Virus record (IMG/VR): IMGVR_UViG_3300005405_000008
Span: 1-64,000 of that record
Reading direction: 5' to 3' (one strand)
Length of the DNA: 64,000 nucleotides
Source of the DNA: an uncultured virus (IMG/VR IMGVR_UViG_3300005405_000008)
Lineage: Duplodnaviria > Heunggongvirae > Uroviricota > Caudoviricetes
This document shows, piece by piece, positions 1 to 64,000 of the stretch. The position numbers and the translations under genes were made by a program. The notes below the pieces were generated by a model. That model saw only the letters and a program-made list of their open reading frames with translations. It made no database searches and was not told the origin of the DNA. How positions within the stretch are numbered: position 1 is the first letter of the stretch; each line of letters starts with the position of its first letter.

Positions 1-2800
1 CTTTCTTTTCTGATGTTTTCATTTTCTTAGGGTAGTCAATTAATGGTAAATCAACCCATTTTGCCAATTCAACCTGTAATCCATCTACCCCACAAGATGC
101 GACAGTACCAGTTAATGAATTCTGATAATTATTTATTAATGTTTGGTCTACAGATAAATCAGTTGCAATTGCAATTACATCAGCACTTTCTGCTAAAATA
201 TTAGTAAAAGATGTTTTTAAAGAAACTGATTCATCATAACTAATAAAATTATCTTTTGCAAAAGAATTTATATCTGTTTGCATTGATACAATAGCTACAT
301 TTGCTTCAAATATTTGTTGATCTACATAAGTTAATTCATTAGATGCCTCAATTTGTGTAATGGTTGTTTCTAACGCTGTTTTTGTAGTTTCAACTTTCTT
401 TAAATATCCATTTACTGTTTTCCCCTTACTTGGTTTAATTGTAATTGGATAAGTAGATTGCAACAACCAATCGTCAATTGAATTTAAAGCGTCATTAATT
501 GCATCTACATAATGACTTTCTACTAATGTTAAATCAGTTCCGTCTACAATTGCTTTTAACCCATCTGCAATAGCAATGATATCATTAGATTCAGTTTGAA
601 CATTAGTAAACAAACCACTTAATATTACTGATTCAGCTTGTGTAATTTGTCCATTATTAATATAAATATTCACTTGTGTTTGAAATGCAGACAAAGCTGT
701 GTTTAATTCAGTAATTTGATTATCAGTATAATTTAGTGCATCTGTTTGACGAGCTTTGCTGATTGCATTAATCAATATAGATTTTGTATTTTCTACATCT
801 TTAAACAAACCAATTACATAATTTCTTTCTTCTATTGTAATTGCAATAGGGAAGGTTAATGGATTAATGTCTGTTCCTATCCAATTAGTATAAAGTTCGT
901 TACTTAATGTATCTAAAGCAGCATCATAATTATCTTTTTCCGTTGTAATTTCAAGATTTTCTGCAACATTTAATAAATCTTCTGATTCAGATATGGCTTT
1001 TTCTAGTGTTAACTTGAGTTGCTTACTTTCATCTTTTGTAATCCACCCATCACTTCCAAATCTTGTAATATCAATTTGTAAATTATATAATGTTCCATTT
1101 ACTTCTTGGATTTGTTTGTCTACATAATCTTTAGCATTTGCTTCTGATTCATTCCAACGATATTGGTTTAAATTAATAATATCTACAACTGAACCTGAAT
1201 TATAAAGTGAATCAGAAAGTCTTCTTGATGCAGTTTTAACATTAGAAATAGTTAATTGTACTTCGGCATTTTCGAAGTCAAATGAAACTTCTATAATACG
1301 AGCAGTTATATCAATTCCTAATTGTTTATGTTGAATTGCAATTGCATCACCAATATTAATTTTATCCCAATTAGATTGTTCAGATAATATCTCAAGGAAG
1401 TTGACAATACTAATTTGAATTATTGTTTTGGGGTGTTTTCTATTCAGCATCTCATCTTGGGCATAAAGATATAAATCATGAGCATTTATAAGGGATGTGT
1501 TTTCCCAATTTTTGTCTATCATAAATGATGTTTGAAGCTCTACTAATAATTCTGGAGTATCTGCAAAATAAGTATCATATGATAAGCCTGTTGTGATTTC
1601 TGTCATTTGTAAATTTACTTCTGCAATTTGTAGATTTATATCATCAATTTCTGATTGTTTTACATCTATTTCTGTTTGTTTTGCTGTTTTCTCAGCAATT
1701 AGAGTTGTTGTGCTATTCCCTAAGTTTTTTGCAGTTTCAATATTATCATCAATGACAGCCATTTCATCAGTCAATATTGTCATTTCATTTTGCTTTGTGG
1801 TTAGTGAGGTTTGCAAAGTGGTTAATTGGGTTAATAAAGTATTAAAAGTATCACTACTTTGAGAAAGTAATAATTGATAATCTAATAGTTTATTGCATAA
1901 ATCATTAGACATATAATCAGAACTAACAAGTACTTCTTTAGTATCTTCATTCCTTTGAAAAGGAAATAGAAAATAAGAATAATCTTCAATGTAACTACCA
2001 CTTGGATTTACTGCATTTATTGTTAACCCATCTTTTCCATATGGTTTTAATCTTGTGCAGAATATTTCACTATCAATACTTTGAACTATAGTTTTTAGAT
2101 ATTTCTTATTTGTAATTCTTAAACCTCTATTTAATCCTGCTTCATCTATTGTACTGAAATTTATTTTTCTATTTATAGAGTCAAATTGTGCAATTAAATT
2201 AAATGCATCTGCCATATCTAAAATAAATGCCAATTTTGTATCAATAGAAATGTCAAATGACCTATATGTAGAATTTAAAATTTCTGAATATGTTCCAAGT
2301 GTCCATGAGGTGTCCTTTAGAATTCCTTCTGTATTTTCTGTAGTTGTAGTTGATAATCCTGTGTTGGGGTCAATAGTGGTTATATCCCTTGAAAATCCAT
2401 TCATGATTTCTGGCAATAATACTCCATCAACTTTGTAACTTCTTAAATTTTTATTTTTAAGTTCATATTCAAGAGAGTAACAATTTACCTCTAAAAAATC
2501 AGCATCATCGTCAGCACTCGGAGCAGGATTGTCTATGACATAATATGAAATTACAGAACCCAAAACTAATTTAATTAAGTATCTATTTTTTAATATTTCA
2601 CAATGAGTATTATATTGTAATTGATGATCAATTTCTAGCTGATAAGGTAATTTAAAAACCAATTCATTTAATGTTGTTAGTGATAATTTTAAAGTCGCTC
2701 CAAAATATTCTTTTAATGATGCTATAATTGTTTTATTTGGTTTACAAAGATAGAGTTTTGGTTTCTGTGGAGTTTTTGATAAATCTATATCTATGAACAA
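1..2800 (-). CDS. Tail-associated (Tal/endopeptidase-tail-like) baseplate hub protein; partial, runs off the window start
   Basis: Not in the ORF track because it has no stop in the window. TTG start at 2800 follows an AAGGA SD and reads MFIDIDLSKTPQKPKLYLCKPNKTII. It contains TRLKPYGKDGLTI, typical of prophage tail proteins, and lies directly after Dit. Confidence 0.75.
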   Translation of the reverse strand, partial: MFIDIDLSKTPQKPKLYLCKPNKTIIASLKEYFGATLKLSLTTLNELVFKLPYQLEIDHQLQYNTHCEILKNRYLIKLVLGSVISYYVIDNPAPSADDDADFLEVNCYSLEYELKNKNLRSYKVDGVLLPEIMNGFSRDITTIDPNTGLSTTTTENTEGILKDTSWTLGTYSEILNSTYRSFDISIDTKLAFILDMADAFNLIAQFDSINRKINFSTIDEAGLNRGLRITNKKYLKTIVQSIDSEIFCTRLKPYGKDGLTINAVNPSGSYIEDYSYFLFPFQRNEDTKEVLVSSDYMSNDLCNKLLDYQLLLSQSSDTFNTLLTQLTTLQTSLTTKQNEMTILTDEMAVIDDNIETAKNLGNSTTTLIAEKTAKQTEIDVKQSEIDDINLQIAEVNLQMTEITTGLSYDTYFADTPELLVELQTSFMIDKNWENTSLINAHDLYLYAQDEMLNRKHPKTIIQISIVNFLEILSEQSNWDKINIGDAIAIQHKQLGIDITARIIEVSFDFENAEVQLTISNVKTASRRLSDSLYNSGSVVDIINLNQYRWNESEANAKDYVDKQIQEVNGTLYNLQIDITRFGSDGWITKDESKQLKLTLEKAISESEDLLNVAENLEITTEKDNYDAALDTLSNELYTNWIGTDINPLTFPIAITIEERNYVIGLFKDVENTKSILINAISKARQTDALNYTDNQITELNTALSAFQTQVNIYINNGQITQAESVILSGLFTNVQTESNDIIAIADGLKAIVDGTDLTLVESHYVDAINDALNSIDDWLLQSTYPITIKPSKGKTVNGYLKKVETTKTALETTITQIEASNELTYVDQQIFEANVAIVSMQTDINSFAKDNFISYDESVSLKTSFTNILAESADVIAIATDLSVDQTLINNYQNSLTGTVASCGVDGLQVELAKWVDLPLIDYPKKMKTSEKK

Positions 2801-2868
2801 ATTAATTCACATCCTTAATATGATTTTATTTATTTATTATTTATTTATTATTTATTTTTTAATATAGT

Positions 2869-3690
2869 TTAATATAATTTAAACTGATATCTAAATTGTA
2901 TTTTACATGTGCCTTTGATAACTAAGTTATTTACACCCCTATTTAAACTAAGAAAATCACCAGTTAAATTGTTTATACGATATGTATTTGGAAGTGAGGA
3001 GGTAATCTCTTCTTGTTCATTATCTATAAATAAATCTTCTCCATCTTTTAATGATTCAAATAATGTATTACCATCAGAATCTAATATAGTTGATAATTTA
3101 AATTCTTTTCCTCCATCTGAATTATTTATTATACTAATATCTCCATCATTTACTTTGAGAAGGGATATTTGAGGTTGGCAAGGCAAGTCTCCTTTATTAG
3201 TAAAAATAATAGATGTCCCATATATTGGGTTTGTGGAAAGATCTATTTCATCATCAAGATAAACGGAAGAGTAGACATAAGGATCAGAACATCTGAAATT
3301 AAAAATGGCATAACCATGTATTCCATTATGTGACAATGGAGTAGAATCTACGAGAATACAATAATAAACATAATCCGGTAACGATTCAAAAATCATTGAT
3401 TTGTAGCTAGAAGAACTAAATAAACGTTTAATTTCTCTTAAATTGTCTTCATTAAATTCTTCATTAAATGCTAATGTTAAAGTAAATGATCTTGGTAATG
3501 TTTTTATTTGTATAAAACTTGGTTTATCATTATATCTTGTGGTTATTTCCTTAAGTTCTCTCTCAGGTAAAAAAAATTCCTCGTAAAGTCCGTTGCTACC
3601 AACTTGACAGTTAATGACTCCTAAATCTTGTGAGTTTATATTGTCATATAGAAATGATAGTGATTGAAGTATTGGCATTGATTTTTTCAC
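2869..3690 (-). CDS. Distal tail protein (Dit)
   Basis: Lies between tape measure and Tal. Motifs FRCSDPYVYS, NKGDLPCQP and FLSLNRGVNNLVIKG are typical of the Sipho_tail/Dit family. Confidence 0.85.
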   Translation of the reverse strand: MKKSMPILQSLSFLYDNINSQDLGVINCQVGSNGLYEEFFLPERELKEITTRYNDKPSFIQIKTLPRSFTLTLAFNEEFNEDNLREIKRLFSSSSYKSMIFESLPDYVYYCILVDSTPLSHNGIHGYAIFNFRCSDPYVYSSVYLDDEIDLSTNPIYGTSIIFTNKGDLPCQPQISLLKVNDGDISIINNSDGGKEFKLSTILDSDGNTLFESLKDGEDLFIDNEQEEITSSLPNTYRINNLTGDFLSLNRGVNNLVIKGTCKIQFRYQFKLY

Positions 3691-3760
3691 CTCCTGTTAA
3701 TTTAATGGAGTTGCCGAACAGCAGCAACTACACATCATATAATAAGCATTATTTTATATA

Positions 3761-4912
3761 TTAGTCTATATTTCTAATGCAAATATAAATTTTACCATCT
3801 GTGTAATTATCAACATCTAAATTACGCTCAATAATTGTTTTATCTACAATATTATCATTTTCTCCGTAAAATTTTGTTAATATGGTATCTGTGGCAGATT
3901 TTTCTAAATTATTTACATCTATAGACTTTTTACAATCAAACTTATAGAATAGCACTATAGGTTTATCCCAATCAACATTTAATTCTTCTTTTGGTATTAA
4001 TTTGTCAGTAGGGAATTCGTCTAACCATTTTTTATATTGATATGTTTTTACCACTATATCTTTTCCTGTGTAATCATTTCTTACTGTTTCATATAGAGAA
4101 TTATTAGACATTCCATGAATCGGAATACACATATACTCATCAATAGAAGGATTTAATATAGATAGTTTATTGTCCATATCCTTAATAATCTCATCTTTAT
4201 ATCTTAATCTTTGACCATATGATTTATTCTCACTAGAACCTTTCTTCTTAACGTATTCGTGTATATAGTAGGAATAAGTGGTCGTTTTAGGCATATACAT
4301 CTTGTCGTTAGGATTTAGACCATTTCTATTTTTTGTCAATCCATCAACCAATCTACTATATTCTTTTCTTTTTATTTCTGTATCTCTAATTGTATCTATA
4401 TATTCTTCAAATAATATAATTAATCCTTGAAATTGTTCATAATCACAATATTTAAAAGTAGAAACTGTTTTGCGTTTTCCAAAATGTGATTCAAGCATTT
4501 TCTTACGAGCAATTTTATCATCCTTTTCGTTTAGAGCTTTAATTACTTCTGTGCTCTGTTCGCGCCTATATTTTAATTCTTCAGTCATATCTTCAAATGC
4601 TTTGGTGTATTTATATGTAAATATTCTAGCATCTTTCCCACTAAATCCTAATACTAACATACTAAATCCCTGTCTATCAATTAAATATTCAGGCATTTCT
4701 CTATTGTTTTCATTGATATAATTACATAGTCCAAAATTGGACTGTGCTTCTGGAACATCGTCAATTAAATTCCTAATATCTCTCAAGACATGTTTATGCT
4801 CTTTACCATACTTTTCTGCAATTGTTCTGCTACTAACTGCTACATTACCTTCTTCGTTAACCATTAAACCAAATTCTTTTGCAAATTCTGATAATTCATT
4901 TTTCTTTTCCAT
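3761..4912 (-). CDS. Rha-family phage regulator with a C-terminal RusA-like domain
   Basis: N-terminal VSSRTIAEKYGKEHKHVLRDIRNL...MPEYLIDRQGFSMLVLGFSG is a Rha motif. C-terminal SNNSLY...DVNNLEKSATDTIL...ENDNIV resembles the RusA DxDNxxKxxxD motif. ATG at 4912 was chosen from SD spacing. Confidence 0.75.
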   Translation of the reverse strand: MEKKNELSEFAKEFGLMVNEEGNVAVSSRTIAEKYGKEHKHVLRDIRNLIDDVPEAQSNFGLCNYINENNREMPEYLIDRQGFSMLVLGFSGKDARIFTYKYTKAFEDMTEELKYRREQSTEVIKALNEKDDKIARKKMLESHFGKRKTVSTFKYCDYEQFQGLIILFEEYIDTIRDTEIKRKEYSRLVDGLTKNRNGLNPNDKMYMPKTTTYSYYIHEYVKKKGSSENKSYGQRLRYKDEIIKDMDNKLSILNPSIDEYMCIPIHGMSNNSLYETVRNDYTGKDIVVKTYQYKKWLDEFPTDKLIPKEELNVDWDKPIVLFYKFDCKKSIDVNNLEKSATDTILTKFYGENDNIVDKTIIERNLDVDNYTDGKIYICIRNID

Positions 4913-5107
4913 AATTTTTATCACTTCTTTCTTTTTTATTAGCAATTTTAAGTTCGAGATAATACTGCGATATTATTTTTGAACATATAAAACTACTTAG
5001 AGAAGAGTCAGAACATAATCCTAACCCATCTCTTCGCAGTTTTCTTACTAATAATAAGAATGAAAGAAGTGGTTAGAATAGTTTTTACTACTCTCTAAGT
5101 AGTTTTA
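4913..5107 (-). promoter_or_regulatory. Structured antisense-type leader of the rha gene (large variant)
   Basis: Closing stem UAAAACUACUUAGAG/CUCUAAGUAGUUUUA spans 4988-5107. Internal CACUUCUUUC (5062-5071) is exactly complementary to the RBS-region GAAAGAAGUG (4922-4931). Confidence 0.65.
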
Positions 5108-5164
5108 ATAAATAATTTTTATTTTGTTAATTGGCAATAGGAAAAGAGGAAGATAATCAATAAA

Positions 5165-8100
5165 TTAATTTCTTCCTCTGATGATCTGTAACTTCTCAAT
5201 ATATTTGACTGTATATTTAGCTGCTCTTTCAAGTTCACTATTTGGTATTTTCCCATCAGTTGCATTCACATTAAAATTCATATTAGGAATAGTTATATTC
5301 GATGATGATGATGTATTATTTGGAGTAAACTGTGGTGTAGAAAACGATGGCAATGATATAAGTGATGGAATTGTTTGGAGTAATGATGATAGGGAAATAT
5401 TTTTTAATATGTCAGAAACACCAACTCCATCTGCATATGAGGGAATAGATGATAATGTAGATGGGGTAGATTTGTTAAGTAATGCTTCTGTTTCGTTATG
5501 GGGGAGGATTTTTGTTCCTTTTTCTAAGTTCATTATTTCTGGGCCATTATTGCCACTAAGGAATGGTGGTCTATTTGGAGGAATTATTAATTCTGAACCT
5601 TTTTCTGATGTTTTTGCGAGTCCTCCAGGATGGTTGGGGGTGCCTGATGCGTATTGAGGAATACTACTTGAAGCAGATTTAATTTCATTAATGGTGCTGA
5701 TAATATTCTTAAATGCACTATCAATCTCTTTTGCCTTCTCAGTTAAATCTTTAGTAAATCCGTCAGAAAAGTTAGTCAAAGCATCATTTATGTCAGTAAT
5801 ATTACCTTCTAAAATTGCTTTTCTTAAATCTGCCCAATATGTCTCATCTGCCATTCTTGCATTATAATTATCTTCTGCTAATTGCTTCTCTGCTTCCATT
5901 CTCTCTTTTTTGGCATTGTAAATAGAATTTTCAGCTTCTTTTTCTGCTTCAAGGTTCTTTTTTATTGCTTCGAGAGAATCCTGAAGATTTTGTTTGCGAA
6001 GATCATTGGTGTGAGTTTGTTGCATATCTTCAATTGAACTATTCTTCTCTGCAATTTGTTTCTGGAGTTCGGCGAGTCTAGCGCGACCTTCTGGTGATGT
6101 ATCATTTTGTATCGCATTGATTTGATTCTGAATATCCTGTCTTTCAGATTGTGCAGTATTGAGGTTCTTATTATAGTTTTGAGCATCTGCAAGACGATCT
6201 ATTGCCTCTATTTGTGCATTTATGGATTCCTCTGCTGCTTTTTCTTCTTTTTCGAGATTATCAAGTATTTTCTGATGAGATTTTTCTAATTTGTCAACTT
6301 TTTCTTGATATGCTTTATCATCTAATTCTTTCTGATTTTGATAAAATTCTTTTAATGCAGAGATTGCTTCGTCTGCTTGGGAATTTTGAAACTCTTGGAG
6401 AGATTGGTTAAGTTTAACTTGTGCTGATCTTGTGTCTAATATAGCTTGAGTATTTTCATTTATTGCTTTCTTAATTGTGGATAATTTTGATAGCTCATCC
6501 TGCATTAGTTTTTGCGCTTCAGCAGATGAGGAATTAAATGTGTCGTAATATTGCTTCGTCGCTTCACCGTTTTCGTCAATATAATTCCAGGCTCCAACTT
6601 TATCTCCTTCAGACATTAATTTATAATTGGCTTGTTGAAGTTGATTTATTTCATCTGTTTGTCCTTTAAGGAGTTCAGTTGTTTTTTGGAGTTGAAGGGA
6701 GTAGTTTTTGTTAGAAGTGGCAAGGTCTAGGTCTGCTTGGATTGCTTTGTTTTTTTCAGCTGTAAGTTTAGATTCTAAATTTATTTCGTTTATGATGGCT
6801 TGAATTGGATCTGTGTAGGAGGGTTCTTGAGGTTTCTTTTCTTTCTCTTTACCACCAGACATACCGATGCCTGAGAAATCTATGCTTGAAGTACCTTTCA
6901 TAGCAATATCATCCAATGCAGACGAAAAAGCACTCATTTGATTTATATAATCTTTTAATCCATCTGTATTAGCTTTCATTTCAGGAGATATGCCATATCC
7001 ATTACCACTTGCCCTACCATTAGCGTCAACAAGAGTCCTTCCAGCATCCAAAGGTTGTGCTACCAATTTCCCAGCTTTATAAAAATTAGACCATTCTGAA
7101 GCTAATTTTTGTATTAATGCTTGATCTACTTTAAATTTTGCATCAGCAAGTGATTTGAAGTTTTCAAGATCCTTGTTGTATCCTAAATTTAAACCTTTAA
7201 CTAAAGAATTTACTCCTTCAATATTCTTTTGATAATACTCGGCACTATCCATAAGCATATTAGCATAAGCTTGGCGAGACGCTTCTTGTTCTTGATGAAT
7301 AATATTAGTAAGTTCTTGATGTAATCCTTTCTCATCTCCAAGAAGAGGAATAAGTTCTTTATGTTTTTCTGAAAGTTTAATTATTGTATCAATATTAAAC
7401 TTCCCATTATCGTTATATTCTTTTAATGCTGTTTGGATTTCTGAAATAGAAGACGATGCATCTGATAAAGTTTTTTGGAGAGTGGTGAGGGAAGATGAGA
7501 AATCATTTATTTTTTCTTTTGCTAGTTGAACATTTGGAATATTAAACATGTCTTTTAAAATTTTATTTGTTTCTTCAGCACTAATTCCTAATGCTATTAA
7601 ATATGGAGACATGTCAGAAATTGCTTTTTCATAAGTATTTCCAATTATATCTTTATTTGCTCCACTTTTTGCTAATTCTTCTAAAACTATTTTTGCTTTA
7701 TTTAATTCAGAAGAAAAATCAGAACTTTTAAGACCGTCAAATATTTTAGTGAATTCTTCCCCTGTGATTTTACTTTCATCTTTAAGCTTACTCAAATCAT
7801 AAATTAGTTTAGTTACTGCTTCTTTGCCTAGTGATTTAGCAGAATCGCTACTTTGTAAAAAAGCTTCAGCCAAAATAGATAAATCTTTTCTACTTTCAAG
7901 AACTTTTGCGCTAAGTGTAGATAATTCATCTTTAATGCCTTTTAAATTATTCTTAGCAATTTCTAGTGAATTATTACCATACTCATCAATTTTATTTTGA
8001 CTTCCGCTGTTTATATCTTCAATTGTTTTTAAATATTCGTCTTTATGTTTTATTAATAAGTCTAGTCTTTCTTGGTCTTTTTGTAATTGCGAGAAATCAT

Positions 8101-8966
8101 TTTTCCCATCAGTAGTAAAAGTTATAGCCATTTGTTCTTGTTTAACTTTTAATAATTCTTCGTTGTCTTTAATTGCTTGTTGAATTGATTCAGAAGACCC
8201 AAGGATTGCTTTTCCCTCTGCATCATAACCATCAATTAAATCAGGAAATTGTGTTATTAATCGAGATCGAATTTCTTCTAATTTTGTCTCCTCGTTTATT
8301 GTACGAGATGATATTGCAGATAAAGATTCATATTGACTTGCTAGATTTTTTGCTTCCGATGTTTGTTGTTTAAGTGAATTAATACTTCTATTTAATTCAT
8401 CGAATACTTCTTTTTGTTTTTGAGCAGACCTTTCAGCTCTTGCCCCCATAAAATCAAATGCCACTATGACAGCAGTAACAGCACCTACAACTAAACCAAT
8501 TGGATTAGCAAGCATAGTAGCCCATAAACCTTTAATTGCAAAATTTAATGCAGTAGTTGTGCCCATCAATCCGATTTGAGCAAAAGACATTCCAGCCAAT
8601 CTAGCTTGTGTTTGAACTAAGCTTGAATTTAATAATATAGTAGATAAAGAAAAATCCTTTAAAAACTTTAAAAAAACAGCACCTTTATTTACCGCAAGCA
8701 AAGTAAATACCAATCCCAAAATAGTTCTAAGATTACCAAAGTTATTAATTAATAGAGTTATACCACCAATCATACTTTTCACTAAACCAGTATCTATCGT
8801 GTTATTCCAAAAATTATTTATTGCATTTCTTAGCTGATTAATTTTGGTTTCCCAACTGCCCATTCTTACTTCATTTTCTGCCATCGCCGATCCACTAGCA
8901 TTAGAATAATCTTCAAGCATACTTTTGTACATGTCAAAATTTTCAACTAAGGCTACTAATTGATTG
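5165..8966 (-). CDS. Tail tape measure protein, exon 2
   Basis: Long helical ORF with NPIGLVVGAVTAVIVA and YASGT...SEKGSELI motifs. The frame stays open upstream of the annotated ATG (NQLVALVENFDMYKSM) up to the intron 3' end. Confidence 0.9.
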
Positions 8967-10269
8967 CTTTGTATTCAACAAGGTTCGTTAATCCTTGCCA
9001 GTTCTCAATTAAACAAATTATAATTTGTTTAATATGAACTTCTTATATTTTCATACAAGAATAGACTATATCACCATCCTACTAAGGATGTCTCCCATTT
9101 CCACTCACTTGAGTGTACGGCTTTCGCCTAGTCGTTGAACCTTACCTTACGGTCTTGGTTGCTGATTGCCAATTGTTATAGCACTTAGGATTTAACCATA
9201 TGCCATCTGATTAATTTTTTCTACTTTCGTCACCATCACGCTTATAATCAATAGATTTTGTAGATTCTCTTATCTTATTCTTACTCATAATTTATTTTGA
9301 ACTCATGCCATTGTTCTATTGTATTATTACCAAACCCATACAAAGAATGAAATTTATTGTGTATTTCTTTCTTTAAGCAAACACCCAAAGGATATTTGTT
9401 TTGAAATTCCCTAAAGACATATAAAATAGACGATAATTCATCATCAGAATAATCGTCTATTTTGCCTTTTATTTCAATATGTAAATGTAATAATACATCA
9501 TTAAGGATTAAATTCAATCCATATGTGTGATGTATATCATCAAATCTTTCTCCAGTAATTACACATTTATAATTGCAATTCTGCATTGATTTCTTTTTCC
9601 ATTCTGCATTATTGCGTCTTACAAATTCTGAAAGATTTTCATATGAACTTTCTTCTGCTTGCCTTAATAATCCTAATTGACATCGCTTGTCGCATATAGC
9701 ATGAGCTTTTCTACTTATAATTACCCCAATTTCTTCATCTGTCATCTCTTTCCAATTATTTTTTATAAAATCTATATCTTCTATTGTGAACCATAAGTTT
9801 AGAGACACTATGTTTTTTATATTTAGTTCACATGCTTTCATAGTAATAGTTTTTATATTTCTATTTGGAAGAAATTCTAACATTTCAATTGGAGTTTTAA
9901 TAGGATAATATTTTTTCATTATGTCAATATCATCTTCAGACCAGTAATTCCTACTTGATATTTTTAATTTACTAGCTTTCGATACAATTGCACTATAAGA
10001 AAATTTATTATCTAATAAATCACAAATATTATTTACATTACCGAATGTATAATTACTCTTTAGAATCTTGATATCATTATCAGTCCATCTTTGTATAAAA
10101 ATCATCTCCTTAAAAATGTTTTATACAAAAACTATTGATTATTACGTTGTGGTTTAATCAGCTTTATGGGTTTCCAGCAGTTAAAGAGATTTTGGATAGA
10201 TAAATTACATATCTATCGCTCTATGCACATTTCTGTACAGAGGAGGCTGTCAACAATATTTGTTCGTTA
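8967..10269 (-). mobile_element. Group I self-splicing intron in the tape-measure gene, carrying an HNH ORF
   Basis: Core elements are in order: P AACUGCUGGAAA (10171-10182), Q AAUCAGCAACC (9157-9167), R GUUCAACGACUA (9129-9140) and S GUGAUAUAGUCU (9063-9074). There is a P2 hairpin with a GAAA loop and a 3' end ...GAAUACAAAG. The 5' boundary is uncertain by about 1 nt. Confidence 0.92.
9281..10105 (-). CDS. Intron-encoded HNH-type homing endonuclease with N-terminal Myb-like W[ST]xxD repeats
   Basis: CVITGERFDDIHH...GVCLKKEIHNKFHSLYG; repeats WTDNDIKIL, WSEDDIDIM, FTIEDIDFI. Confidence 0.8.
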   Translation of the reverse strand: MIFIQRWTDNDIKILKSNYTFGNVNNICDLLDNKFSYSAIVSKASKLKISSRNYWSEDDIDIMKKYYPIKTPIEMLEFLPNRNIKTITMKACELNIKNIVSLNLWFTIEDIDFIKNNWKEMTDEEIGVIISRKAHAICDKRCQLGLLRQAEESSYENLSEFVRRNNAEWKKKSMQNCNYKCVITGERFDDIHHTYGLNLILNDVLLHLHIEIKGKIDDYSDDELSSILYVFREFQNKYPLGVCLKKEIHNKFHSLYGFGNNTIEQWHEFKINYE

Positions 10270-12146
10270 CCTCTATATTTTCCACCAAGAGCCTCAATAA
10301 TGGGGGCAGTCTGCATAGAGCTAAGTGACCCCCAAATATCCGATAAATTTTGAAGCACGTCCATGGGATTTCTAAGCTCTTCAATTCCATTTCGCATTTC
10401 ATGAACTTTAATTCCAACACTGTTTAACGCCGCTGCCGATTTTGAAAGTGCTTCATCATCTATTATTTCTCCGTCTTCAGTTTCTCCTTTTATTTGCCTA
10501 ATGTTCATCAGAATTCCACGAAATGCCCGTCCAGCTTCATTTCCAGACCGTTGTGTAACTGCTGTCATAACCCCAATGGCAGCAGAAAGCTCATTAACCC
10601 CAACTGAAGCATTTGAGGCTATAGATCCCGCAACTGTGATTCCTTCGCTTATTTTAGAAATTGATGTTGCATATTTGTTGTCAATAATATTTGCACCATC
10701 AAGAACTTTCATCAATTCTTCTTGACTACCTTTGTATTTATAAGCAGCATCAGTAGCAAGCAAAAATCCATTAGCTTGTTCTGCGGTAAGTTCACCAACG
10801 TTTTGAGACAACAGAGAAACTTTTGCTAAATCTTCTGCTTTTCCTTCATATCCTGCACGACTAAATTCACCAATTGATTTTAAATAATCTTGTGCAGTTC
10901 TTCCAAAAGCATTAGCAGCTTCAAAAGCACTATTTTTTAAATTATCCATAGCTTCAGCACTAAGATTAGTTACTTTTGCAATATTTACCATTAAACTATC
11001 TAATTCTTTTAATGTAACCAGTCCGGCCTGTAGTGACCTAAGAGGCGCGTATAGGGCTGTCGCTACTGCCGCCCAAGCGATCATCTTAACAAAATTTTTA
11101 CTGAGTGTCGTTAAAAAACTATCGGCAGCTCCATTTATTCTTGTAATTTCATTTGTTGCGGCTCTAACTGATGTAGTTAATTGGGCAAATTGTAAATTTA
11201 ATTCTTTTGCTGACTTTCCTCCAACAGTCCCAAATTTCGCAACTGCCGATATCAAATTATTCATTTCTGCTTGAATTTCAGGTCTCGCAAAGACAGTTTC
11301 TTTCCCGACTTGTAAGCTTGCTAATCTATTTGCCATATTTGCTTGGTACAATGAAATATCATTAGTACTTAAACTTCTAGTATTTGTTGTTGCAGTTATA
11401 CGTTGTAAATCTTTATATCTAGCAATTTCAATTTCTAAATTACTTATATTTTGAATTATTCCTCGTCTTTGCTCATTAGATAGATTTATACTGCCATTTC
11501 TTACTTGATTTATGGTCGATAATATTTTATCATATTGTGTATTTAAATTTGATAAATTAATACTATCAGTTATCCCAGTAGCAGGTGAAGTAAATCCTGC
11601 CTTTAATTTAGTAATTTTATTTTCATACAATTGTAACTTATCAAGATTTTTTTGTATATTTGAATTAGTTTTTGCCATATCATCTGAGTAATTAAAACCA
11701 GTAGTGCCAAAAGTTTTAATTTTAGTTAATTCACCATTGACTTTTTTTTGAGCTTCTGACCATCCCATCGTTTCTTTAATAGTTTGCCCAAGTTCTTGAT
11801 TATAATAAGTCAATGTAGCAGATGTCATTTGGCCTTTACTATTTGTGTTTATATTTACTTTAGCTAATTCATCAACATTTTTTCTAATTTCTCTAATACG
11901 ACTTGAAATTTGATTAAATGCTTGATTTTCTACAGTCGTATTAATAAATTGAGAACTTTTCATGTTTGTTTGGGTTTTGATTTTTTCATTTATTTTTTTA
12001 GTAATTACGTCAATACTTGATGCATCAACATTTAATTTTACTGAAATTACTGATTTTATCTTCGCGTTTAGAGAATTTATTTGTGCATCTATTTCTGATG
12101 GCAATGTTGATATTTTTGCTTTAATTAATATATTTAAATCATCCAA
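10270..12146 (-). CDS. Tail tape measure protein, exon 1 (TP901-type core)
   Basis: ELDSLMVNIAKVT...EFSRAGY...TQRSGNEAGRAFRGILMNI; the TMP-like sequence ends at LGGKYRG, where the intron starts. Confidence 0.9.
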
Positions 12147-12187
12147 AATTAATTCACCTCTCTTTTATATATTAGGGCATAAAAATA

Positions 12188-12363
12188 CCGTTACTGAAAA
12201 CTTATAAGAAATTATAAAATAAATACATAATTTATAACTTTATGTTTCATTCCTTATTCATCGTGTTCTTTTTCATATTATTTCTAATACTACTAAAGTT
12301 TTTTAACACTCTAAAGGCTTAAATTCCCCACTAACGCATGGGTACATAATATCTATAATTGCA
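12188..12363 (-). ncRNA. Putative omega-RNA / right end of an IS607-like TnpB element
   Basis: Non-coding tract after the tnpB stop (...GUACCCAUGCGUUAGUGGGGAAUUUAAGCC...) ending in AAGUUUUCAGUAACGG. A GG terminus is characteristic of IS607-family ends. Confidence 0.55.
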
Positions 12364-13554
12364 TTAACTAACTTTAAATATCTTATAATTTTCAGTATCT
12401 CTTAGATTTAATGACGCATTTAAATCTCTATCTAAAACACTACCACAACCAGTACAAATCCATTCTCTATCATTAAGAGTTAATAACTTATTCACATTGC
12501 CACATTCGTGACATGTCTTAGAACTTGGATACCATCTATCAGCAATTCTAATCTCAATATGATTCCATAATCCCTTGTATTTTAATTGTCTTCCAAATTC
12601 ATAGAGACTTTGTTGCTGAATTGCTTTAGATAAATGTTTGTTTTTCATCATACCTGAAATATTTAAATCTTCAATAGTAATATAACTTGGTTTTCGACAT
12701 ACTATCTCAGAAGTTGTTTGTTGAATATAATTCTTTCTAACACCATTTAATTTATGTTGAACTGATTTTATCTTAAGTTCTAATTTAAGAATATTTTTAG
12801 TTTTAATATATTTTAAACCATCAAGATTAGACTCATATTTTCTAGAAACCTGTCTCTGTAATCGTTTCTTTTGCTTTTCTAATCGTTTCATCTTTTTGGT
12901 CTTATTGATATTACCATAAGTTTTACCATTTGAACATATCGCTAAATCTTTAATTCCTAAATCAATTCCAATTCCTTCATTTAAAGGAGTATCAAGACTA
13001 TCAGGATATTCTATACTAATGCTAATAAACCAATTTAATCCATTATACGATATTCTAGGATTCATATATTTAATACCCTTGCCGAACGGCACTCTATTGT
13101 GCTCAGCTAATTTTACCCAATTCAATTGTTGCTTGTTCTTCTTTTTGCTTTTAGTAAAACCTTCAAATTTAACATGAGTAGAAGTAAATTGAATATTCCC
13201 GTTATCCTGATAAAATTTAGGAGATGATTTCTTTTTAGTTTTAAATTGAGGAAATTTAGCTTGCCCTTTAAAAAATCGCTGATAAGCAATACAAGCGTCT
13301 TTAATTGCCTGTTTTGGAACATTGTTAGAAACACTATTCAACCAACTAAACTCATCTGTTTTCTTCAATTGAGTCAATTCTTTTCTTAAATCATTATCTG
13401 AAATAAATTTACCACATGAAGCATAGTTTTCTTTTTCTCTACCTAATGCCCAATTAAATGCCCATCTTGCAGTTCCAGCATTTTGAAACATTAATGTGTT
13501 TTGTTTATTATTCGGTACAAGCATTATCTTGATTCCTTTGATCAATTTCCTCAT
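12364..13554 (-). CDS. tnpB: RNA-guided endonuclease TnpB (IS607/IS605 OrfB), no tnpA
   Basis: HTH_OrfB N-terminus (AGTARWAFNWAL), RuvC motifs GIDLG / IEDL / DRDLNAS, and Zn finger SSKTCHECG...CTGCG. Confidence 0.93.
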   Translation of the reverse strand: MRKLIKGIKIMLVPNNKQNTLMFQNAGTARWAFNWALGREKENYASCGKFISDNDLRKELTQLKKTDEFSWLNSVSNNVPKQAIKDACIAYQRFFKGQAKFPQFKTKKKSSPKFYQDNGNIQFTSTHVKFEGFTKSKKKNKQQLNWVKLAEHNRVPFGKGIKYMNPRISYNGLNWFISISIEYPDSLDTPLNEGIGIDLGIKDLAICSNGKTYGNINKTKKMKRLEKQKKRLQRQVSRKYESNLDGLKYIKTKNILKLELKIKSVQHKLNGVRKNYIQQTTSEIVCRKPSYITIEDLNISGMMKNKHLSKAIQQQSLYEFGRQLKYKGLWNHIEIRIADRWYPSSKTCHECGNVNKLLTLNDREWICTGCGSVLDRDLNASLNLRDTENYKIFKVS

Positions 13555-13619
13555 CTTCTCTCTAATAAAAAATACCTTACCCTTAAAGAGTAGGGAGTTG
13601 ATTCTAGTTATTTTATTGG

Positions 13620-14102
13620 TTATCGTGTTGTTATTCCTTTTGTTTTTAAATATCCGATTAATTTAATCATATGACCTCTAGTTTGTTCTAATTCTTCCCT
13701 TGATAATTGCATATACTCAAATGATGGAGTATTATAGTAAGGATTGTATTTTTGATTGCCATATTCTAATAAAAATGGTAATTCTTGATTATATGGACTC
13801 CCATCAAAAGATTGATGTATCCCCCACATCCCTTCTTTGCCATCTCTAGGAATAATTTTATCAGCATCTATATAAATCTTTACAGAAATTTCATCTCCAA
13901 CTATTGTTACTTTCCCTATGGTCAATGCTCGTAAAACCTCAAAACTGCGTTCATACATTGATTGTTCATTAGCGTAAACAGTAGATAAGAGATACTTTTG
14001 AACAGTATCTCTTACATGTCTAGCAACATCATCTTGCATTGCTTTTGCTACTTGTATTTTTGTATAATTTAATAACGAACGAATATCTTTAAAATCAGGC
14101 AT
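13620..14102 (-). CDS. Putative tail/neck assembly protein
   Basis: Upstream of the tape-measure gene and overlaps the neighbouring ORF; VY...YERS motif seen in tail-completion-like proteins. Confidence 0.5.
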   Translation of the reverse strand: MPDFKDIRSLLNYTKIQVAKAMQDDVARHVRDTVQKYLLSTVYANEQSMYERSFEVLRALTIGKVTIVGDEISVKIYIDADKIIPRDGKEGMWGIHQSFDGSPYNQELPFLLEYGNQKYNPYYNTPSFEYMQLSREELEQTRGHMIKLIGYLKTKGITTR

Positions 14103-14640
14103 CTTTTTCTCCTAAATTTAACCCCATTGCTTTACCTAAATGTTTAAGCGAATCTGGAGATACTTTATTAAATTGTTTTGGAAGTTCTTTTATTAATTTA
14201 ATTAATCCTTTTTGATCAGGAATTTTATCAACTAATTTATTCAAAACTTGATTAACAATATTTATCATACTATTATCAACCAATTGAATTTGTTCGATTT
14301 CTTTTTGCAAGATATTGTTAATAAATTCAATCTCTGATTTAGGAATTAATTTTAAAATCGTATCTATAATACCATATTCTTTTAACTCATCATACAATTC
14401 TGCTATTTCTTCTGTATCAAAGTTTATATTTGAATATTCATTTAACATAATATATTCGTACGCAAATTCTTTTAAAGTAAAATCAATTCTTTTAATATCT
14501 TCATCAATAATGCATAAATCTAATATTCTTCTAATTAATATTTTTTTAAAATTTATAGAAAGATATTTTTTAATATTTAAATCTTCACATCGTTCAATTT
14601 TATAACCTTTTTCTCTAATTTTATCAATTGTTAATTTCAT
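14095..14640 (-). CDS. Putative tail assembly chaperone
   Basis: Helical protein with a strong GGAGG SD, two genes upstream of the tape-measure gene. Confidence 0.45.
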   Translation of the reverse strand: MKLTIDKIREKGYKIERCEDLNIKKYLSINFKKILIRRILDLCIIDEDIKRIDFTLKEFAYEYIMLNEYSNINFDTEEIAELYDELKEYGIIDTILKLIPKSEIEFINNILQKEIEQIQLVDNSMINIVNQVLNKLVDKIPDQKGLIKLIKELPKQFNKVSPDSLKHLGKAMGLNLGEKDA

Positions 14641-14680
14641 AATTTATTCCTCCTTTTATATTCCTTATTTTTACCAATTA

Positions 14681-14711
14681 AAAACATCCTGCGTAATACG
14701 TAGGATGTTTT
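14681..14711 (-). terminator. Intrinsic terminator-like hairpin
   Basis: AAAACATCCTGCGTAATACGTAGGATGTTTT inverted repeat directly after the 14725 ORF. Confidence 0.7.
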
Positions 14712-14724
14712 CCACATAAATATA

Positions 14725-15147
14725 CTATTTAAGATTTTCTATTTCTGAAGTACCTTTCGCAAAATCCATGTTCGCTATTTCATCTAGTTTGTTTTTTGAG
14801 ATATTATAATAGTTAGCAATATTTTGATAATATAACCCCAATTTATTAACATAATCATTGTCTGTTTTATCATATTTATTAATATCACTAGATATTAACA
14901 TTACGGTAATATAAATACCCTGATTGTCTCCATACTCTATATTATCTCTCCAATTTTTTGCTAAATTAAGTATTCTTGCTTTATCAGAAATCTCTCCAAT
15001 TTTTAAGTCCGAGGCTTTTTGATATTCACCTATGTCATAGTAATACCTTGCCAAACTAACTTTCTTATTATGATTATAAACAAAAAATCCACTAATTGAA
15101 GTTATTATTATCATAATAAAAACTATAATGATCTTACTGTTTTTCAT
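14725..15147 (-). CDS. Membrane-anchored hypothetical protein
   Basis: N-terminal hydrophobic helix IIIVFIMIIITSISGFFVY. Confidence 0.65.
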   Translation of the reverse strand: MKNSKIIIVFIMIIITSISGFFVYNHNKKVSLARYYYDIGEYQKASDLKIGEISDKARILNLAKNWRDNIEYGDNQGIYITVMLISSDINKYDKTDNDYVNKLGLYYQNIANYYNISKNKLDEIANMDFAKGTSEIENLK

Positions 15148-15350
15148 TTACTCACCTCAATCTTTTCTGCTAGTGAGATGAGTAAACCACCAGATAATAA
15201 GGCAAAACCAAATGACATAACTCCTATACAATGATAATAACTTTCTACAATTGAATCACCTGATATGGAATTTATTAATAATAACTTAAATCCTGCTAGT
15301 AAAAATAAAATAGTTGAACATACACCTAAACTTTGAATAAAAAGTTTCAT
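15144..15350 (-). CDS. Small two-helix membrane protein
   Basis: AGGAGG SD, then ATG at 15350 (MKLFIQSLG...); two hydrophobic segments; ATGA overlap with the next gene. Confidence 0.65.
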   Translation of the reverse strand: MKLFIQSLGVCSTILFLLAGFKLLLINSISGDSIVESYYHCIGVMSFGFALLSGGLLISLAEKIEVSK

Positions 15351-15386
15351 ATTTTGTATACCTCCTACTTTTTTATAGTTATTTAC

Positions 15387-15416
15387 ATTATATTCTAAAA
15401 TGTAAGAGGTATGCAA
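15387..15416 (-). promoter_or_regulatory. sigma-A-type promoter for the membrane-protein pair
   Basis: TTGCAT-N18-TATAAT on the minus strand. Confidence 0.5.
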
Positions 15417-15500
15417 CATGTAATTGGAATTTATGTTAATGGTTGATTGTTGAGCATCAATCACGCCATTCATTTGGTTATTTTTATTTAATAATTAAAA

Positions 15501-17112
15501 TTATTGACTTAATTCAATACCATACTCTTTAAATTTATTTATTAAACCTTCTAGCCCTTTTCTCATATCCTTTGGATAAAGTTCTATTAATATTAAATTA
15601 TTATCTGAACATATAGCTTGTTTTTCTAACATTCTTTTTTGATAAGATTCTCTCCTTTCCATACCAAAATATTCTACAATTATACCATCTACTAAAAACC
15701 AATCACATCTCTTATAACCACACCTAGGATCGTCTGAAAAAGACGAATAATATACTTCTTTCTCGTACTCTAAAACATTATCTATAAATAAATTAGTAAT
15801 AATTAATTCTGGCTGCGAAAGACACAAATCATTATTTTTTGATCTATATGTCCTTGGAGAAAATATATTTCCTTCATAATTTGGTTCTAAACCTGCCTTT
15901 TGACAAGCATCAACATAACCATCAAAACAACGTCTATATGTATTGGAATGTGCCATATTTTTATTTTCATTTACTTCGTATGAAAGAGGTGTTCTTCCTA
16001 AAATTTGAGCATACTCCTTTAATTCACGTATTAATTTTTCTTCATCATATATAATATATAAATGTTCTTCAATATCTTTCTTTAATCCTAATTTTAACGC
16101 CTCTCCCATGATTGCAGTAGGTGTCCTATTAAATATGTTTGCTAACTCTTTATTTGTTTTAATTGGGTATTCTTTGATAAATATTTCTATATCTTCATCA
16201 GACCATCTTATTCTTGACTCTAATCCTAATTTATATCCTTTTGTAACTATTGATGATTCTGTACGATATGGCAATAATATTGCTAATTGTTTTGTAGATT
16301 TTTCTCCGTAATATTCTTTCAAAATATTAATATCTTCTTCTGACCATTCTGAATTTAGCAATCTTTTTATATTCAAATCTGATGCCTTATGTATAATTCC
16401 ATCTTTATCAAATGGTTTTAATAATTCTAACAATTCCTCCCATTCTGTTGTAGGGGTAATATATTTTAAGATTTTCTATTTGTTCTTCAGACCATATATC
16501 ATTTCTATTTAATTCAATGTTGTATTTTTTAAGAACATAATATATTGAAGCTCCATCACTATATCCATATTTCTTAGCTATTTCTTGACAATTTGTTCCA
16601 TTTAAATAATCTTGGATAATTAATTGATATTCTTCACTACTTCTTTTTTTTATGTATAATCCTAAATTGTTTGCCTTTTTCATTATTATTTCTTTATTAC
16701 GTTTAATCATTAATCTATCATTAATCTCTTCGATGGAACTATTAGTATAATAATCAATCAAAACTTGTTCATCACATTTATACCACCCACTGTCACCTAA
16801 TACATCAATTTCTTTTAAAAAACTATTCCAACTTCCCCATTTACGTTCATAATTAACTCCTGATGGATAACCAATTGCTGGTTTTAATTCTTTTTTTAAA
16901 GGATATCTTTCATTTTCATTAAAGAAACGCCAAAATTCAGATATTAAAAATTCTTTGGAAAAAATTGTTATCCTTACTAAATGCTCATGATTTCTCTTAT
17001 CTTTTATTTGTATCGTTGTTTTTCCTAGTTTTCCCGCCAATTCTTCATCTGTCATGACCATGTAATTATCTTTTAAAAAATTCGTTTCTTCTTTTGACCA
17101 TTTAATTCTCAT
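15501..17112 (-). pseudogene. Homing-endonuclease-like gene (Myb-like and HE-associated repeats, C-terminal PD-(D/E)xK-like domain) split by a +1 frameshift
   Basis: ORFs 16408-17133 and 15501-16433 join (YYP-TTEWEELLELLK) if one C is removed from TACCCCT at 16453-16456. Nuclease-like motif RCDWFL...IVEYFG. Confidence 0.75.
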
Positions 17113-17252
17113 ATAATTCCAGCACTCCTTCAAATTTTATATTCTTACTCATTACTAAACCCACACTCCAAACAATTCCATATAAAAAGGCAACAAAAAA
17201 AAGAAGGGAGGAGTGTATTCCCTTCTACTGCATTGCAATTGCAGATTGTTGC
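17113..17252 (-). promoter_or_regulatory. Three-way-junction antisense leader
   Basis: P1 GCAACAA/UUGUUGC; P2 CUGCA-AUUGCAA-UGCAG; P3 AGAAGGGA-AUACACUCC-UCCCUUCU. The P3 loop is complementary to GGAGUGU (17163-17169) and to the SD GGAGUG (17123-17128). Confidence 0.7.
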
Positions 17253-17319
17253 TTATTTAATAGCAAACCAGAGCGTCCAAAGGTCTGCTAAAACTATCAA
17301 TATTAAATTTGGGCATAAT

Positions 17320-17347
17320 AAAAGAACCTAGAAATCTAGGTTCTTTT
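17320..17347. terminator. Bidirectional intrinsic terminator
   Basis: AAAAGAACCTAGAAATCTAGGTTCTTTT. Confidence 0.75.
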
Positions 17348-17379
17348 AAAAACAAACTATTAAATTATTAACCTCTAAT

Positions 17380-17676
17380 CTAATCATTAGCTCCTAAAAT
17401 AGCTGGTAACAAATCACCATTCTCTTCAATTCTCAACATCTGAATATCTTTTACAGATGGAGCGAACCATGGATATTTCCTTGCCAAACCTTGAACAACT
17501 AAAACAGTTTTTACGGCATCAATTGATTCATTACCAAAATAAACACTACCTTGCTGTCGGTCAAAACCTTTACTTGACAAATAAAGCTTAATCTCGTTGT
17601 ATGCGTTGTTATAATGTTGTTTATCATAGTTTTCACTTAAAATTTGTGTATCTAAATCAAAAGCAATAGCATACAT
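17380..17676 (-). CDS. vapD: VapD-family (Cas2-like) endoribonuclease
   Basis: MYAIAFDLDT...GFDRQQGSVYFG...WFAPSVKDIQMLRIEENGDL; GGGAGG SD before the ATG at 17676. Confidence 0.9.
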   Translation of the reverse strand: MYAIAFDLDTQILSENYDKQHYNNAYNEIKLYLSSKGFDRQQGSVYFGNESIDAVKTVLVVQGLARKYPWFAPSVKDIQMLRIEENGDLLPAILGAND

Positions 17677-17761
17677 TGATTTTCCTCCCTTAATCTTTTT
17701 AAACATCATATCACCTTCCTTTCCATATATCAACAGTATTTCCAATTTAAAATCAAAATAC

Positions 17762-17890
17762 TCACGACATTAAATTTGATATTAATATTTGTTCTTTAAC
17801 ACTGTTAAAGAATATCTGATTAAATCTTAACATCTCATCCAACTCAATCATCATTTTAATTTCAGATAAAAAATTTTCTTTATCGTCCAT
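17762..17890 (-). CDS. 42-aa hypothetical peptide upstream of vapD
   Basis: AAGGAGG SD; MDDKENFLSEIKMMIELDEMLRFNQIFFNSVKEQILISNLMS. Confidence 0.5.
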   Translation of the reverse strand: MDDKENFLSEIKMMIELDEMLRFNQIFFNSVKEQILISNLMS

Positions 17891-18032
17891 ATAAATTTCC
17901 TCCTTTTATAGATTACTTTATGAATCTGTGATATACTTAATTTGCATGAATTCTTAATTGGCTTGCTGTAATTGCAAGTCTTTCTTTTTGAGTTTTTCTA
18001 ACCGTTTAAATATATAATCTTGGCCTCTAGAT

Positions 18033-19726
18033 CTGAAACTCCCACGCCTAAAGGCATGGGGTTCTTATGTACTAAATAATTTTCTTTAATACTCTCATTT
18101 ACAGGCATTACATTTCATCTGTATTTTACAACATATAAACACTAATCATTTTCCATAAGAATTTCACTATCAATCAACCCATTGGTCAAATTAACGATAG
18201 CATACGGCTCGTTTCTAAACCGTTATTTAATTGTTAGATTACATTTCTTAATGCTTTACTTAAATCCAAACTTCTTAATCTTTCAACCTCAATATCGTGC
18301 AACACTTTAAACTCATTAAACTTCTCAAAACACGAATCTCTATTAATTGTTTCCATATCATTATTCACACTCATTATCAGAAATGCTGAATATAAATCCC
18401 TTTGAATCTTAAATTCACTAAAATCATTCCATCTTTCTGACAAGTCCTTTTTGACATAAACATCATCAATATGATTATATTGACTTGCTTTAATTTTTAC
18501 TGTATCAATTTTATACAATTGGGTGTCATTCCATTTAAGTTTATTGTCCAAGATTGTTAAGAACATTGAAGGTGCTTTATTCGCTAATGATTTACCAAAT
18601 CTCTTCTTCTTATTAAACTTTCCATTTTTCTTATTAGTAGTTTTTTTACTTCTTTTCTGCAATCCAGAATAACTCATATTTTCAACATAGAATTTATCGC
18701 CTAAATTAATGATCTCATTTGCTAAAATATTGTGAGACTGCTTTCTAAGTGCAGATTGTTTCCTAAATAATTCTTTTCTAGCGTTCTTAATTTTAATGTA
18801 ATGGTTACTATAAACCCATTTATCTTTATTGCCTTTAATTATAGTACCATTATCATTGAATTTATTAAGATTTGTTGCTCTTCTCGATCTGTCCATTTTA
18901 CGCTGGAGTAATTTAACTTCTCTATCAATTTTATTGATGTTTGGTGCTAGTTCTAGAAGTTTGACTTGATATTGACTACTATAAGCAATTGTTTGCGTTC
19001 CAATATCAATTCCTACATTACCCTTGCCTATACTCCCTTTAATTTCACCTTGTTTAGTTATCTTCATTGGAGGAATACCATCTAAAATCAACTGAATATA
19101 ATAATGATTTTTCCCTTTTATCATTTTACGTACAATACGACAATACTTTATTTTATTTTCTAAAGACATTTTAGCATAAGTATCATTCTTTTTAATTACT
19201 ACAGATATTTTTAATCCATTCCACAATAGCACATTGTCTATAAATCTTATTCCAGTACCATTTGATTTTCCTTCTAAAGAATCTAAATCATTATAAGATT
19301 TATAACCAACTTTTTTAGCTGTATGAAACATTAAGCCTTGAAATGCCGAGAAACATCTTGTAGCTACTTTTTGCGAAGTAAATGCATCAATGTTTTTCTT
19401 GTATTTATGTTGCATAGGTTTAACAAAATCATGTAGTGAATATTCTGTCAAACCGTATTTGTTGTTTAATGCTTGAAACTGCTTATTCCGTTCTTTACCT
19501 TTTGTCATTTTACAAACTTTTTGGTACTCTTTTGATTGTCTTAATGTATTGTAACGCTTATATAATTCATTTAAACAAGCATTATACATTTTTCTCCCAA
19601 TTTCAAAACGCTTACTTAAAATATCTTCTTGATATGTTTCGGTTTTTAATGGTAGAGTTAAAACAAAGTTTGACATATATTCACCACCTTTCATTTAATT
19701 TGAGGGGAGAATAAACTCCCCATAAT
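18033..19726 (-). mobile_element. IS200/IS605-family (IS1341-like) tnpB-only element
   Basis: Preceded by TTGAT (19727-19731) and a GGGGAG/CTCCCC hairpin. The right end has hairpin CCCATGCCTTTAGGCGTGGG followed by AGTTTCAG (TCAG terminus at 18033). Confidence 0.7.
18234..19676 (-). CDS. tnpB: TnpB, long Firmicutes subtype without a Cys Zn finger
   Basis: RuvC I GIDIG, RuvC II VENMS, RuvC III QRDLYSA; KASQYNH replaces the CxxC finger. Confidence 0.85.
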   Translation of the reverse strand: MSNFVLTLPLKTETYQEDILSKRFEIGRKMYNACLNELYKRYNTLRQSKEYQKVCKMTKGKERNKQFQALNNKYGLTEYSLHDFVKPMQHKYKKNIDAFTSQKVATRCFSAFQGLMFHTAKKVGYKSYNDLDSLEGKSNGTGIRFIDNVLLWNGLKISVVIKKNDTYAKMSLENKIKYCRIVRKMIKGKNHYYIQLILDGIPPMKITKQGEIKGSIGKGNVGIDIGTQTIAYSSQYQVKLLELAPNINKIDREVKLLQRKMDRSRRATNLNKFNDNGTIIKGNKDKWVYSNHYIKIKNARKELFRKQSALRKQSHNILANEIINLGDKFYVENMSYSGLQKRSKKTTNKKNGKFNKKKRFGKSLANKAPSMFLTILDNKLKWNDTQLYKIDTVKIKASQYNHIDDVYVKKDLSERWNDFSEFKIQRDLYSAFLIMSVNNDMETINRDSCFEKFNEFKVLHDIEVERLRSLDLSKALRNVI

Positions 19727-19755
19727 ATCAAGCCAGAATAATCACAATCTACCCA

Positions 19756-20403
19756 TTAATGCAAAATCCTCTTATCACTCACAAATTCTAAATCTTCAAA
19801 CCCACAATCATATTCTTCCTCCCCATAATAATCCTCATAAACCTTATCTATTTCATCCTTATTATCCTCACCATCACCCTTACACTTCTTATACTCATAT
19901 TCACAAGTAAACAAATCATCACCAATCAAACATTTTTCTCTCATGGTTAAAATAGTTTCTCTAAACAAGAAACCTAAATCAAAACTCCCACCATATTCTC
20001 TATGTATCTCATGCATTATCTTAATAATAATCTTCCATTGTTCTCTAAAATTCTCATAAATAATATGACTTATAGAACTAATCCACAACACATCGCAATT
20101 ATAAAATTTATCTCCGTCTTTCTCGACATTCCCAATATCATAAATTGCGTCATAAATTTCATGATATAAATCACTATTAAACATTTTCATTTTGTTGATA
20201 TGAGCAAAAATCTTATCAGCTATTTTGCTTGGATCGGAAGGAGAAAGGATACTACACAAATCTGCCCAAGAAATATGAATATCTCCATTGAGTCTAATCT
20301 CATTACACAAATGACATGTTCTGAATTCTAAATTTTCAAGTAAATCTAATTCCATTTTATCGTCGTAGGATAATTCTTTAGGTTGTTTTCTCATCACAAA
20401 CAC
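19756..20403 (-). CDS. Hypothetical protein with an acidic C-terminus
   Basis: ORF with GAGGAG SD and its own promoter. Confidence 0.65.
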   Translation of the reverse strand: MFVMRKQPKELSYDDKMELDLLENLEFRTCHLCNEIRLNGDIHISWADLCSILSPSDPSKIADKIFAHINKMKMFNSDLYHEIYDAIYDIGNVEKDGDKFYNCDVLWISSISHIIYENFREQWKIIIKIMHEIHREYGGSFDLGFLFRETILTMREKCLIGDDLFTCEYEYKKCKGDGEDNKDEIDKVYEDYYGEEEYDCGFEDLEFVSDKRILH

Positions 20404-20457
20404 TCCTCTATACTAATTTGTTAAGGATGATTGATTTGTTTACCTTAACTTAATAAT

Positions 20458-20486
20458 AGTATACAGGAGTACATGGATATTGTCAA
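20458..20486 (-). promoter_or_regulatory. sigma-A promoter
   Basis: TTGACA-N17-TATACT. Confidence 0.75.
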
Positions 20487-20493
20487 TATCCAA

Positions 20494-20778
20494 TTATACA
20501 AAATCAATATCTATAATTTCCCCTTCACTATCCAAAAAAAATAAGTCACCAATTTTTGATTGAAAAACATAGCACAGCCCGATAGCATATATTAATTTCC
20601 ATTCACTACGATTATTAAGTAATTGAACAAGAGCTTTGTATTCTATAATTATTCCATAATTTTTTAACTTTTCAACTAACCATTGAATTCTTCTTCCGTC
20701 CATTTTTTTATTGATTTGCCCTCTATTACAATAAACTTTTAAATCTTTATGATTTAAATTGTCTACACTTTTATCCAT
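20494..20778 (-). CDS. Putative XRE-like HTH regulator
   Basis: WLVEKL...YKALVQLLNNRSEWKLIYAIGLCYVFQSKIGDLFFL resembles a Cro/C1 HTH C-terminus; divergent from the antirepressor gene. Confidence 0.55.
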   Translation of the reverse strand: MDKSVDNLNHKDLKVYCNRGQINKKMDGRRIQWLVEKLKNYGIIIEYKALVQLLNNRSEWKLIYAIGLCYVFQSKIGDLFFLDSEGEIIDIDFV

Positions 20779-20918
20779 ATCCCAACCACTCCTTATCCTA
20801 CTACCATTATACCACAACCCTCATATGCTCATCAAAACTTCAAACATATGTATCTACAACAGAATCAAATCAGGAGAAGGAATAATAATAAACAAATAAT
20901 CCTACCACCAACAATATT

Positions 20919-20996
20919 ATATTACACTTTAGTGCCACATATGTCAAATATTTTATTTTTGCTCTTATTGACATATGGAAAATTTTATTATATACT
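20919..20996. promoter_or_regulatory. Divergent sigma-A promoter pair with CATATG-containing operators
   Basis: Plus strand: TTGACA(20968)-N17-TATACT. Minus strand: TTGACA(20947)-N17-TAATAT. Both -35 boxes read TTGACATATG. Confidence 0.7.
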
Positions 20997-21192
20997 TACT
21001 TAGGGAAGGAGGAGTGGGATTATAATGGATATGATTATAGATAAAAATAAAAACTTTAGATGTTCTAACAAAATCAGAGATGATACTTGAATGTGGATTT
21101 TACATATGTGATAAAACATGATCATAAAATTATCATAATCATAATCAATAAATACAAAAATAATTAATTAAAAGAAAGAGGTAATAAATAAT

Positions 21193-22005
21193 ATGTTAAC
21201 AATGACAAATGAATTACAAGTATTTATGAGCGAACAATTTGGACAATTAAGAGTAACCGAAATAGATGGTAAACCATACACAGTAGCCAATGATGTCTTA
21301 AAAGCTTTAGGGTATTCTGAAGGTGGATGGAGAACTACATTATCAAGAAAATGCAAAGGCGTTACAAAATGTAACGGGTTAAAAGTTAATGGAATTGAAA
21401 TAAATCTTATACCAGAAGGAGATATTTATAGACTTATAGCAGGAAGTATTTTGCCAGAAGCAGAAAAATTTGAATCATGGGTATTTGATATTGTATTACC
21501 TACAATTCGTAAACATGGTACTTATATGTCAGAGGAAGTAATTGAAAAAACATTAAATGATCCCGACTTTATAATCCAGTTAGCCACACAGCTCAAAGAT
21601 GAGAGGCAAAAACGGTTAATCGTAGAACAACAATTGCAAGAAGCACAACCAAAATTAGACAAATATGGAGTGTTTCTTGACGCTGAAGGTACCTATACAT
21701 TTGAACAAGTTTCTAAAATGATAAGTACTAGAAGCGAAGAGAAGGGAAGTAGAATCAAAGTTAATAAGAAATCATTAACAAGTATTCTTAGAGATTGTGG
21801 AATTCTTAGTAAAAATAAAACCAATGGCAGATATAGGAATTTGCCAAATGTAGGATTTGAAAATTATTTTAATATTAATCATGAAAGTGTTGACAATAGA
21901 GATGATATTGATAATGAGCAAACAAGAGTCAAGACTATTGGGATTGATTATATTTATGATTTGTTGTTGGATAGGAGGGAGAATGGTTTGGTTGTGTTTG
22001 GGTGA
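21193..22005 (+). CDS. Bro-N domain antirepressor with a KilAC/ANT-like C-terminus
   Basis: FGQLRV...IPEGDIYRLI...AEKFESWVFDIVLPTIRKHGTY...DPDFIIQLATQLKDER. Confidence 0.9.
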   Translation: MLTMTNELQVFMSEQFGQLRVTEIDGKPYTVANDVLKALGYSEGGWRTTLSRKCKGVTKCNGLKVNGIEINLIPEGDIYRLIAGSILPEAEKFESWVFDIVLPTIRKHGTYMSEEVIEKTLNDPDFIIQLATQLKDERQKRLIVEQQLQEAQPKLDKYGVFLDAEGTYTFEQVSKMISTRSEEKGSRIKVNKKSLTSILRDCGILSKNKTNGRYRNLPNVGFENYFNINHESVDNRDDIDNEQTRVKTIGIDYIYDLLLDRRENGLVVFG

Positions 22006-22061
22006 TATAAGGTGAAGATAAAGTGGGATATAATAAATAGATAAATAAAATATTAGTTTTT

Positions 22062-22093
22062 AGAGACTCTAGTGGGATAGAGTCTCTTTTTTT
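22062..22093 (+). terminator. Intrinsic terminator
   Basis: AGAGACTCTA-GTGGGA-TAGAGTCTCT followed by a T-run. Confidence 0.8.
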
Positions 22094-22105
22094 ATTATAA
22101 AAATC

Positions 22106-22324
22106 CTAATTATCCATATCTACCAAAGGTGTCCAAATTGACTTAAAAACAAAGCGACAAAAATCTGGAATAGCTTCTTTATCTGGATTGTAATTACATG
22201 AATCATCAATTAGTTTTTGAATTGGAGTTCTTGACATTCCTAATTTATGTCCTGTTAGTCTATTAAATTCTTGTATTAATTCTTCATTATCAATAGATAT
22301 TGTACAACATTCTTCAAATGTCAT
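22106..22324 (-). CDS. Small hypothetical protein
   Basis: AAAGGAG SD before ATG 22324 (MTFEECC...). Confidence 0.6.
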   Translation of the reverse strand: MTFEECCTISIDNEELIQEFNRLTGHKLGMSRTPIQKLIDDSCNYNPDKEAIPDFCRFVFKSIWTPLVDMDN

Positions 22325-22666
22325 ATTTTTAGCTCCTTTTCTATTAGTCTTTTGAATAGGCGATAAATGGAGAGAGGTGAAGGAGGAAATATCAAGATAG
22401 AATAAATAAATCAAATAATATACCCCAAATTGAGCGATAGCGAAAATTTGGGAGGGAATGAGCTTGCGAATGACCATTCGTTCCCCTTTGACGAATGTCT
22501 GGAAATTATTTTAATTATATTTATGTTAAGATTTTTGTTAATTTATTTTGCTTAGTATCCTGCGGAGCTTTTCATTACGCAATTTTGGTTGTCACCAAAA
22601 TTACTTCATGGATATGTTATTTTAATTTATTTATATTGTTATTGGTTATTTTTACTAAATCATATA

Positions 22667-22719
22667 ACTGAAAAGTGTGGTTCACTGTATATATAAATAG
22701 AATAACCACACTTTTCAGT
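22667..22719. repeat. Perfect 16-bp inverted repeat with an AT-rich spacer
   Basis: ACTGAAAAGTGTGGTT-N21-AACCACACTTTTCAGT. Confidence 0.8.
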
Positions 22720-22723
22720 CTGA

Positions 22724-24697
22724 TTAAAATTTTACATATCTATTATTAGAGATTAAATCAATATTATAATCTTTTACATATTGCAACATCAAAGGTTTAC
22801 TCATAGAAATATTAAAAGTATTTGTCTTAATATCTAATAATTCTTTTATTTTTGCTTTACTTAATCCTTTTTCAGTAAAAATTTCATCGACAAATAATTT
22901 ATTTCTATAATTTTCGTCAAGTCTAAATTTCTCATAGAATTCAATTAATGTCTCAACAACATCCTTCTTGTTCTCTACTGTTTTTCCACTTTTTCTTGAC
23001 TTATATTCAATTCCCCAATTATACGTAATTTGAATATCTGGCATCGCTTGGGCAATGAGAGCATCTATCTCTTTATCACGATTTATGAAATAGGCGTGGG
23101 TCTCAGGAATTTCTCCATCTGCATAACCTCTACATTTGATTCTGTTTAAAGTTTGCACAACCATTGCAGAAATAGTAGACACTTTAACTTTCTCAAATTC
23201 TTTTTGTTTGTATTTTCTATTGCCTTTTATTGGAACAAGAGTAGTATCTAATGAATTAAATTTCTCTGCTGTTAATTCTTCTTCTTTTACAGAACTAGTG
23301 AAATACATTAAAGGATATATTGCATCTGGTAACAATTGAATCCCTAATACAAATATTTTGTCAAAATCACTCCATTTATTACTCCCTACTGTACGTCCAT
23401 AGTGGGTGACATCAATTTGGTCTAATTTTTCATATCCCTTTAATGCTTCAATAATCATTTTATCTCGTTCTTCACTATTAGTTACAATCAAAACTTTCTC
23501 TTCCCCAATAATCTTACTCTTAATATCTTCAATGATTGCATCTAACAATCCATCTTCTAATCCTTTTTTCATTGAAGCAGATGATCCGGTGACTCCATTA
23601 AATATATTTAGATGCATATTCTTATAAGATTTTATTTGCGGCAAATCTCTTACTTCTGAATTGCTATCAATTTCATATAGATAATTAATTCCTGATGTAG
23701 CATCTAATGTTACTTTATGGAAATATGGATTATTAATATCTATGTACTTGTAGGTGATGATTGATTTATACTTAATATCCTCATGAATATTTACATAACC
23801 ACCAGTTGCTAACATTGTTCTTATTGCCATATATGAGTCTTTGGCTTGTTTATCTTTACAAGAGAAAAATAACTCATCTAACCCATCTGGTACTTCGATA
23901 TTGTCGAACTCGCAAAAGAATACACTGTTCTTCTTCGTGTCATACGATTTCAAAAATTCTTTCTTGATTTTGGTCACGAATCCATTAAATCTATCATAAA
24001 TATCTTCGTTTCCCATATTCATGATTGCATTTTCCATATCAGAAATTGACTTCATTGTAACTGTCATAAATTGAACATTATTAATTGCTTCATCCACAAT
24101 TAATCTCTCCCTATAATATGTATTATATTTTCCACGCTTTGTATTAATTCTTTTATCAGACCATTCACATAGTTTATTTATATCATCTTTGTCAATAAGT
24201 TGTAAATATCCACTATGAGTTAATACAATTACTGGATATTCTTTTAGTTCATCATTAGAAATATCACTTCTTTTTCTATTGTTTAGTTTATCAAATCCAG
24301 AGTGATATGCATATGCTAAATCTAATTTTGCTTTCTTATTGATTTCTCTAACTGTTTCATTACAATCATCTTTTGTAAGTTTTAATATTATTGTTCCTGC
24401 GTATGGTTGTAATATTTTATTTCTTAACATATAGGAAATTCCTGCATTCATAGCAGTTGATTTACCACAACCCGTAGGAAAGTTAATAATTGCTTTCTTA
24501 TTAGGTAACGGGTAAAACATTATATAATAAAGTAATTGGCTTAATCCTTTGTAATATTCACTATCTTCTGGTACAATTACATTATATTCTGCCAAGTCCT
24601 TAATTGTCAAGTTTACTGCTTCTATTACATGATTTTTCTTTGTTTCAAGTTCCATTTGCTCTAGAAATTCTTTGTAATTAATCATTATTAATATCAT
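22724..24697 (-). CDS. SF2 helicase-like protein (possible origin-binding/replication protein)
   Basis: Walker A PTGCGKST, Walker B LIVDEA, motif III-like LDATS, and late QTLNRIKCR. Confidence 0.7.
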   Translation of the reverse strand: MILIMINYKEFLEQMELETKKNHVIEAVNLTIKDLAEYNVIVPEDSEYYKGLSQLLYYIMFYPLPNKKAIINFPTGCGKSTAMNAGISYMLRNKILQPYAGTIILKLTKDDCNETVREINKKAKLDLAYAYHSGFDKLNNRKRSDISNDELKEYPVIVLTHSGYLQLIDKDDINKLCEWSDKRINTKRGKYNTYYRERLIVDEAINNVQFMTVTMKSISDMENAIMNMGNEDIYDRFNGFVTKIKKEFLKSYDTKKNSVFFCEFDNIEVPDGLDELFFSCKDKQAKDSYMAIRTMLATGGYVNIHEDIKYKSIITYKYIDINNPYFHKVTLDATSGINYLYEIDSNSEVRDLPQIKSYKNMHLNIFNGVTGSSASMKKGLEDGLLDAIIEDIKSKIIGEEKVLIVTNSEERDKMIIEALKGYEKLDQIDVTHYGRTVGSNKWSDFDKIFVLGIQLLPDAIYPLMYFTSSVKEEELTAEKFNSLDTTLVPIKGNRKYKQKEFEKVKVSTISAMVVQTLNRIKCRGYADGEIPETHAYFINRDKEIDALIAQAMPDIQITYNWGIEYKSRKSGKTVENKKDVVETLIEFYEKFRLDENYRNKLFVDEIFTEKGLSKAKIKELLDIKTNTFNISMSKPLMLQYVKDYNIDLISNNRYVKF

Positions 24698-24795
24698 CTC
24701 TCTTTCTTATTTTACTCTCACTAAAAGATATTGACTAGCAGGATAGGGGAGAGTACCCTTTGATAATGGGTAATTAAGCCATTACTCCTGCTAGT
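24698..24795 (-). promoter_or_regulatory. Three-way-junction antisense leader
   Basis: P1 ACUAGCAGGA/UCCUGCUAGU; P2 UAAUGG-CUUAAUUAC-CCAUUA; P3 AGGG-UACUCUC-CCCU. The P3 loop is complementary to GAGAGUA (24713-24719) and to GAGAG just before the ATG. Confidence 0.7.
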
Positions 24796-24949
24796 GTTTA
24801 GTGCGATTTACAGCACATAAAAATCCTCTTCTAAAAATAGAGAGGATTTCAATCTGGTGTAAATATTTAAATCGCCAAGGTTGGCGATTCTCTGAAACCA
24901 TTGATATTAAAGGGTCTTAAAAATGGTGTATTGGAATGAAATGTGTTTT

Positions 24950-26011
24950 TTATGTTGTTGGTGTGATTTCTTCCGGTTTCTTAACTTTAACTTCACCATC
25001 AAAATTAAACATGGTATCAATCATTTCTTCACTATGATCTTTCGCGTAATCTTGGGTTGTTTTCGGATCTGAATGATGAAGAAATAGCTGGACTTCCTCT
25101 AAAGTAAACTTCTTAGGCAATCCCGTAGACGGATCAATGATACGTGGATCTTGCCCCTGTAAGAGACATTCTGCGCGACTGTGGCGATATGAATGCGGAA
25201 AAATATTTAATTCTTTTCCTTCTAATTCACTCAATATAGCAGAAATAGCAACAACTCTATCATATAAAGCTCCGTACGTTACTTCTCTTTTATTTTCACC
25301 CTTACCAGTTATCCATACAGCATCTAAATTGTCTTCGCCACGTTCTGATATAAACTGTCTTACTAATTCTCTAGTGTCATTTAAAAATACTAAAGGAAAT
25401 GATTTTCCTCTTTTACCAACAACTATATTTGTCTTATTTCCTTCTTGAGCATCTTGTTTTTTAATCTGATATACTTCATTCCTTCGTCCACCAGAATCGA
25501 ATAGAAGCATATGTAAAACTGCAAGCTGTAATTTACCACGTTTTAATAATTCTTCTCTAACTCTCCATACTTGATCAAATGTCATAAAGAAATCGTCTTC
25601 ATTTGTTTTAACTGGTTCTTTCGGTAAACCTTTCACCTTACGAGCAACATTATTGTCATATTCTGTTTCGTCATCATCTTCTGCATATGAAAGCATAGAC
25701 CTAACCGCACTCATTAATCTATTTGCTCTTGCATTAGATAGTTTTAAATCATCACTAAACCAAATGCTAATTCTCCTAAAATCCTTTTTACCTAAATCAA
25801 ATATACATTTATTATCACAAAATCTTTTAACATAAAGTAGAATAATTCTCAAATCCTGAAAGTAAGCATCAATAGTTGACTTCTTCTTTTTTCTTTGCTT
25901 ATATTCTTCAAGAAAGTCATTCATTGCTTCTTTGTTTTTGGGATTTACTAATTCCCATTCTTGCTTTGTATAGATTGGGTTATATACTCTTCCACGACCT
26001 TTGTTTGCCAT
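24950..26011 (-). CDS. Tyrosine recombinase/integrase
   Basis: Catalytic R (DSGGRRNE), K (GKRGK), HxxR (FPHSYRHS), H (LHHSD) and Y (TTQDY). Confidence 0.93.
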   Translation of the reverse strand: MANKGRGRVYNPIYTKQEWELVNPKNKEAMNDFLEEYKQRKKKKSTIDAYFQDLRIILLYVKRFCDNKCIFDLGKKDFRRISIWFSDDLKLSNARANRLMSAVRSMLSYAEDDDETEYDNNVARKVKGLPKEPVKTNEDDFFMTFDQVWRVREELLKRGKLQLAVLHMLLFDSGGRRNEVYQIKKQDAQEGNKTNIVVGKRGKSFPLVFLNDTRELVRQFISERGEDNLDAVWITGKGENKREVTYGALYDRVVAISAILSELEGKELNIFPHSYRHSRAECLLQGQDPRIIDPSTGLPKKFTLEEVQLFLHHSDPKTTQDYAKDHSEEMIDTMFNFDGEVKVKKPEEITPTT

Positions 26012-26015
26012 TAGT

Positions 26016-27583
26016 TTAATTCACTTCCTTTATTTTATTTAAATAATCTTCTTCATACATCCATTTGAATCCACCACTTTTATGTTGTAAACCATTTAAA
26101 CATGCACTTATATTACTTGCTTTTGTTGTATTTTTTGCCTCAGTTATTGTCCTAAATGTTTTTATATATTCATTACTTAAACTTAATTGAATAACCCTTC
26201 GTTTAGTTGTATCTCTATTTTCATAATCCATTTTGTCAAAAGTTAATTCATTATACTTATCTTTATATATCCATATGTAACCACAAGCTGAAGCACCTCG
26301 CCCATTTGCACAATCTCTTATATTATTAGCACTTGTATTTTTACCAGTTAATGTAATTGACGCATCATTGGAGTTTTTCCACTCTTTAATATAAATACCA
26401 TCTAAATTTAATTGAATAATAGATTTAGAATGTTTTTCTGATAAAATAGTTTTTGTTTCTTGTGTATGATTCCACCCGAATTTTAATTTAGAAGCATCAC
26501 TCATCTTTTTCCTTGTTTCTTCAGATATTTTAGCACCTCTATTACTTTCGGCAAATTCCAAAACATTATAACCAAATTTGTTGTTAAAACATTGAGTTTG
26601 ATCAATCCAAAATTGTTCTCTTTTCGTTAAAAATTCAACATCACAAACTTCAATAACTTCTATATAAAAACTTTCTCCTCCGTCTTTATCCCACGCTCTT
26701 TGAAGGTGAACATTGTGACATTTTCCTTTAGGCAATGTATAAATATATCCAGAACTAATTCTATGCCACAAATCTATTGCTTGCCCAATATACACTTTTG
26801 CATTTTTAATATTAGTTATCTTATAAATACCACTAACATTTTTATATTTTTCAAAATTCTCCATACTATTTTTTGTATCTAATAATTTACTACCAATGTC
26901 ATTATCATAATATCCCATACTATTCTTTATATAATAATAACCACCACATTTAGCTAAAATTGAATAAGAAATTTGTAAATTATTTGACATTTCTAATAGG
27001 GAAGGAAAGTATTTATGCCTTTCAATAAAAATATTTATAATATTTTGTATGTTATTTTCATTAATGTAGAAATATAACTTATGTAAATTATTGCATACTT
27101 CAAAAATATTTAATTTTAATTCAAATATCATATCAATTACATTATCTTTATTTTGATAAAAAGATTCTTTTAATTGTGAATAACCAATATTAAAGATATC
27201 TTCAAATTTATTATTTTTTAAAAATATATGTAATTCTTTTAATCTATTGGGATAAAACTTCCAATAACCAGAATCGTTTTATTTAATATTCCTAACTCTG
27301 CTTTCTTTTTCTTTATTTCAGCAACTTTAAAATGAGCACATTTACTGCAACAATCTCTATTTATAATATCTCTTTTTTGTTTGTTATAATCTCTAAAGTA
27401 TATTTTTTGGGGTGTTTTACAATAATCACATTCATATTCGATGGTTATATTTGAATTAGGATGCACATCTTCAATTTTAACTATAAATGCGTCGCCTATT
27501 CTAGTAAAACAATAACCTTTTAGAATATAATATTCTTTTCCCCAATTAGACCAAACTACTTCTACTTCTTTTGTTTCTAACAT
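26016..27583 (-). pseudogene. GIY-YIG homing endonuclease (N-terminal Zn finger, NUMOD3/NUMOD1 domains) split by a -1 frameshift
   Basis: SGIYKITNIKNAKVYIGQA. ORFs 27239-27592 and 26016-27131 join (LNK-NDSGYWKF...DMIFEL) if one A is added at AAATAAAAC (~27277-27284). Confidence 0.8.
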
Positions 27584-27700
27584 CTCCAACAACCGCCTTT
27601 CATATTGTTTTATTAACCTTAAAATTTCTTCTCAAAAAGATAATAAACAGACAAACACTAAGGCGTTGTGTCTTTCGGGTAGCTCTCCCTAGTCTGTTTA
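27584..27700 (-). promoter_or_regulatory. Three-way-junction antisense leader
   Basis: P1 UAAACAGAC/GUCUGUUUA; P2 GGG-AGAGCUA-CCC; P3 GACAC-AACGCCUUA-GUGUU. The P3 loop is complementary to the SD-position AAGGCG (27594-27599). Confidence 0.7.
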
Positions 27701-27769
27701 CGTACAACTAATTTGTCGCACAATAAAAGACACTTATCTAAAGTGTCTAAAGTTCTACAACAAATTAAA

Positions 27770-28306
27770 TTATCTATCCTCAACAACCTTTTTCTTTCTA
27801 ATTTTCTTTTCTTTCAAAATAATATCTTTTTCCCATTCCAATTTACCTGTTTTAATAAAATATGTTAAACTTACAGCGTAAGCATCTGATTCATCCTCAT
27901 TCTTAAAAACTAAATCAGGATATCTTTTCTTAATTTCCTCTTGCACTTGTTTCTTTGTTGCATTACCACTTAAAATTGCTTCTTTAACGGTTTTGGGAGG
28001 GTAGTAGACGGTCTCTATATCATGATAAGCCAATTGACAAATTCCATGAACCCTGTATATCACCTGAGTTGCCATATTAAACCTACTAAATCCTCTTTCG
28101 ATCACGACGACTTCAGGTGGATATTTATCTCTTAATTCCATTAACTTATCATAAATTACTTTTAATCTTTTCCCATGAGATTGGTTTTTTTTAGTAGGGA
28201 TAGAATCGATTAATACAGGAATCATATCTTTATCAAATATACAAAATCCTGTTGATTCCATAGATAAATCGTATGCGTGTATGTACTTTTGTTGATTCTT
28301 TATCAC
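27770..28306 (-). CDS. ruvC: RuvC-like Holliday junction resolvase
   Basis: AYDLSMESTG, VVIERGF, YPPKTVKEAILSGNATKKQV, DESDAYAV. Confidence 0.88.
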   Translation of the reverse strand: MIKNQQKYIHAYDLSMESTGFCIFDKDMIPVLIDSIPTKKNQSHGKRLKVIYDKLMELRDKYPPEVVVIERGFSRFNMATQVIYRVHGICQLAYHDIETVYYPPKTVKEAILSGNATKKQVQEEIKKRYPDLVFKNEDESDAYAVSLTYFIKTGKLEWEKDIILKEKKIRKKKVVEDR

Positions 28307-28389
28307 ATTTCACTCCATATCATCAAATATCAAACAAAGGCACAACCAAATAAGTCATGCCTTTGTAATAAAATCAATTAATTTGTTTA

Positions 28390-30072
28390 TTAACTATATA
28401 TCCAATTTTGCTTAGTAATTTTTGCTATTTTTGCCCCGTTGTCATTATAATACATATAAAGAAACCCATTTTTATCAGGTCCCACTATCCCTTCATTAGC
28501 ATTACCACTTGCATATCTAGATAAATTCAATACTAATACGGTGTGCCAAGTTTGCCCACCGTCTGCTGTCCCAACAACAAATATTTGTTGATGTCCCGTT
28601 ACAGTAGGTACTTGAAAATACGCTTCGATGCCATCTTGAGCAATTGGCCTACCAGTATATTTTCCAGCACCAGTTCCAAATGCTGGATATATAGAATAAT
28701 CCAATGAAAATAAGAACTTTTCTCCATTTATATCTTTATAATTTGTATCTTTTTTAATTGATAAAACACAAGGAGGATATCCTCTATCTGGAAGCGCGGT
28801 GATAATATCAGGAAAAGATATTAATGTAGTTGGTTGGGGGAGAACTCCGTTTTCATCTGTTGCTCTTATCTCATTCCAATTTTGTCCTAAATCTTCAGAA
28901 TAATAAAGCATTGCATTAGTAGCATCACCAGTTTGTGCATAAATCCTGCCAGCATAAGGATCATAAGTTGATGCGTGCCAATGGCTATTATATACACTAT
29001 CTACCAATACTGTTTCTTTAAGTGAAACCCATGTTGCACCACCATCAAAACTACCAAATAGTCTCAATCCACCTGATGCTGGATTTGGAGACGTTATTAC
29101 ATATTCTCCACATAAAATTACCGTTTGATTTACACCAGCATTGTATATACTTGTGTTTAATTTAATAGGATATCCTCTATCCATTTCAACTATTTTTGTA
29201 AAACCACTTGTAAAAGTTGTTGAAAACCATATACCACCACGTTTTGTTGTAGAGTCGGTTTCTATAACAACATATCCTGCATGAGTTTGAAACACATGTA
29301 ACAAACTAGATGTAGATGGTATTAATCCGGAAAAATCTTGTCCATAATCCAATGCCGTAGCAAAAGCATCTGCTGTTCTAAATATTTTTTTTAAAGATGA
29401 ATAGCCATATAAAGAACCATCAAATCCAATACTAGACACATGTATTACGGTTCCATATGTGGAGGAATTAATAACGGAGTAATCTAGAGGTTTTTTAGGG
29501 TATGCTGATAAAGTTTTACGGGTTATCGCAGGAACAGAAGATGTATTAACAATCCTTGCAGTTTGAGTTTTTGGTGCGTTAACTGACGCAATTCCAGTTA
29601 CTGTTACTGTGCCTGAATAATATACATCTACCCTTACTCGTATTTTTTTAATTCCGACACAATTAATGTAGTAAATTCCACTTACTTGTGCTTTAGTAGA
29701 GGGTAATTCGGTAACCGAGTTATATGCCATTACTGGATTATAATATATATTATCACTTGTTCCCAAAAAATTAATTGTAGCCTTAAATGTACCAGAAACA
29801 CGAATGATAGCTGTTGTATAACCATCTACATTTAGATCAATACCATCACTGATAGCCGTTGTACCAGTATGCATTGTAAAATTTGCAGATGGTAAACTCG
29901 GTTTTAACCCTACATCACCAATAGACAGCGAATCTACTGTTATTCCTGAAACAGCTATGGCTCCATTTTCATCTACTGCAACATCCGCTAAATTTCCAAC
30001 AATCGCAACTGGTTGAGCACTTGGAAAAGTAGTTTGTATTATTCCTGAATTTTGAAAAAGCCCATTACTCAT
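28390..30072 (-). CDS. Virion protein with Asp-box (BNR/sialidase-like) beta-propeller
   Basis: Asp-box motifs SFDGGATW, SEDLGQNW and TADGGQTW; N-terminal beta-sandwich-like module. Confidence 0.65.
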   Translation of the reverse strand: MSNGLFQNSGIIQTTFPSAQPVAIVGNLADVAVDENGAIAVSGITVDSLSIGDVGLKPSLPSANFTMHTGTTAISDGIDLNVDGYTTAIIRVSGTFKATINFLGTSDNIYYNPVMAYNSVTELPSTKAQVSGIYYINCVGIKKIRVRVDVYYSGTVTVTGIASVNAPKTQTARIVNTSSVPAITRKTLSAYPKKPLDYSVINSSTYGTVIHVSSIGFDGSLYGYSSLKKIFRTADAFATALDYGQDFSGLIPSTSSLLHVFQTHAGYVVIETDSTTKRGGIWFSTTFTSGFTKIVEMDRGYPIKLNTSIYNAGVNQTVILCGEYVITSPNPASGGLRLFGSFDGGATWVSLKETVLVDSVYNSHWHASTYDPYAGRIYAQTGDATNAMLYYSEDLGQNWNEIRATDENGVLPQPTTLISFPDIITALPDRGYPPCVLSIKKDTNYKDINGEKFLFSLDYSIYPAFGTGAGKYTGRPIAQDGIEAYFQVPTVTGHQQIFVVGTADGGQTWHTVLVLNLSRYASGNANEGIVGPDKNGFLYMYYNDNGAKIAKITKQNWIYS

Positions 30073-30132
30073 TATTTATCACTCCTTTACTCTTTATTTT
30101 TATAATTTTGTTATAATTAATTACTCACTAAA

Positions 30133-30441
30133 CTAATCTTTTAATATTCCCATATACCAATAATCAATTCCAGCTTCGACAATTTGAAATTGCCAAATCG
30201 GTTTATGTGTAGGATTTGCACCTGATGTATCAATGACAAATGGTTGGTTTGCTAAAAATGGTATAGGATGTGAACCATTGATTATGATTGTACAATCTTG
30301 TGATGGTATAAAATTAAAAGATACAGCAGAAATATTATTGTTGGTTTGCACTTCTTTCCACTTTTGGATTACTTCGAGGTTAGAGCTTGATGTACCTTTG
30401 TCGCCGAAGAAGTTACTTTTATAGTTACGCATTTTTATCAT
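30133..30441 (-). CDS. Small beta-rich hypothetical (probably structural) protein
   Basis: GAAAGGA SD; lies in the fibre cluster. Confidence 0.55.
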   Translation of the reverse strand: MIKMRNYKSNFFGDKGTSSSNLEVIQKWKEVQTNNNISAVSFNFIPSQDCTIIINGSHPIPFLANQPFVIDTSGANPTHKPIWQFQIVEAGIDYWYMGILKD

Positions 30442-30464
30442 TCCTTTCTTATAATTAATGTTGA

Positions 30465-31385
30465 TTATATAAACAATTCTTTTTCAAGAATTTTTTCAAT
30501 CTTATCTATATCCCAGTACCATATTTCTAGAAGTTTAATATTATTGTCTTTTGCATATTCTCTTTTTCTTCTGTCGTGTTCTTGTTGAGTTTTAAATTTA
30601 TTTTCACTTACATGGCTTTGTTGAAATTCATGATATTCTCCTTGATACTCAATCAATAAATTGTATTTAGGTAAATAAAAATCATAAGATAATAAACCAC
30701 CTCTTAATCCAATTAAACCATCAAACTCTTTTTGAGGTATATAATAAACATTTTTTAAGTCAAAAACTCGTTTACATTCTTTTTCACCTTTTGGTTCTTT
30801 ACACTCTGGGCAACCTGTTTTATTAGTGCTAGTTCTATTACTTATTCTCGCTTTCCACTCATGATTACATTTCTTACATTTCCACCAAACTTCTTTTCCG
30901 CTACACCAAGTTACGTCAAAAGGAGTTAAACTACCATTTCTAATTAAATTCCATTCTTTTATAAGTTCTGGATTTTTAGTTGCTAGACAGTTAGATAATC
31001 CTACTTTATGCCCAGAACAGTAGGGGCAACCTTTATTATTAATAATATTATTCCAAGTTGCATCAAATTCTTCTCTGCAATCTTCCTTTAAACATTTCCA
31101 TCGAAGATATTTGTCACTTCCTTCATATGTATCACTCAATAATTCAAAAGGTTTATTATTTAATTTTGCCCATAATTTTATATTTTGTATTGTGTAAGGA
31201 TTGAATAAATGAAATTTATCTGGAATATGATTTTTTAATAATGATTTTGCTCCAACAACATAATAATATCCTAATTCATCATATATGGTTATTTTTGTTA
31301 ATTGACCAACATATGTACTTGCTAATTTATAACCTAATTTTTCGACACCTATTTTAATAAACTCATTAGTTAGTTTTCTCCCCAT
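30465..31385 (-). CDS. Zn-ribbon + PD-(D/E)xK homing-endonuclease-like protein
   Basis: GCPYC...VWWKCKKCNHEW...GCPEC; SYDFYL...LIEYQGEYH. Confidence 0.8.
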   Translation of the reverse strand: MGRKLTNEFIKIGVEKLGYKLASTYVGQLTKITIYDELGYYYVVGAKSLLKNHIPDKFHLFNPYTIQNIKLWAKLNNKPFELLSDTYEGSDKYLRWKCLKEDCREEFDATWNNIINNKGCPYCSGHKVGLSNCLATKNPELIKEWNLIRNGSLTPFDVTWCSGKEVWWKCKKCNHEWKARISNRTSTNKTGCPECKEPKGEKECKRVFDLKNVYYIPQKEFDGLIGLRGGLLSYDFYLPKYNLLIEYQGEYHEFQQSHVSENKFKTQQEHDRRKREYAKDNNIKLLEIWYWDIDKIEKILEKELFI

Positions 31386-31493
31386 TTTATTCTCCTTCCG
31401 TCATTGAGATTAAATATAATGGAAAAGAGACTATGTAACGGCATAGTCTCTCGTTTTACACTTAATAAGCGTCGACTCTTATTAAGTAACCAT
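31386..31493 (-). promoter_or_regulatory. Three-way-junction antisense leader
   Basis: AUGG/CCAU closing stem; P2 ACUUAAUAAG-AGUCGACG-CUUAUUAAGU; P3 GAGACUAUG-CCGUUA-CAUAGUCUC. The loop pairs with UGACGG, which abuts the SD AAGGAG. Confidence 0.75.
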
Positions 31494-31518
31494 ATTTAAT
31501 TTATTATTTTGTTAATTA

Positions 31519-34074
31519 CTATGATATCTGTCTAATCTTCAACCAGTTACCCAATGAGGCCGTAACTGTCGCGCTATCGTTTGTGCATCTAAGTCCGATC
31601 TGTGTGTCAACTGTACATTCCAATATAGCAAATGCAGGACTTCCTGTTCCTGCTGACCCTGCAACATCGGCATTATTACCTTGTTCACCTGTATAACTAG
31701 ATGTTGTGTAGTTATAAAATTGATAACTTATTCCAGCATCATTTTCATTCAAGAGTTGTACCCCCATTAATTCATAAACCCCGGGATACAGTGTATACTG
31801 TCCATTACCATGATTGGTTTTAATCCCATTTGACACAACACCTGAACTGAAGTTAAGTAATATATTAGCTGCTGGATTAACTGCCACTATATTACTTGCT
31901 TTTAGATATGCAAGGTTGCTAACTTTATCCCATCTTGTGCCGTTATAAATATACTTACCAGAACTTTCATCTGTCACATACACCTCAAGTCCAGAAATAG
32001 GAGAAATAATCGCATCTTTTTGTGCTCTCGTCATCTTTGGTACAAGAAATCCACCAGTAGTACTAACAATCTTAAAATTAGCATCATTTTCTAATGCTAG
32101 ATTTATATCAAATTCTCCGTCTCCCATAAACCCTAATCTTGTATCATCTGGTTTTTTCCACTCAAAAAAACCCGTCCTAGTACCACCAGAATTCATTGTT
32201 ACATAACCATTAGTTCCATCAGCCGTACTGACTATATTAGTAACAACATCATTGGTTGTTAATTTTCCGTTAGTATCTACTTTAAATACAGATATATCAT
32301 TGTTATCTAACCCATTGATAATATTAGTTGTTCCATCAGTAGTCGTACCTTTAATGGTTACTTTATCATTAATATTTGGTTCGGTTGTACCAATTCCCAC
32401 ATTCCCTGAAAACGGCAATATACTCATTCTAGGAATCTGAACATTACTATTCGAACCAGCAGGTGTACTAAAATCCATTCTGCAACCATCACCCCATGCA
32501 CCAACTGGTATTTTTGTTGAAACAGAAGCATAAAACATATCATTTCCTAAATTAAGCGCACTAATTTCATAATCAGAACCAGAACCATTTTGTCCAACAA
32601 ATTCATTTGTTACACCTAATTTTGTCGGTGTAATAGTATTTTTAGTATGAACATTTAGTCCTGATGAAGAAGTTGAGTTAATGGTATTTAAGGTAATACT
32701 ATCTGTACATGCCGTTGATCCAATTTGCGTAATTTTAAAATATGACCTAGTAAGTGCTATACCAGTAATACCTGCAACAGTACCTGTTGTCATTACTTTT
32801 ACTGACATATTTTGAGTAGGAGTAATAATAGCTTTTGTTGGTAAACTAGAATCTGCTGACGCACTTTGTACAGGAACAGATAAACCTGTAGTACTAGTTG
32901 GTAAATAAGTTCCAACAGAATCAGTCCAAACATATTCTGCCCAAACAGAACCAGTATTCCCATTAAACTCTATAAATGCTTCTAACTCATATGTGCTACC
33001 TACTTTCAGGTAAAACATATTATTTGATACTTCAATATTTCCAACTACTAGAGAAACTGGAATAATAGTATTTGCAGTAGTAACATTAGAAGTAACTCTT
33101 GCAAAACAATAGTCTACAGTTTGAATTACTGTAGCTTGGTGACTTATTTCTTCAACTTCTAACCAAGCTGTTGTAATACTAGAAATATTAGAAGAAACTG
33201 TTAATCTAGGAGATATTTGAGTTTCAACAATTGGAGTAAAAGTATATTCTGTTTCTAAAATTTTAGCTTCATTAGTATTTCTTGTGATTGGATTTGCGGA
33301 ACCAGAAATTCCAACAAATTGTGATGCTGTTATGTTATAAAATTTTAACTCTGCATAAGCATTATCAGATGAAAATGTCATCATATTAATTGCACATCTA
33401 AGTCTATATTTAATATTTGCTTTTAATTTAACAATTCCTGTAGATGTATCATATGAAATATCAGTACCTTGGGAATCCTCGACAGTAGGAAATTTTATAT
33501 TTGTATTATCTGCAATTGCAACTGTTGTTCCTCTAGTTACTTTTAAATAACTTGCACTTGACCCTGTACTATTACGATTATCAGCACTAATATGTATTTT
33601 ACCAACTGCTGTGCTAGTTAAAGTCACACAATCATTTTGCCCGTATAAATAGATAGAATTTGTACTACCATCAATTATTTCAGTTCCATTAGCAATTATT
33701 CTTAATGTATAATTTGAGTTATCAGTTCTTTTTACGCATAAACTCTGTCCAATAGTTAGTGATGTAGAAGATGGTAGAATTACTGTGACATTATTCAATG
33801 ATGCATCAACTAAAATTAACTTGTTAAATGCAGTTATTATATTTGTTGCAGATGCTACATTTTGAACAGTCAATGAACCAGATCCTCCACCTAATCCAGC
33901 AGACCACGTATTTCCATCCCATGTATATATTTTTTTAGTTGTAATATCGTTATGTATTAAAAAATGAGATGGTGTATCTGTTGGAATACCAACATCAGCA
34001 CTTTCTCTATAATTTGATTTTGAAGTCCAATTGGCTACAATCCAATCATAAATTTGGTCACTAGTCATTGACAT
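31519..34074 (-). CDS. Tail fibre / receptor-binding-like protein
   Basis: Ser/Thr-rich beta repeats; GNVGIGTTEP and GGFLVPKMTRAQKDAI fibre motifs. Confidence 0.7.
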   Translation of the reverse strand: MSMTSDQIYDWIVANWTSKSNYRESADVGIPTDTPSHFLIHNDITTKKIYTWDGNTWSAGLGGGSGSLTVQNVASATNIITAFNKLILVDASLNNVTVILPSSTSLTIGQSLCVKRTDNSNYTLRIIANGTEIIDGSTNSIYLYGQNDCVTLTSTAVGKIHISADNRNSTGSSASYLKVTRGTTVAIADNTNIKFPTVEDSQGTDISYDTSTGIVKLKANIKYRLRCAINMMTFSSDNAYAELKFYNITASQFVGISGSANPITRNTNEAKILETEYTFTPIVETQISPRLTVSSNISSITTAWLEVEEISHQATVIQTVDYCFARVTSNVTTANTIIPVSLVVGNIEVSNNMFYLKVGSTYELEAFIEFNGNTGSVWAEYVWTDSVGTYLPTSTTGLSVPVQSASADSSLPTKAIITPTQNMSVKVMTTGTVAGITGIALTRSYFKITQIGSTACTDSITLNTINSTSSSGLNVHTKNTITPTKLGVTNEFVGQNGSGSDYEISALNLGNDMFYASVSTKIPVGAWGDGCRMDFSTPAGSNSNVQIPRMSILPFSGNVGIGTTEPNINDKVTIKGTTTDGTTNIINGLDNNDISVFKVDTNGKLTTNDVVTNIVSTADGTNGYVTMNSGGTRTGFFEWKKPDDTRLGFMGDGEFDINLALENDANFKIVSTTGGFLVPKMTRAQKDAIISPISGLEVYVTDESSGKYIYNGTRWDKVSNLAYLKASNIVAVNPAANILLNFSSGVVSNGIKTNHGNGQYTLYPGVYELMGVQLLNENDAGISYQFYNYTTSSYTGEQGNNADVAGSAGTGSPAFAILECTVDTQIGLRCTNDSATVTASLGNWLKIRQIS

Positions 34075-34099
34075 TACTTTAACCTCCTTTATTTTTACA

Positions 34100-35572
34100 T
34101 TAAAAAGAAGTGGATAAATTATTAACCACTTCTTGGTTTTCGTTATTTATATACTTGAAAATAAATCCTTTGTGTGATTTTTGTTTACCATTACAAACTA
34201 GAGATATACAAGACTGTAATAATTTTACTCCAAAGCAAGCTTCACTTTTTCTTTCTATATCATTTGTGCTTTCAAAAATTCCTAAAGATGTATCATTCTT
34301 AAATACCTCAACTTTCCTAATATTTACTTTATGACCTAACGATTTCATTCTCTCATTATTTGGATTATAATTACACCAACCAAATTTACTTCCTTCTTTT
34401 AAATATTTACATATTGTACTACGATTTAAATGTAATAATAAACCGATATCAGATGTTGATAAATTTTCGTTTTCTTTTTTTATTTCACAAGCTTTTTTTA
34501 CTAAATTACTTAAAGCAAATTCATCACATTTTATCCAATCAATGCTTGAAAGTTCTAATATATTTAACAATTTTGTATTAAATATATTAGTTTTTATATA
34601 ATCTATATCAGAAATTTTACAGTCAATTCTAATAATATCTATATTATTAATATTTGCTAGGTTATCTTTATAATTATCAATGTTTAGTGCATATTCTACG
34701 GTATATATTGAATTATTATATACTACTTTATTTCCGTGACCAATACCACCATCCATTTCGACAATATATTTTTTATTACCTAATTCAAAATAAAAATCAT
34801 ATCTTAATGGTTTAATCCAATCTGGAGAATATTCACTTAAAAAATCAATATGTAATTGTTCCAATATATTAAACATTATTTTTTCTGGATAACTCCTACC
34901 GTCTTTACAAGTACACCTTATTGTTTTATTTGTATAAATTGAATTAATAGACATAGGTCTATTCTTTATTCTTCCGCAATCAGGACAAATCGGGAAAATT
35001 GTTTTACTGCTTGATTTTGTATATAGTTTTGCTTCATCGTATCCACCTTGAAAATACTTAACCATCCAAAGGGCAGTTGTTGGGATATCATTAATTCCTT
35101 CAATAACTTTTTTAGGAGTTATACCGCAACAGGAGCATCCAATTCCTTTTAATAAATTATGTTCTATTAACCAATCTTCATGTCCACATTTATTACAATG
35201 ATATTTATATATCTTATCAAAACACTTATTATTCGCACTTATATGTTTTTCCCTGTCTATAATAATAAAATCTTGTTTTTTGTTTTTTATAGTTTTGCCT
35301 AATTTAATTTTAAATTCACTAGTTATTTTTCCTAACAATTTACCAAAAGCACAATCAGAAAAATTATCAGTATTAATTTCAAAAATCTCATTATCGAGAT
35401 ATTTAATATACAATTTATGCTTCTTATAATTATAATCAACTATTGTAACATAACCAGAAATATCATCATATATAAATTTACATTCTTTACCGATAGAATT
35501 TAACCAATTATATCTGCTTTTATTTTTTGGTATATTAGTTAAATCTATATGTTTATATAAATCTTTTTTCAT
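34100..35572 (-). CDS. Zn-ribbon + PD-(D/E)xK + NUMOD1 homing-endonuclease-like protein
   Basis: CNKC/CSCC/CPDC fingers; RYDFYF...IVEMDGGIGH; C-terminal ISLVCNGKQKSHKGFIFKY. Confidence 0.8.
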   Translation of the reverse strand: MKKDLYKHIDLTNIPKNKSRYNWLNSIGKECKFIYDDISGYVTIVDYNYKKHKLYIKYLDNEIFEINTDNFSDCAFGKLLGKITSEFKIKLGKTIKNKKQDFIIIDREKHISANNKCFDKIYKYHCNKCGHEDWLIEHNLLKGIGCSCCGITPKKVIEGINDIPTTALWMVKYFQGGYDEAKLYTKSSSKTIFPICPDCGRIKNRPMSINSIYTNKTIRCTCKDGRSYPEKIMFNILEQLHIDFLSEYSPDWIKPLRYDFYFELGNKKYIVEMDGGIGHGNKVVYNNSIYTVEYALNIDNYKDNLANINNIDIIRIDCKISDIDYIKTNIFNTKLLNILELSSIDWIKCDEFALSNLVKKACEIKKENENLSTSDIGLLLHLNRSTICKYLKEGSKFGWCNYNPNNERMKSLGHKVNIRKVEVFKNDTSLGIFESTNDIERKSEACFGVKLLQSCISLVCNGKQKSHKGFIFKYINNENQEVVNNLSTSF

Positions 35573-35676
35573 TTATTTCTCCTTTTCTGTCAAAAAGTTT
35601 TACATGGAAAAGAGTCATGTGACAGCATGACTCTTGTTTTACGTCTAATAAATTTGCAACCTTATTAGACAACCAT
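35573..35676 (-). promoter_or_regulatory. Three-way-junction antisense leader
   Basis: AUGG/CCAU closing stem; P2 GUCUAAUAAG-GUUGCAAA-UUUAUUAGAC; P3 AAGAGUCAUG-CUGUCA-CAUGACUCUU. The loop pairs with UGACAG, which abuts the SD AAAAGGAG. Confidence 0.75.
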
Positions 35677-35688
35677 TTTTATTACAAA

Positions 35689-38600
35689 TTAATAAATTTC
35701 AGATATGTTAATCTCACAATCAACTCCCGTTGTATATCCGAATGATTTTACTGCATCTGGAATTAAGAAATTCAAACCATCTGCACTTATACTCCATTTA
35801 TCAGCAGTAGCTAAAACCACACTGGAATAAGTAATATATTCTTTAGCAATTTCGAATATTGGCGTACTTAATATTTTTCCTGATACTACACACTTAGTAA
35901 CATCTGTAACCATAGTTCCAATTACTTTTGATAATTCAGAGTAAGTAAAATTCAAAACAATATTAGCAAATCCTCTAATATAATAGTTGATTGGAATACT
36001 TACAGAATCAATTCCACTAAGTCCTGTAACTACTAAATTTGTTGTATTTGCTGTATTAGAATGTGTATCTGAGGATTGTGCCGATATACCTAATCCATAT
36101 GTTGTTGTATAAGTCGAAGTTGTTCCAGTTACCAGTGTTCCGGCAGTTAATGCTGAAATACTTTTAATTTTTACCTTTTGACTAAAAGTAAGGGTATTTG
36201 TAACAGTGCCAACGCCCGACATTACATTATAAGTTAATAAACTTTGTGAAGACAATACAGGAGCGATATTTGCAATAAAAATACATCCATTTACACTTAC
36301 ACTTGAACCGTTACTATCTTTTCTAGCAACACCAGTAAAATTATCAATATTATCAACATAACTTCCACCAATTCTAGTTGCTGTAAAAGCACCAGTAGTA
36401 GAATTAACTCCACTTATTGAAATATCTGAACCAATAGCAGTCACAATTACACTTGTTTGATTTGAAGTATTAAATGTAACACTTGCAGTTTCGCTATTTT
36501 TTAATGCAGTTTGAGTTGATGGATATGTTATTGTATTCACACTAATTGTAGGAGTTAAGTCATTGCATATAATACTATTTGAACTTTCTACATAATCAGA
36601 CCAAGACCCAGTAGGACTTTTCACACGTACTTTAATTGTTTTACTAGATGATACTAAACCAGTAGATGCTACCGTAAATGTTAAATCAGTAAATGTCGCA
36701 CCTTGTGTTACATTTATAATTTTAGATGATCCTGCACCATAAGATGCTACCTCCACAGCAACAATATCTTTATCCGATATGATATCAAATGTCATAATGT
36801 CTCCAACTTTAACCTCTGTTTGTTGAACAGACCATGAAGATATGGGATAATCAGTTGGAGTATTATTTAGTGTTAATGTTGTAATTATTGGAGGAGTTTC
36901 TACAACTACACCTACTCTATAACTTGCTGTTCCAAAAGTTGCGGTTATTGCATTATCAGTAATTTCGCTAGTTGTAACTATCACTGTTCCGGTAAAAGTT
37001 CCTCCACCAACATTTGTAATATTTATTACATCAATACCATTAACTTTAGGTTGACCACAATATTCTTCTGACCCTCTATCCCAAATTACTGTAACTGTCC
37101 ATGTATCATCATCGGATGCAATACTATTTATTGTTGCTTCATTAGGATAATCGTTCATAGTTTTACTTACATTTTTACCTAAAGTGTTAGGTGTAATATT
37201 TGTAATAAAAATTGCACCATTTGAAACAACTTCATTTGAAATTACAACATAATCTTCTTCTTGTATATATTGAGTCGGTAAAATTTCCGTATAATCAAAA
37301 GTTTCAACTACATAGCAATGATCACGTTTACTTATTATTTGAGTATTTATTATCCCATCATTGGTAAAAATATAATGCTGTCCATTTGTGCCAGTTTGTA
37401 GCAATGAAAAGTCTTCACAAGAAATCGGAACCAATGGAGATGCACCACCAGAAATAGCAGATACAACCTTAGATAATGAAGATACTGATTTTGCAGAAGC
37501 ATATAATATACTACTATCTGTTGTCATACTGTCAGTTTTCTTTGTATTCTCAGTAACCCAATCTTGAGTCGCTAATTTTTCAAATGCAGCAGTTTCTCTG
37601 ATAATACTGCCCATAGGATAAAATTTCGGATCTCCAACTTGATTATTGTTAGTAATAGACCCTTTAATTGTTACGGCATTGCTAAATTCTATATTTAAAT
37701 AAAAGGGAGTATCTTTATCAATTGGGAATGGTTCATAAAAAACAATGTTATTTACACCAATAGATACTGATAAGCCTAATCCCTTTTTAAAATTTATATA
37801 ATTTATAGTTTCAAACATTATGTCGTCTTGGTCATCTGACTCAACCCATACACGAACAGTTGTACCACTTGGAACAGATATTAAATCAAGTCCACTAATT
37901 CCAGTATAAAAACCATGTACTAATGGCTGATATCTTGTTGTGAACTTTGTTATTGATTGAGCATTAGAAGTTCCTTCAGAATCAGTACATGAATTTAAAA
38001 CAAATGTAGAATCAACGCCAGTTGGATACATAGAAAAATATAATCCATTACTAATTAAACCAGCACGACCATAATAATTTCCAATTAAAACTCCATTATC
38101 ATCAACTGATGTTTTCAATAAAGTTCTTGAAGTTCCATCTCCTTTTAAACCTTGGATACTCCCTTGCCATTCCGTCAATATGAATTTATCGGATTTTACG
38201 GATGCTCCAAAACTAGTAATTAAATTATATTGAGAATTATATTCATCATATCTATAAAATGATAAATCATCATCTTCTTTTATAATTTTCCATGAATTCA
38301 CTGCATTTTTTGTTCCAAGATTTAATTCACCATTTTTAAATGTATCAAGAGAATCTATAAAATCTATTAAATCTTGTAATGTAGTGCCTGTAAACGTTGC
38401 AAGATTTTCAATAAGATTAGTTTTATTAACTGTTATTTTATTTGCTGTATCGAATCCTGTATGATTAGTACGATCTAAATAATAATTTCCATCATTAAAT
38501 GTAGAATCTGTACTATTTTTTAGTTTTTCTGATTTGTCAACTATACCATTATTATTTGTATCATAAGTTGATCTAAACATTGTGTCTGTAGATGATAAAT

Positions 38601-38739
38601 CCCAATCAAAAAACATTCCATTGACTAAGTTGAATCTAATGATACTTGTGTCTGGTATAGATTGAACTGTGTCTATGCCTATGGTGCCATATTTTATAGC
38701 ATTTGTTTTTGATAAACCACGAGCAATTAAATCTACCAT
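35689..38739 (-). CDS. Large beta-rich virion/fibre protein
   Basis: 1016 aa, Thr/Ser/Val-rich; YDTNNNGIVDKSE and YLDRTNHTG motifs occur in phage fibre proteins. Confidence 0.6.
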   Translation of the reverse strand: MVDLIARGLSKTNAIKYGTIGIDTVQSIPDTSIIRFNLVNGMFFDWDLSSTDTMFRSTYDTNNNGIVDKSEKLKNSTDSTFNDGNYYLDRTNHTGFDTANKITVNKTNLIENLATFTGTTLQDLIDFIDSLDTFKNGELNLGTKNAVNSWKIIKEDDDLSFYRYDEYNSQYNLITSFGASVKSDKFILTEWQGSIQGLKGDGTSRTLLKTSVDDNGVLIGNYYGRAGLISNGLYFSMYPTGVDSTFVLNSCTDSEGTSNAQSITKFTTRYQPLVHGFYTGISGLDLISVPSGTTVRVWVESDDQDDIMFETINYINFKKGLGLSVSIGVNNIVFYEPFPIDKDTPFYLNIEFSNAVTIKGSITNNNQVGDPKFYPMGSIIRETAAFEKLATQDWVTENTKKTDSMTTDSSILYASAKSVSSLSKVVSAISGGASPLVPISCEDFSLLQTGTNGQHYIFTNDGIINTQIISKRDHCYVVETFDYTEILPTQYIQEEDYVVISNEVVSNGAIFITNITPNTLGKNVSKTMNDYPNEATINSIASDDDTWTVTVIWDRGSEEYCGQPKVNGIDVINITNVGGGTFTGTVIVTTSEITDNAITATFGTASYRVGVVVETPPIITTLTLNNTPTDYPISSWSVQQTEVKVGDIMTFDIISDKDIVAVEVASYGAGSSKIINVTQGATFTDLTFTVASTGLVSSSKTIKVRVKSPTGSWSDYVESSNSIICNDLTPTISVNTITYPSTQTALKNSETASVTFNTSNQTSVIVTAIGSDISISGVNSTTGAFTATRIGGSYVDNIDNFTGVARKDSNGSSVSVNGCIFIANIAPVLSSQSLLTYNVMSGVGTVTNTLTFSQKVKIKSISALTAGTLVTGTTSTYTTTYGLGISAQSSDTHSNTANTTNLVVTGLSGIDSVSIPINYYIRGFANIVLNFTYSELSKVIGTMVTDVTKCVVSGKILSTPIFEIAKEYITYSSVVLATADKWSISADGLNFLIPDAVKSFGYTTGVDCEINISEIY

Positions 38740-39096
38740 CTACTCAATCACCTTCCCTTGAACACTTAAACTCCCACCATCTATAGAAACAAGATTCACA
38801 CGGAAACTTGATTTCCCTGTTAAATCGATTGTAAACAATTTACCACTTGTTTCTGTAGCACTAAGGACTAAATCCATTTTTGTTTCATCCCAAACTGGTA
38901 TAGAAACATAATCACCGATTAATCCTTTTGCTTCAAAATGTATAGTGTAGGTTACTGGTGTTGATTCGACTGTTGGTATAGTTTGCAATGCTAAAACTAA
39001 TATTGTGTTTGATCCAACATTAGCAATTTTGTATTCATCTCCATTACCTGCTTCTGTAGCAACATTATGAAAAACCCAATGTGCTCTTACTGACAT
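38740..39096 (-). CDS. Small beta-sandwich structural protein
   Basis: Resembles the N-terminal module of the 28390-30072 protein (xRVxV...GxVxVxG); abuts the next gene. Confidence 0.55.
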   Translation of the reverse strand: MSVRAHWVFHNVATEAGNGDEYKIANVGSNTILVLALQTIPTVESTPVTYTIHFEAKGLIGDYVSIPVWDETKMDLVLSATETSGKLFTIDLTGKSSFRVNLVSIDGGSLSVQGKVIE

Positions 39097-39193
39097 AGTA
39101 TTTTCACCCTTTCTTTTTTGATTCTTAGATTATTAGATTCTTTGGATTTTGAGATTATTGTTTGGAATATAGATTTATTGAAAAATAAAAAAT

Positions 39194-39238
39194 AAGGGGA
39201 GGTAAGATGGATTTTTATGTCCATTCCACCTCCCCTTA
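39194..39238 (-). terminator. Hairpin/terminator after the HNH gene
   Basis: TAAGGGGAGGT...ACCTCCCCTTA with a T-rich tail on the minus strand. Confidence 0.6.
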
Positions 39239-39351
39239 TATTTTGATGTTTTGTTGTTGGTTTTGTGAGTTGTTTTTTTGTTTGTTGGTAATAATTATAG
39301 ATTTGTACATTATCTATAATTATTTATTTGTGAGTTTATTTATTAATATTT

Positions 39352-40362
39352 TCATTTTGCTAATAGGAGAGATGTGAATTCTCCATTGTTATAACGTTGT
39401 TGGAATTCTGTGAATTGTTCTGGAATGTTATTGCCATAAGAATAAAGTGAGTGAAAAAGTTTGTGGACATTATCGGACAAACAGACACCTAACCCGTATT
39501 TATAATGTAATTCTAAACATCTGTCTTTTAATAACTTTAATTGATCATCCGGTAAATCTTCCACTTTAATTTTAGTAAAATCCATATCTAATTTTAATTC
39601 TTGAATTAATTCTTGCAATATTAAATTAAATGAATATAAATGATGTACTATAGTCGTTGTATTATTAGTCAAAACACACTTTCCATTATAAAATAATATT
39701 GAATCTTTTTTCCATTGCAATATATGTTGTCTAAGATAGTTGTGAAGTGGAGTAATTCCACCTTGATAATTCCAATTTCCTTCTCCAGAAATATTTTCTG
39801 CCCGACAATATTTACAACCTACGTCTTTTGTGGTATGGAAATGCTCTTTTTCTTGAATAATATTTGGATGATTATTGCATATACATTTCATAGATTGTCT
39901 TGAATTAATATATTCATCTTCTGTTGTCAAAAGTGTAAAATTCATATTCTCAAAATCTCGTTTTACCTTCTCAAAATCATTTCGTTTTAATAATCTAAGA
40001 TGTTCTCTATATTCAGGTATTTGTGAAGTATTTTCATATCCATAATTAATTAAATTACATTCTTTTATCTTAATATATTTACAATCATTACAAGCATCTT
40101 TATTAACTACATATGTATTTTTGCTATTAATGTAAGAATAATAAGGTTTTGGAAATACTTTTTCACAATAATCACATTTAACATCTACTTTATTATGTGA
40201 TTGTAATGGTAAATGTTCTATCTTAATTTTTATTTCAGTTCCTTTTTTGACTCTTTGTTTACCACTAGTGTCTTTATATTTTGGAATGTTATATCCCAAT
40301 TGTTCATAATAATTAATATTTTTTGATGAAAGTTTTATATTTAACTCTTTAGTTTCTAACAT
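39352..40362 (-). CDS. Free-standing HNH-type homing endonuclease
   Basis: CVLT...IVHHLYSFN...GVCLSDNVHKLFHSLY; N-terminal CDYC/CNDC finger. Confidence 0.8.
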   Translation of the reverse strand: MLETKELNIKLSSKNINYYEQLGYNIPKYKDTSGKQRVKKGTEIKIKIEHLPLQSHNKVDVKCDYCEKVFPKPYYSYINSKNTYVVNKDACNDCKYIKIKECNLINYGYENTSQIPEYREHLRLLKRNDFEKVKRDFENMNFTLLTTEDEYINSRQSMKCICNNHPNIIQEKEHFHTTKDVGCKYCRAENISGEGNWNYQGGITPLHNYLRQHILQWKKDSILFYNGKCVLTNNTTTIVHHLYSFNLILQELIQELKLDMDFTKIKVEDLPDDQLKLLKDRCLELHYKYGLGVCLSDNVHKLFHSLYSYGNNIPEQFTEFQQRYNNGEFTSLLLAK

Positions 40363-40469
40363 ATTATTTTCTCCTTCCCGAATCAGAGAATGGGAAAGAA
40401 GACTATATCTCGGATAATATAGTCTTCTTAATTACACTTATAAATTTGCGCAAATTTATAAGAAACCAT
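40363..40469 (-). promoter_or_regulatory. Three-way-junction antisense leader
   Basis: AUGG/CCAU closing stem; P2 CUUAUAAAUUUGCGCAAAUUUAUAAG; P3 AAGAAGACUAUAU-UAUCCGAG-AUAUAGUCUUCUU. Loop UCCGA pairs with UCGGG, which abuts the SD AAGGAG. Confidence 0.72.
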
Positions 40470-40494
40470 TTTTTAGTTTGTTAAATCTAAAATA

Positions 40495-40917
40495 CTATTC
40501 ATAAATTGGAAATATTTTAAAATCTTCTTTTCCAATTTCGCTTTCGTATTTTACTTTTATATATTCTTTAATTTTTCCCCTATTAAGTAAATTTTCTATT
40601 TGAATAGAAATCCCATACCCTTTAAAGTCAATGGCGAATGTATTATCTCTTAACCAAAGCACTTTGCAATATTCTTCATTTGAATCATTAATAATATTTA
40701 AATTAATGTTATTATCTTTTTCTATATTATTTTTTATTTTTACCATATTGTTAATCCTTACCTTACAATTAATATAATTATTTGTATTTAAAATACACTG
40801 TTCAATAATACACCATCTTACAAAACAACAATTTTCTTTTAATATATTACAAAATATACTTTGATTTATACTATCTATTTTTATTGTTCCGTGTTCACAT
40901 ATATTCATAAAATTCAC
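40495..40917 (-). CDS. Hypothetical protein with a Cys-rich N-terminus
   Basis: ORF with AGGTG SD directly after the tail-tube gene. Confidence 0.55.
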   Translation of the reverse strand: MNFMNICEHGTIKIDSINQSIFCNILKENCCFVRWCIIEQCILNTNNYINCKVRINNMVKIKNNIEKDNNINLNIINDSNEEYCKVLWLRDNTFAIDFKGYGISIQIENLLNRGKIKEYIKVKYESEIGKEDFKIFPIYE

Positions 40918-40976
40918 CTAAACAATATAAATAATAGAGGATGTTAAACTCTATTATTTATATTTTATTTATTTAA

Positions 40977-42014
40977 TTAAGAAACCGTCACAACCGTTTG
41001 ACCTGTAATAGAAGTTTTCCCGGTGATTGTATAATTTAAGTTTGCACTTCCGGCGGCAACTTTTGTTAAAACTCCATTAGAAACAGTAAATTTAGTTGCA
41101 TCAGATGTTGCCCATGTAATATCTCCATATGGTGGTTTAAACGCAAGTCCATTTGTGGGAATTGCTCTTAAATCTACTGTCAGAGGGGATATAGCGGTGG
41201 TTAAAGTAATAGGGTCTACAGTCAAAGCCAATGCAAAAACGTCATCATACCAGTTAGCCGAATCTAAAACTTCAGTAATTGTTGCATAAATTCCAGAAGA
41301 ACTACATCCTGCAACAGTAGATGCTAGTGCAGTACCTTTAATTGGTGTACTAGAAACACCTGTACTTGTTAAATTTAATTTAGCACTTCCGTCTAGTTGA
41401 AGTCTTGGAACTTCTACAAGGACTTTACCAACTAAAGTTGATGTGCTTGCATTATTAGTATCACCAGAAAACATTTGTGCCTCTATTACAGTCCTAACAA
41501 CATTAGGAATAATATTTGCATTAACATTAATAACTCTGGCTGCTGAATTTGTTGCATAATATCTTACACAAACATTGCCTGTTTGTTGAGTAATTCCAGA
41601 AAATGACTTGGTTGAAAAGGTAATTCTTTGAGTTGTTCCATCGCTTTGTTCGACCCACCCATACACTGTCCCCGTTGATGTGGCTATAGGAGTGCCTAAT
41701 ACCGATCCAGCACCTCCAGTAACCGTTACTGTTTCTTCTACCCAAACTGAACCTCCAGTTGTGATAGTCGATCCAATAGAATTAGCAATCATTGTTAAGT
41801 TAAATTGTTGTTCCTCTTGTGTTAATTCTAACTTACCAGAATGAAAATACACCATTTGTAAAGAATTTCCAATGCCAGCCCTTAACTCTTGTTGGGATGA
41901 TGTAATATCAATTGCGCTATTTAATAATGTTTTTCCTACCCATAAAAGATTATCGTTTGCATCATAGTTAAAAGTTCTTCCCACTCCAGCAATAAACTTT
42001 TTATTAATTGCCAT
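40977..42014 (-). CDS. Major tail (tube) protein with a C-terminal Ig-like domain
   Basis: Follows the neck genes; ELRAGIGNSLQMVYFHS; C-terminal ITWATSDATKFTVSNGVLTKVAAGSANL (Big_2-like). Confidence 0.75.
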   Translation of the reverse strand: MAINKKFIAGVGRTFNYDANDNLLWVGKTLLNSAIDITSSQQELRAGIGNSLQMVYFHSGKLELTQEEQQFNLTMIANSIGSTITTGGSVWVEETVTVTGGAGSVLGTPIATSTGTVYGWVEQSDGTTQRITFSTKSFSGITQQTGNVCVRYYATNSAARVINVNANIIPNVVRTVIEAQMFSGDTNNASTSTLVGKVLVEVPRLQLDGSAKLNLTSTGVSSTPIKGTALASTVAGCSSSGIYATITEVLDSANWYDDVFALALTVDPITLTTAISPLTVDLRAIPTNGLAFKPPYGDITWATSDATKFTVSNGVLTKVAAGSANLNYTITGKTSITGQTVVTVS

Positions 42015-42047
42015 AATTAACATTCCTCCTTAATATTATTTATATAC

Positions 42048-42962
42048 CTATGTAGCACTTTCTATTTTACTTTTTAGTGCATCATATTCTACGATAGTAT
42101 TATCAAAACTAGAATATTTCTTATTTGAAATTTCGCTCATCCAATGATCAATTTCTTGTTTAAATGTTACCATGCCACCCATTTCAGCAGTTTTATAAAT
42201 TTCATAATGAAGTTTAAAGTCATATCTTTGAAGTATTTTTGAAAATTTTCGTATGGTAAGATTATGTATTTTTTCTTCATTTGTTTCATGTAATGCCAAC
42301 ATCACACAAATTATTTGATCTTCTAAGGAAGCCATTTTCTTTTTATGTCTATTTAAAAATTCCTCAGTTTCTTTTAGAACTTCTTCTATTTTTGGATCAA
42401 TATATGAGTCATCATAATCAGGAATATTCTGTTTTAATATTATATTTTTAATATTTTCAAAATCGTTTGCATTAATTACTTCTTCATTTTCATCTTTTTC
42501 AATAATTAAATTGATTTTTCCGGTTTCGCTTTTTCGATAACTAATTTTATTAATTTCAATTTTGCAACATAAATTTAAAACGTCACACAACATCAATGCA
42601 TAATATTTTCCATTGGGATCATTTTCTATTAAATGAAAAATAAAATCTAAATAACTCATAGATATTACTTTTGGGTCAGGAATTTTATTTTTATCAAAGG
42701 ATAAACAATTAACAGACGTGTAAAAACGAAGATAATCAATCATTTTTACTGGATAGATTAATAATATTAGTTTTTCATATTCTTCTTGTAGTTGAGATAA
42801 TTTAGATTTTATTTCTTCATCATTGTTTTCATTAAATGTCTTATTGTTATTTAATTTAATAATTTCATTTTCAATTTCTTGTCTTCTTTTTAATGATTTT
42901 TCTGACATATAAGGGATGGGTTTATTATAGATTAAATATTGTTCATACTGCGACATATCCAT
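42048..42962 (-). CDS. Conserved morphogenesis protein
   Basis: Between the neck and tail-tube genes; LTIRKF...GMVTFKQEIDHW. Confidence 0.55.
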   Translation of the reverse strand: MDMSQYEQYLIYNKPIPYMSEKSLKRRQEIENEIIKLNNNKTFNENNDEEIKSKLSQLQEEYEKLILLIYPVKMIDYLRFYTSVNCLSFDKNKIPDPKVISMSYLDFIFHLIENDPNGKYYALMLCDVLNLCCKIEINKISYRKSETGKINLIIEKDENEEVINANDFENIKNIILKQNIPDYDDSYIDPKIEEVLKETEEFLNRHKKKMASLEDQIICVMLALHETNEEKIHNLTIRKFSKILQRYDFKLHYEIYKTAEMGGMVTFKQEIDHWMSEISNKKYSSFDNTIVEYDALKSKIESAT

Positions 42963-42963
42963 A

Positions 42964-43488
42964 CTAAACTACCCTAGTACACAAGATGATTCGATAACCA
43001 GAAATATAATCATTATAGGCAATTAATGAGATTCTTTCTTTTTCAAGATTAAGAAGACCTATGCCTTCAACATTAGTACCATTAAGTGAAATTAAAAGTT
43101 CATTTAGCAATGCTAAAGGACGAATTCTTGAATCAACTAAATCCCATAAATCATTATGTAAAATTATATCTATTGCTAAATAAACTTTTCCCAAAACCCT
43201 AGTCTCAATATCAAAACTTGCAGGATATATACGTAGTTCTGTTTGCTCTTTTATTATTGTTTTATTAATGTATGGTTGAAAGTATATTCTACGATTATCT
43301 TTATTTATTGGATTTGAGTCTATTAAAATATATCTATCTTCATCTGTTAAAGAATAAGATAAAGCATTTTCATCGTTGTATTTTAAAAGTTTGCATATAT
43401 TATCATTTTGTATAATATAGCTTGTTAAATAATTGATTATTTTTTCCACACCATTAAGTTCAACATAATCAACAAATTTATTTGACAT
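42964..43488 (-). CDS. Putative tail terminator / neck protein
   Basis: Synteny; ICKLLKY...IDIILH...GIGLL. Confidence 0.5.
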   Translation of the reverse strand: MSNKFVDYVELNGVEKIINYLTSYIIQNDNICKLLKYNDENALSYSLTDEDRYILIDSNPINKDNRRIYFQPYINKTIIKEQTELRIYPASFDIETRVLGKVYLAIDIILHNDLWDLVDSRIRPLALLNELLISLNGTNVEGIGLLNLEKERISLIAYNDYISGYRIILCTRVV

Positions 43489-43545
43489 CTATCACCACCA
43501 ACCTAACAAATTAAATTTATTATATTAACCATTATTAATCACAAC

Positions 43546-44820
43546 CTAAATAATCCCCTTCAAATCCACATTTTTCTCAACAAAGATTCCATGATTACTC
43601 CTCAAATATGCCCTCAAAGTAATCGTATGCGGATATCCAAGACACTTCAAATTAACAGAATTTACACTTCCATTAATAATCGTCAACAAATACTTGTTTA
43701 TAGGCACATCCCCAACCACTTCGAAATCAAATTCCTCACTAACAATTTCAACAGAATTATTATATCTCTTTGCGACATATATAGCAGTTTGATTCAATTT
43801 AATAGAATCATTCCCCACCAAGCTATAACTATAATTATCCACAACACCTGAAATCACATCTATACTTATCAAATCACTAATTTCCTCATCATCTGCTAAT
43901 TTAACAGTTATATCCACATTCCCTTCACTTAAAAATGTACATAATCCTGTAGAATTAATTGTGCAGATTGAAGTATTACTTGATTCGTATAATAGTGATG
44001 GATTAGGGGAGAGGACTGTTGAGATATTGTTTATTGTGCGTGTTATTTGAACTTGGATTTGAAGTTCGGTAGAAATATCTTGTTGGAGATTTGGGGTGTT
44101 TAGGATTTGGAGGGAGTAACTAGCAATTCTATTATAATAATTTGCAATCATTAATTCTGCATTATCATTTGGAGATATTTCTGCTCCTAATTCTTGAAGA
44201 TTCAAGATAATTAAACCATATTTATAACTATCATTAACTTTTATAACTTTATATCCAATAGGATTATTAGAATTATTACTAATTAAAAATTTATCATCTC
44301 TACGAATTTCAAGTGTATTGTCGTTACGAGGTAATGTAATAATATAATTTGAATCACCAACAATAATGTATTTATTCTCTTGAATTCCCTCTGTGAAAGA
44401 TTTTCTATCTTCTAGTACTCCCCAAGCACTTACAACTAAACCATCTTGATTTACCCATTTTAACTCATAATTACAAAATTCAATCAAACCATTGTTCCAA
44501 TATGTATCTTGTTGATCAATCTTAGTACATAACCATTTTTTATTTTCCCAATTGATTATTTCTCCTTGAGATAATAATTGTCCTGGTTTCATATTAATTT
44601 GTTTTTTTGAAATATCTGCATCATAACTTTTTTCGTCAGTTATCCATGCATCAAATTTTGTAATATAATCCTCATTTTTTGTAATTTGATAATAGGATGG
44701 AGAAGTGTAGAAAGAATCGTTGATGTTGTCTAGTAAGGAGTTTACATATTCATCTTTGATTGATAATCCATTTGAAGATATTCTTTTATTATAATTACTA
44801 ATTAAATCATTTAAACCCAT
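43546..44820 (-). CDS. Head-closure/neck protein with a C-terminal Ig-like domain
   Basis: GEIINWENKKWLC...CNYELKW; YESSNTSICTINSTGL (Big_2-like). Confidence 0.6.
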   Translation of the reverse strand: MGLNDLISNYNKRISSNGLSIKDEYVNSLLDNINDSFYTSPSYYQITKNEDYITKFDAWITDEKSYDADISKKQINMKPGQLLSQGEIINWENKKWLCTKIDQQDTYWNNGLIEFCNYELKWVNQDGLVVSAWGVLEDRKSFTEGIQENKYIIVGDSNYIITLPRNDNTLEIRRDDKFLISNNSNNPIGYKVIKVNDSYKYGLIILNLQELGAEISPNDNAELMIANYYNRIASYSLQILNTPNLQQDISTELQIQVQITRTINNISTVLSPNPSLLYESSNTSICTINSTGLCTFLSEGNVDITVKLADDEEISDLISIDVISGVVDNYSYSLVGNDSIKLNQTAIYVAKRYNNSVEIVSEEFDFEVVGDVPINKYLLTIINGSVNSVNLKCLGYPHTITLRAYLRSNHGIFVEKNVDLKGII

Positions 44821-44821
44821 T

Positions 44822-45301
44822 TTAAATGCTACCTCCACTAGATCCTTGCAAATTATTAGGGTCTTTATGGTAGGTATACATAATCATATCTTGTATTAAA
44901 CTATTTTTTGCATTATTTACTGTTTCCCTATTCTCTTTTATATGATTTGCTTGTGAGTGAACTAAATAATTTTTTCCATAAACTATTTGATTAAGATGTT
45001 TATTTTTTTGTAATTGAAATTCAAGATAAGGAATAACCATACCTCTTGCAACAAATGTTATTTCTTGCATAATAAAACTATCTGCAAATTCACCAATTGA
45101 TAATATATCATTATCATCTACCGTAGTTGGTGTATAACTATTTAAATCTATATATAGGTAGTCCCCACATATTCCTATTGATCTATATAGATATTTTGAT
45201 AATTCCATGGCAAGCTCATTTGGAGTGTAATTTGTCACAAACCTTGAATCATCTATGATCAATAAGAACTGTTCAAAAAAAACATCAAAAGGCGTTGCCA
45301 T
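44822..45301 (-). CDS. Putative head-tail adaptor
   Basis: MATPFDVFFEQFL...HSQANH; second gene after the capsid gene. Confidence 0.55.
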   Translation of the reverse strand: MATPFDVFFEQFLLIIDDSRFVTNYTPNELAMELSKYLYRSIGICGDYLYIDLNSYTPTTVDDNDILSIGEFADSFIMQEITFVARGMVIPYLEFQLQKNKHLNQIVYGKNYLVHSQANHIKENRETVNNAKNSLIQDMIMYTYHKDPNNLQGSSGGSI

Positions 45302-45327
45302 AGAATCATCCTCACCTTTCTTTTATC

Positions 45328-46062
45328 TTAACCAATGTATTTATTAGCAAATTCTTGAATATTAATTCCAAATGCATTATTAATAATTTCCCATTTATTT
45401 TTGTCCATAAATTTAGGATTACTTTTAGAGACATTGGAAACAATCAAAGATAAAGCTGATTCTTGCATCGGTTCTGATAAAGATTTAATTTTCTCTACAA
45501 TTTTTTGTGCATCCAATTCAATAATATTCTCAAGTTCTTCTTTGGAGATATCGTACTTATTATAACTTTCTTTTAAATATAAAGCTTCTACAGCATCATC
45601 GTCATTTAAGATTCTTATTTCTAGTTTTTCAAAATAACTTCTGTATTTTGATGCTAAACTTTCGACATCTTCAAAACGAGCATGTTGAATATGACCAAAA
45701 TGATTAAATCTAATTGGTTTGTTACTATGTGTTGTAAAAGTTCCTCCAGCGTGCATCATATTCATTAATAAAATTCTTTTAGTATGATCAATATTTACAT
45801 ACGCTTGAAAACCTTTATCTTTTTCTTGTTTTTGAGGTTTCGCTATTTGTTTTTCATATTCAATAATTTCTTCATTCGTTTTTTCTTCTTTTTTTATTTG
45901 AGAAGATAGAAATTGTTCCATCATAAGAGTAAGATTATTTATTTTATTTTCCAACTCTTTGTTCTTTAAAATTAATTCTGATTCAAGAGAATGTGCAGAT
46001 GTTTCAGAAACAATTGAAGTCTCTGTTGTAGTATTCGAAACATTAGATGGTTGTTTTGCCAT
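45328..46062 (-). CDS. Conserved hypothetical protein downstream of the capsid gene
   Basis: AAAGGAG SD before ATG 46062. Confidence 0.6.
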   Translation of the reverse strand: MAKQPSNVSNTTTETSIVSETSAHSLESELILKNKELENKINNLTLMMEQFLSSQIKKEEKTNEEIIEYEKQIAKPQKQEKDKGFQAYVNIDHTKRILLMNMMHAGGTFTTHSNKPIRFNHFGHIQHARFEDVESLASKYRSYFEKLEIRILNDDDAVEALYLKESYNKYDISKEELENIIELDAQKIVEKIKSLSEPMQESALSLIVSNVSKSNPKFMDKNKWEIINNAFGINIQEFANKYIG

Positions 46063-46159
46063 ATTTTTATTTAATTCTCCTTTGGCTATATGTATTTTAT
46101 TTAAAATATTTATATAAAAAGACACCTGAATAAACAAGTGTCTTTTTATAATTTAAATA

Positions 46160-47266
46160 CTACGACACTTTGACCATGCCATAATATGACGCAGAGGCTA
46201 ATTTTATTTCCCACTTGTCTGTAATAGTATAAGAACGAGTATCGTCACTATTTTCAAAGTCACGAGATTGTCGAATGGTCATTTTCCCTTCCATTGCCAT
46301 CTTCGCGATTTTATCAACAGCAGAACTTATCAAAACAATATAGTTATTATCTATTGCGAAATCATAAGCAGAATTTGGTTTAATAGATTGCTCCAAACGA
46401 ATTGTCGGAATCCCAAATGGTGCTTGAATATATCCGACATCAACATACTCTTGCCCAAGTTGCATTTTCATGAAATCTGAGGTTGGCAAAATTTTATTTA
46501 ATGCTGTTTTAGTACCAATAGTAACACAAGGAGAACCGTTTGCTCCAGAAACTCTTTCCGCGAGTTGAATATATGAATCTTGTGCAAAAGTAGATTCTTT
46601 AAAATTAGTTCCAATGGTAGTGTATCCACCATAAACAATGTCAATAACTTCTTGTTGCATTTTAGTACGGAAAGATTTAACTACTTGATTAATCAACCAA
46701 CCCCAGTCATACATACCAGAAGATACACGATAAATATCAATTTTAACTCCAGCTTTCTTAACTTTAGGAGTAAGAGTAACATCTTCTTCCCACAATGTTT
46801 GAAAATGTACACTTCTCACACCATTTGCAACCGTAGAAACAGACAATAAATGGTTACTTGGAATATGGAAGGTGTACGAGTCACCGTCTGCAAACGATTT
46901 TACCTCACAGAAGTTTAAAGCTTGTTCAATTTCAGTTTTTGCATTAATTTTATTTAATGTTTCTTCCAAAACAGAAAAATAAGCACGTTCAAAATTTTGG
47001 AAAGTAAATGCTTCAATTAAAGGGAAACGTTCTTTATCTAATCCAGAAATTTCATATGCTTCATCTGCCATCATATTACCGAACATAATATTTTTGTCTT
47101 TTAATGGAATTACATATCCACTTGCATCTTTAGTATTTGCAAAAGTAGAATAATGAATATTTCTACCTCCCACATTTTCTTTCTCATAAAGATGATGCTT
47201 ATATAATTCCACACCCAATTCTACTGCGGCTACTTGTTTCTTAGAAAATCTAGCAATTCTATTCAT
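46160..47266 (-). CDS. Major capsid protein
   Basis: 368 aa, follows the scaffold and decoration genes, GTKTALNKI motif, followed by a terminator-like hairpin (46117-46147). Confidence 0.8.
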   Translation of the reverse strand: MNRIARFSKKQVAAVELGVELYKHHLYEKENVGGRNIHYSTFANTKDASGYVIPLKDKNIMFGNMMADEAYEISGLDKERFPLIEAFTFQNFERAYFSVLEETLNKINAKTEIEQALNFCEVKSFADGDSYTFHIPSNHLLSVSTVANGVRSVHFQTLWEEDVTLTPKVKKAGVKIDIYRVSSGMYDWGWLINQVVKSFRTKMQQEVIDIVYGGYTTIGTNFKESTFAQDSYIQLAERVSGANGSPCVTIGTKTALNKILPTSDFMKMQLGQEYVDVGYIQAPFGIPTIRLEQSIKPNSAYDFAIDNNYIVLISSAVDKIAKMAMEGKMTIRQSRDFENSDDTRSYTITDKWEIKLASASYYGMVKVS

Positions 47267-47305
47267 AATTATTTATCATTCCTTTCATTATTTTATTTAA
47301 TATTT

Positions 47306-47830
47306 TTATACGCCTTTAACTACACGAATAATTGTTGCGTCTACCATAGTCTTACCAGTAAAAATATTACAAGTTGCAGTTCCAGTTTCTTCAACAATAA
47401 AAGCAACTCTTGTATTACCAGTTAAATCTGCTGCGGCTGCATATTGGAATGTTCCATTGACTGGAATTACATATTGTCCAACAACAGGAGATCCATCAAT
47501 TCCAGCAGTATTAACCTTAAATCTCATACCAGCGCGTAGGCGATATGCCCTAACAGGTCTGGTGGCAGGATAAGTAAAACTTGCTTTGTTGTGCAAGGGA
47601 ACCCTCATTCCATTAGCATCAACATAAACCTCTGCTCCAACAACCATTACTACCTCTTCAGTTGTTACGGCAGCAGGTACAGCAATAAGATATAAATCTC
47701 TCTCTCCACTTACCAAACCTGTTAATTTTCCAAGATAACCATCATCAAGCGGAAGAGTTGCGTTTTGTACACTTAAAACGTCTGCATCAAAAGATGCCTC
47801 ATTCATGAATTCAACAATATTATAAGCCAT
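47306..47830 (-). CDS. Capsid decoration/cement protein
   Basis: Between the scaffold and capsid genes; FTYPATRPVRAYRL. Confidence 0.6.
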   Translation of the reverse strand: MAYNIVEFMNEASFDADVLSVQNATLPLDDGYLGKLTGLVSGERDLYLIAVPAAVTTEEVVMVVGAEVYVDANGMRVPLHNKASFTYPATRPVRAYRLRAGMRFKVNTAGIDGSPVVGQYVIPVNGTFQYAAAADLTGNTRVAFIVEETGTATCNIFTGKTMVDATIIRVVKGV

Positions 47831-47858
47831 TATTAATCAATCCTTTCTTTTTTAAAAA

Positions 47859-49691
47859 TTATTTTTGTACTTGAGGAACATACTCAGATATATAAGAAGT
47901 CCAATGTTCATTATTGGTCTTTACTTCTTCATTTGTTACAGGTGGCAATCCTAAACGTGAATATGTAGAAATATCTTTCCCTTTAATTTCTGATTCATAT
48001 TTATCACATACAAAAGCTTTAACTTCTTTTTCAAAATCTTCCACAGAGGAAAATTTTTCTAATTTAGAAAATAGTTCTGTTCTTTCTTCCTCGCTTATCT
48101 TCTTAGAATATTTTGCAAGAATAGTTTCTGCCTCAGACTCTTTTTTGTCTTTTGCAAACTTAGTAATATCAGATTTTAAAGCTTCTACTTCTGTTTCTTT
48201 TAATGAATATTTCTCTTTAAGTTCATCCAATTCTTGACCAATTTTAAGAATAGATTCATCCTTTTGAGATATTTTTTCTGAAAATTCATTTTTCTCAATA
48301 GCAAACTTTTCATTTGCTTCGGTTAACTCATTTACTTTTAAGGTATATTGTTCTTCCATCTTTGCCTTGTCACATGTCATAGTTTCTTCCATTGTAGATT
48401 TTTCGGATGCCATTTTATCCATGATAGAAGCAACCATTTGTTGAATCATATCTGTTTCAGGAATTTCTCCCTCATCATCTCCGTCAACCAACCATACTTG
48501 AGTAGAAATTGCCTTTTTGTAATTTGCAAAATCAAGCTTAAATGTATTTTCCTCCATAGTATAAGGAATAGCTTTATGCATACTTGACTTATAATCATAG
48601 ATAAAAACATATTTATCAGACCAATCGGATATCCAACAATCTAATCCGGCACTTTTGCATTGATCTTCAAAAATACCTTCAATTTGATTAGATGTCATAC
48701 CATTTAATAGCGCGAATTCTGTTTTATTAAATCCCACATCTGTACCCTCACTTTCTATAAAATTTTCTGTTGATAATCCCAAAATCTTATAATATTTGCT
48801 CAATTTATTTTTTGCAGATTGATAATTAGGATCATCTGTATTTTTCTCAAGATAAGATAATGCCGATTCACATCCTTTAACTGATAAAATTAACGTATTA
48901 TCTTTTATCATACATATTGGATATTTAAGTTTTTCACTAGGGGCATCTTCGTATCCTGGTAATACCATTAAATAGCATTTTTTGACTAATATTTTATAAT
49001 TGCTTGCTCCCATAATCTTATCTCTTAAAGAAATTTTATCAACTTCTGACCAAGATGTATCAAAATCAGTAGATTCTTTAGTTAAGTTTATTTTTAATCT
49101 ATAAATATTGTTATTTTCTTTTTCCGAAAAACTTTCAATTGTTTTACTAACAAAAATTGCATACTTTTCTCTTGGTTTGTTTAAAACTTCAAGATGAGCA
49201 AGTCCCATTCCTTGGGTATATTTATCACCTAAAATAGTAATACACTGATATATCCATTTTTTAAATCTAAATTTACCATTAGAAAGTTTTTCTTTTTCTA
49301 AAACTTCAATTTCTATGCTGATTTTTTTTGTTTCGCTTTTCAGAACGTTTTCTGCTTCCTTGTTTAAGTATTCCTTTTGGATAATACCTTTTGCAACAGC
49401 ATATATTTTATTTTCATATTCTTCATAAGAATATTCACAATCAGCAAAACTTAATAATCCACCCATGGGATATTCTTTAGGGTCATGTTCTCCAAAATCT
49501 TTTCCTTTAAAATACCCACAAATAGGAGTATATCCTATTGTGTCTTTATTGTTTTCATAGTCTTCCTTTAAAAGAACTGAACCATTAGCGTTTTCTCCGA
49601 TTAAACCAAAATAAAATTTACAAGTTATAAATCTTGGATCATCTTCTATAATAGTAAACCTATCACAATTAAATTTTACAATTTCATTCAC
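47859..49691 (-). CDS. Prohead protease/scaffold protein
   Basis: GENANGS...PICG...KKISIEIEV...CITILG protease-like N-terminus and an acidic coiled-coil C-terminus. Confidence 0.75.
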   Translation of the reverse strand: MNEIVKFNCDRFTIIEDDPRFITCKFYFGLIGENANGSVLLKEDYENNKDTIGYTPICGYFKGKDFGEHDPKEYPMGGLLSFADCEYSYEEYENKIYAVAKGIIQKEYLNKEAENVLKSETKKISIEIEVLEKEKLSNGKFRFKKWIYQCITILGDKYTQGMGLAHLEVLNKPREKYAIFVSKTIESFSEKENNNIYRLKINLTKESTDFDTSWSEVDKISLRDKIMGASNYKILVKKCYLMVLPGYEDAPSEKLKYPICMIKDNTLILSVKGCESALSYLEKNTDDPNYQSAKNKLSKYYKILGLSTENFIESEGTDVGFNKTEFALLNGMTSNQIEGIFEDQCKSAGLDCWISDWSDKYVFIYDYKSSMHKAIPYTMEENTFKLDFANYKKAISTQVWLVDGDDEGEIPETDMIQQMVASIMDKMASEKSTMEETMTCDKAKMEEQYTLKVNELTEANEKFAIEKNEFSEKISQKDESILKIGQELDELKEKYSLKETEVEALKSDITKFAKDKKESEAETILAKYSKKISEEERTELFSKLEKFSSVEDFEKEVKAFVCDKYESEIKGKDISTYSRLGLPPVTNEEVKTNNEHWTSYISEYVPQVQK

Positions 49692-49737
49692 ATATTCACC
49701 ACCTCTCTATTCATGAATTTAATTAAACTTAATAAAT

Positions 49738-50181
49738 TTAAGTCCCAATCGCAACCCAGGAAACTGAAGCAAATGTTGAAGTCGCTGCTATAGGAGTAGC
49801 ATCATTTGCTGCAGTCGGTTTCCAAGACTTAATTCTAATGCTACCAGCTATTGGTGCATTCGTTTGATTACCTACAGTAGCAGTTGAATACATATGTGTT
49901 AAACTTGGGTCACCAACTAAAGATACAACAACACCTGCAACAGTAGTTAGTCCAGTAGCAATATCTTTGCTAGCGGCATCTATAGTTGCTGTGCCATATG
50001 CAATCTTATATCCTGCTGCCACACCTGTAGTTAATAAATTAATTTGTGCTGCTGTTTTTGTCACTCCATCGAGGATATTTAATTCAGCACCAGTCGCGGT
50101 AATTGCAACACCATCTGCTAATTTTAAACTATCAATTTTTAATTCTGTTACACTATCACCGTTGTAATAATTTGAACTCAT
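49738..50181 (-). CDS. Putative head fibre / minor structural protein
   Basis: TATGAELNILDGVT repeat motif and a C-terminal WVAIG (gp53-like). Confidence 0.55.
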   Translation of the reverse strand: MSSNYYNGDSVTELKIDSLKLADGVAITATGAELNILDGVTKTAAQINLLTTGVAAGYKIAYGTATIDAASKDIATGLTTVAGVVVSLVGDPSLTHMYSTATVGNQTNAPIAGSIRIKSWKPTAANDATPIAATSTFASVSWVAIGT

Positions 50182-50214
50182 TATTATTCCTCCTTTTTTT
50201 ATATTTTTAAAGAA

Positions 50215-50412
50215 TTAATTACAAAAATTAAATTCTTTAATCCACATTAATAAATCATTACTTTTTATAAAAATCCAATATGGTTTATTTTTTTTATAAC
50301 CGTTATTAATAGAATAAATTCCTTTTTTTATTAAAAGGTCTTTTAACTTATAATTATCACAATAAAATATTTCATTTTCATCAAAAGTTTCTTCTATATT
50401 TTTTACAAACAT
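50215..50412 (-). CDS. Small hypothetical protein
   Basis: FYCDNYKLKDLL...PYWIFIKSNDL. Confidence 0.55.
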   Translation of the reverse strand: MFVKNIEETFDENEIFYCDNYKLKDLLIKKGIYSINNGYKKNKPYWIFIKSNDLLMWIKEFNFCN

Positions 50413-50414
50413 AG

Positions 50415-50960
50415 TTAATCATCTTCTTTATCAGAAATTAAAATTAAATCAGGAATCAAAAGATTATCTGCATTATTATCCATCATCATCCAAGAAAATT
50501 TATCATCGCCATACATTTCTGCTTTATCAACTAATAAAAGAGCTTGGTTTGTGTAAATACCTATTTTAAATAAAAAATTATTTAAAAATTTCTTAGTCAT
50601 CTTATCTTCTTCATCTGATGCCATTTCTATAGTATCTTTTATTAATTCTTCCAATTTTAATTGATAATCTAAATACCTTTTAAAAGCTTCTAATGGAGAA
50701 TTATACTCTGTCATATCTTCAATTGTTGCTAAATATCCACTCATCTGATTTCTACTGTGCATATAGTCGACAACTTCATCTGCTAAAAGAGGATATTGAT
50801 GATCCAAAGGTACATGTAATATTTTTTCTGTTTTTGTCATAACTAATGGAACAGCTAGATTATCCATAATTCTATCGAGTATACGATTTCCATCAAATAG
50901 AAATTTTACAATTAATCTCAAATTTTCCATTAATCCTTGACTCAACAAACTTTTTGACAT
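50415..50960 (-). CDS. Ferritin-like four-helix protein
   Basis: EYNSPLEAFKRYLDYQLKLEELIKDTIEMASDEEDKMTKKFLNNF resembles ferritin helices C-D. Confidence 0.55.
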   Translation of the reverse strand: MSKSLLSQGLMENLRLIVKFLFDGNRILDRIMDNLAVPLVMTKTEKILHVPLDHQYPLLADEVVDYMHSRNQMSGYLATIEDMTEYNSPLEAFKRYLDYQLKLEELIKDTIEMASDEEDKMTKKFLNNFLFKIGIYTNQALLLVDKAEMYGDDKFSWMMMDNNADNLLIPDLILISDKEDD

Positions 50961-50977
50961 ATAATATTCACCTTCCT

Positions 50978-52573
50978 TTAATCTGTAATTTTATTTTCAT
51001 TCGAACCAGCATCTAAAGTTATCTCTCCAGCATCTCCTAAATTTACTCCCGATTCTTCCGCAGTTGGTTTTCCTCCTTTATTATCTTTACTACTTAAAGT
51101 ATGACTACTCATAAGTGGTTTAATGTTTTTTCTCAAACCAAGAACATCCATCATACCATTCATACCATCTAATTCAAAAGGTTGATAATCCATAGATGCC
51201 ATCCATTTAATATAGTTACTATCATCATATTGAATCGCTTCTTTTAATTCTTTTTGAGTGTCCTTAATACTAAATTTATCCCCAAAAAGTTTTATAGCAA
51301 ATTTATGTTTTCCTGTTTTTTGAGCTAACTGTGCATTTATAAACCTTTCAAAAATCGGATAAAGATGGGAAACAAAATTAACATCTGTTTCTAAACTTGC
51401 TTTTATAGCTGACGCACTTTTTGCATCGCTATTCCCCATTATATTGGCATTTACTCCAGCATTTTCCCAAAATTTTGCGTTAGTTTGAGAACCAAGAATA
51501 TTAATAAATTGATTATCTGAAACTCTTAATTCTTGTGCGTCTAATGGACTTCCAAATGCTACCGCACCATAAGGGAGAGATGCTTGAGCTGTTGCAACCC
51601 AATTTGCAATTAATTTAGAATCAATTGATGGTTTACCATCTTTATCTAAAGGAGATTTCATATATATCAATTTCCATGTGTCAAGTAATGTTTTTGTTTT
51701 TAATAATTTCTTATATTCTTGAACATCCAAAGCATCTTTAAATAATGACCTTAAAGGGTTTAATCTTGCTGCTTTTGTATCATCAAATAAAAATACCACA
51801 CTTTTTTCAGGTGGCATTTGTTTATAATATTGAATTCCTTTGTTTGTCTGATAATCTACATAAAAATCATCAAACCATTCTACAAATTCTGGAGCATAAT
51901 CTGCTAAAGCTTGAGGTGTTCTTAGAAAAAAAGTCATATTAAAAGAAAATGTATATCCTAAACTAGTTTTACCATCTATCACAGACCATTGAGGTGGCAT
52001 TTCCTGTAAATCTATAAAATCGGAAGATTCTCTAACATAATAATACTTTCCACCTTCTCTAATAATACCTAACATTACATTTTGAAGTTGTTCTTTCACT
52101 CTAAATTTTCTTAACCAAGTCAATGCCTTACTATATGATTTTTTAAAAGAAGATAAATCTTTTTTATCTGTTGGAATAGAAGTTACTGGATATATATAAT
52201 AATTAAACGTTAATAATGTTGCAAAATGATAAATCGTTCTTTCATATTGCATCACTACCCCTTCAAGATATTGTGATAAACTACTTAGTTGTTGTTCAAA
52301 TTGTTGAGGGTATATTAACCAATTTTCAATATCTGATGATGAAGGTTTATAAGGAGCAATATTTATATCTTTCATTAAACTATTCGCATACATTGGTATA
52401 TAATATGGATTTTCTCTAATTTGTTGTAATGTAGAAAAAAGAGTATTAGCATAATTACGCATAAATTGTTCTGGTGATGTTTCTGTGTTTATAGAAGAAG
52501 GTAAGGAGGAAGGAGTATTAATTATTGTTTTTTGAATTGGTATTGATTGATGTTGTTTTTTTCTTCGTGCCAA
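50978..52573 (-). CDS. Portal protein
   Basis: 531 aa, directly after the large terminase; C-terminal PLMSSHTLS...GGKP. Confidence 0.8.
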   Translation of the reverse strand: MARRKKQHQSIPIQKTIINTPSSLPSSINTETSPEQFMRNYANTLFSTLQQIRENPYYIPMYANSLMKDINIAPYKPSSSDIENWLIYPQQFEQQLSSLSQYLEGVVMQYERTIYHFATLLTFNYYIYPVTSIPTDKKDLSSFKKSYSKALTWLRKFRVKEQLQNVMLGIIREGGKYYYVRESSDFIDLQEMPPQWSVIDGKTSLGYTFSFNMTFFLRTPQALADYAPEFVEWFDDFYVDYQTNKGIQYYKQMPPEKSVVFLFDDTKAARLNPLRSLFKDALDVQEYKKLLKTKTLLDTWKLIYMKSPLDKDGKPSIDSKLIANWVATAQASLPYGAVAFGSPLDAQELRVSDNQFINILGSQTNAKFWENAGVNANIMGNSDAKSASAIKASLETDVNFVSHLYPIFERFINAQLAQKTGKHKFAIKLFGDKFSIKDTQKELKEAIQYDDSNYIKWMASMDYQPFELDGMNGMMDVLGLRKNIKPLMSSHTLSSKDNKGGKPTAEESGVNLGDAGEITLDAGSNENKITD

Positions 52574-52630
52574 AATTTCACCTCATTTCTGTGAATATTA
52601 TTTATGTATTTGTAATTTTTATTTGTTTTT

Positions 52631-54484
52631 TTAATTATTGAAATCATTCCAAGGAGTAGATGATGGGGGAACAAAATGATCATCTAGATTGGTGTCATCT
52701 ATTTTATTAGTGACATTCTTCCTTCTTAAATCATATAAATAATGAGACAACATGATAATTGTATAAAATCTATCATCATGTACTTTTCCTTCTTTTTCTT
52801 TTGACATTCTATATGATTTACTTGTTTTTTCTGGATTTTCAAATTTATATATCGAGGTTATTTCACTTTTTAAAACATCCATATTTAACAAAGCTATTTC
52901 TTCTTCTGTTGTTAGTGATTTAGTTTGTAATTTTATTTCTTCGCCAACTTGTTTCTGTAAAGTAACATATCCTTTTCCATCATATTCTTTTGGAAACTTT
53001 ATTAAATCCAATTGCATTAGCTCAATAAATTCATCGCACATTTGTGTCCTATATTTATTAGGTGATAATAGATTTAATTTATTACTTGCATTAGGATATT
53101 TATTTTCATATCCTTCATATAACTCATACTTTTTATCTAAAAATCCTTTATGCTTAATACCTTTTTGATCTATCCAATCTTCCAACAAATTATCTGAGTA
53201 TGCACTTATTCCTCCACCACCAGCTCCGGCATCAATTTGAAGAACTTCTATATTTTCATAATCAGGATAATTACTATTATATGCTAATATATAATCTTTT
53301 AATGCTTTAATTTGGTCTGGCGAAGCCATTTTTATCCCTTTTTTACTAGCTAAGTCTACTAAATTAGTACAATTAACAATTTCTCCATAATAACCTATGT
53401 TTTTATCTTCAATTATTTTCATAACTGTAATAATTGAATTATCCCCCGATCTTGCAGGGTCAAAAGCAATAGCGTATTTTCCACCATCAACAAAATGGAG
53501 TTCTGGCAATATAAATGTTTCATTACGCCTGATTTGTCCCCATTTAACAATTTGATTTTCTCCTCCGTCTGTACTAAACTTGTTGAAATATTCACGTAAT
53601 GCTTTTTCGCGATTCGCAGACATTGCATTATCAACTTTAGATTGTTGTAAAAGAGGAGGATATTCTTTTCCATCCATTAAAGGATGTAAAGGTATTTCAC
53701 ATGGAATATCACAACAAAAATATCTCTTATCTCCAAGAAACATTTTTTTTGCAAAATCTTTATACTTTCTATAAAATATAGTATCAACGTCACTTGCTGA
53801 AGAAGCATAAACTAATTGAGTTGGACATTTTTTTCTTAATGTTTTTAAATTAAAATCTTCATCAATAGATGTAATAAAGTTTAAATCCTGTGTGGCAAAT
53901 GCTTCTGATACTGCAATTAATTCATCAGATGAGAACCCTGCCTCGTCAAAAAACACCATCGTTGCGCGTTTACTTCTGTTATTATCTGGATTTCCATTTA
54001 ATGTAAATATTTCGCTACCATTATAAAACTCAACATGAAATCCTGTTTGTGAATGACTAAATCCAGTTTTACAAGCAGGTGATTTAACAGTCTCGTTCAT
54101 AGCAATATCTTTAAGCGAAGCTATTGAATTTGAAGTTTTCCCTATTCTTAAACATATTTCTTCAATTTTAGTGAAAGTTTCTTGTGCTTGACTACCAACA
54201 GATGAGATTATATAAATCGCTTGATTCTCATATAAAATTGCTTTTAATATTATTAATATTGCTCCTAAAAATGATTTTCCAAAGTTTCGAGAACAACACC
54301 AAACTATATGAGGGGTATTCCATGACTGTTCTAAAATATATTTTTGGCTATCCATGAGTTTAATTCCCAATAATATTTCGCAAGCAATTACTGGATTACG
54401 TCTAAGGTATTTTATTATTTTTGCATTTTGAAGATATAACTCTATTTTTCTTGTGCTTAAAATATCTTTTGATTTTTTAGCCAA
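52631..54484 (-). CDS. Terminase large subunit
   Basis: Walker A CSRNFGKS, Walker B VFFDEAG, motif III ASSAS, nuclease FDPARSGD and HDDRFY. Confidence 0.92.
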   Translation of the reverse strand: MAKKSKDILSTRKIELYLQNAKIIKYLRRNPVIACEILLGIKLMDSQKYILEQSWNTPHIVWCCSRNFGKSFLGAILIILKAILYENQAIYIISSVGSQAQETFTKIEEICLRIGKTSNSIASLKDIAMNETVKSPACKTGFSHSQTGFHVEFYNGSEIFTLNGNPDNNRSKRATMVFFDEAGFSSDELIAVSEAFATQDLNFITSIDEDFNLKTLRKKCPTQLVYASSASDVDTIFYRKYKDFAKKMFLGDKRYFCCDIPCEIPLHPLMDGKEYPPLLQQSKVDNAMSANREKALREYFNKFSTDGGENQIVKWGQIRRNETFILPELHFVDGGKYAIAFDPARSGDNSIITVMKIIEDKNIGYYGEIVNCTNLVDLASKKGIKMASPDQIKALKDYILAYNSNYPDYENIEVLQIDAGAGGGGISAYSDNLLEDWIDQKGIKHKGFLDKKYELYEGYENKYPNASNKLNLLSPNKYRTQMCDEFIELMQLDLIKFPKEYDGKGYVTLQKQVGEEIKLQTKSLTTEEEIALLNMDVLKSEITSIYKFENPEKTSKSYRMSKEKEGKVHDDRFYTIIMLSHYLYDLRRKNVTNKIDDTNLDDHFVPPSSTPWNDFNN

Positions 54485-54486
54485 AA

Positions 54487-55659
54487 TTAATCACCTTCCA
54501 AAATAGAAGGTGATTCATTTTTATCTAACAATACATTTAATTGTCTATTTTCCTCTTCTAAATCTTCAATTCTAGACTGATACTCTTGGATCAATCCTCT
54601 TTGAGTATTTAACATATCAGTATAATCATTTTCATCCAACTGTAATTGTTCAAGTAAACTTTTATTTGAAATATCTGCTGTCATTTTCATGCCATATGCT
54701 TTATTTTGATCATAATAATCTTGTTCAGCATCTTCAAAATTAAGTTCTCTATATTGTTTCATAAGACTAGAGAGAGTAGATTTTCCTGCTGATTTATCTC
54801 CACGATTTTTTACAGAAATAGAATTCTCTTTTGCAATCTTATCTGTACTACCTACTATTTGACTTTTAGTAGCAGATAAAGATTTTATTTCTCCTTGGTT
54901 CGAAATTAAAGTCTTAGCATCATTACTAAGAGTAGAAATTACTAAATCTATTTTTCGTATCTGATTATTATTATTAACTAATTGTAAAACCTGACTTAAT
55001 TTAAAAGCATCATCCAATGTATCTTCGTCAAGATAAGTGATTAGTTCATTAAATAAAAACTTTTGGTCAAAATTTGAATATCCAGCAAATGGATCATATC
55101 CTATAAGTCTAATTACATCTTCTTTAACTTGTAAATCCTGTTCATTTAATTGAACATTATAATCTAAATCCTTTACTTCAAGTTCCAATGCATTAGTAAT
55201 AAGGTCTTTTCCAGTTTCTTTATCAAATAAGAACTTTGGATCAAAACCAGTTAAAGCGTTGTTGAAATTTCCCAATGAATTTAATTTTGTCATATATATT
55301 TTAAACGGATGAGCAGATGGTTTATTTACGTACTGTTTCATTGCTCCATCAAAGTCACCTTCATTGAATGGTATATCAAACTTCATACAAGTAATAAGAA
55401 CTGATTTCTTAATATCTTTTAAAATATTGAAATATGTATCATAAGTATTCCATACACATTCTTTACAAAATACCATCATTGGTTGGTCAACACGTTCTAG
55501 ATTTATACCTGTATACAAAGGTGATAAACTTTTATAAAAGTTTAAAGCACTTTTAATAGAAGATTTTGGTTCTCCACACATAGGGCATGTGATTGTGTTA
55601 TTTTCAATTTTAACTTGTGGCACAATCGAATTTGTTGCCACAGATTTTTGTCTTGCCAC
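54487..55659 (-). CDS. Putative terminase small subunit / conserved Zn-finger protein
   Basis: Immediately upstream of terL; CPMC...FYKS...CKEC; IAKENSIS. Confidence 0.55.
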   Translation of the reverse strand: MARQKSVATNSIVPQVKIENNTITCPMCGEPKSSIKSALNFYKSLSPLYTGINLERVDQPMMVFCKECVWNTYDTYFNILKDIKKSVLITCMKFDIPFNEGDFDGAMKQYVNKPSAHPFKIYMTKLNSLGNFNNALTGFDPKFLFDKETGKDLITNALELEVKDLDYNVQLNEQDLQVKEDVIRLIGYDPFAGYSNFDQKFLFNELITYLDEDTLDDAFKLSQVLQLVNNNNQIRKIDLVISTLSNDAKTLISNQGEIKSLSATKSQIVGSTDKIAKENSISVKNRGDKSAGKSTLSSLMKQYRELNFEDAEQDYYDQNKAYGMKMTADISNKSLLEQLQLDENDYTDMLNTQRGLIQEYQSRIEDLEEENRQLNVLLDKNESPSILEGD

Positions 55660-55753
55660 TAAGTTTCACTTCCTTTTATTCTTAAATTGTTTATTTCTGG
55701 TCACACAAAAATGTACTATCTAAAAAAAGATAATACATTTATAGTCAACAGAA

Positions 55754-57541
55754 CTATTGAGTTACTTCTTCCAAATATTTATATTTTCCATCATAATAAT
55801 TTTCAAGGAATTGATAAAATTGTTCAGGAGTATTGTTTCCATACCTAAACTCAACATGAAATTGGATATGATATTTTTTCTGCATGCATATCCCTAACGG
55901 GTAACGATTATGTATCTCCAAACATTTATCAATTAATTGTTGTAATTCTTCTTGTGTATATGAAGAGATATTCTCATATAATGGTATTCCAGTTTCATTT
56001 AAAGTATCTTGAACTATACTTCCAAAACTATATAAGTGATGAATATCATCAAAATTCTTTCCTGAAATAAAACATTTATAATTAGCATTATCCATACTAT
56101 CAAATTTCCACTGTTTTATATTTCTTCTTAATTCTTGTGACAAAGCACTAATTCCATTTTTATAATTAGGATTTAGATTGCCAAATCTTTGACTATCATA
56201 TTGAGGATTATCTTCGCCTTTCCATTTATCTAAAGATAATAATCTATCTGACGTAATTTTACCTAATTCAATAAACATTCTACCTAACGTTTCTTGTGCT
56301 TTATAAAGATTTAAATTATTTCCTTTGCACATTATTTGCCTATTTATTAGAAACGGAAAGTATTTATTTCTTATTTCATTGTTTGTCATACTAGAATAAT
56401 TATTTATTAATATAGTAGTTTCTTCTTGTGTCCAAATATGAATATTTGAATCAAATAAATATTCCTCTCCTTTACAAACTCGGCATACATTTCTTAAATT
56501 ATCTGTACATTTTTGGTCATCAGGAAAATATGCTCTATCTACTGGTAAGTATTCCTCACAACACTTACATAATTTATGTAATTTATTATCAATAATTTTA
56601 TACTGAATTTGCTTATAGTATTTTATATGATTATCTATTTTTCTTAAATCTAATTTTGTGCTAAGTGCATTACTGATTTTTCAGTTCTTATGGAAGTAAG
56701 TAAAGGTAATATATCTTTAATTGTTTTATGTTCATAATTTTCAATTATAATATCAATATCTTCTTGACTCCAAGGATCTGCTTTAAATTCTGGATAAAAG
56801 TCTTCGCCGTTGCATTCACGACAAATACCCCTATATCCATCTAAACATCTATCATCTACGTCATAAAAATCTCTATTGATAGCAAGTTCTCTGTTACAAA
56901 TTTTACACTTCTTATATCCATCTATAGAATCCTTATGTCTTCTATTAATTTGACATTTAATACAAATATTATAAAAACCGTCAGAAGATTTAACATAAGT
57001 ATTAAAATTAGTTTCATTTATTTCAAAAACTTCTTTACAATCTAAACATTTTTTAAATCCCTCTGGGATAATTTCTTTTTCTATTCCGAATATTTCTTTT
57101 CCACAAGCACATTCTTTACATTGACAAGATAAACTGTCTGGTCTATCTATGCTTCGAAAGAAATATTCAGTCGTTTTAGGAAATTCTCTTTTACATTTAC
57201 TACATGTTTTCGTTTCAGATTTAAATTTTTCTTCCCATTTTAATTTATTTATTTCAGAATTATATAAAGGTAAACAATCAATACAACAGTCTTTTTTTGA
57301 AGATCTCCTTGTATAATCACAATATAATACTGACTTTTCTTTTCCACAATAATCACATCTATACATAATCTTTACATTAGTTCCAGGTAAAAGATCTTCT
57401 ATTTTTACCTTTATTTTTGTACCCTTACGAATCACAAGTTTCTTTTTAATTTTTTTCTCTTGGTATTTCATAACCTAAATCTTCATAATGTTTAACATTT
57501 GATGGATGAAGTGTAACTTCTACTTCTTCGCTAACCAACAT
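55754..57541 (-). pseudogene. Large Zn-finger-repeat HNH endonuclease gene with two frameshifts
   Basis: ATG 57541 (MLVSEEVEV...GYEIPREKN, similar to the 40362 N-terminus). A +1 shift at ~57448-57456 leads into ORF 56650-57471. A -1 shift at CACAAAATTAG (~56650-56660) leads into an open frame continuous with 55754-56389 (FDDIHHLY...HIQFH). Confidence 0.8.
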
Positions 57542-57658
57542 CTCTAAATTCCTTCTTTCTGTACTTTTATTTTCTCTGTACTAATTTCCAAATAAAAAAA
57601 ATATAAAGAAGAGAGGCGTACAGAGATGGGTAGCTAACCCAAATTACCTCTCAACTTT
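57542..57658 (-). promoter_or_regulatory. Antisense-type leader with a duplicated target
   Basis: P1 GAGAGG/CCUCUC; P2 GGG-UUAGCUA-CCC; unpaired UCUCUGUAC is complementary to GUACAGAGA (57573-57581) and GUACAGA (57558-57564) near the SD. Confidence 0.68.
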
Positions 57659-57811
57659 GATCCACATATTTCAGTGAATAACAAATATCTCAAACATTTT
57701 GCTTGAGATATCGACTTATCCACAAAACATCCAAACAAAAACAACCATTCCATACGCACACAAAACGCCTGATTACTCAAGCGTCTTGTTATTTAGGGAT
57801 GTTATTTTATT

Positions 57812-58585
57812 TTATTTTATTTTATTATCTAATTTACAAAATTTATTACCATCTAACATTTTATTTCCATACTTAACTTCTAACTGATGCTTTATATAAT
57901 CTTGCTTAAATCCTAATGCCGTCAAAGCAGTAACTATTGTTTCTGCTTCATCAACTAATTTTAATTCTGCTTCTGTTAAATAATCTCTTGTAAGATCACC
58001 TTTTTTATTTATATTTCTACTTTCTCTTATTTGTTTTGCTGTCATATTAAACAAAATTTTATAGGTCATGTCTGTATAAGAAGCATAAGTAAAAGGTTTA
58101 GCACTAGGTATGTAAGTTTGGATACTAGAAGTCATTCTTTTTCTATCAACTTTACCAACTTCTCTTTGCAAATCCCATTTTTCTTGTTTTCCAAAAAATG
58201 CTTTAGATAATACATCTTTCGCATTTAATTGATAATCAATAAGTTTATCCATAACTTCAGGTTTATTTTGTTGCATATCTTTAGTAATAGATATTTTCGC
58301 TAACCATAAAGGTAAAAAATCTAACTCAAGACATAAAGACTGCTGATTACCACCTTTTGTAGGGAGGATTAAATTACGTCCCCCTTTAGAAAGGACAATA
58401 TCTTCTTGAATTTTCTTACGCTCATTTTTTAATTGTCCTTCTGATAACCCTATCCCATTACAAATCCAATTTACGCCCACATAACTTTTACCAGTGTCTT
58501 TCATTTTTACGACTATGATTAGATTGCTATTAAAATCCACTTCCATTAATTCCAGTTCCTTAAATTTTACTAATTGATTTGACAT
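57812..58585 (-). CDS. Antirepressor with a P22 Ant N-terminal-like domain
   Basis: YVGVNWICNGIGL...LPTKGGNQQSLCLELDFLPLWLAKI. Confidence 0.85.
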   Translation of the reverse strand: MSNQLVKFKELELMEVDFNSNLIIVVKMKDTGKSYVGVNWICNGIGLSEGQLKNERKKIQEDIVLSKGGRNLILPTKGGNQQSLCLELDFLPLWLAKISITKDMQQNKPEVMDKLIDYQLNAKDVLSKAFFGKQEKWDLQREVGKVDRKRMTSSIQTYIPSAKPFTYASYTDMTYKILFNMTAKQIRESRNINKKGDLTRDYLTEAELKLVDEAETIVTALTALGFKQDYIKHQLEVKYGNKMLDGNKFCKLDNKIK

Positions 58586-58661
58586 TGCAAACCTCCTTTA
58601 CCCATTTTTATAGTGGAAGTATGGGTAATACTTATCAGTGCTTTAATTTAAAGCAACCTAT
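58586..58661 (-). promoter_or_regulatory. Antisense-type leader
   Basis: P2 UGCUUU-AAAUU-AAAGCA; P3 AAGUAU-UACCC-AUACUU. UUACCCAU is complementary to AUGGGUAA (58598-58605), which abuts the SD GGAGG. Confidence 0.65.
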
Positions 58662-58752
58662 CCTAGTGCAACTTATTTTGTTACACAAAAATATCTCTAA
58701 CTATAATTTAATAGTTAGAGATATTATCTATAGCAAAATATTAAATTTTAAC

Positions 58753-59607
58753 CTACTCTAAATAACTACCACATCTATCACAAAATTTACTACCAGACCC
58801 ACTAATTTTTCCACAAGTTTTACATTGTAACTTATCTTTAGTCCCAATAACTTTCTCAACCGTTTCACCAACATCATTATAACCTTGTAAACGCAAAATA
58901 ATGACATGGGATTGATCTTCTAATTCACCAATATCACCATATTTAAATTGTTGTTCAATGGGAGTTCCTTTCACAGTAATACCATCTTCAAGACTTTTAA
59001 CACTTACAGAATTATTTAACGAAGAGAAATTATTAACAGTAATATCTGAAGCACAACTATTTAATGTGGAACCTGTTTGACAAATATTATTATCAAATGA
59101 TCTTAAACAATCCATTTGTATTGACTTATTAACTATATTAGTGCTAACATTACAATTTAAATTAGTTATCCAAGTAGGATTATAATCATAAGTTGGTTGT
59201 TTATACGTAATCCAAGGATTCCAAGGATTATATACTTGATTAATTTGCTGTGTAATTGGTTTCAATCGTTCATACCAAAATTCTACTCTTAATAAACTAT
59301 CATCAATCTTATCTCCACGAAATTCTGAAATTTCTTTTGTCTTAGGAATAAACTTGAACTTATTTTTTGCAACACAATCACTTAAAAATCCTTCTAATTC
59401 AGTTGTATCATTTGGATTAATTAATAATGATTGACCATTAAGTACATCCGTTCCATCAATAGATATTTTGACTTTTGTTTTTCTGCTTTCAAGATTTTTG
59501 ATATAAATAGAATACTCCGAACCAAATGGAATTTGAATTGCTCCCTCTTTTTCTCTGAGAATCTTACCATTGTTCTTGAGACAGACCACCATTTTTTCTT
59601 GATACAT
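58753..59607 (-). CDS. Conserved phage protein (beta-sandwich N-terminus, C-terminal Zn ribbon)
   Basis: IPFGSEYSIYIKNL...ISIDGTDVL; CKTCG...FCDRCG. Confidence 0.7.
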   Translation of the reverse strand: MYQEKMVVCLKNNGKILREKEGAIQIPFGSEYSIYIKNLESRKTKVKISIDGTDVLNGQSLLINPNDTTELEGFLSDCVAKNKFKFIPKTKEISEFRGDKIDDSLLRVEFWYERLKPITQQINQVYNPWNPWITYKQPTYDYNPTWITNLNCNVSTNIVNKSIQMDCLRSFDNNICQTGSTLNSCASDITVNNFSSLNNSVSVKSLEDGITVKGTPIEQQFKYGDIGELEDQSHVIILRLQGYNDVGETVEKVIGTKDKLQCKTCGKISGSGSKFCDRCGSYLE

Positions 59608-59624
59608 TTTTTAATCATCCTTTC

Positions 59625-59660
59625 TAGAGTACTGACTAAACTCTAAATATTAAAGTCAGT
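59625..59660 (-). promoter_or_regulatory. H-type pseudoknot immediately 5' of the SD
   Basis: Stem 1 ACUGACU/AGUCAGU; loop UAGAGU pairs with the adjacent ACUCUA, followed by GAAAGGA. Confidence 0.6.
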
Positions 59661-59793
59661 TAATTTTATTTTGTATTGTATTTTTACAATACATCCAGAC
59701 ACACCAAATTAATGATGTGCCTTATCTACTGTAAAAATATTAAATTATATCCATCTTTTAAATCTTAGAATTTATAATAATATATTATATTGT

Positions 59794-60183
59794 CTAATCC
59801 TCCAACCACTCTTTCATATCTTCTTTGGCATCATCATAACCCTCTTCATATCCTTCGTAATTTGCTCTATCATAGACATCTCCAAGCATTTCGAATACAT
59901 GTTTAGGACAAAGTTCATTTTCAAACATATATTTTACAGCTTCAGCTAAATAAATATTCTTCCTATTTTCAATACAGTCTTCGCATGTACAATCATCACC
60001 ATGATTAATACCCTCTTGTACTTCTTCTACTATTCCATTTTCATTAGTTTCATTATCCAATTCAGAAGCATATGTTTCTAAATCAACTTCCTGACCATCG
60101 ATAGTTAGAATTTGAATCAACTGACGTTCTTCTTTGTCCCAAACAGATTCTGCATTAAATACACGCATATTATAATTCTCCAA
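59794..60183 (-). CDS. Acidic hypothetical protein
   Basis: ORF co-oriented in the operon; CTCEDC. Confidence 0.6.
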   Translation of the reverse strand: MENYNMRVFNAESVWDKEERQLIQILTIDGQEVDLETYASELDNETNENGIVEEVQEGINHGDDCTCEDCIENRKNIYLAEAVKYMFENELCPKHVFEMLGDVYDRANYEGYEEGYDDAKEDMKEWLED

Positions 60184-60214
60184 TCAATTATTATTTGTTA
60201 ATTAAAACTAAAAC

Positions 60215-60853
60215 CTAAAACAATTCTTCGATATCCCCTACTATTCCAGTGGCAATTCCCATTTCAATACATTCATTCGGAAATAAATATAAATCTTTAT
60301 CTTCTACTTCTTTATATTTCTTAGGGGTAATTTTTGTATTTTTAAGAATAAATTCTTTAGTTACTTCATTGTCTTTTTCAAGAAACTTAGAGTAGTCAAT
60401 AATTTTATTTACATCAGAAATAATACCACTCGACCCCTTATGAATCATTACTCTAGATGTAGGAAATAGCAATCTTTCTTTTGCCGCAAGAAAAATCATA
60501 GCACCTGCACTAAAAATTTTACCCATCGCAATAGTCATACAAGGTGTTTTAGAAAGGGTAATGGAATCTATTAGGGCATTCATAGCAGTCGTATCTCCAC
60601 CATCTGTATGAAGGAATATTTTAATTTTTACTCTTTCATCAAGAGAAATATTTCTATCCTGAAAATTCCAATCTATAATTTGCTTTGCGTGATCAACACA
60701 TGTATCATCTATAAAATCATTAATCCAAATTTCTCGTTTTGACAATCGATTATAAAAATCTAATAAACTAGGATCTGGTAATACAACTTTTGCTAATTCT
60801 TTAACTTCTTCACTATCATAAAGGTCGTCAATATCAAAATTTTTAAATGCCAT
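60215..60853 (-). CDS. ClpP-family protease
   Basis: IFLHTDGGD...IFSAGAMIF (catalytic Ser)...VMIH (His)...DKDLYL...ECIEMGI. Confidence 0.85.
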   Translation of the reverse strand: MAFKNFDIDDLYDSEEVKELAKVVLPDPSLLDFYNRLSKREIWINDFIDDTCVDHAKQIIDWNFQDRNISLDERVKIKIFLHTDGGDTTAMNALIDSITLSKTPCMTIAMGKIFSAGAMIFLAAKERLLFPTSRVMIHKGSSGIISDVNKIIDYSKFLEKDNEVTKEFILKNTKITPKKYKEVEDKDLYLFPNECIEMGIATGIVGDIEELF

Positions 60854-60882
60854 AATAATACCTCATTTGTCTTTCAATTATT

Positions 60883-62205
60883 TTAAACATAACTATTAAT
60901 AATCATTTCTAAACCCTTATCGTCATCCCAAATAAAAGATTGAGCTTTCTTTTGAGCACCAACATATCCACTATTATAAGTCCAAGCGTCATTGCCACAA
61001 ATTGCACTTATCCATCTAAAAACAATGCCATTTTGTTCATCTGTCATTTTTTCTTTATGGAAATGAGATAAATGAAATTCTCTATATTTCGCTTTCCCCC
61101 ATAATTCAGGAACATCATTTTGCATACAATAAACTATGTTTTTGCGTTCATCTGCCCCGTGTGCTAATCCCAGAAGGTTTTTCCCAATCATTATGTATTT
61201 GCGATTATTAAATACAGAATCAACTTCTACATTATCATTATTCAAAAAATGCCAATACATTGCTTCAGTCATTGTAAACGATGTTACTTTATCATGATTT
61301 CCTCCGACATATATTACATGAACTGGAGCAATATCAGTAAGCTTATGTATAATTTGAATTATATTTTTGAGTAACAATTTATACATTACATCATATTTTA
61401 CGTCTGTGTCTTGTGGCGTATTTTTTGTTGTGGAATTGAAAATATTATCAATATTCGCCACATCTTGACCAAATGGAAATATTATTTTCTTGATATTATA
61501 AAAATTTACTTTTTCAATAATATCATTAATTACATTCCATAATCTTTGTATACCAATTTCTGTAGAATAACTATTTCTTGTTTCATCAATACAGCAAAGT
61601 TTATCAATATGAACATCTGCCAAATTAATTTCTAAAGTTTTTCCTTTAACATGATAAGGCTTTTGATCTACTACTGGACTTTCTAGGTCTAAATCTTCTA
61701 ATGCCTGTTTAATCCAATTAATATTAAATTGATTTACTTTAGGTTTAGTTACTATTTTGCTTGAATAAAGTGTTTTAACACCATCTTGTTTACTATAAAC
61801 ATTCCAAATATTGTTTCTTGCTGATACTAATTCCCATGATAAGTTGTCAAAACCATGAGATTTTAAAAGATAATTAACATTTTTAGATTCTTCTTCAGAC
61901 ATAACTAATAATTTATCACTAGAATATGTTCCATCTTTATTAATTTCTGTGGTTGATTTATATTTTTTAGTCAAATTATCTTCTAGACATTTTTCATCAG
62001 ATTGCATATCAACTTTGCATACTTTATCTTGTTCAATTGTTTTTTCTAAACTAGTTAGACATTTTCTTGCATGATCTGCTGATACTTGTTCTCCGTATAA
62101 TATTTCATAAACTTCAACTTTGTCTAAATCATATTCTTTTCTATTGGATAATAGTCTATCAGCAAATTGTAAAAATGACTCATTTTCTTTTCGTATATAT
62201 TCCAA
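60883..62205 (-). CDS. Metallophosphoesterase (Mre11/SbcD-like nuclease)
   Basis: ADVH, GQD, GGNHD, AHG and SHFH motifs. Confidence 0.8.
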   Translation of the reverse strand: MEYIRKENESFLQFADRLLSNRKEYDLDKVEVYEILYGEQVSADHARKCLTSLEKTIEQDKVCKVDMQSDEKCLEDNLTKKYKSTTEINKDGTYSSDKLLVMSEEESKNVNYLLKSHGFDNLSWELVSARNNIWNVYSKQDGVKTLYSSKIVTKPKVNQFNINWIKQALEDLDLESPVVDQKPYHVKGKTLEINLADVHIDKLCCIDETRNSYSTEIGIQRLWNVINDIIEKVNFYNIKKIIFPFGQDVANIDNIFNSTTKNTPQDTDVKYDVMYKLLLKNIIQIIHKLTDIAPVHVIYVGGNHDKVTSFTMTEAMYWHFLNNDNVEVDSVFNNRKYIMIGKNLLGLAHGADERKNIVYCMQNDVPELWGKAKYREFHLSHFHKEKMTDEQNGIVFRWISAICGNDAWTYNSGYVGAQKKAQSFIWDDDKGLEMIINSYV

Positions 62206-62272
62206 ATAAATTCTCCTAAAGAAGTTATTTTATTTTCAAAATTAAAATATCCCCTAATCGACCAATAGGGGA

Positions 62273-62455
62273 TTAAATTTTCTCAAAATGTCCACAATCT
62301 TCACATCTTAGAATTGTTTCGTTACAATAAAATTTAAGCCAGAAACGTAATTTACCACACACCGGACATTTAGTATCAGCATTTTCAATATCATAATTAT
62401 TGTATTTGTTTAATTTATTTTCAATAGGCTGTTCTACTATTTTATTTGTCTTCAT
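62273..62455 (-). CDS. Small Zn-ribbon protein
   Basis: CPVCG...CEDCGH. Confidence 0.6.
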   Translation of the reverse strand: MKTNKIVEQPIENKLNKYNNYDIENADTKCPVCGKLRFWLKFYCNETILRCEDCGHFEKI

Positions 62456-62859
62456 CTTTTATTATATTTCATCTCCTTATAAGAGAATAGGGGAGAGGGT
62501 ATAATAAATTAAATAAGAGTACAGAATGAAAAGTTAACTGTGTCACACAATTTCTTTACACTCCATACTCTGTTATTGAAGGCAGTTTATGAAACTCCTT
62601 CCATATTAGATGGGAGACATACGCCTCCATATAACGTGCCTAAAGCACAAACGACTTTTATAACCACCATAAAGGCGAAATATGAGATAGAGTCTCTTGA
62701 TTAAACCCCAAGTATGTATCCATGAGAGATTGTATTTTTAACCGTAGTCAAACACAACTTTTATTCTCATGTGTAAGATGTGTATTCACAAACATCTTAT
62801 TAAGTCTTAATTAATTCAGTCGGCGTAATTCCTTTTAATAAATCAAAATTTATATAATA

Positions 62860-63208
62860 ACTTACTGCTTTCCAGCCCTGCGGATACTTTTGGGCAAGCA
62901 TAATCATCCCAAACCGTTTTATCAGGGATTTAATCAATCTTTATTATTTACTATTTAAACCTTAAACTTTACACTTATAATAAACTTTGAATTTTTAACT
63001 TTAAGCGTTTAGATTTAAACTTTAATCTTTACAGAATTTTTGTTGTTTTGCTTTTGTATCATTTGATTTTAATTAAATCATATAATTTTCAAAGTAAACA
63101 TCCTGTTAAAGATGTAAATAATATGTACTTTCTTTATATTTATTAAACCAGTCTAAGTACATAAAAGACTTGTCAATTATGGTTTAAAGTTTTCGGAAAA
63201 CAGTAAGT
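62860..63208 (-). ncRNA. Putative ~350-nt structured ncRNA with an internal heptamer repeat array
   Basis: 14-bp closing helix ACUUACUGUUUUCC (63195-63208)/GGAAAGCAGUAAGU (62860-62873); internal helices; no long ORF. Confidence 0.65.
62929..63034 (-). repeat. Degenerate 7-nt tandem repeat (approx. GNUUAAA)
   Basis: CUGUAAA GAUUAAA GUUUAAA UCUAAAC GCUUAAA GUUAAAA AUUCAAA ... GUGUAAA GUUUAAG GUUUAAA UAGUAAA UAAUAAA. Confidence 0.7.
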
Positions 63209-63231
63209 AGTTATTTCTTAAGGATTATGGA

Positions 63232-63873
63232 TTAATATTCAATTTCTATTACAGTCAGAGCATTTGATGTGCTCAGCGTGGAATCGATCTCAGATTCAAA
63301 ATCAGAAATTTCTTTCTCTAATTCATCAATTTTTTCCTTAACTTTAATTGGATCTACAAATTCAAATGAATTATTAAGAATAAATTCTTTCCTAACTTTT
63401 TCAAGTTCATCAGTATTTGTCTTACCTTCTTTTGAACCAAATAATCCAATTACATAATTTTCAGCTTTTTGATTTAATGTTTCTCCATTTTCTTTATCTA
63501 TAATTTGAATAGAATGTACATAATGTTGGTTCATTGTGTTCATTAAAGTTTTCTTATATGCCATTCCACTATTTTTCATCTCAATTGCTTCTGCTACCGT
63601 CATTTCATTATCGCCAATTTTTACTTTTGTAGTAGCATTAGATAAAACAGTTGCTCTTTTAATGGCATTCCTGCGACTGATTAAGTCATTGGCTTTGTTC
63701 CAACTAGCTTGAATTTGCGTCTTGAATTCTTCTACTGATACACCATTGATTTTGTCGTTGGAATGTTTATTTGCTTTACAATATACTCCTTGGGAAATAG
63801 TTTTATCAATTTTAGCACCAATTACTTTGAGTTCAGATAATGCTTTATGGATTGTCATTGTTTCAGTTGTCAT
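63232..63873 (-). CDS. Coiled-coil protein resembling the DIP1984/DUF6847-like family
   Basis: Internal duplication MTIHKALSELK / MTVAEAIEMK, each unit preceded or followed by an SNAxT motif; C-terminal IDSTLSTSNALTVIEIEY. The family name is from recall, not a search. Confidence 0.55.
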   Translation of the reverse strand: MTTETMTIHKALSELKVIGAKIDKTISQGVYCKANKHSNDKINGVSVEEFKTQIQASWNKANDLISRRNAIKRATVLSNATTKVKIGDNEMTVAEAIEMKNSGMAYKKTLMNTMNQHYVHSIQIIDKENGETLNQKAENYVIGLFGSKEGKTNTDELEKVRKEFILNNSFEFVDPIKVKEKIDELEKEISDFESEIDSTLSTSNALTVIEIEY

Positions 63874-64000
63874 GTTTTGTTTGTCCCCTTTAATTTTAAA
63901 TTTTGATAAATTATTAGTAGGTTAGAGAGTTAGGAGAATAATTACTAACTATGATAACTTTATCCTAACTCTCTAAAAACGAATCAAACCACAATAGTAG

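What the first reader, a model, noticed from the sequence alone, without database searches (positions are those of the whole stretch)
4913..58661. Dispersed family of structured leader RNAs, each with its own loop-to-RBS seed, in front of nine inserted accessory genes
Seen in sequence: nine genes inserted into the virion operon each have a ~60-120-nt multi-stem element 15-80 nt upstream. The genes are rha (4912), six homing-endonuclease-like genes (17112, 27583, 31385, 35572, 40362, 57541), the helicase-like gene (24697) and the antirepressor (58585). The usual layout is a closing stem P1, a hairpin P2 and a hairpin P3, and the P3 loop is complementary to sequence at or next to the SD. Seed and target differ in every copy yet stay complementary: CACUUCUUUC/GAAAGAAGUG, ACACUCC/GGAGUGU, UACUCUC/GAGAGUA, CGCCUU/AAGGCG, CCGUUA/UGACGG, CUGUCA/UGACAG, UCCGA/UCGGG, UCUCUGUAC/GUACAGAGA and UUACCCAU/AUGGGUAA. 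Some copies have two target sites. I saw no such element before capsid, tail or terminase genes. Established knowledge: P1/P7 C4 RNA and P4 CI RNA are leader-encoded structured antisense RNAs that pair with duplicated downstream targets. Inference: this is a portable set of mutually orthogonal riboregulators that silences toxic nucleases and antirepressors riding on the late transcript. It could act in cis as a pseudoknot or in trans after processing.
Basis: partly seen in the sequence, partly recalled or inferred. Interest (0 to 1): 0.9.

Follow-up and report, generated by a model that had tools for sequence, protein, structure and literature searches.

The report
Structured RNA leaders of homing endonucleases
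Three of the nine leaders belong to a conserved, so far uncatalogued three-stem RNA whose loop pairs with the ribosome-binding region of homing-endonuclease genes in uncultured phages, probably to keep these selfish nucleases quiet; one more is the known orphan motif int-alpA and the other five are a mixed bag.

Summary
All nine seed/target strings are present on the minus (coding) strand. They do not form one nine-member family.

- **New RNA family (3 leaders: 31385, 35572, 40362).** It has 25 distinct members, 22 of them in other uncultured AT-rich phage contigs. The fold is a three-way junction (P1, P2, P3). Covariation supports P2, P3 and a pseudoknot between the P3 loop and the sequence at or beside the Shine-Dalgarno site. 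No Rfam family matches it. Where the downstream gene can be named, it is a homing endonuclease. The ~110-nt leader is a module shared by unrelated endonuclease genes.
- **Rfam int-alpA (27583 leader).** It scores 39.5 bits against a cut-off of 35.8. Genuine proteobacterial int-alpA RNAs show the same loop-to-SD design, often with two target sites.
- **Same architecture, no relatives found (17112, 24697).**
- **Weak or different (58585, 57541, rha).**

On its own, 5-7-nt seed/target complementarity is at chance level in this AT-rich DNA. Only loop-restricted and comparative tests lift it above chance.

The most likely function is repression of endonuclease translation in cis. A C4/CI-like trans-acting small RNA is the main rival. 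Orthogonality between copies is not shown.

The parts
31418..31494 (-). Three-way-junction leader RNA (AUGG subgroup) before the HNH homing endonuclease gene 30465-31385. P3-loop seed CCGUUA is at 31436-31441. Target UGACGG is at 31398-31403, directly 5' of AAGGAG.
   Evidence: R1 93.8 bits; MFE is a three-way junction, z -4.9; strings located; PHROG 559 HNH endonuclease 5e-53.
35603..35677 (-). Three-way-junction leader RNA before the endonuclease-like gene 34100-35572. Seed CUGUCA is at 35620-35625. Target UGACAG is at 35587-35592, a few bases 5' of AAGGAG.
   Evidence: R1 85.7 bits; z -4.95; loop-to-target p 0.018-0.021; PHROG 4538 and 9084.
40389..40470 (-). Three-way-junction leader RNA before the endonuclease-like gene 39352-40362. 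Seed UCCGA(G) is at 40410-40414. Target U(U)CGGG is at 40377-40381, abutting AAGGAG.
   Evidence: R1 77.9 bits; z -5.7. The pairing is weak by itself (p 0.29). PHROG 12131/5104.
27630..27699 (-). int-alpA-type three-way junction before the truncated endonuclease ORF that starts at 27583. Seed CGCCUU is at 27660-27665. Target AAGGCG is at 27594-27599. A second, shorter complementary site UAAGG lies between them.
   Evidence: Rfam RF02996 39.5 bits against gathering score 35.8, E 1.2e-4. It was missed with default filters and by the first look of the genome search. z -2.25. ORF is 114 codons.
17189..17252 (-). Three-way junction before the HNH-repeat gene that starts at 17112. The P3 loop carries ACACUCC (17210-17216). 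Targets are GGAGUGU at 17163-17169 and AGGAGUG at 17123-17129 (the SD region). P3 is followed by U8 and so looks like a terminator.
   Evidence: MFE is a three-way junction, z -3.7; loop-to-target p 0.001-0.003; R3 only 18.1 bits, E 0.026 in a 5-kb search; no relatives found.
24735..24794 (-). Three-way junction before the helicase-like gene that starts at 24697. P3-loop seed UACUCUC is at 24749-24755. Target GAGAGUA is at 24713-24719. A second GAGAG lies next to the start codon.
   Evidence: MFE is a three-way junction, z -3.8, but P3 is absent from the centroid; p 0.058; no model or Rfam hit; no relatives.
57611..57652 (-). Two-stem element (P1 and P2, no P3) before the frameshifted endonuclease gene at 57541. 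The single-stranded seed UCUCUGUAC is at 57618-57626. Target GUACAGAGA is at 57573-57581. A second site GUACAGA lies just 5' of the SD. The P2 loop AGCUA resembles P2 of some int-alpA RNAs.
   Evidence: Fold z -2.6; 9-mer p 0.115 in the structure-blind test; no Rfam or model hit; ORF stops after 31 codons.
58610..58662 (-). Two hairpins before the P22-type antirepressor gene that starts at 58585. Seed UUACCCAU is at 58621-58628, spanning the P3 loop and part of its stem. Target AUGGGUAA is at 58598-58605, abutting AGGAGG. It shares GAUAGGU and CUGAUAAG with the GAUAG subgroup. This may be a divergent member, but that is not shown.
   Evidence: Fold z -1.3, and 23 of 200 shuffles fold as well; R3 10.7 bits, E 1.3; shared junction words read; Pfam P22_AR_N 4e-20.
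4980..5106 (-). Long irregular hairpin before rha (start 4912). The 10-nt 'seed' CACUUCUUUC (5062-5071) lies in paired stem, not in a loop. Its complement GAAAGAAGUG (4922-4931) covers the SD-like stretch. The architecture differs from the others.
   Evidence: Fold z -5.4; 10-mer p 0.037; no model hit.

Best explanation
The leaders of 31385, 35572 and 40362 are copies of a conserved leader RNA carried by free-standing homing-endonuclease cassettes of a group of uncultured AT-rich phages.

**Structure.** The RNA folds into a three-way junction.
- P1 is a short closing stem (AUGG/CCAU, or GAUAG/UUAU in the second subgroup).
- P2 is a 10-13-bp hairpin with a self-complementary apical loop.
- P3 is a 9-14-bp hairpin.
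- The P3 loop base-pairs with 6-8 nt in the 3' tail. In the AUGG subgroup, which includes the window copies, this target lies directly 5' of the SD. In the GAUAG subgroup it is the SD itself, and a second SD-like site lies upstream.

**Proposed function.** This loop-tail pseudoknot (or kissing contact) hides or crowds the ribosome-binding site and keeps translation of the endonuclease low. That would apply to read-through from the virion operon and to the cassette's own promoter.

**Other leaders.** The 27583 leader does the same job with the int-alpA fold. The 17112 and 24697 leaders probably work likewise.

**Shown:** the family, its fold, the loop-tail pairing, its place next to the SD, and its modular link with endonuclease genes.

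**Inferred:** that pairing lowers translation, and that it acts in cis.
For: **Family and fold.**
- Models R1-R3 find the three window copies at 64-94 bits and 22 further distinct sequences in other contigs.
- On 20 distinct sequences, 96.3% of cells pair, against 33-54% when partners are slid. 21 of 23 pairs show changes on both sides, and 0 of 500 shuffles reach the score. This alignment was fitted to the model.
- Many G-U pairs, and much lower reverse-strand scores, point to the sense strand.

**Pseudoknot.**
- On an unfitted MAFFT alignment of 10 AUGG-subgroup leaders, 83% of cells pair against 32-52% slid. 5 of 6 pairs are compensatory, and 1 of 500 shuffles reaches the score.
- Across 12 distinct loop classes, the own-tail duplex averages -6.96 kcal/mol against -3.87 for other members' tails. 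0 of 100,000 permutations reach this.
- Examples of loop/target pairs: CCGUUA/UAACGG, CUGUCA/UGACAG, CCUAUA/UAUAGG, CCGAUUA/UAAUCGG, CUCUGAUU/AAUCAGAG, AUUGACC/GGUCAAU.
- The best targets end 4-16 nt before the start codon, at or beside the SD, in 17 of the 20 members scored. Three had their best hit further upstream, one of them through a mis-called start.

**Context.**
- 10 of 17 external partial ORFs hit endonuclease PHROGs 12131, 559 or 374, and 7 have no hit.
- L125 and L079 share the element at 93% and the tail at 89%. Their upstream flank (65%) and ORF (64%) are at the unrelated baseline.

**Precedent.** RBS-sequestering RNA structures control T4-family endonuclease genes (PMC2988022, passages of section 12 read).
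Against: - There are no expression or probing data. No RNA run is listed for this DNA.
- In the window copies the SD itself is not inside the pairing, so occlusion is indirect.
- The 40362 pairing is weak (p 0.29-0.57).
- Pyrimidine-rich loops cross-pair with any SD. Own-versus-other specificity is therefore partial: the own tail is strictly best in only 5 of 12 loop classes.
- P3 followed by a U-rich tract meets a simple terminator criterion in 15 of 20 members. Perfect or near-perfect TTGACA-17-TATAAT promoters sit just upstream in at least three members. Both facts fit a short independent RNA as well.
- The second, upstream target site has no role in a plain cis-repression model.
Confidence: 0.5

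Rival explanations
1. The three-way junction is released as a small RNA of about 75-80 nt, either by termination at the P3/U tract or by processing. Like P1/P7 C4 or P4 CI RNA, it then pairs in trans with the SD-region sites of its own mRNA and of matching cassettes in co-infecting phages. This would give dosage control or cassette-specific 'immunity'.
For: - P3 plus the U tract is terminator-like in 15 of 20 members. It is the only terminator-like site called in L078 and L060.
- Strong promoters lie 7-14 nt upstream of the element in L031/L084, L078 and L360.
- Two target sites are present in the GAUAG subgroup, in 17112, 24697, 27583 and 57541, and in 11 of 18 genuine int-alpA RNAs.
- The three copies in one genome carry three different seeds.
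- The C4/CI mechanism itself is recalled knowledge and was not read here.
Against: - Rfam C4-type families give no hit at E up to 5-10.
- Only one loop (P3) is complementary. P2 loops give -0.9 to -3.4 kcal/mol, against -6 to -8.3 for P3 loops.
- U tracts are weak in 2 of the 3 window copies.
- A terminator inside the virion operon would be polar on downstream structural genes.
- There is no evidence of processing.
Confidence: 0.27
2. The junction is a sensor (riboswitch-like, or a protein operator). A ligand, a phage factor or the endonuclease itself decides whether the P3 loop pairs with the decoy site or with the SD, switching translation on or off.
For: - P2 has a conserved apical loop (GUUCGAAA or GUUGCAAA). 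The junction strands are conserved (UU, GUAAAAC or CUGAYAAG, UU) while the stems vary.
- Two alternative targets are available for one loop.
Against: - No recognisable ligand pocket, and no Rfam riboswitch match.
- The window copies have only one target.
- The conserved P2 loop of the GAUAG subgroup is partly an artefact of searching with that word.
Confidence: 0.1
3. The elements are ordinary terminators or stabilising hairpins between cassettes, and the loop-target matches are chance products of AT-rich, purine-rich pre-start regions. This would also cover a same-strand ssDNA structure.
For: - In the structure-blind test, 6-7-nt complements are expected by chance in every leader.
- rha, 57541 and 58585 lack the stated layout or a significant fold.
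- There is no comparative support for 17112, 24697, 57541 or 58585.
Against: - For the three-copy family, covariation of the loop-target helix excludes chance.
- Control intergenic regions lack strong loop-target duplexes: 1 of 14 at p<0.07, and the best energy is -5.0 against -7.5 to -11.
- A terminator needs neither P1 nor P2.
Confidence: 0.1

Closest known systems
int-alpA RNA motif (Rfam RF02996; Weinberg et al. 2017, function unknown)
   Same: - Three-way junction with a short J12, an A-rich J23, and a P3 loop complementary to SD-like sequence in the 3' tail.
- In 18 genuine examples I read, 11 have two complementary sites, 3 have one, and 4 have none by a strict 5-nt rule.
- The 27583 leader passes the family's gathering score.
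   Different: - The three-copy family and the other five leaders do not match the int-alpA model at E up to 10; 18 loci holding external members showed no int-alpA match at E up to 1.
- Their stems are 2-3 times longer and the junction words differ (UU/GUAAAAC/UU against UA/GAAAA/CU).
- The hosts are AT-rich phages and the downstream genes are homing endonucleases. The integrase/alpA neighbourhood of int-alpA in proteobacteria is recalled from its name and memory.
- The paper's main text does not mention the motif, and its supplement could not be read.
C4 antisense RNA of P1/P7 and CI RNA of P4
   Same: - A leader-encoded structured RNA on the same transcript as its targets.
- Loop sequence complementary to the ribosome-binding region of the downstream gene.
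- Duplicated target sites.
- Seed and target change together between relatives.
- One window copy precedes an antirepressor gene.
   Different: - No Rfam C4-type hit.
- Only one loop is complementary.
- Both targets lie downstream.
- No evidence of RNase P processing or of action in trans.
- The cargo is mainly homing endonucleases.
RBS-sequestering hairpins of T4-family homing endonuclease genes (I-TevI/II/III, segB, mobE)
   Same: An RNA structure in the leader of a homing endonuclease gene embedded in essential late operons is thought to block translation from read-through transcripts (PMC2988022, section 12 passages).
   Different: - In T4 a simple local hairpin holds the SD in its stem, and a promoter inside the hairpin relieves the block.
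- Here a conserved three-way junction uses a distant loop to pair beside or on the SD.
- I found no promoter between the loop and the target. This rests on reading; the promoter scan is uninformative, with 106 found against 115 in shuffles.

Membership tests
int-alpA (RF02996) | Bit score at or above Rfam's gathering score (35.8) with the family covariance model | tested here: met
   The 27583 leader scores 39.5 bits, E 1.2e-4 in the 64-kb scan. This holds only with relaxed filters: it was missed in gathering mode and by the genome search. The other eight leaders have no hit at E up to 10 in a 5-kb search.
int-alpA (RF02996) | Junction consensus P1-UA-P2-GAAAA-P3-CU-P1', and a P3 loop CCUU facing AAGG in the tail | tested here: met
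   The 27583 copy reads CUAG..CGAAAG..UUG. Its loop AACGCCUUAG faces UAAGG and AAGGCG. The three-copy family has UU/GUAAAAC/UU and does not meet the consensus.
int-alpA (RF02996) | Genomic context next to integrase/alpA genes in proteobacterial mobile elements (recalled from the motif's name) | tested here: not met
   Here it precedes a truncated PHROG 12131 endonuclease ORF in a 29% G+C phage record. I did not annotate the genes next to the genuine examples.
C4 / CI antisense RNAs (Rfam C4 and c4-type motifs) | Match to the Rfam covariance models | tested here: not met
   No C4-type family appears among the matches at E up to 5 in the whole window, or at E up to 10 in the 18 intergenic loci.
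C4 / CI antisense RNAs | Loop(s) complementary to the RBS region of the downstream gene on the same transcript, with duplicated targets | tested here: met
   P3 loop against tail. Two sites are seen in 17112, 24697, 27583, 57541 and the GAUAG subgroup. Only one loop takes part, whereas C4 has two.
C4 / CI antisense RNAs | Processing of the leader into a stable small RNA that acts in trans | not testable with these tools
   No RNA run holds this DNA.
T4-type endonuclease RBS hairpin | The SD lies inside the stem of a local hairpin immediately upstream of the start codon | tested here: not met
   In the three family copies the SD is left outside P1-P3, and the complementary partner is a loop 30-40 nt upstream.
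   Met by 31385, 35572 and 40362 (64-94 bits). Not met by 17112 (18.1 bits, E 0.026), 58585 (10.7 bits, E 1.3) or 27583 (17 bits, on a different register). 57541 reaches only 8.0 bits (E 5.3), rha has only a plus-strand hit of 8.8 bits (E 3.5), and 24697 has no hit.

The most novel reading that the evidence does not exclude
The phage family and int-alpA are two branches of one widespread device. It is a portable, seed-programmable leader RNA that mobile genes (homing endonucleases, antirepressors, integrase/alpA modules) carry with them.

- Its P3 loop can be re-written together with its one or two SD-side targets.
- After termination or processing it also acts in trans, so each cassette represses only itself and its own kind, much as C4/CI immunity works.
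- The self-complementary P2 loop would let two copies kiss.

If true, this would give the orphan motif int-alpA a function. It would also yield a natural set of compact, re-targetable translational repressors.
Probability: 0.2. Interest if true: 0.8.

Novelty: new variant of a known kind. Interest (0 to 1): 0.6.

Why it matters
Homing endonucleases that sit inside essential phage operons must be kept quiet. Outside the T4 family, how this is done is hardly known.

- This is a conserved, covariation-supported RNA module that appears to do so. It is not in Rfam 15, and my literature searches did not find it.
- The module is exchanged between unrelated endonuclease genes.
- It uses a short loop-target helix that has been rewritten many times. 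That makes it directly testable with compensatory mutants and possibly useful as a small programmable repressor.
- The same loop-to-SD logic is visible in genuine int-alpA RNAs. This offers a concrete hypothesis for a motif that has had no function since 2017.

Tried and rejected
- **One family of nine:** rejected. Models R1, R2 and R3 find only the three copies, even with filters off on the leaders alone.
- **Known Rfam family for the three-copy element:** none in the window, in the leaders, or in 18 loci holding external members.
- **Ribozyme reading (hammerhead, twister, pistol, hatchet):** no Rfam hit on any leader. A pistol ribozyme lies elsewhere in the genome.
- **tRNA T-loop reading of the P2 loop GGUUCGAAAC:** dropped. 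The register that gives a T-loop breaks the rest of P2.
- **Structure-blind k-mer test:** seeds are not above chance.
- **Orthogonality:** the 9x9 swap matrix shows no clear diagonal.
- **Relatives of the phage, to see an empty insertion site:** the sheath protein and the 39352-40362 endonuclease found none in viral contigs. megablast of 14 kb against GenBank phages gave no match.
- **blastn of six leaders or elements against GenBank phages:** nothing meaningful.
- **Genome-contig scan with a 15-mer:** the hits are spread over unrelated phyla and look like chance. No member was recognised among them by my stem filter.
- **Promoter scan:** uninformative in this AT-rich DNA, with 106 found against 115 in shuffles.
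- **Expression:** no RNA holder is listed for the stretch.
- **Supplement of Weinberg et al. 2017,** which may describe int-alpA and its pseudoknot: unreadable here.
- **The genome search with RF02996 on the window's own record:** found nothing, because its first look passed no candidate.

Full report
**Setting.** The window is the first 64 kb of a 122-kb uncultured virus record. It has 29% G+C, and nearly all genes lie on the minus strand. Pfam and PHROG scans show a virion module: terminase, portal, sheath, tape measure, Dit and tail proteins. The module is peppered with mobile or accessory genes:
- HNH, GIY-YIG and PHROG 12131-type homing endonucleases;
- two TnpB-like genes;
- Rha, Bro/Ant and P22-type antirepressor genes;
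- an integrase.

Two of the 'endonuclease' ORFs are damaged. The one at 57541 stops after 31 codons and resumes in another frame. The one at 27583 has 114 codons.

**Checking the observation.** Folding the nine cores gives the following.
- 17112, 24697, 27583, 31385, 35572 and 40362 fold as a three-way junction (z -2.3 to -5.7).
- 57541 folds as two stems with a single-stranded seed.
- 58585 folds as two hairpins without a stable closing stem (z -1.3).
- rha folds as one long hairpin with the 'seed' inside a stem.

I tested the complementarity in two ways.
- *Structure-blind test.* I took the longest Watson-Crick complement between the upstream 130 nt and the last 40 nt, and shuffled the latter. 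The null already gives 6-7 nt. 31385 also does (p 0.029), but through an unrelated AT-rich 9-mer.
- *Loop-restricted test.* I compared hairpin loops of the MFE fold with positions -32..-1. For the nine leaders, 5 of 9 have p<0.07, with energies of -7.5 to -11 kcal/mol. For 14 other minus-strand intergenic regions, 1 of 14 has p<0.07 and the best energy is -5.0.

**One family or several.** The leaders of 31385, 35572 and 40362 are plainly homologous.
- A covariance model built from them plus one external copy (R1) finds exactly these three in all 122 kb.
- Broader models built after adding relatives (R2, R3) still find only these three, even with filters off on the leaders alone.
- With R3, 17112 reaches 18.1 bits (E 0.026 in 5 kb) and 58585 reaches 10.7 bits (E 1.3). 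57541 reaches 8.0 bits (E 5.3), rha has only a plus-strand hit of 8.8 bits (E 3.5), and 24697 gives nothing.
- Rfam gives one relevant hit. The 27583 leader is int-alpA (RF02996), at 39.5 bits against a gathering score of 35.8 and E 1.2e-4. It is seen only with relaxed filters (missed).
- No C4-type or other family matches any leader.

The nine leaders therefore split into four groups:
- three copies of one new family;
- one int-alpA;
- two unaffiliated three-way junctions with the same logic (17112 and 24697);
- three weak or different cases (58585, 57541, rha).

58585 shares the words GAUAGGU and CUGAUAAG with one subgroup of the new family. It may be a divergent member, but that is not shown.

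**The new family.**
- *How members were found.* Pattern scans with words from known members, an endonuclease-protein search and model searches recovered 22 further distinct sequences from other viral and metagenome contigs. That makes 25 with the window's three.
- *Subgroups.* There are two. One has P1 AUGG/CCAU and includes the window copies. The other has P1 GAUAG/UUAU.
- *Ascertainment bias.* Many members were found with a word from the P2 loop, so the conservation of that loop is partly built in.
- *Stem covariation.* On 20 distinct sequences aligned to the model, 96.3% of cells pair, against 33-54% when partners are slid. 21 of 23 pairs have changes on both sides, and 0 of 500 shuffles reach the score. 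That alignment is fitted to the structure.
- *Strand.* Frequent G-U pairs, and reverse-strand scores of only 15-20 bits, indicate that the sense strand folds.
- *Rfam.* No Rfam family matches 18 loci holding members.

**The loop-tail pairing.**
- *Examples.* Every member I read has 6-8 nt of the P3 loop complementary to the tail. Examples are CCGUUA/UGACGG or UAACGG, CUGUCA/UGACAG, CCUAUA/UAUAGG, CUGAUA/UGUCAG, CCGAUUA/UAAUCGG, CCGUUAA/UUAACGG, CUCUGAUU/AAUCAGAG, UCCUUUC/GAAAGGA, UCUCUC/GAGAG(A/G) and AUUGACC/GGUCAAU.
- *Covariation.* On an ordinary MAFFT alignment of ten AUGG-subgroup leaders, not fitted to any structure and with three or four rows out of register, the six proposed pairs are formed in 83% of cells against 32-52% slid. 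Five of the six show changes on both sides, and 1 of 500 shuffles reaches the covariation score.
- *Own tail versus others.* Across 12 distinct loop classes, the loop binds its own tail at -6.96 kcal/mol on average, against -3.87 for other members' tails. None of 100,000 permutations reaches this. The own tail is strictly best in only 5 of 12 rows, because related classes share targets and pyrimidine loops cross-pair with any SD.
- *Single members.* Per-member p values against shuffled tails range from 0.011 to 0.65.
- *Position of the target.* In the AUGG subgroup the target abuts the SD on its 5' side. In the GAUAG subgroup the loop is an anti-SD that matches the SD itself and a second SD-like site 15-25 nt upstream.

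**Context.**
- *Downstream genes.* Of 17 external partial ORFs, 10 hit endonuclease PHROGs (12131 seven times, 559 twice, 374 once) and 7 hit nothing. One of those seven, L058, holds the same element as L025, whose downstream ORF is a tblastn relative of the window's 30465-31385 endonuclease.
- *Modularity.* The leader is a discrete module. L125 and L079 share the element at 93% and the tail at 89%, but their upstream flanks (65%) and ORFs (64%) are at the level of unrelated sequence under that scoring. L125 and L128 share the ORF but not the upstream flank.
- *Promoters.* Perfect or near-perfect TTGACA-17-TATAAT promoters lie 7-14 nt upstream of the element in L031/L084, L078 and L360.
- *Terminator-like P3.* P3 followed by a U-rich tract meets a simple terminator rule in 15 of 20 members, including 1 of the 3 window copies.

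**Comparison with int-alpA.**
- I collected genuine int-alpA RNAs from 151 genomes of the class of a Methylobacter MAG. 13 genomes had a match, and 12 matched over the cut-off. I read 18 of them.
- Their P3 loop is a CCUU-type anti-SD.
- The tail has two complementary sites in 11 of 18, one in 3, and none in 4 by a strict 5-nt rule applied to MFE-trimmed loops. The second site lies in the purine-rich stretch just before a plausible start codon, though I did not annotate those genes.
- The swap test is not significant there (9,056 of 100,000 permutations), because all the loops are alike.
- The design is thus the same as in the phage family, even though the covariance models do not cross-detect.
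- Whether the two are homologous or convergent is open.
- The 2017 paper's main text does not mention the motif, and its supplement could not be read.

**Mechanism.**
- *Best-supported reading.* The leader represses translation in cis by pairing its P3 loop beside or on the SD. This is the principle known for T4-family endonuclease genes (PMC2988022, section 12 passages), implemented here through a conserved junction and a long-range loop contact.
- *Main rival.* A C4/CI-like small RNA that is terminated or processed after P3 and acts in trans. It is favoured by the promoter-element-terminator layout and by the duplicated targets. It is disfavoured by the absence of any C4-type match, by the single complementary loop, by the weak U tracts in the window copies, and by the polarity a terminator would impose inside a virion operon.
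- *Third reading.* A ligand- or protein-controlled switch between the two targets is possible.
- *Chance.* It is excluded for the three-copy family but not for 57541, 58585 and rha.
- *Data.* No expression data exist for this DNA.

**Novelty.**
- The principle (SD masking in endonuclease leaders; leader RNAs with loops against their own RBS) is known.
- One copy belongs to a described but functionless Rfam motif.
- The 25-member family, its covarying pseudoknot, its modular association with several endonuclease families, and the shared logic with int-alpA are not in Rfam 15.
- They were also not found by my searches for 'int-alpA', for homing endonuclease with hairpin/RBS terms, with pseudoknot/Shine-Dalgarno, and with RNA motif/covariation.
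- I file the finding as a new variant of a known kind.

Noticed in passing
window 9042-9254 (-), with 9281-10105 and 5165-8932 / 10221-12146: A group I intron core (Rfam RF00028, 46.6 bits, just under the gathering score of 50, E 8.5e-10) lies between an HNH-repeat endonuclease-like gene and the C-terminal tape-measure ORF. The N-terminal tape-measure part is a separate ORF upstream. The tape measure gene therefore looks split by an intron plus an endonuclease.
   Followed up: partly
window 12250-12317 (-) and 12364-13554 (-): A RAGATH-18 RNA (56.5 bits, over the cut-off) lies directly downstream of a TnpB-type gene inserted beside the tape-measure gene. This fits the reported TnpB guide RNAs derived from RAGATH-18 (abstract of PMC11061315 seen in the listing). 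A second TnpB-like ORF is at 18234-19694.
   Followed up: no
window 63122-63207 (-): A RAGATH-27-like element (59 bits, below the gathering score of 76.1, E 2e-5) lies in the 776-nt gap upstream of 62273-62455.
   Followed up: no
G000 91413-91486 (+), outside the window (L003 7813-7886): Pistol ribozyme, 47.1 bits against a gathering score of 34.5. A tRNA is also present at G000 64432-64503 (-).
   Followed up: no
P2 apical loops: window about 31470-31477, 35653-35660, 40445-40452; loci L018, L030, L025, L031: The centre of the P2 loop is a 6-nt palindrome in all 7 members that were found without using the loop as a search word (UUGCAA three times, UUCGAA twice, GUCGAC, UGCGCA). Simple hairpin formation does not require this. 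It suggests loop-loop kissing of two copies, or a DNA-level dimer site. The P2 loops of several int-alpA RNAs, and of 27583 and 57541, also carry AGCU or GAUC.
   Followed up: partly
window 57380-57541 (-) and 26016-27592 (-): The endonuclease gene behind the 57541 leader is broken: it stops after 31 codons and PHROG 12131 homology resumes in another frame. The 27583 ORF is only the N-terminal domain, and a separate GIY-YIG endonuclease ORF follows it.
   Followed up: partly
window 24581-24610 (-): A perfect TTGACA-18-TATAAT match lies about 90 nt inside the annotated helicase-like ORF (start 24697). The true start, or an internal promoter, may need a second look.
   Followed up: no
tails of int-alpA loci L274, L291, L276, L288, L275: In several genuine int-alpA RNAs a pyrimidine run (CCUU or CCCC) just after P1' could pair with the first target site. 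That gives two anti-SD and two SD-like segments, as in an attenuator.
   Followed up: no

What the first reader, a model, noticed from the sequence alone, without database searches (positions are those of the whole stretch)
31386..40469. Three near-isomorphic leaders show natural compensatory covariation
The leaders at 31386-31493, 35573-35676 and 40363-40469 share an explicit scaffold: AUGGUU-[P2]-GUAA-[P3]-UU(U/C)CCAU-spacer-[target]-AAGGAG. Their stem sequences differ but remain paired, and the 5-6-nt loop/target pair changes in concert. They precede two different nuclease classes (PD-(D/E)xK twice, HNH once), so leader and cargo appear to be shuffled independently. The invariant junction bases (UU, GUAA) suggest a tertiary fold, a protein-binding site or a processing site.
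Basis: partly seen in the sequence, partly recalled or inferred. Interest (0 to 1): 0.75.

Follow-up and report, generated by a model that had tools for sequence, protein, structure and literature searches.

The report
Kissing-loop leader RNA before homing endonucleases
Three selfish DNA-cutting-enzyme genes of this uncultured phage each start behind the same small folded RNA, in which one hairpin loop pairs with a second hairpin that buries the ribosome-binding site, most likely to keep these enzymes scarce.

Summary
The three minus-strand leaders (31493-31386, 35676-35573, 40469-40363) share a scaffold expected 0.02 times by chance. I collected 54 unique relatives from the window and from viral and metagenome contigs. 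P2 and P3 covary. The P3 loop pairs 5-7 bp with a "target" next to the Shine-Dalgarno (SD) site in 53 of 54, using 26 different loop sequences.

- A pyrimidine anti-SD just upstream of the target pairs with the SD. The target is therefore the loop of an SD-burying hairpin (P4) that kisses the P3 loop.
- The P2 tip is a G/C-centred palindrome in 54 of 54.

G·U outnumbers A·C 52 to 2 in paired cells, so this is a sense-strand RNA. Of 31 downstream genes scanned, 29 hit endonuclease families of several kinds, including GIY-YIG. No Rfam family matches.

Best reading: a portable translational lock on homing-endonuclease genes. It is a new, more elaborate variant of the RBS-hiding hairpins known from T-even phages. 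Lock versus activator polarity and the role of the palindrome remain open.

The parts
31386..31493 (-). Leader 1 (W1), from AUGG to the base before the start codon
   Evidence: (CM 44 bits)
31460..31487 (-). W1 P2 hairpin, 10 bp; 8-nt loop 31470-31477 holds the palindrome GUCGAC
31425..31452 (-). W1 P3 hairpin, 11 bp; loop L3 CCGUUA at 31436-31441
31391..31409 (-). W1 P4: anti-SD UCUC 31406-31409, target UGACGG 31398-31403 (pairs with L3), SD AAGGAG 31392-31397
30465..31385 (-). HEG1, 306 aa; DUF4379 zinc fingers, phrog_559/9084/7140
35573..35676 (-). Leader 2 (W2)
   Evidence: (CM 37.5 bits)
35643..35670 (-). W2 P2 hairpin, 10 bp; loop 35653-35660 holds the palindrome UUGCAA
35610..35635 (-). 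W2 P3 hairpin, 10 bp; loop L3 CUGUCA at 35620-35625
35579..35597 (-). W2 P4: CUUUU 35593-35597 pairs with AAAAG 35582-35586; the 6-nt loop UGACAG 35587-35592 is the target; SD AAGGAG 35579-35584
34100..35572 (-). HEG2, 490 aa; phrog_4538/9084/7140
40363..40469 (-). Leader 3 (W3)
   Evidence: (CM 134.7 bits; it is a seed of the model)
40437..40462 (-). W3 P2 hairpin, 11 bp; GCGC tip 40448-40451 within the palindrome UGCGCA
40396..40429 (-). W3 P3 hairpin, 14 bp; loop L3 AUCCGA at 40410-40415
40370..40389 (-). W3 P4: anti-SD UCUCU 40385-40389, target UCGGG 40377-40381, SD AAGGAG 40371-40376
39352..40362 (-). HEG3, 336 aa; phrog_5104/12131

Best explanation
Each leader is a self-contained cis-acting RNA carried by a free-standing homing-endonuclease gene (HEG) cassette.

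Fold. A three-way junction is made of P1 (AUGG/CCAU), a long hairpin P2 and a long hairpin P3. It is followed by a weak hairpin, P4, in which a pyrimidine anti-SD (mostly UCUCU) pairs with the Shine-Dalgarno (SD) sequence. The P4 loop is complementary to the P3 loop, so the two loops kiss and clamp P4 shut.

Proposed effect. The ribosome-binding site is hidden and the nuclease is made only at a low level, whatever polycistronic late mRNA the cassette has landed in.

Shown by comparison: P2, P3, the loop-loop pairing, the placement of anti-SD and SD around the target, sense-strand RNA, and association with HEGs of several classes.

Inferred: that the fold represses translation rather than activates it, and that the junction serves to aim P3 at P4. 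The self-complementary P2 tip has no explanation; RNA dimerisation is possible.
For: Family size: 54 unique leaders.

Helices:
- P2 has double changes in 11 of 11 pairs, P3 in 12 of 14.
- 96.7% of cells are paired against 71.3% in shuffles (0 of 500 reach the observed value) and 40-58% when the partner is slid.
- RNAalifold recovers P1-P3 independently.

Loop-loop pairing:
- 5-7 bp in 53 of 54, at least 6 bp in 47.
- 26 distinct loops and 27 distinct loop/target pairs.
- Only 4 G·U among 332 pairs.
- Non-cognate combinations reach 6 bp in 8.5% of 2680.

P4:
- 4-8 bp in 54 of 54; 0 of 1000 shuffles reach the observed total.
- The anti-SD lies 0-4 nt before the target in 52 of 54, and the SD arm 0-3 nt after it in 52 of 54. 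The target is therefore presented as the P4 loop.
- SD variants go with matching anti-SD variants, for example AGGAA with UUUCU/UUCCU and AGAGG with CCUUU.

SD accessibility and energies:
- Predicted unpaired probability of the SD has a median of 0.15 in 26 leaders against 0.59 in 24 other genes of this genome. This uses nested folding only, without the kiss.
- P4 alone is -1.2 to -2.9 kcal/mol; the kiss duplex is -5.0 to -6.3 kcal/mol.

Strand: G·U 52 against A·C 2 among 694 paired cells.

Coupling of partners: 6 P3+L3 modules are shared by 13 leaders. The target is always the same, while P2 always differs.

Cargo: 29 of 31 downstream proteins hit PHROG homing/HNH-endonuclease families.

Precedent: RBS-sequestering structures control I-TevI/II/III, segB and mobE (PMC2988022, section 12, passages read).
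Against: - No RNA or expression data exist for this element.
- Sequence alone does not give the polarity. A loop-to-upstream-of-RBS pseudoknot is an activator for plasmid repZ (PMC8383071, passage read).
- P1 never covaries. Its outer pair is broken and never compensated in 4 of 54.
- ATGGTT, GTAA and CCAT were fixed by most search patterns. Two scans left P1 free, but those fixed GTAATTAAA, TCTCT and GGAAGGAG instead.
- Alignment A8 was fitted to the model, so its pair counts lean towards that structure.
- Many relatives come from a few related contig series. Cells therefore count sequences, not independent events.
- A constitutive lock does not explain why a junction and a palindromic P2 tip are conserved.
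- Four other HEG-like genes in this genome lack the leader.
Confidence: 0.6

Rival explanations
1. Translational activator or switch, as in IncI-alpha/IncB plasmid repZ. In this reading the L3:target pairing competes with or reshapes P4 and is needed to turn translation on. A trans factor that masks L3, or something that opens the fold, might control it.
For: The geometry is the same as the repZ pseudoknot: a hairpin loop pairing just upstream of the RBS, which is required for translation (PMC8383071, passage read). P4 alone is weak, -1.2 to -2.9 kcal/mol.
Against: The target sits in the loop of P4, not in its stem, in 52 of 54 leaders, so the kiss and P4 can coexist. No leader-peptide ORF reaches P4: the ORF from the AUG of P1 stops in P2 or J23 in 52 of 54. 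No conserved antisense promoter can exist, because conservation ends at the start codon and the cargos differ.
Confidence: 0.15
2. Sensor RNA. The junction (U/UU, GUAAUU(A), C) or the palindromic P2 tip binds a small molecule or a phage or host protein. That binding sets whether P3 can reach P4, so HEG translation would be conditional.
For: UGG...CCA and the junction bases are sequence-conserved without covariation, also in model-only hits and in the P1-free scans. The P2 tip is a palindrome in 54 of 54, which a monomer hairpin cannot use.
Against: Only about ten unpaired junction bases are available. P2 and P3 are long, regular helices without internal loops, unlike most aptamers. No Rfam riboswitch matches. 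No candidate ligand or protein is known.
Confidence: 0.12
3. RNA processing, stability or termination element. The hairpins right after the upstream gene's stop codon would protect that mRNA's 3' end, end transcription, or form an RNase or self-cleavage site that separates the HEG from host-gene mRNA.
For: In 27 of 29 cases the leader begins 6-102 nt after a same-strand upstream ORF. P3 has an A-rich 5' flank and a U-rich 3' flank.
Against: The terminator scan calls none of the three P3 hairpins on the minus strand. This reading does not explain the loop/target covariation or the anti-SD. No ribozyme family matches at E up to 10.
Confidence: 0.08
4. DNA-level element: a recombination or homing site, a cruciform, or an operator for a dimeric DNA-binding protein.
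For: The P2 tips are DNA palindromes: TTGCAA, TTCGAA, GTCGAC, TGCGCA and others. The modules look recombined.
Against: G·U 52 against A·C 2 in paired cells, so the opposite strand would carry mismatches. The L3/target complementarity is not a palindrome, and it sits beside the SD.
Confidence: 0.03

Closest known systems
RBS-sequestering RNA structures of T-even phage homing-endonuclease genes (I-TevI, I-TevII, I-TevIII, segB; mobE of Aeh1)
   Same: A cis RNA structure hides the Shine-Dalgarno site of a phage HEG that lies on long polycistronic transcripts (PMC2988022, section 12, passages read).
   Different: Those are single hairpins, each specific to its gene, and a late promoter placed inside or next to the structure relieves them. 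Here one conserved multi-helix fold (a three-way junction plus kissing hairpins) is shared by HEGs of several nuclease classes. No internal promoter is evident: promoter-like sites number 77 against 78.6 expected.
repZ/repA pseudoknot of IncI-alpha/IncB plasmids
   Same: A hairpin loop pairs with a sequence immediately upstream of the RBS (PMC8383071, passage read).
   Different: There the pairing activates translation, and an antisense RNA blocks it; that it depends on a leader peptide is from my recall. Here no ORF reaches the SD hairpin, and the target lies in a hairpin loop.
Loop-loop kissing complexes (TAR-TAR*, ColE1 RNA I/II; retroviral DIS loops) - from recall, not from a call
   Same: A 6-7-nt loop pairs fully with another hairpin loop. 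The P2 loops are a purine, a 6-nt palindrome and a purine, like a dimerisation initiation site.
   Different: Here the kiss is intramolecular and serves an SD hairpin. Dimerisation through P2 is only a conjecture.
Three-armed kissing-loop leaders before phage endonucleases noted elsewhere in this scan (e1-5709322, e1-5915655, e1-5767340, e1-5868531 and others)
   Same: By their descriptions: a three-way junction, one loop matched to the gene's RBS region, a second self-complementary loop, upstream of unrelated HEGs, and absent from Rfam.
   Different: These are unchecked AI notes and no sequences were available. The look-ups by sequence found no look-alike, so membership in the same family could not be tested.

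Membership tests
T-even-type HEG RBS-sequestering hairpin control | The SD of the HEG is paired in an RNA structure | tested here: met
   P4 is present in 54 of 54. SD unpaired probability has a median of 0.15 against 0.59 in control genes. This is prediction only.
T-even-type HEG RBS-sequestering hairpin control | A late promoter is placed so that late transcripts lack the inhibitory arm | tested here: inconclusive
   The sigma-70-type scan finds 77 sites against 78.6 expected, none conserved in the leaders. This phage's own promoter types are unknown.
repZ-type activating pseudoknot | Hairpin loop pairs just 5' of the RBS | tested here: met
repZ-type activating pseudoknot | Leader-peptide translation opens the SD structure (feature from recall) | tested here: not met
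   The ORF from the AUG of P1 ends in P2 or J23 in 52 of 54 and has no constant length.
   No match at E up to 10 in the whole 122-kb record. The family is not listed.
Any Rfam 15 family, including self-cleaving ribozymes and riboswitches | Score at or above the family's gathering score | tested here: not met
   Best scores at the leaders are caiA 19.3 bits (threshold 55.5) and MIR5512 17.3 bits (threshold 139). Nothing at the leaders.
Group I intron carrying the HEG | Intron core RNA present and host gene split | tested here: not met
   No intron model matches. The flanking ORFs have their own stops and starts. The sheath match runs to profile position 788 of 798.
Riboswitch | Binding of a specific ligand | not testable with these tools
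   Only conserved junction bases are seen.

The most novel reading that the evidence does not exclude
The leader is not a passive lock but a mobile, addressable RNA switch. The gene-specific L3/P4 'barcode' keeps several leaders on one mRNA from cross-talking. The always-palindromic P2 tip makes two leader RNAs pair with each other or recruits a dimeric factor. HEG translation would then be gated by RNA concentration, infection stage or co-infection. That would make it a riboregulator class that travels with selfish nucleases.
Probability: 0.15. Interest if true: 0.85.

Novelty: new variant of a known kind. Interest (0 to 1): 0.6.

Why it matters
Homing endonucleases must be expressed enough to spread but not enough to harm their phage. 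How free-standing HEGs outside the T4 group manage this is largely unknown.

This element is a compact RNA module with strong comparative support. It is shared by unrelated nuclease genes and recombined in pieces, which suggests a common portable solution. It is also a clean natural example of an intramolecular kissing loop used to hide a ribosome-binding site.

It matches no Rfam family. I found no description in four literature searches. The many natural loop/target pairs form a ready-made set of mutually distinct RNA pairings that could be tested as orthogonal translational regulators.

Tried and rejected
Searches that found nothing or only chance matches:
Of the 122 loci then held, only the 3 own loci had two long hairpins.
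- Megablast of 12 kb against phage records: no match.
- Single-protein locus searches with the sheath and with HEG3: none confirmed.
- Reference prokaryote genomes: 33 pattern matches, none confirmed by the model.
- No RNA holder listed among sequencing runs.
- PDB sequence searches with the three HEGs: uninformative for the nuclease domains.

Tests that were inconclusive:
- Empty-site test with the 851-aa neighbour: only 2 of 29 records had a homologue. One was again followed by a leader plus HEG; the other had different neighbours.
- Whether leaders within one genome avoid sharing loops: noted by eye, not tested formally.

Ideas rejected:
- Mini-ORF starting at the AUG of P1: no constant length or stop position.
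- Sigma-70 promoter inside the leader: no enrichment.
- P3 as a terminator: not called on the minus strand.
- A cis partner for the P2 palindromes: no second GTCGAC or TGCGCA within 28-44 kb.
- int-alpA membership: no match.
- Group I intron: no match.
- Antisense-RNA control: no conserved place for a promoter.
Full report
**Observation.** The three leaders lie on the minus strand. Each runs from an AUGG (31493, 35676, 40469) to the base before the start codon of an ORF (30465-31385, 34100-35572, 39352-40362).
- The scaffold ATGGTT-N-GTAA-N-TTYCCAT occurs 3 times in the window against 0.02 expected; 0 of 100 shuffles reach 3.
- It occurs nowhere else in the 122,175-bp virus record that holds the window.
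- Each leader folds better than all 200 dinucleotide shuffles, with z = -3.6 to -4.1.
- The surrounding genes are phage late genes on the same strand: tail sheath 35689-38739 and virion proteins.
- Each leader starts 12-25 nt after the stop of the upstream gene.

**Anatomy.**
- P1 is AUGG/CCAU.
- One or two U follow. RNAalifold pairs the second U with the G of GUAA in 26 of 26 sequences.
- P2 is a hairpin of 8-13 bp.
- J23 is GUAAUU(A), or GUAAAAC in leaders 1 and 2.
- P3 is a hairpin of 9-15 bp with a loop (L3) of mostly 6-7 nt, usually CCNNUA.
- One or two junction bases follow, then the 3' arm of P1.
- The tail holds a pyrimidine run (mostly UCUCU), then 0-4 nt, a 5-7-nt target complementary to L3, then 0-3 nt, the SD (mostly AAGGAG) and the start codon.
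- The pyrimidine run is complementary to the SD. The target is therefore the loop of a small SD-burying hairpin, P4, and L3:target is a loop-loop kiss.

**Relatives.** There is no close DNA relative among phage records.
- Pattern scans of viral contigs, filtered by hairpin checks or by a covariance model built from leader 3 and one relative (R1), gave:
  - 10 true sites of 61;
  - 2 of 46;
  - 19 of 41 new loci.
- Whole-record model searches and one by-eye find added sites that no pattern had selected: L187, L289, L293, L294, L302.
- A pattern that leaves P1 free (GTAATTAAA...TCTCT...GGAAGGAG) hit 9 viral loci, all at leaders. It also hit 61 metagenome loci, 35 of them confirmed by the model.
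- Reference prokaryote genomes gave 33 pattern matches, none confirmed.
- In all, 62 collected sequences reduce to 54 unique leaders.

**Covariation.** On the 26-sequence model alignment:
- P2 has double changes in 11 of 11 pairs, and P3 in 12 of 14.
- 96.7% of cells pair, against 71.3% after shuffling (0 of 500 reach the observed value) and 40-58% when partners are slid.
- P1 never varies.

This alignment was fitted to the model, and many sequences are close kin, so these figures count sequences, not events. RNAalifold on the same alignment finds P1-P3 by itself, with 20 of 25 pairs showing compensated changes.

For the kiss I parsed each sequence on its own:
- Pairing length is 4 bp in 1 leader (a parser artefact at L274), 5 in 6, 6 in 31 and 7 in 16.
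- There are 26 distinct loops and 27 distinct loop/target pairs.
- Only 4 G·U occur among 332 pairs.
- Loops paired with the tails of other leaders reach 6 bp in 8.5% of 2680 combinations.
- Shuffled loops never reached the observed total, 0 of 2000 (first 26 leaders).
- When the loop grows by one base, the target grows too (for example CCGAUA/UAUCGG against CCGAUUA/UAAUCGG).

For P4:
- It is 4-8 bp in 54 of 54; 0 of 1000 shuffles reach the observed total.
- Rarer SD forms go with matching anti-SD forms.

**RNA, and which strand.** Paired cells hold 52 G·U and 2 A·C. The structure therefore exists in the HEG-sense RNA, not in DNA and not in an antisense RNA.

**P1 and the junction.** In the scans that did not fix P1, the 30 unique metagenome leaders have:
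- AUGG in 28 and UUGG in 2;
- CCAU in 28 and CCAA in 2.

None of these changes is compensated. UGG...CCA is thus conserved as sequence. P1 as a helix is plausible but unproven.

**P2 tip.** In 54 of 54 leaders the tip of P2 is a Watson-Crick palindrome with a G/C centre:
- UUGCAA 21, UUCGAA 17, GCGC 6, UGCGCA 2, UAGCUA 3, GGCC 3, GUCGAC 1, CGCG 1.
- It is mostly presented as purine, hexamer, purine.
- L3 loops, as a control, hold no palindrome of 6 nt.
- A monomer hairpin cannot use these pairs.
- The window holds no second GUCGAC or UGCGCA nearby.

This feature is unexplained. RNA-RNA dimerisation and a dimeric binding factor are both conjectures.

**Cargo and mobility.**
- Of 31 downstream proteins scanned, 29 hit PHROG families annotated as homing or HNH endonucleases. 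One hit only phrog_5104, and one hit nothing.
- The cargos are of several kinds: DUF4379 zinc-finger proteins with a phrog_559/9084/7140 domain (HEG1 type), phrog_4538 (HEG2 type), phrog_12131/DUF7487 (HEG3 type), and GIY-YIG with NUMOD domains (L272, L265, L256, L312).
- Cargos of the newer metagenome leaders were not scanned.
- Six P3+L3 modules recur in 13 leaders. The target is always the same, but P2 always differs and so do the cargo starts. The interacting partners travel together while the rest is reshuffled.
- The HEG3-type relatives whose upstream genes I scanned (5 loci) sit at the same place as in the window, after a phrog_2729 virion gene.
- Four other HEG-like genes in this genome have no such leader.
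- One relative carries a decayed copy without anti-SD and target, in front of a non-HEG ORF.

**Mechanism.**
- Even without the kiss, the SD is predicted mostly paired: median unpaired probability 0.15 in 26 leaders against 0.59 in 24 other genes of this genome.
- P4 alone is weak (-1.2 to -2.9 kcal/mol), and the kiss adds a duplex worth -5.0 to -6.3 kcal/mol.
- The target is placed in the P4 loop rather than in its stem, which means P4 and the kiss can coexist.
- I therefore favour a lock: a self-contained fold that hides the RBS wherever the cassette lands. Confidence is 0.6 for repression, and about 0.9 for the fold itself.
- The junction may serve to steer the 3' tail back along P3. That is inference.
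- The main rival is an activating pseudoknot of the repZ kind (PMC8383071, passage read). Against it, no leader ORF reaches P4.
- A ligand- or protein-controlled switch, a processing or stability element, and a DNA element rank lower.

**Known things.**
- No Rfam family matches:
  - at gathering thresholds, only RAGATH-18 elsewhere in the window;
  - at E up to 10, nothing at the leaders;
  - on 141-nt stretches, the best scores are 19.3 bits (caiA, threshold 55.5) and 17.3 bits.
- The nearest published kind is the set of RBS-sequestering hairpins of T-even HEGs (PMC2988022, passages of section 12 read).
- Four full-text searches found no description of a kissing-loop or three-way-junction HEG leader. 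For these I saw search listings and abstracts only, apart from the passages read. The library lacks most subscription journals.
- After my analysis, earlier AI notes of this scan turned out to describe similar three-armed leaders, with an RBS-matched loop and a self-complementary loop, in other phages. They are unchecked, and I could not compare sequences. They are not independent support.

**Limits.**
- There are no expression data, and no RNA run was listed.
- E-values of R1 are rough.
- Most family members were found through patterns that fix parts of the motif.
- The nuclease-class labels rest on PHROG names and on motifs I read by eye and recognised from recall.

Noticed in passing
window 12250-12317 (-) and 12364-13554 (-): RAGATH-18 (RF03064, 56.5 bits) lies 46 nt downstream of a 396-aa phrog_506 'transposase' ORF. 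This looks like an IS607-type TnpB with its guide RNA (PMC11061315, abstract seen in the listing).
   Followed up: partly
window 5165-8932, 9281-10105, 10221-12146 (all -): Two separate ORFs hit different parts of the same tape-measure family: phrog_4211 positions 2098-2449 and 285-844. A D5-like-regulator ORF lies between them and the TnpB element sits just upstream. The tape-measure gene may be split by insertions.
   Followed up: no
window 18234-19694 (-); G000 109203-109577 and 109622-111073 (+): Two further phrog_506 transposase-like ORFs, one of them beside a phrog_2577 transposase. The part of the record beyond 64 kb was not scanned against Rfam.
   Followed up: no
window 26016-27131, 27239-27592, about 56650-57540 (all -); G000 80541-81317 (-): Four more HEG-like ORFs lack this leader: a GIY-YIG type, a 117-aa N-terminal piece of the HEG3 type, an ORF that starts MLVSEEVEV, and a phrog_953 HNH.
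   Followed up: partly
L312 3538-3638 (-): Decayed copy of the leader before a 373-aa ORF with no PHROG match. It has AUUG in place of AUGG, a non-palindromic P2 tip, and no anti-SD or target. It may be a scar of a lost HEG.
   Followed up: partly
about 20 nt upstream of each AUGG (window 31494-31513, 35677-35696, 40470-40489 and relatives): An AT-rich, half-conserved stretch (consensus A.AAA.A.TTA.AT) directly precedes P1 in 29 leaders. It could be a promoter element or only stop-codon context.
   Followed up: no
window 28322-28406 (-): A separate strong double-hairpin region between the 560-aa ORF and the RuvC-like gene, unrelated in sequence to the leaders.
   Followed up: no
window 39097-39351: A 255-nt non-coding gap downstream of HEG3. 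The gaps after HEG1 and HEG2 are only 23 and 25 nt. Not inspected.
   Followed up: no
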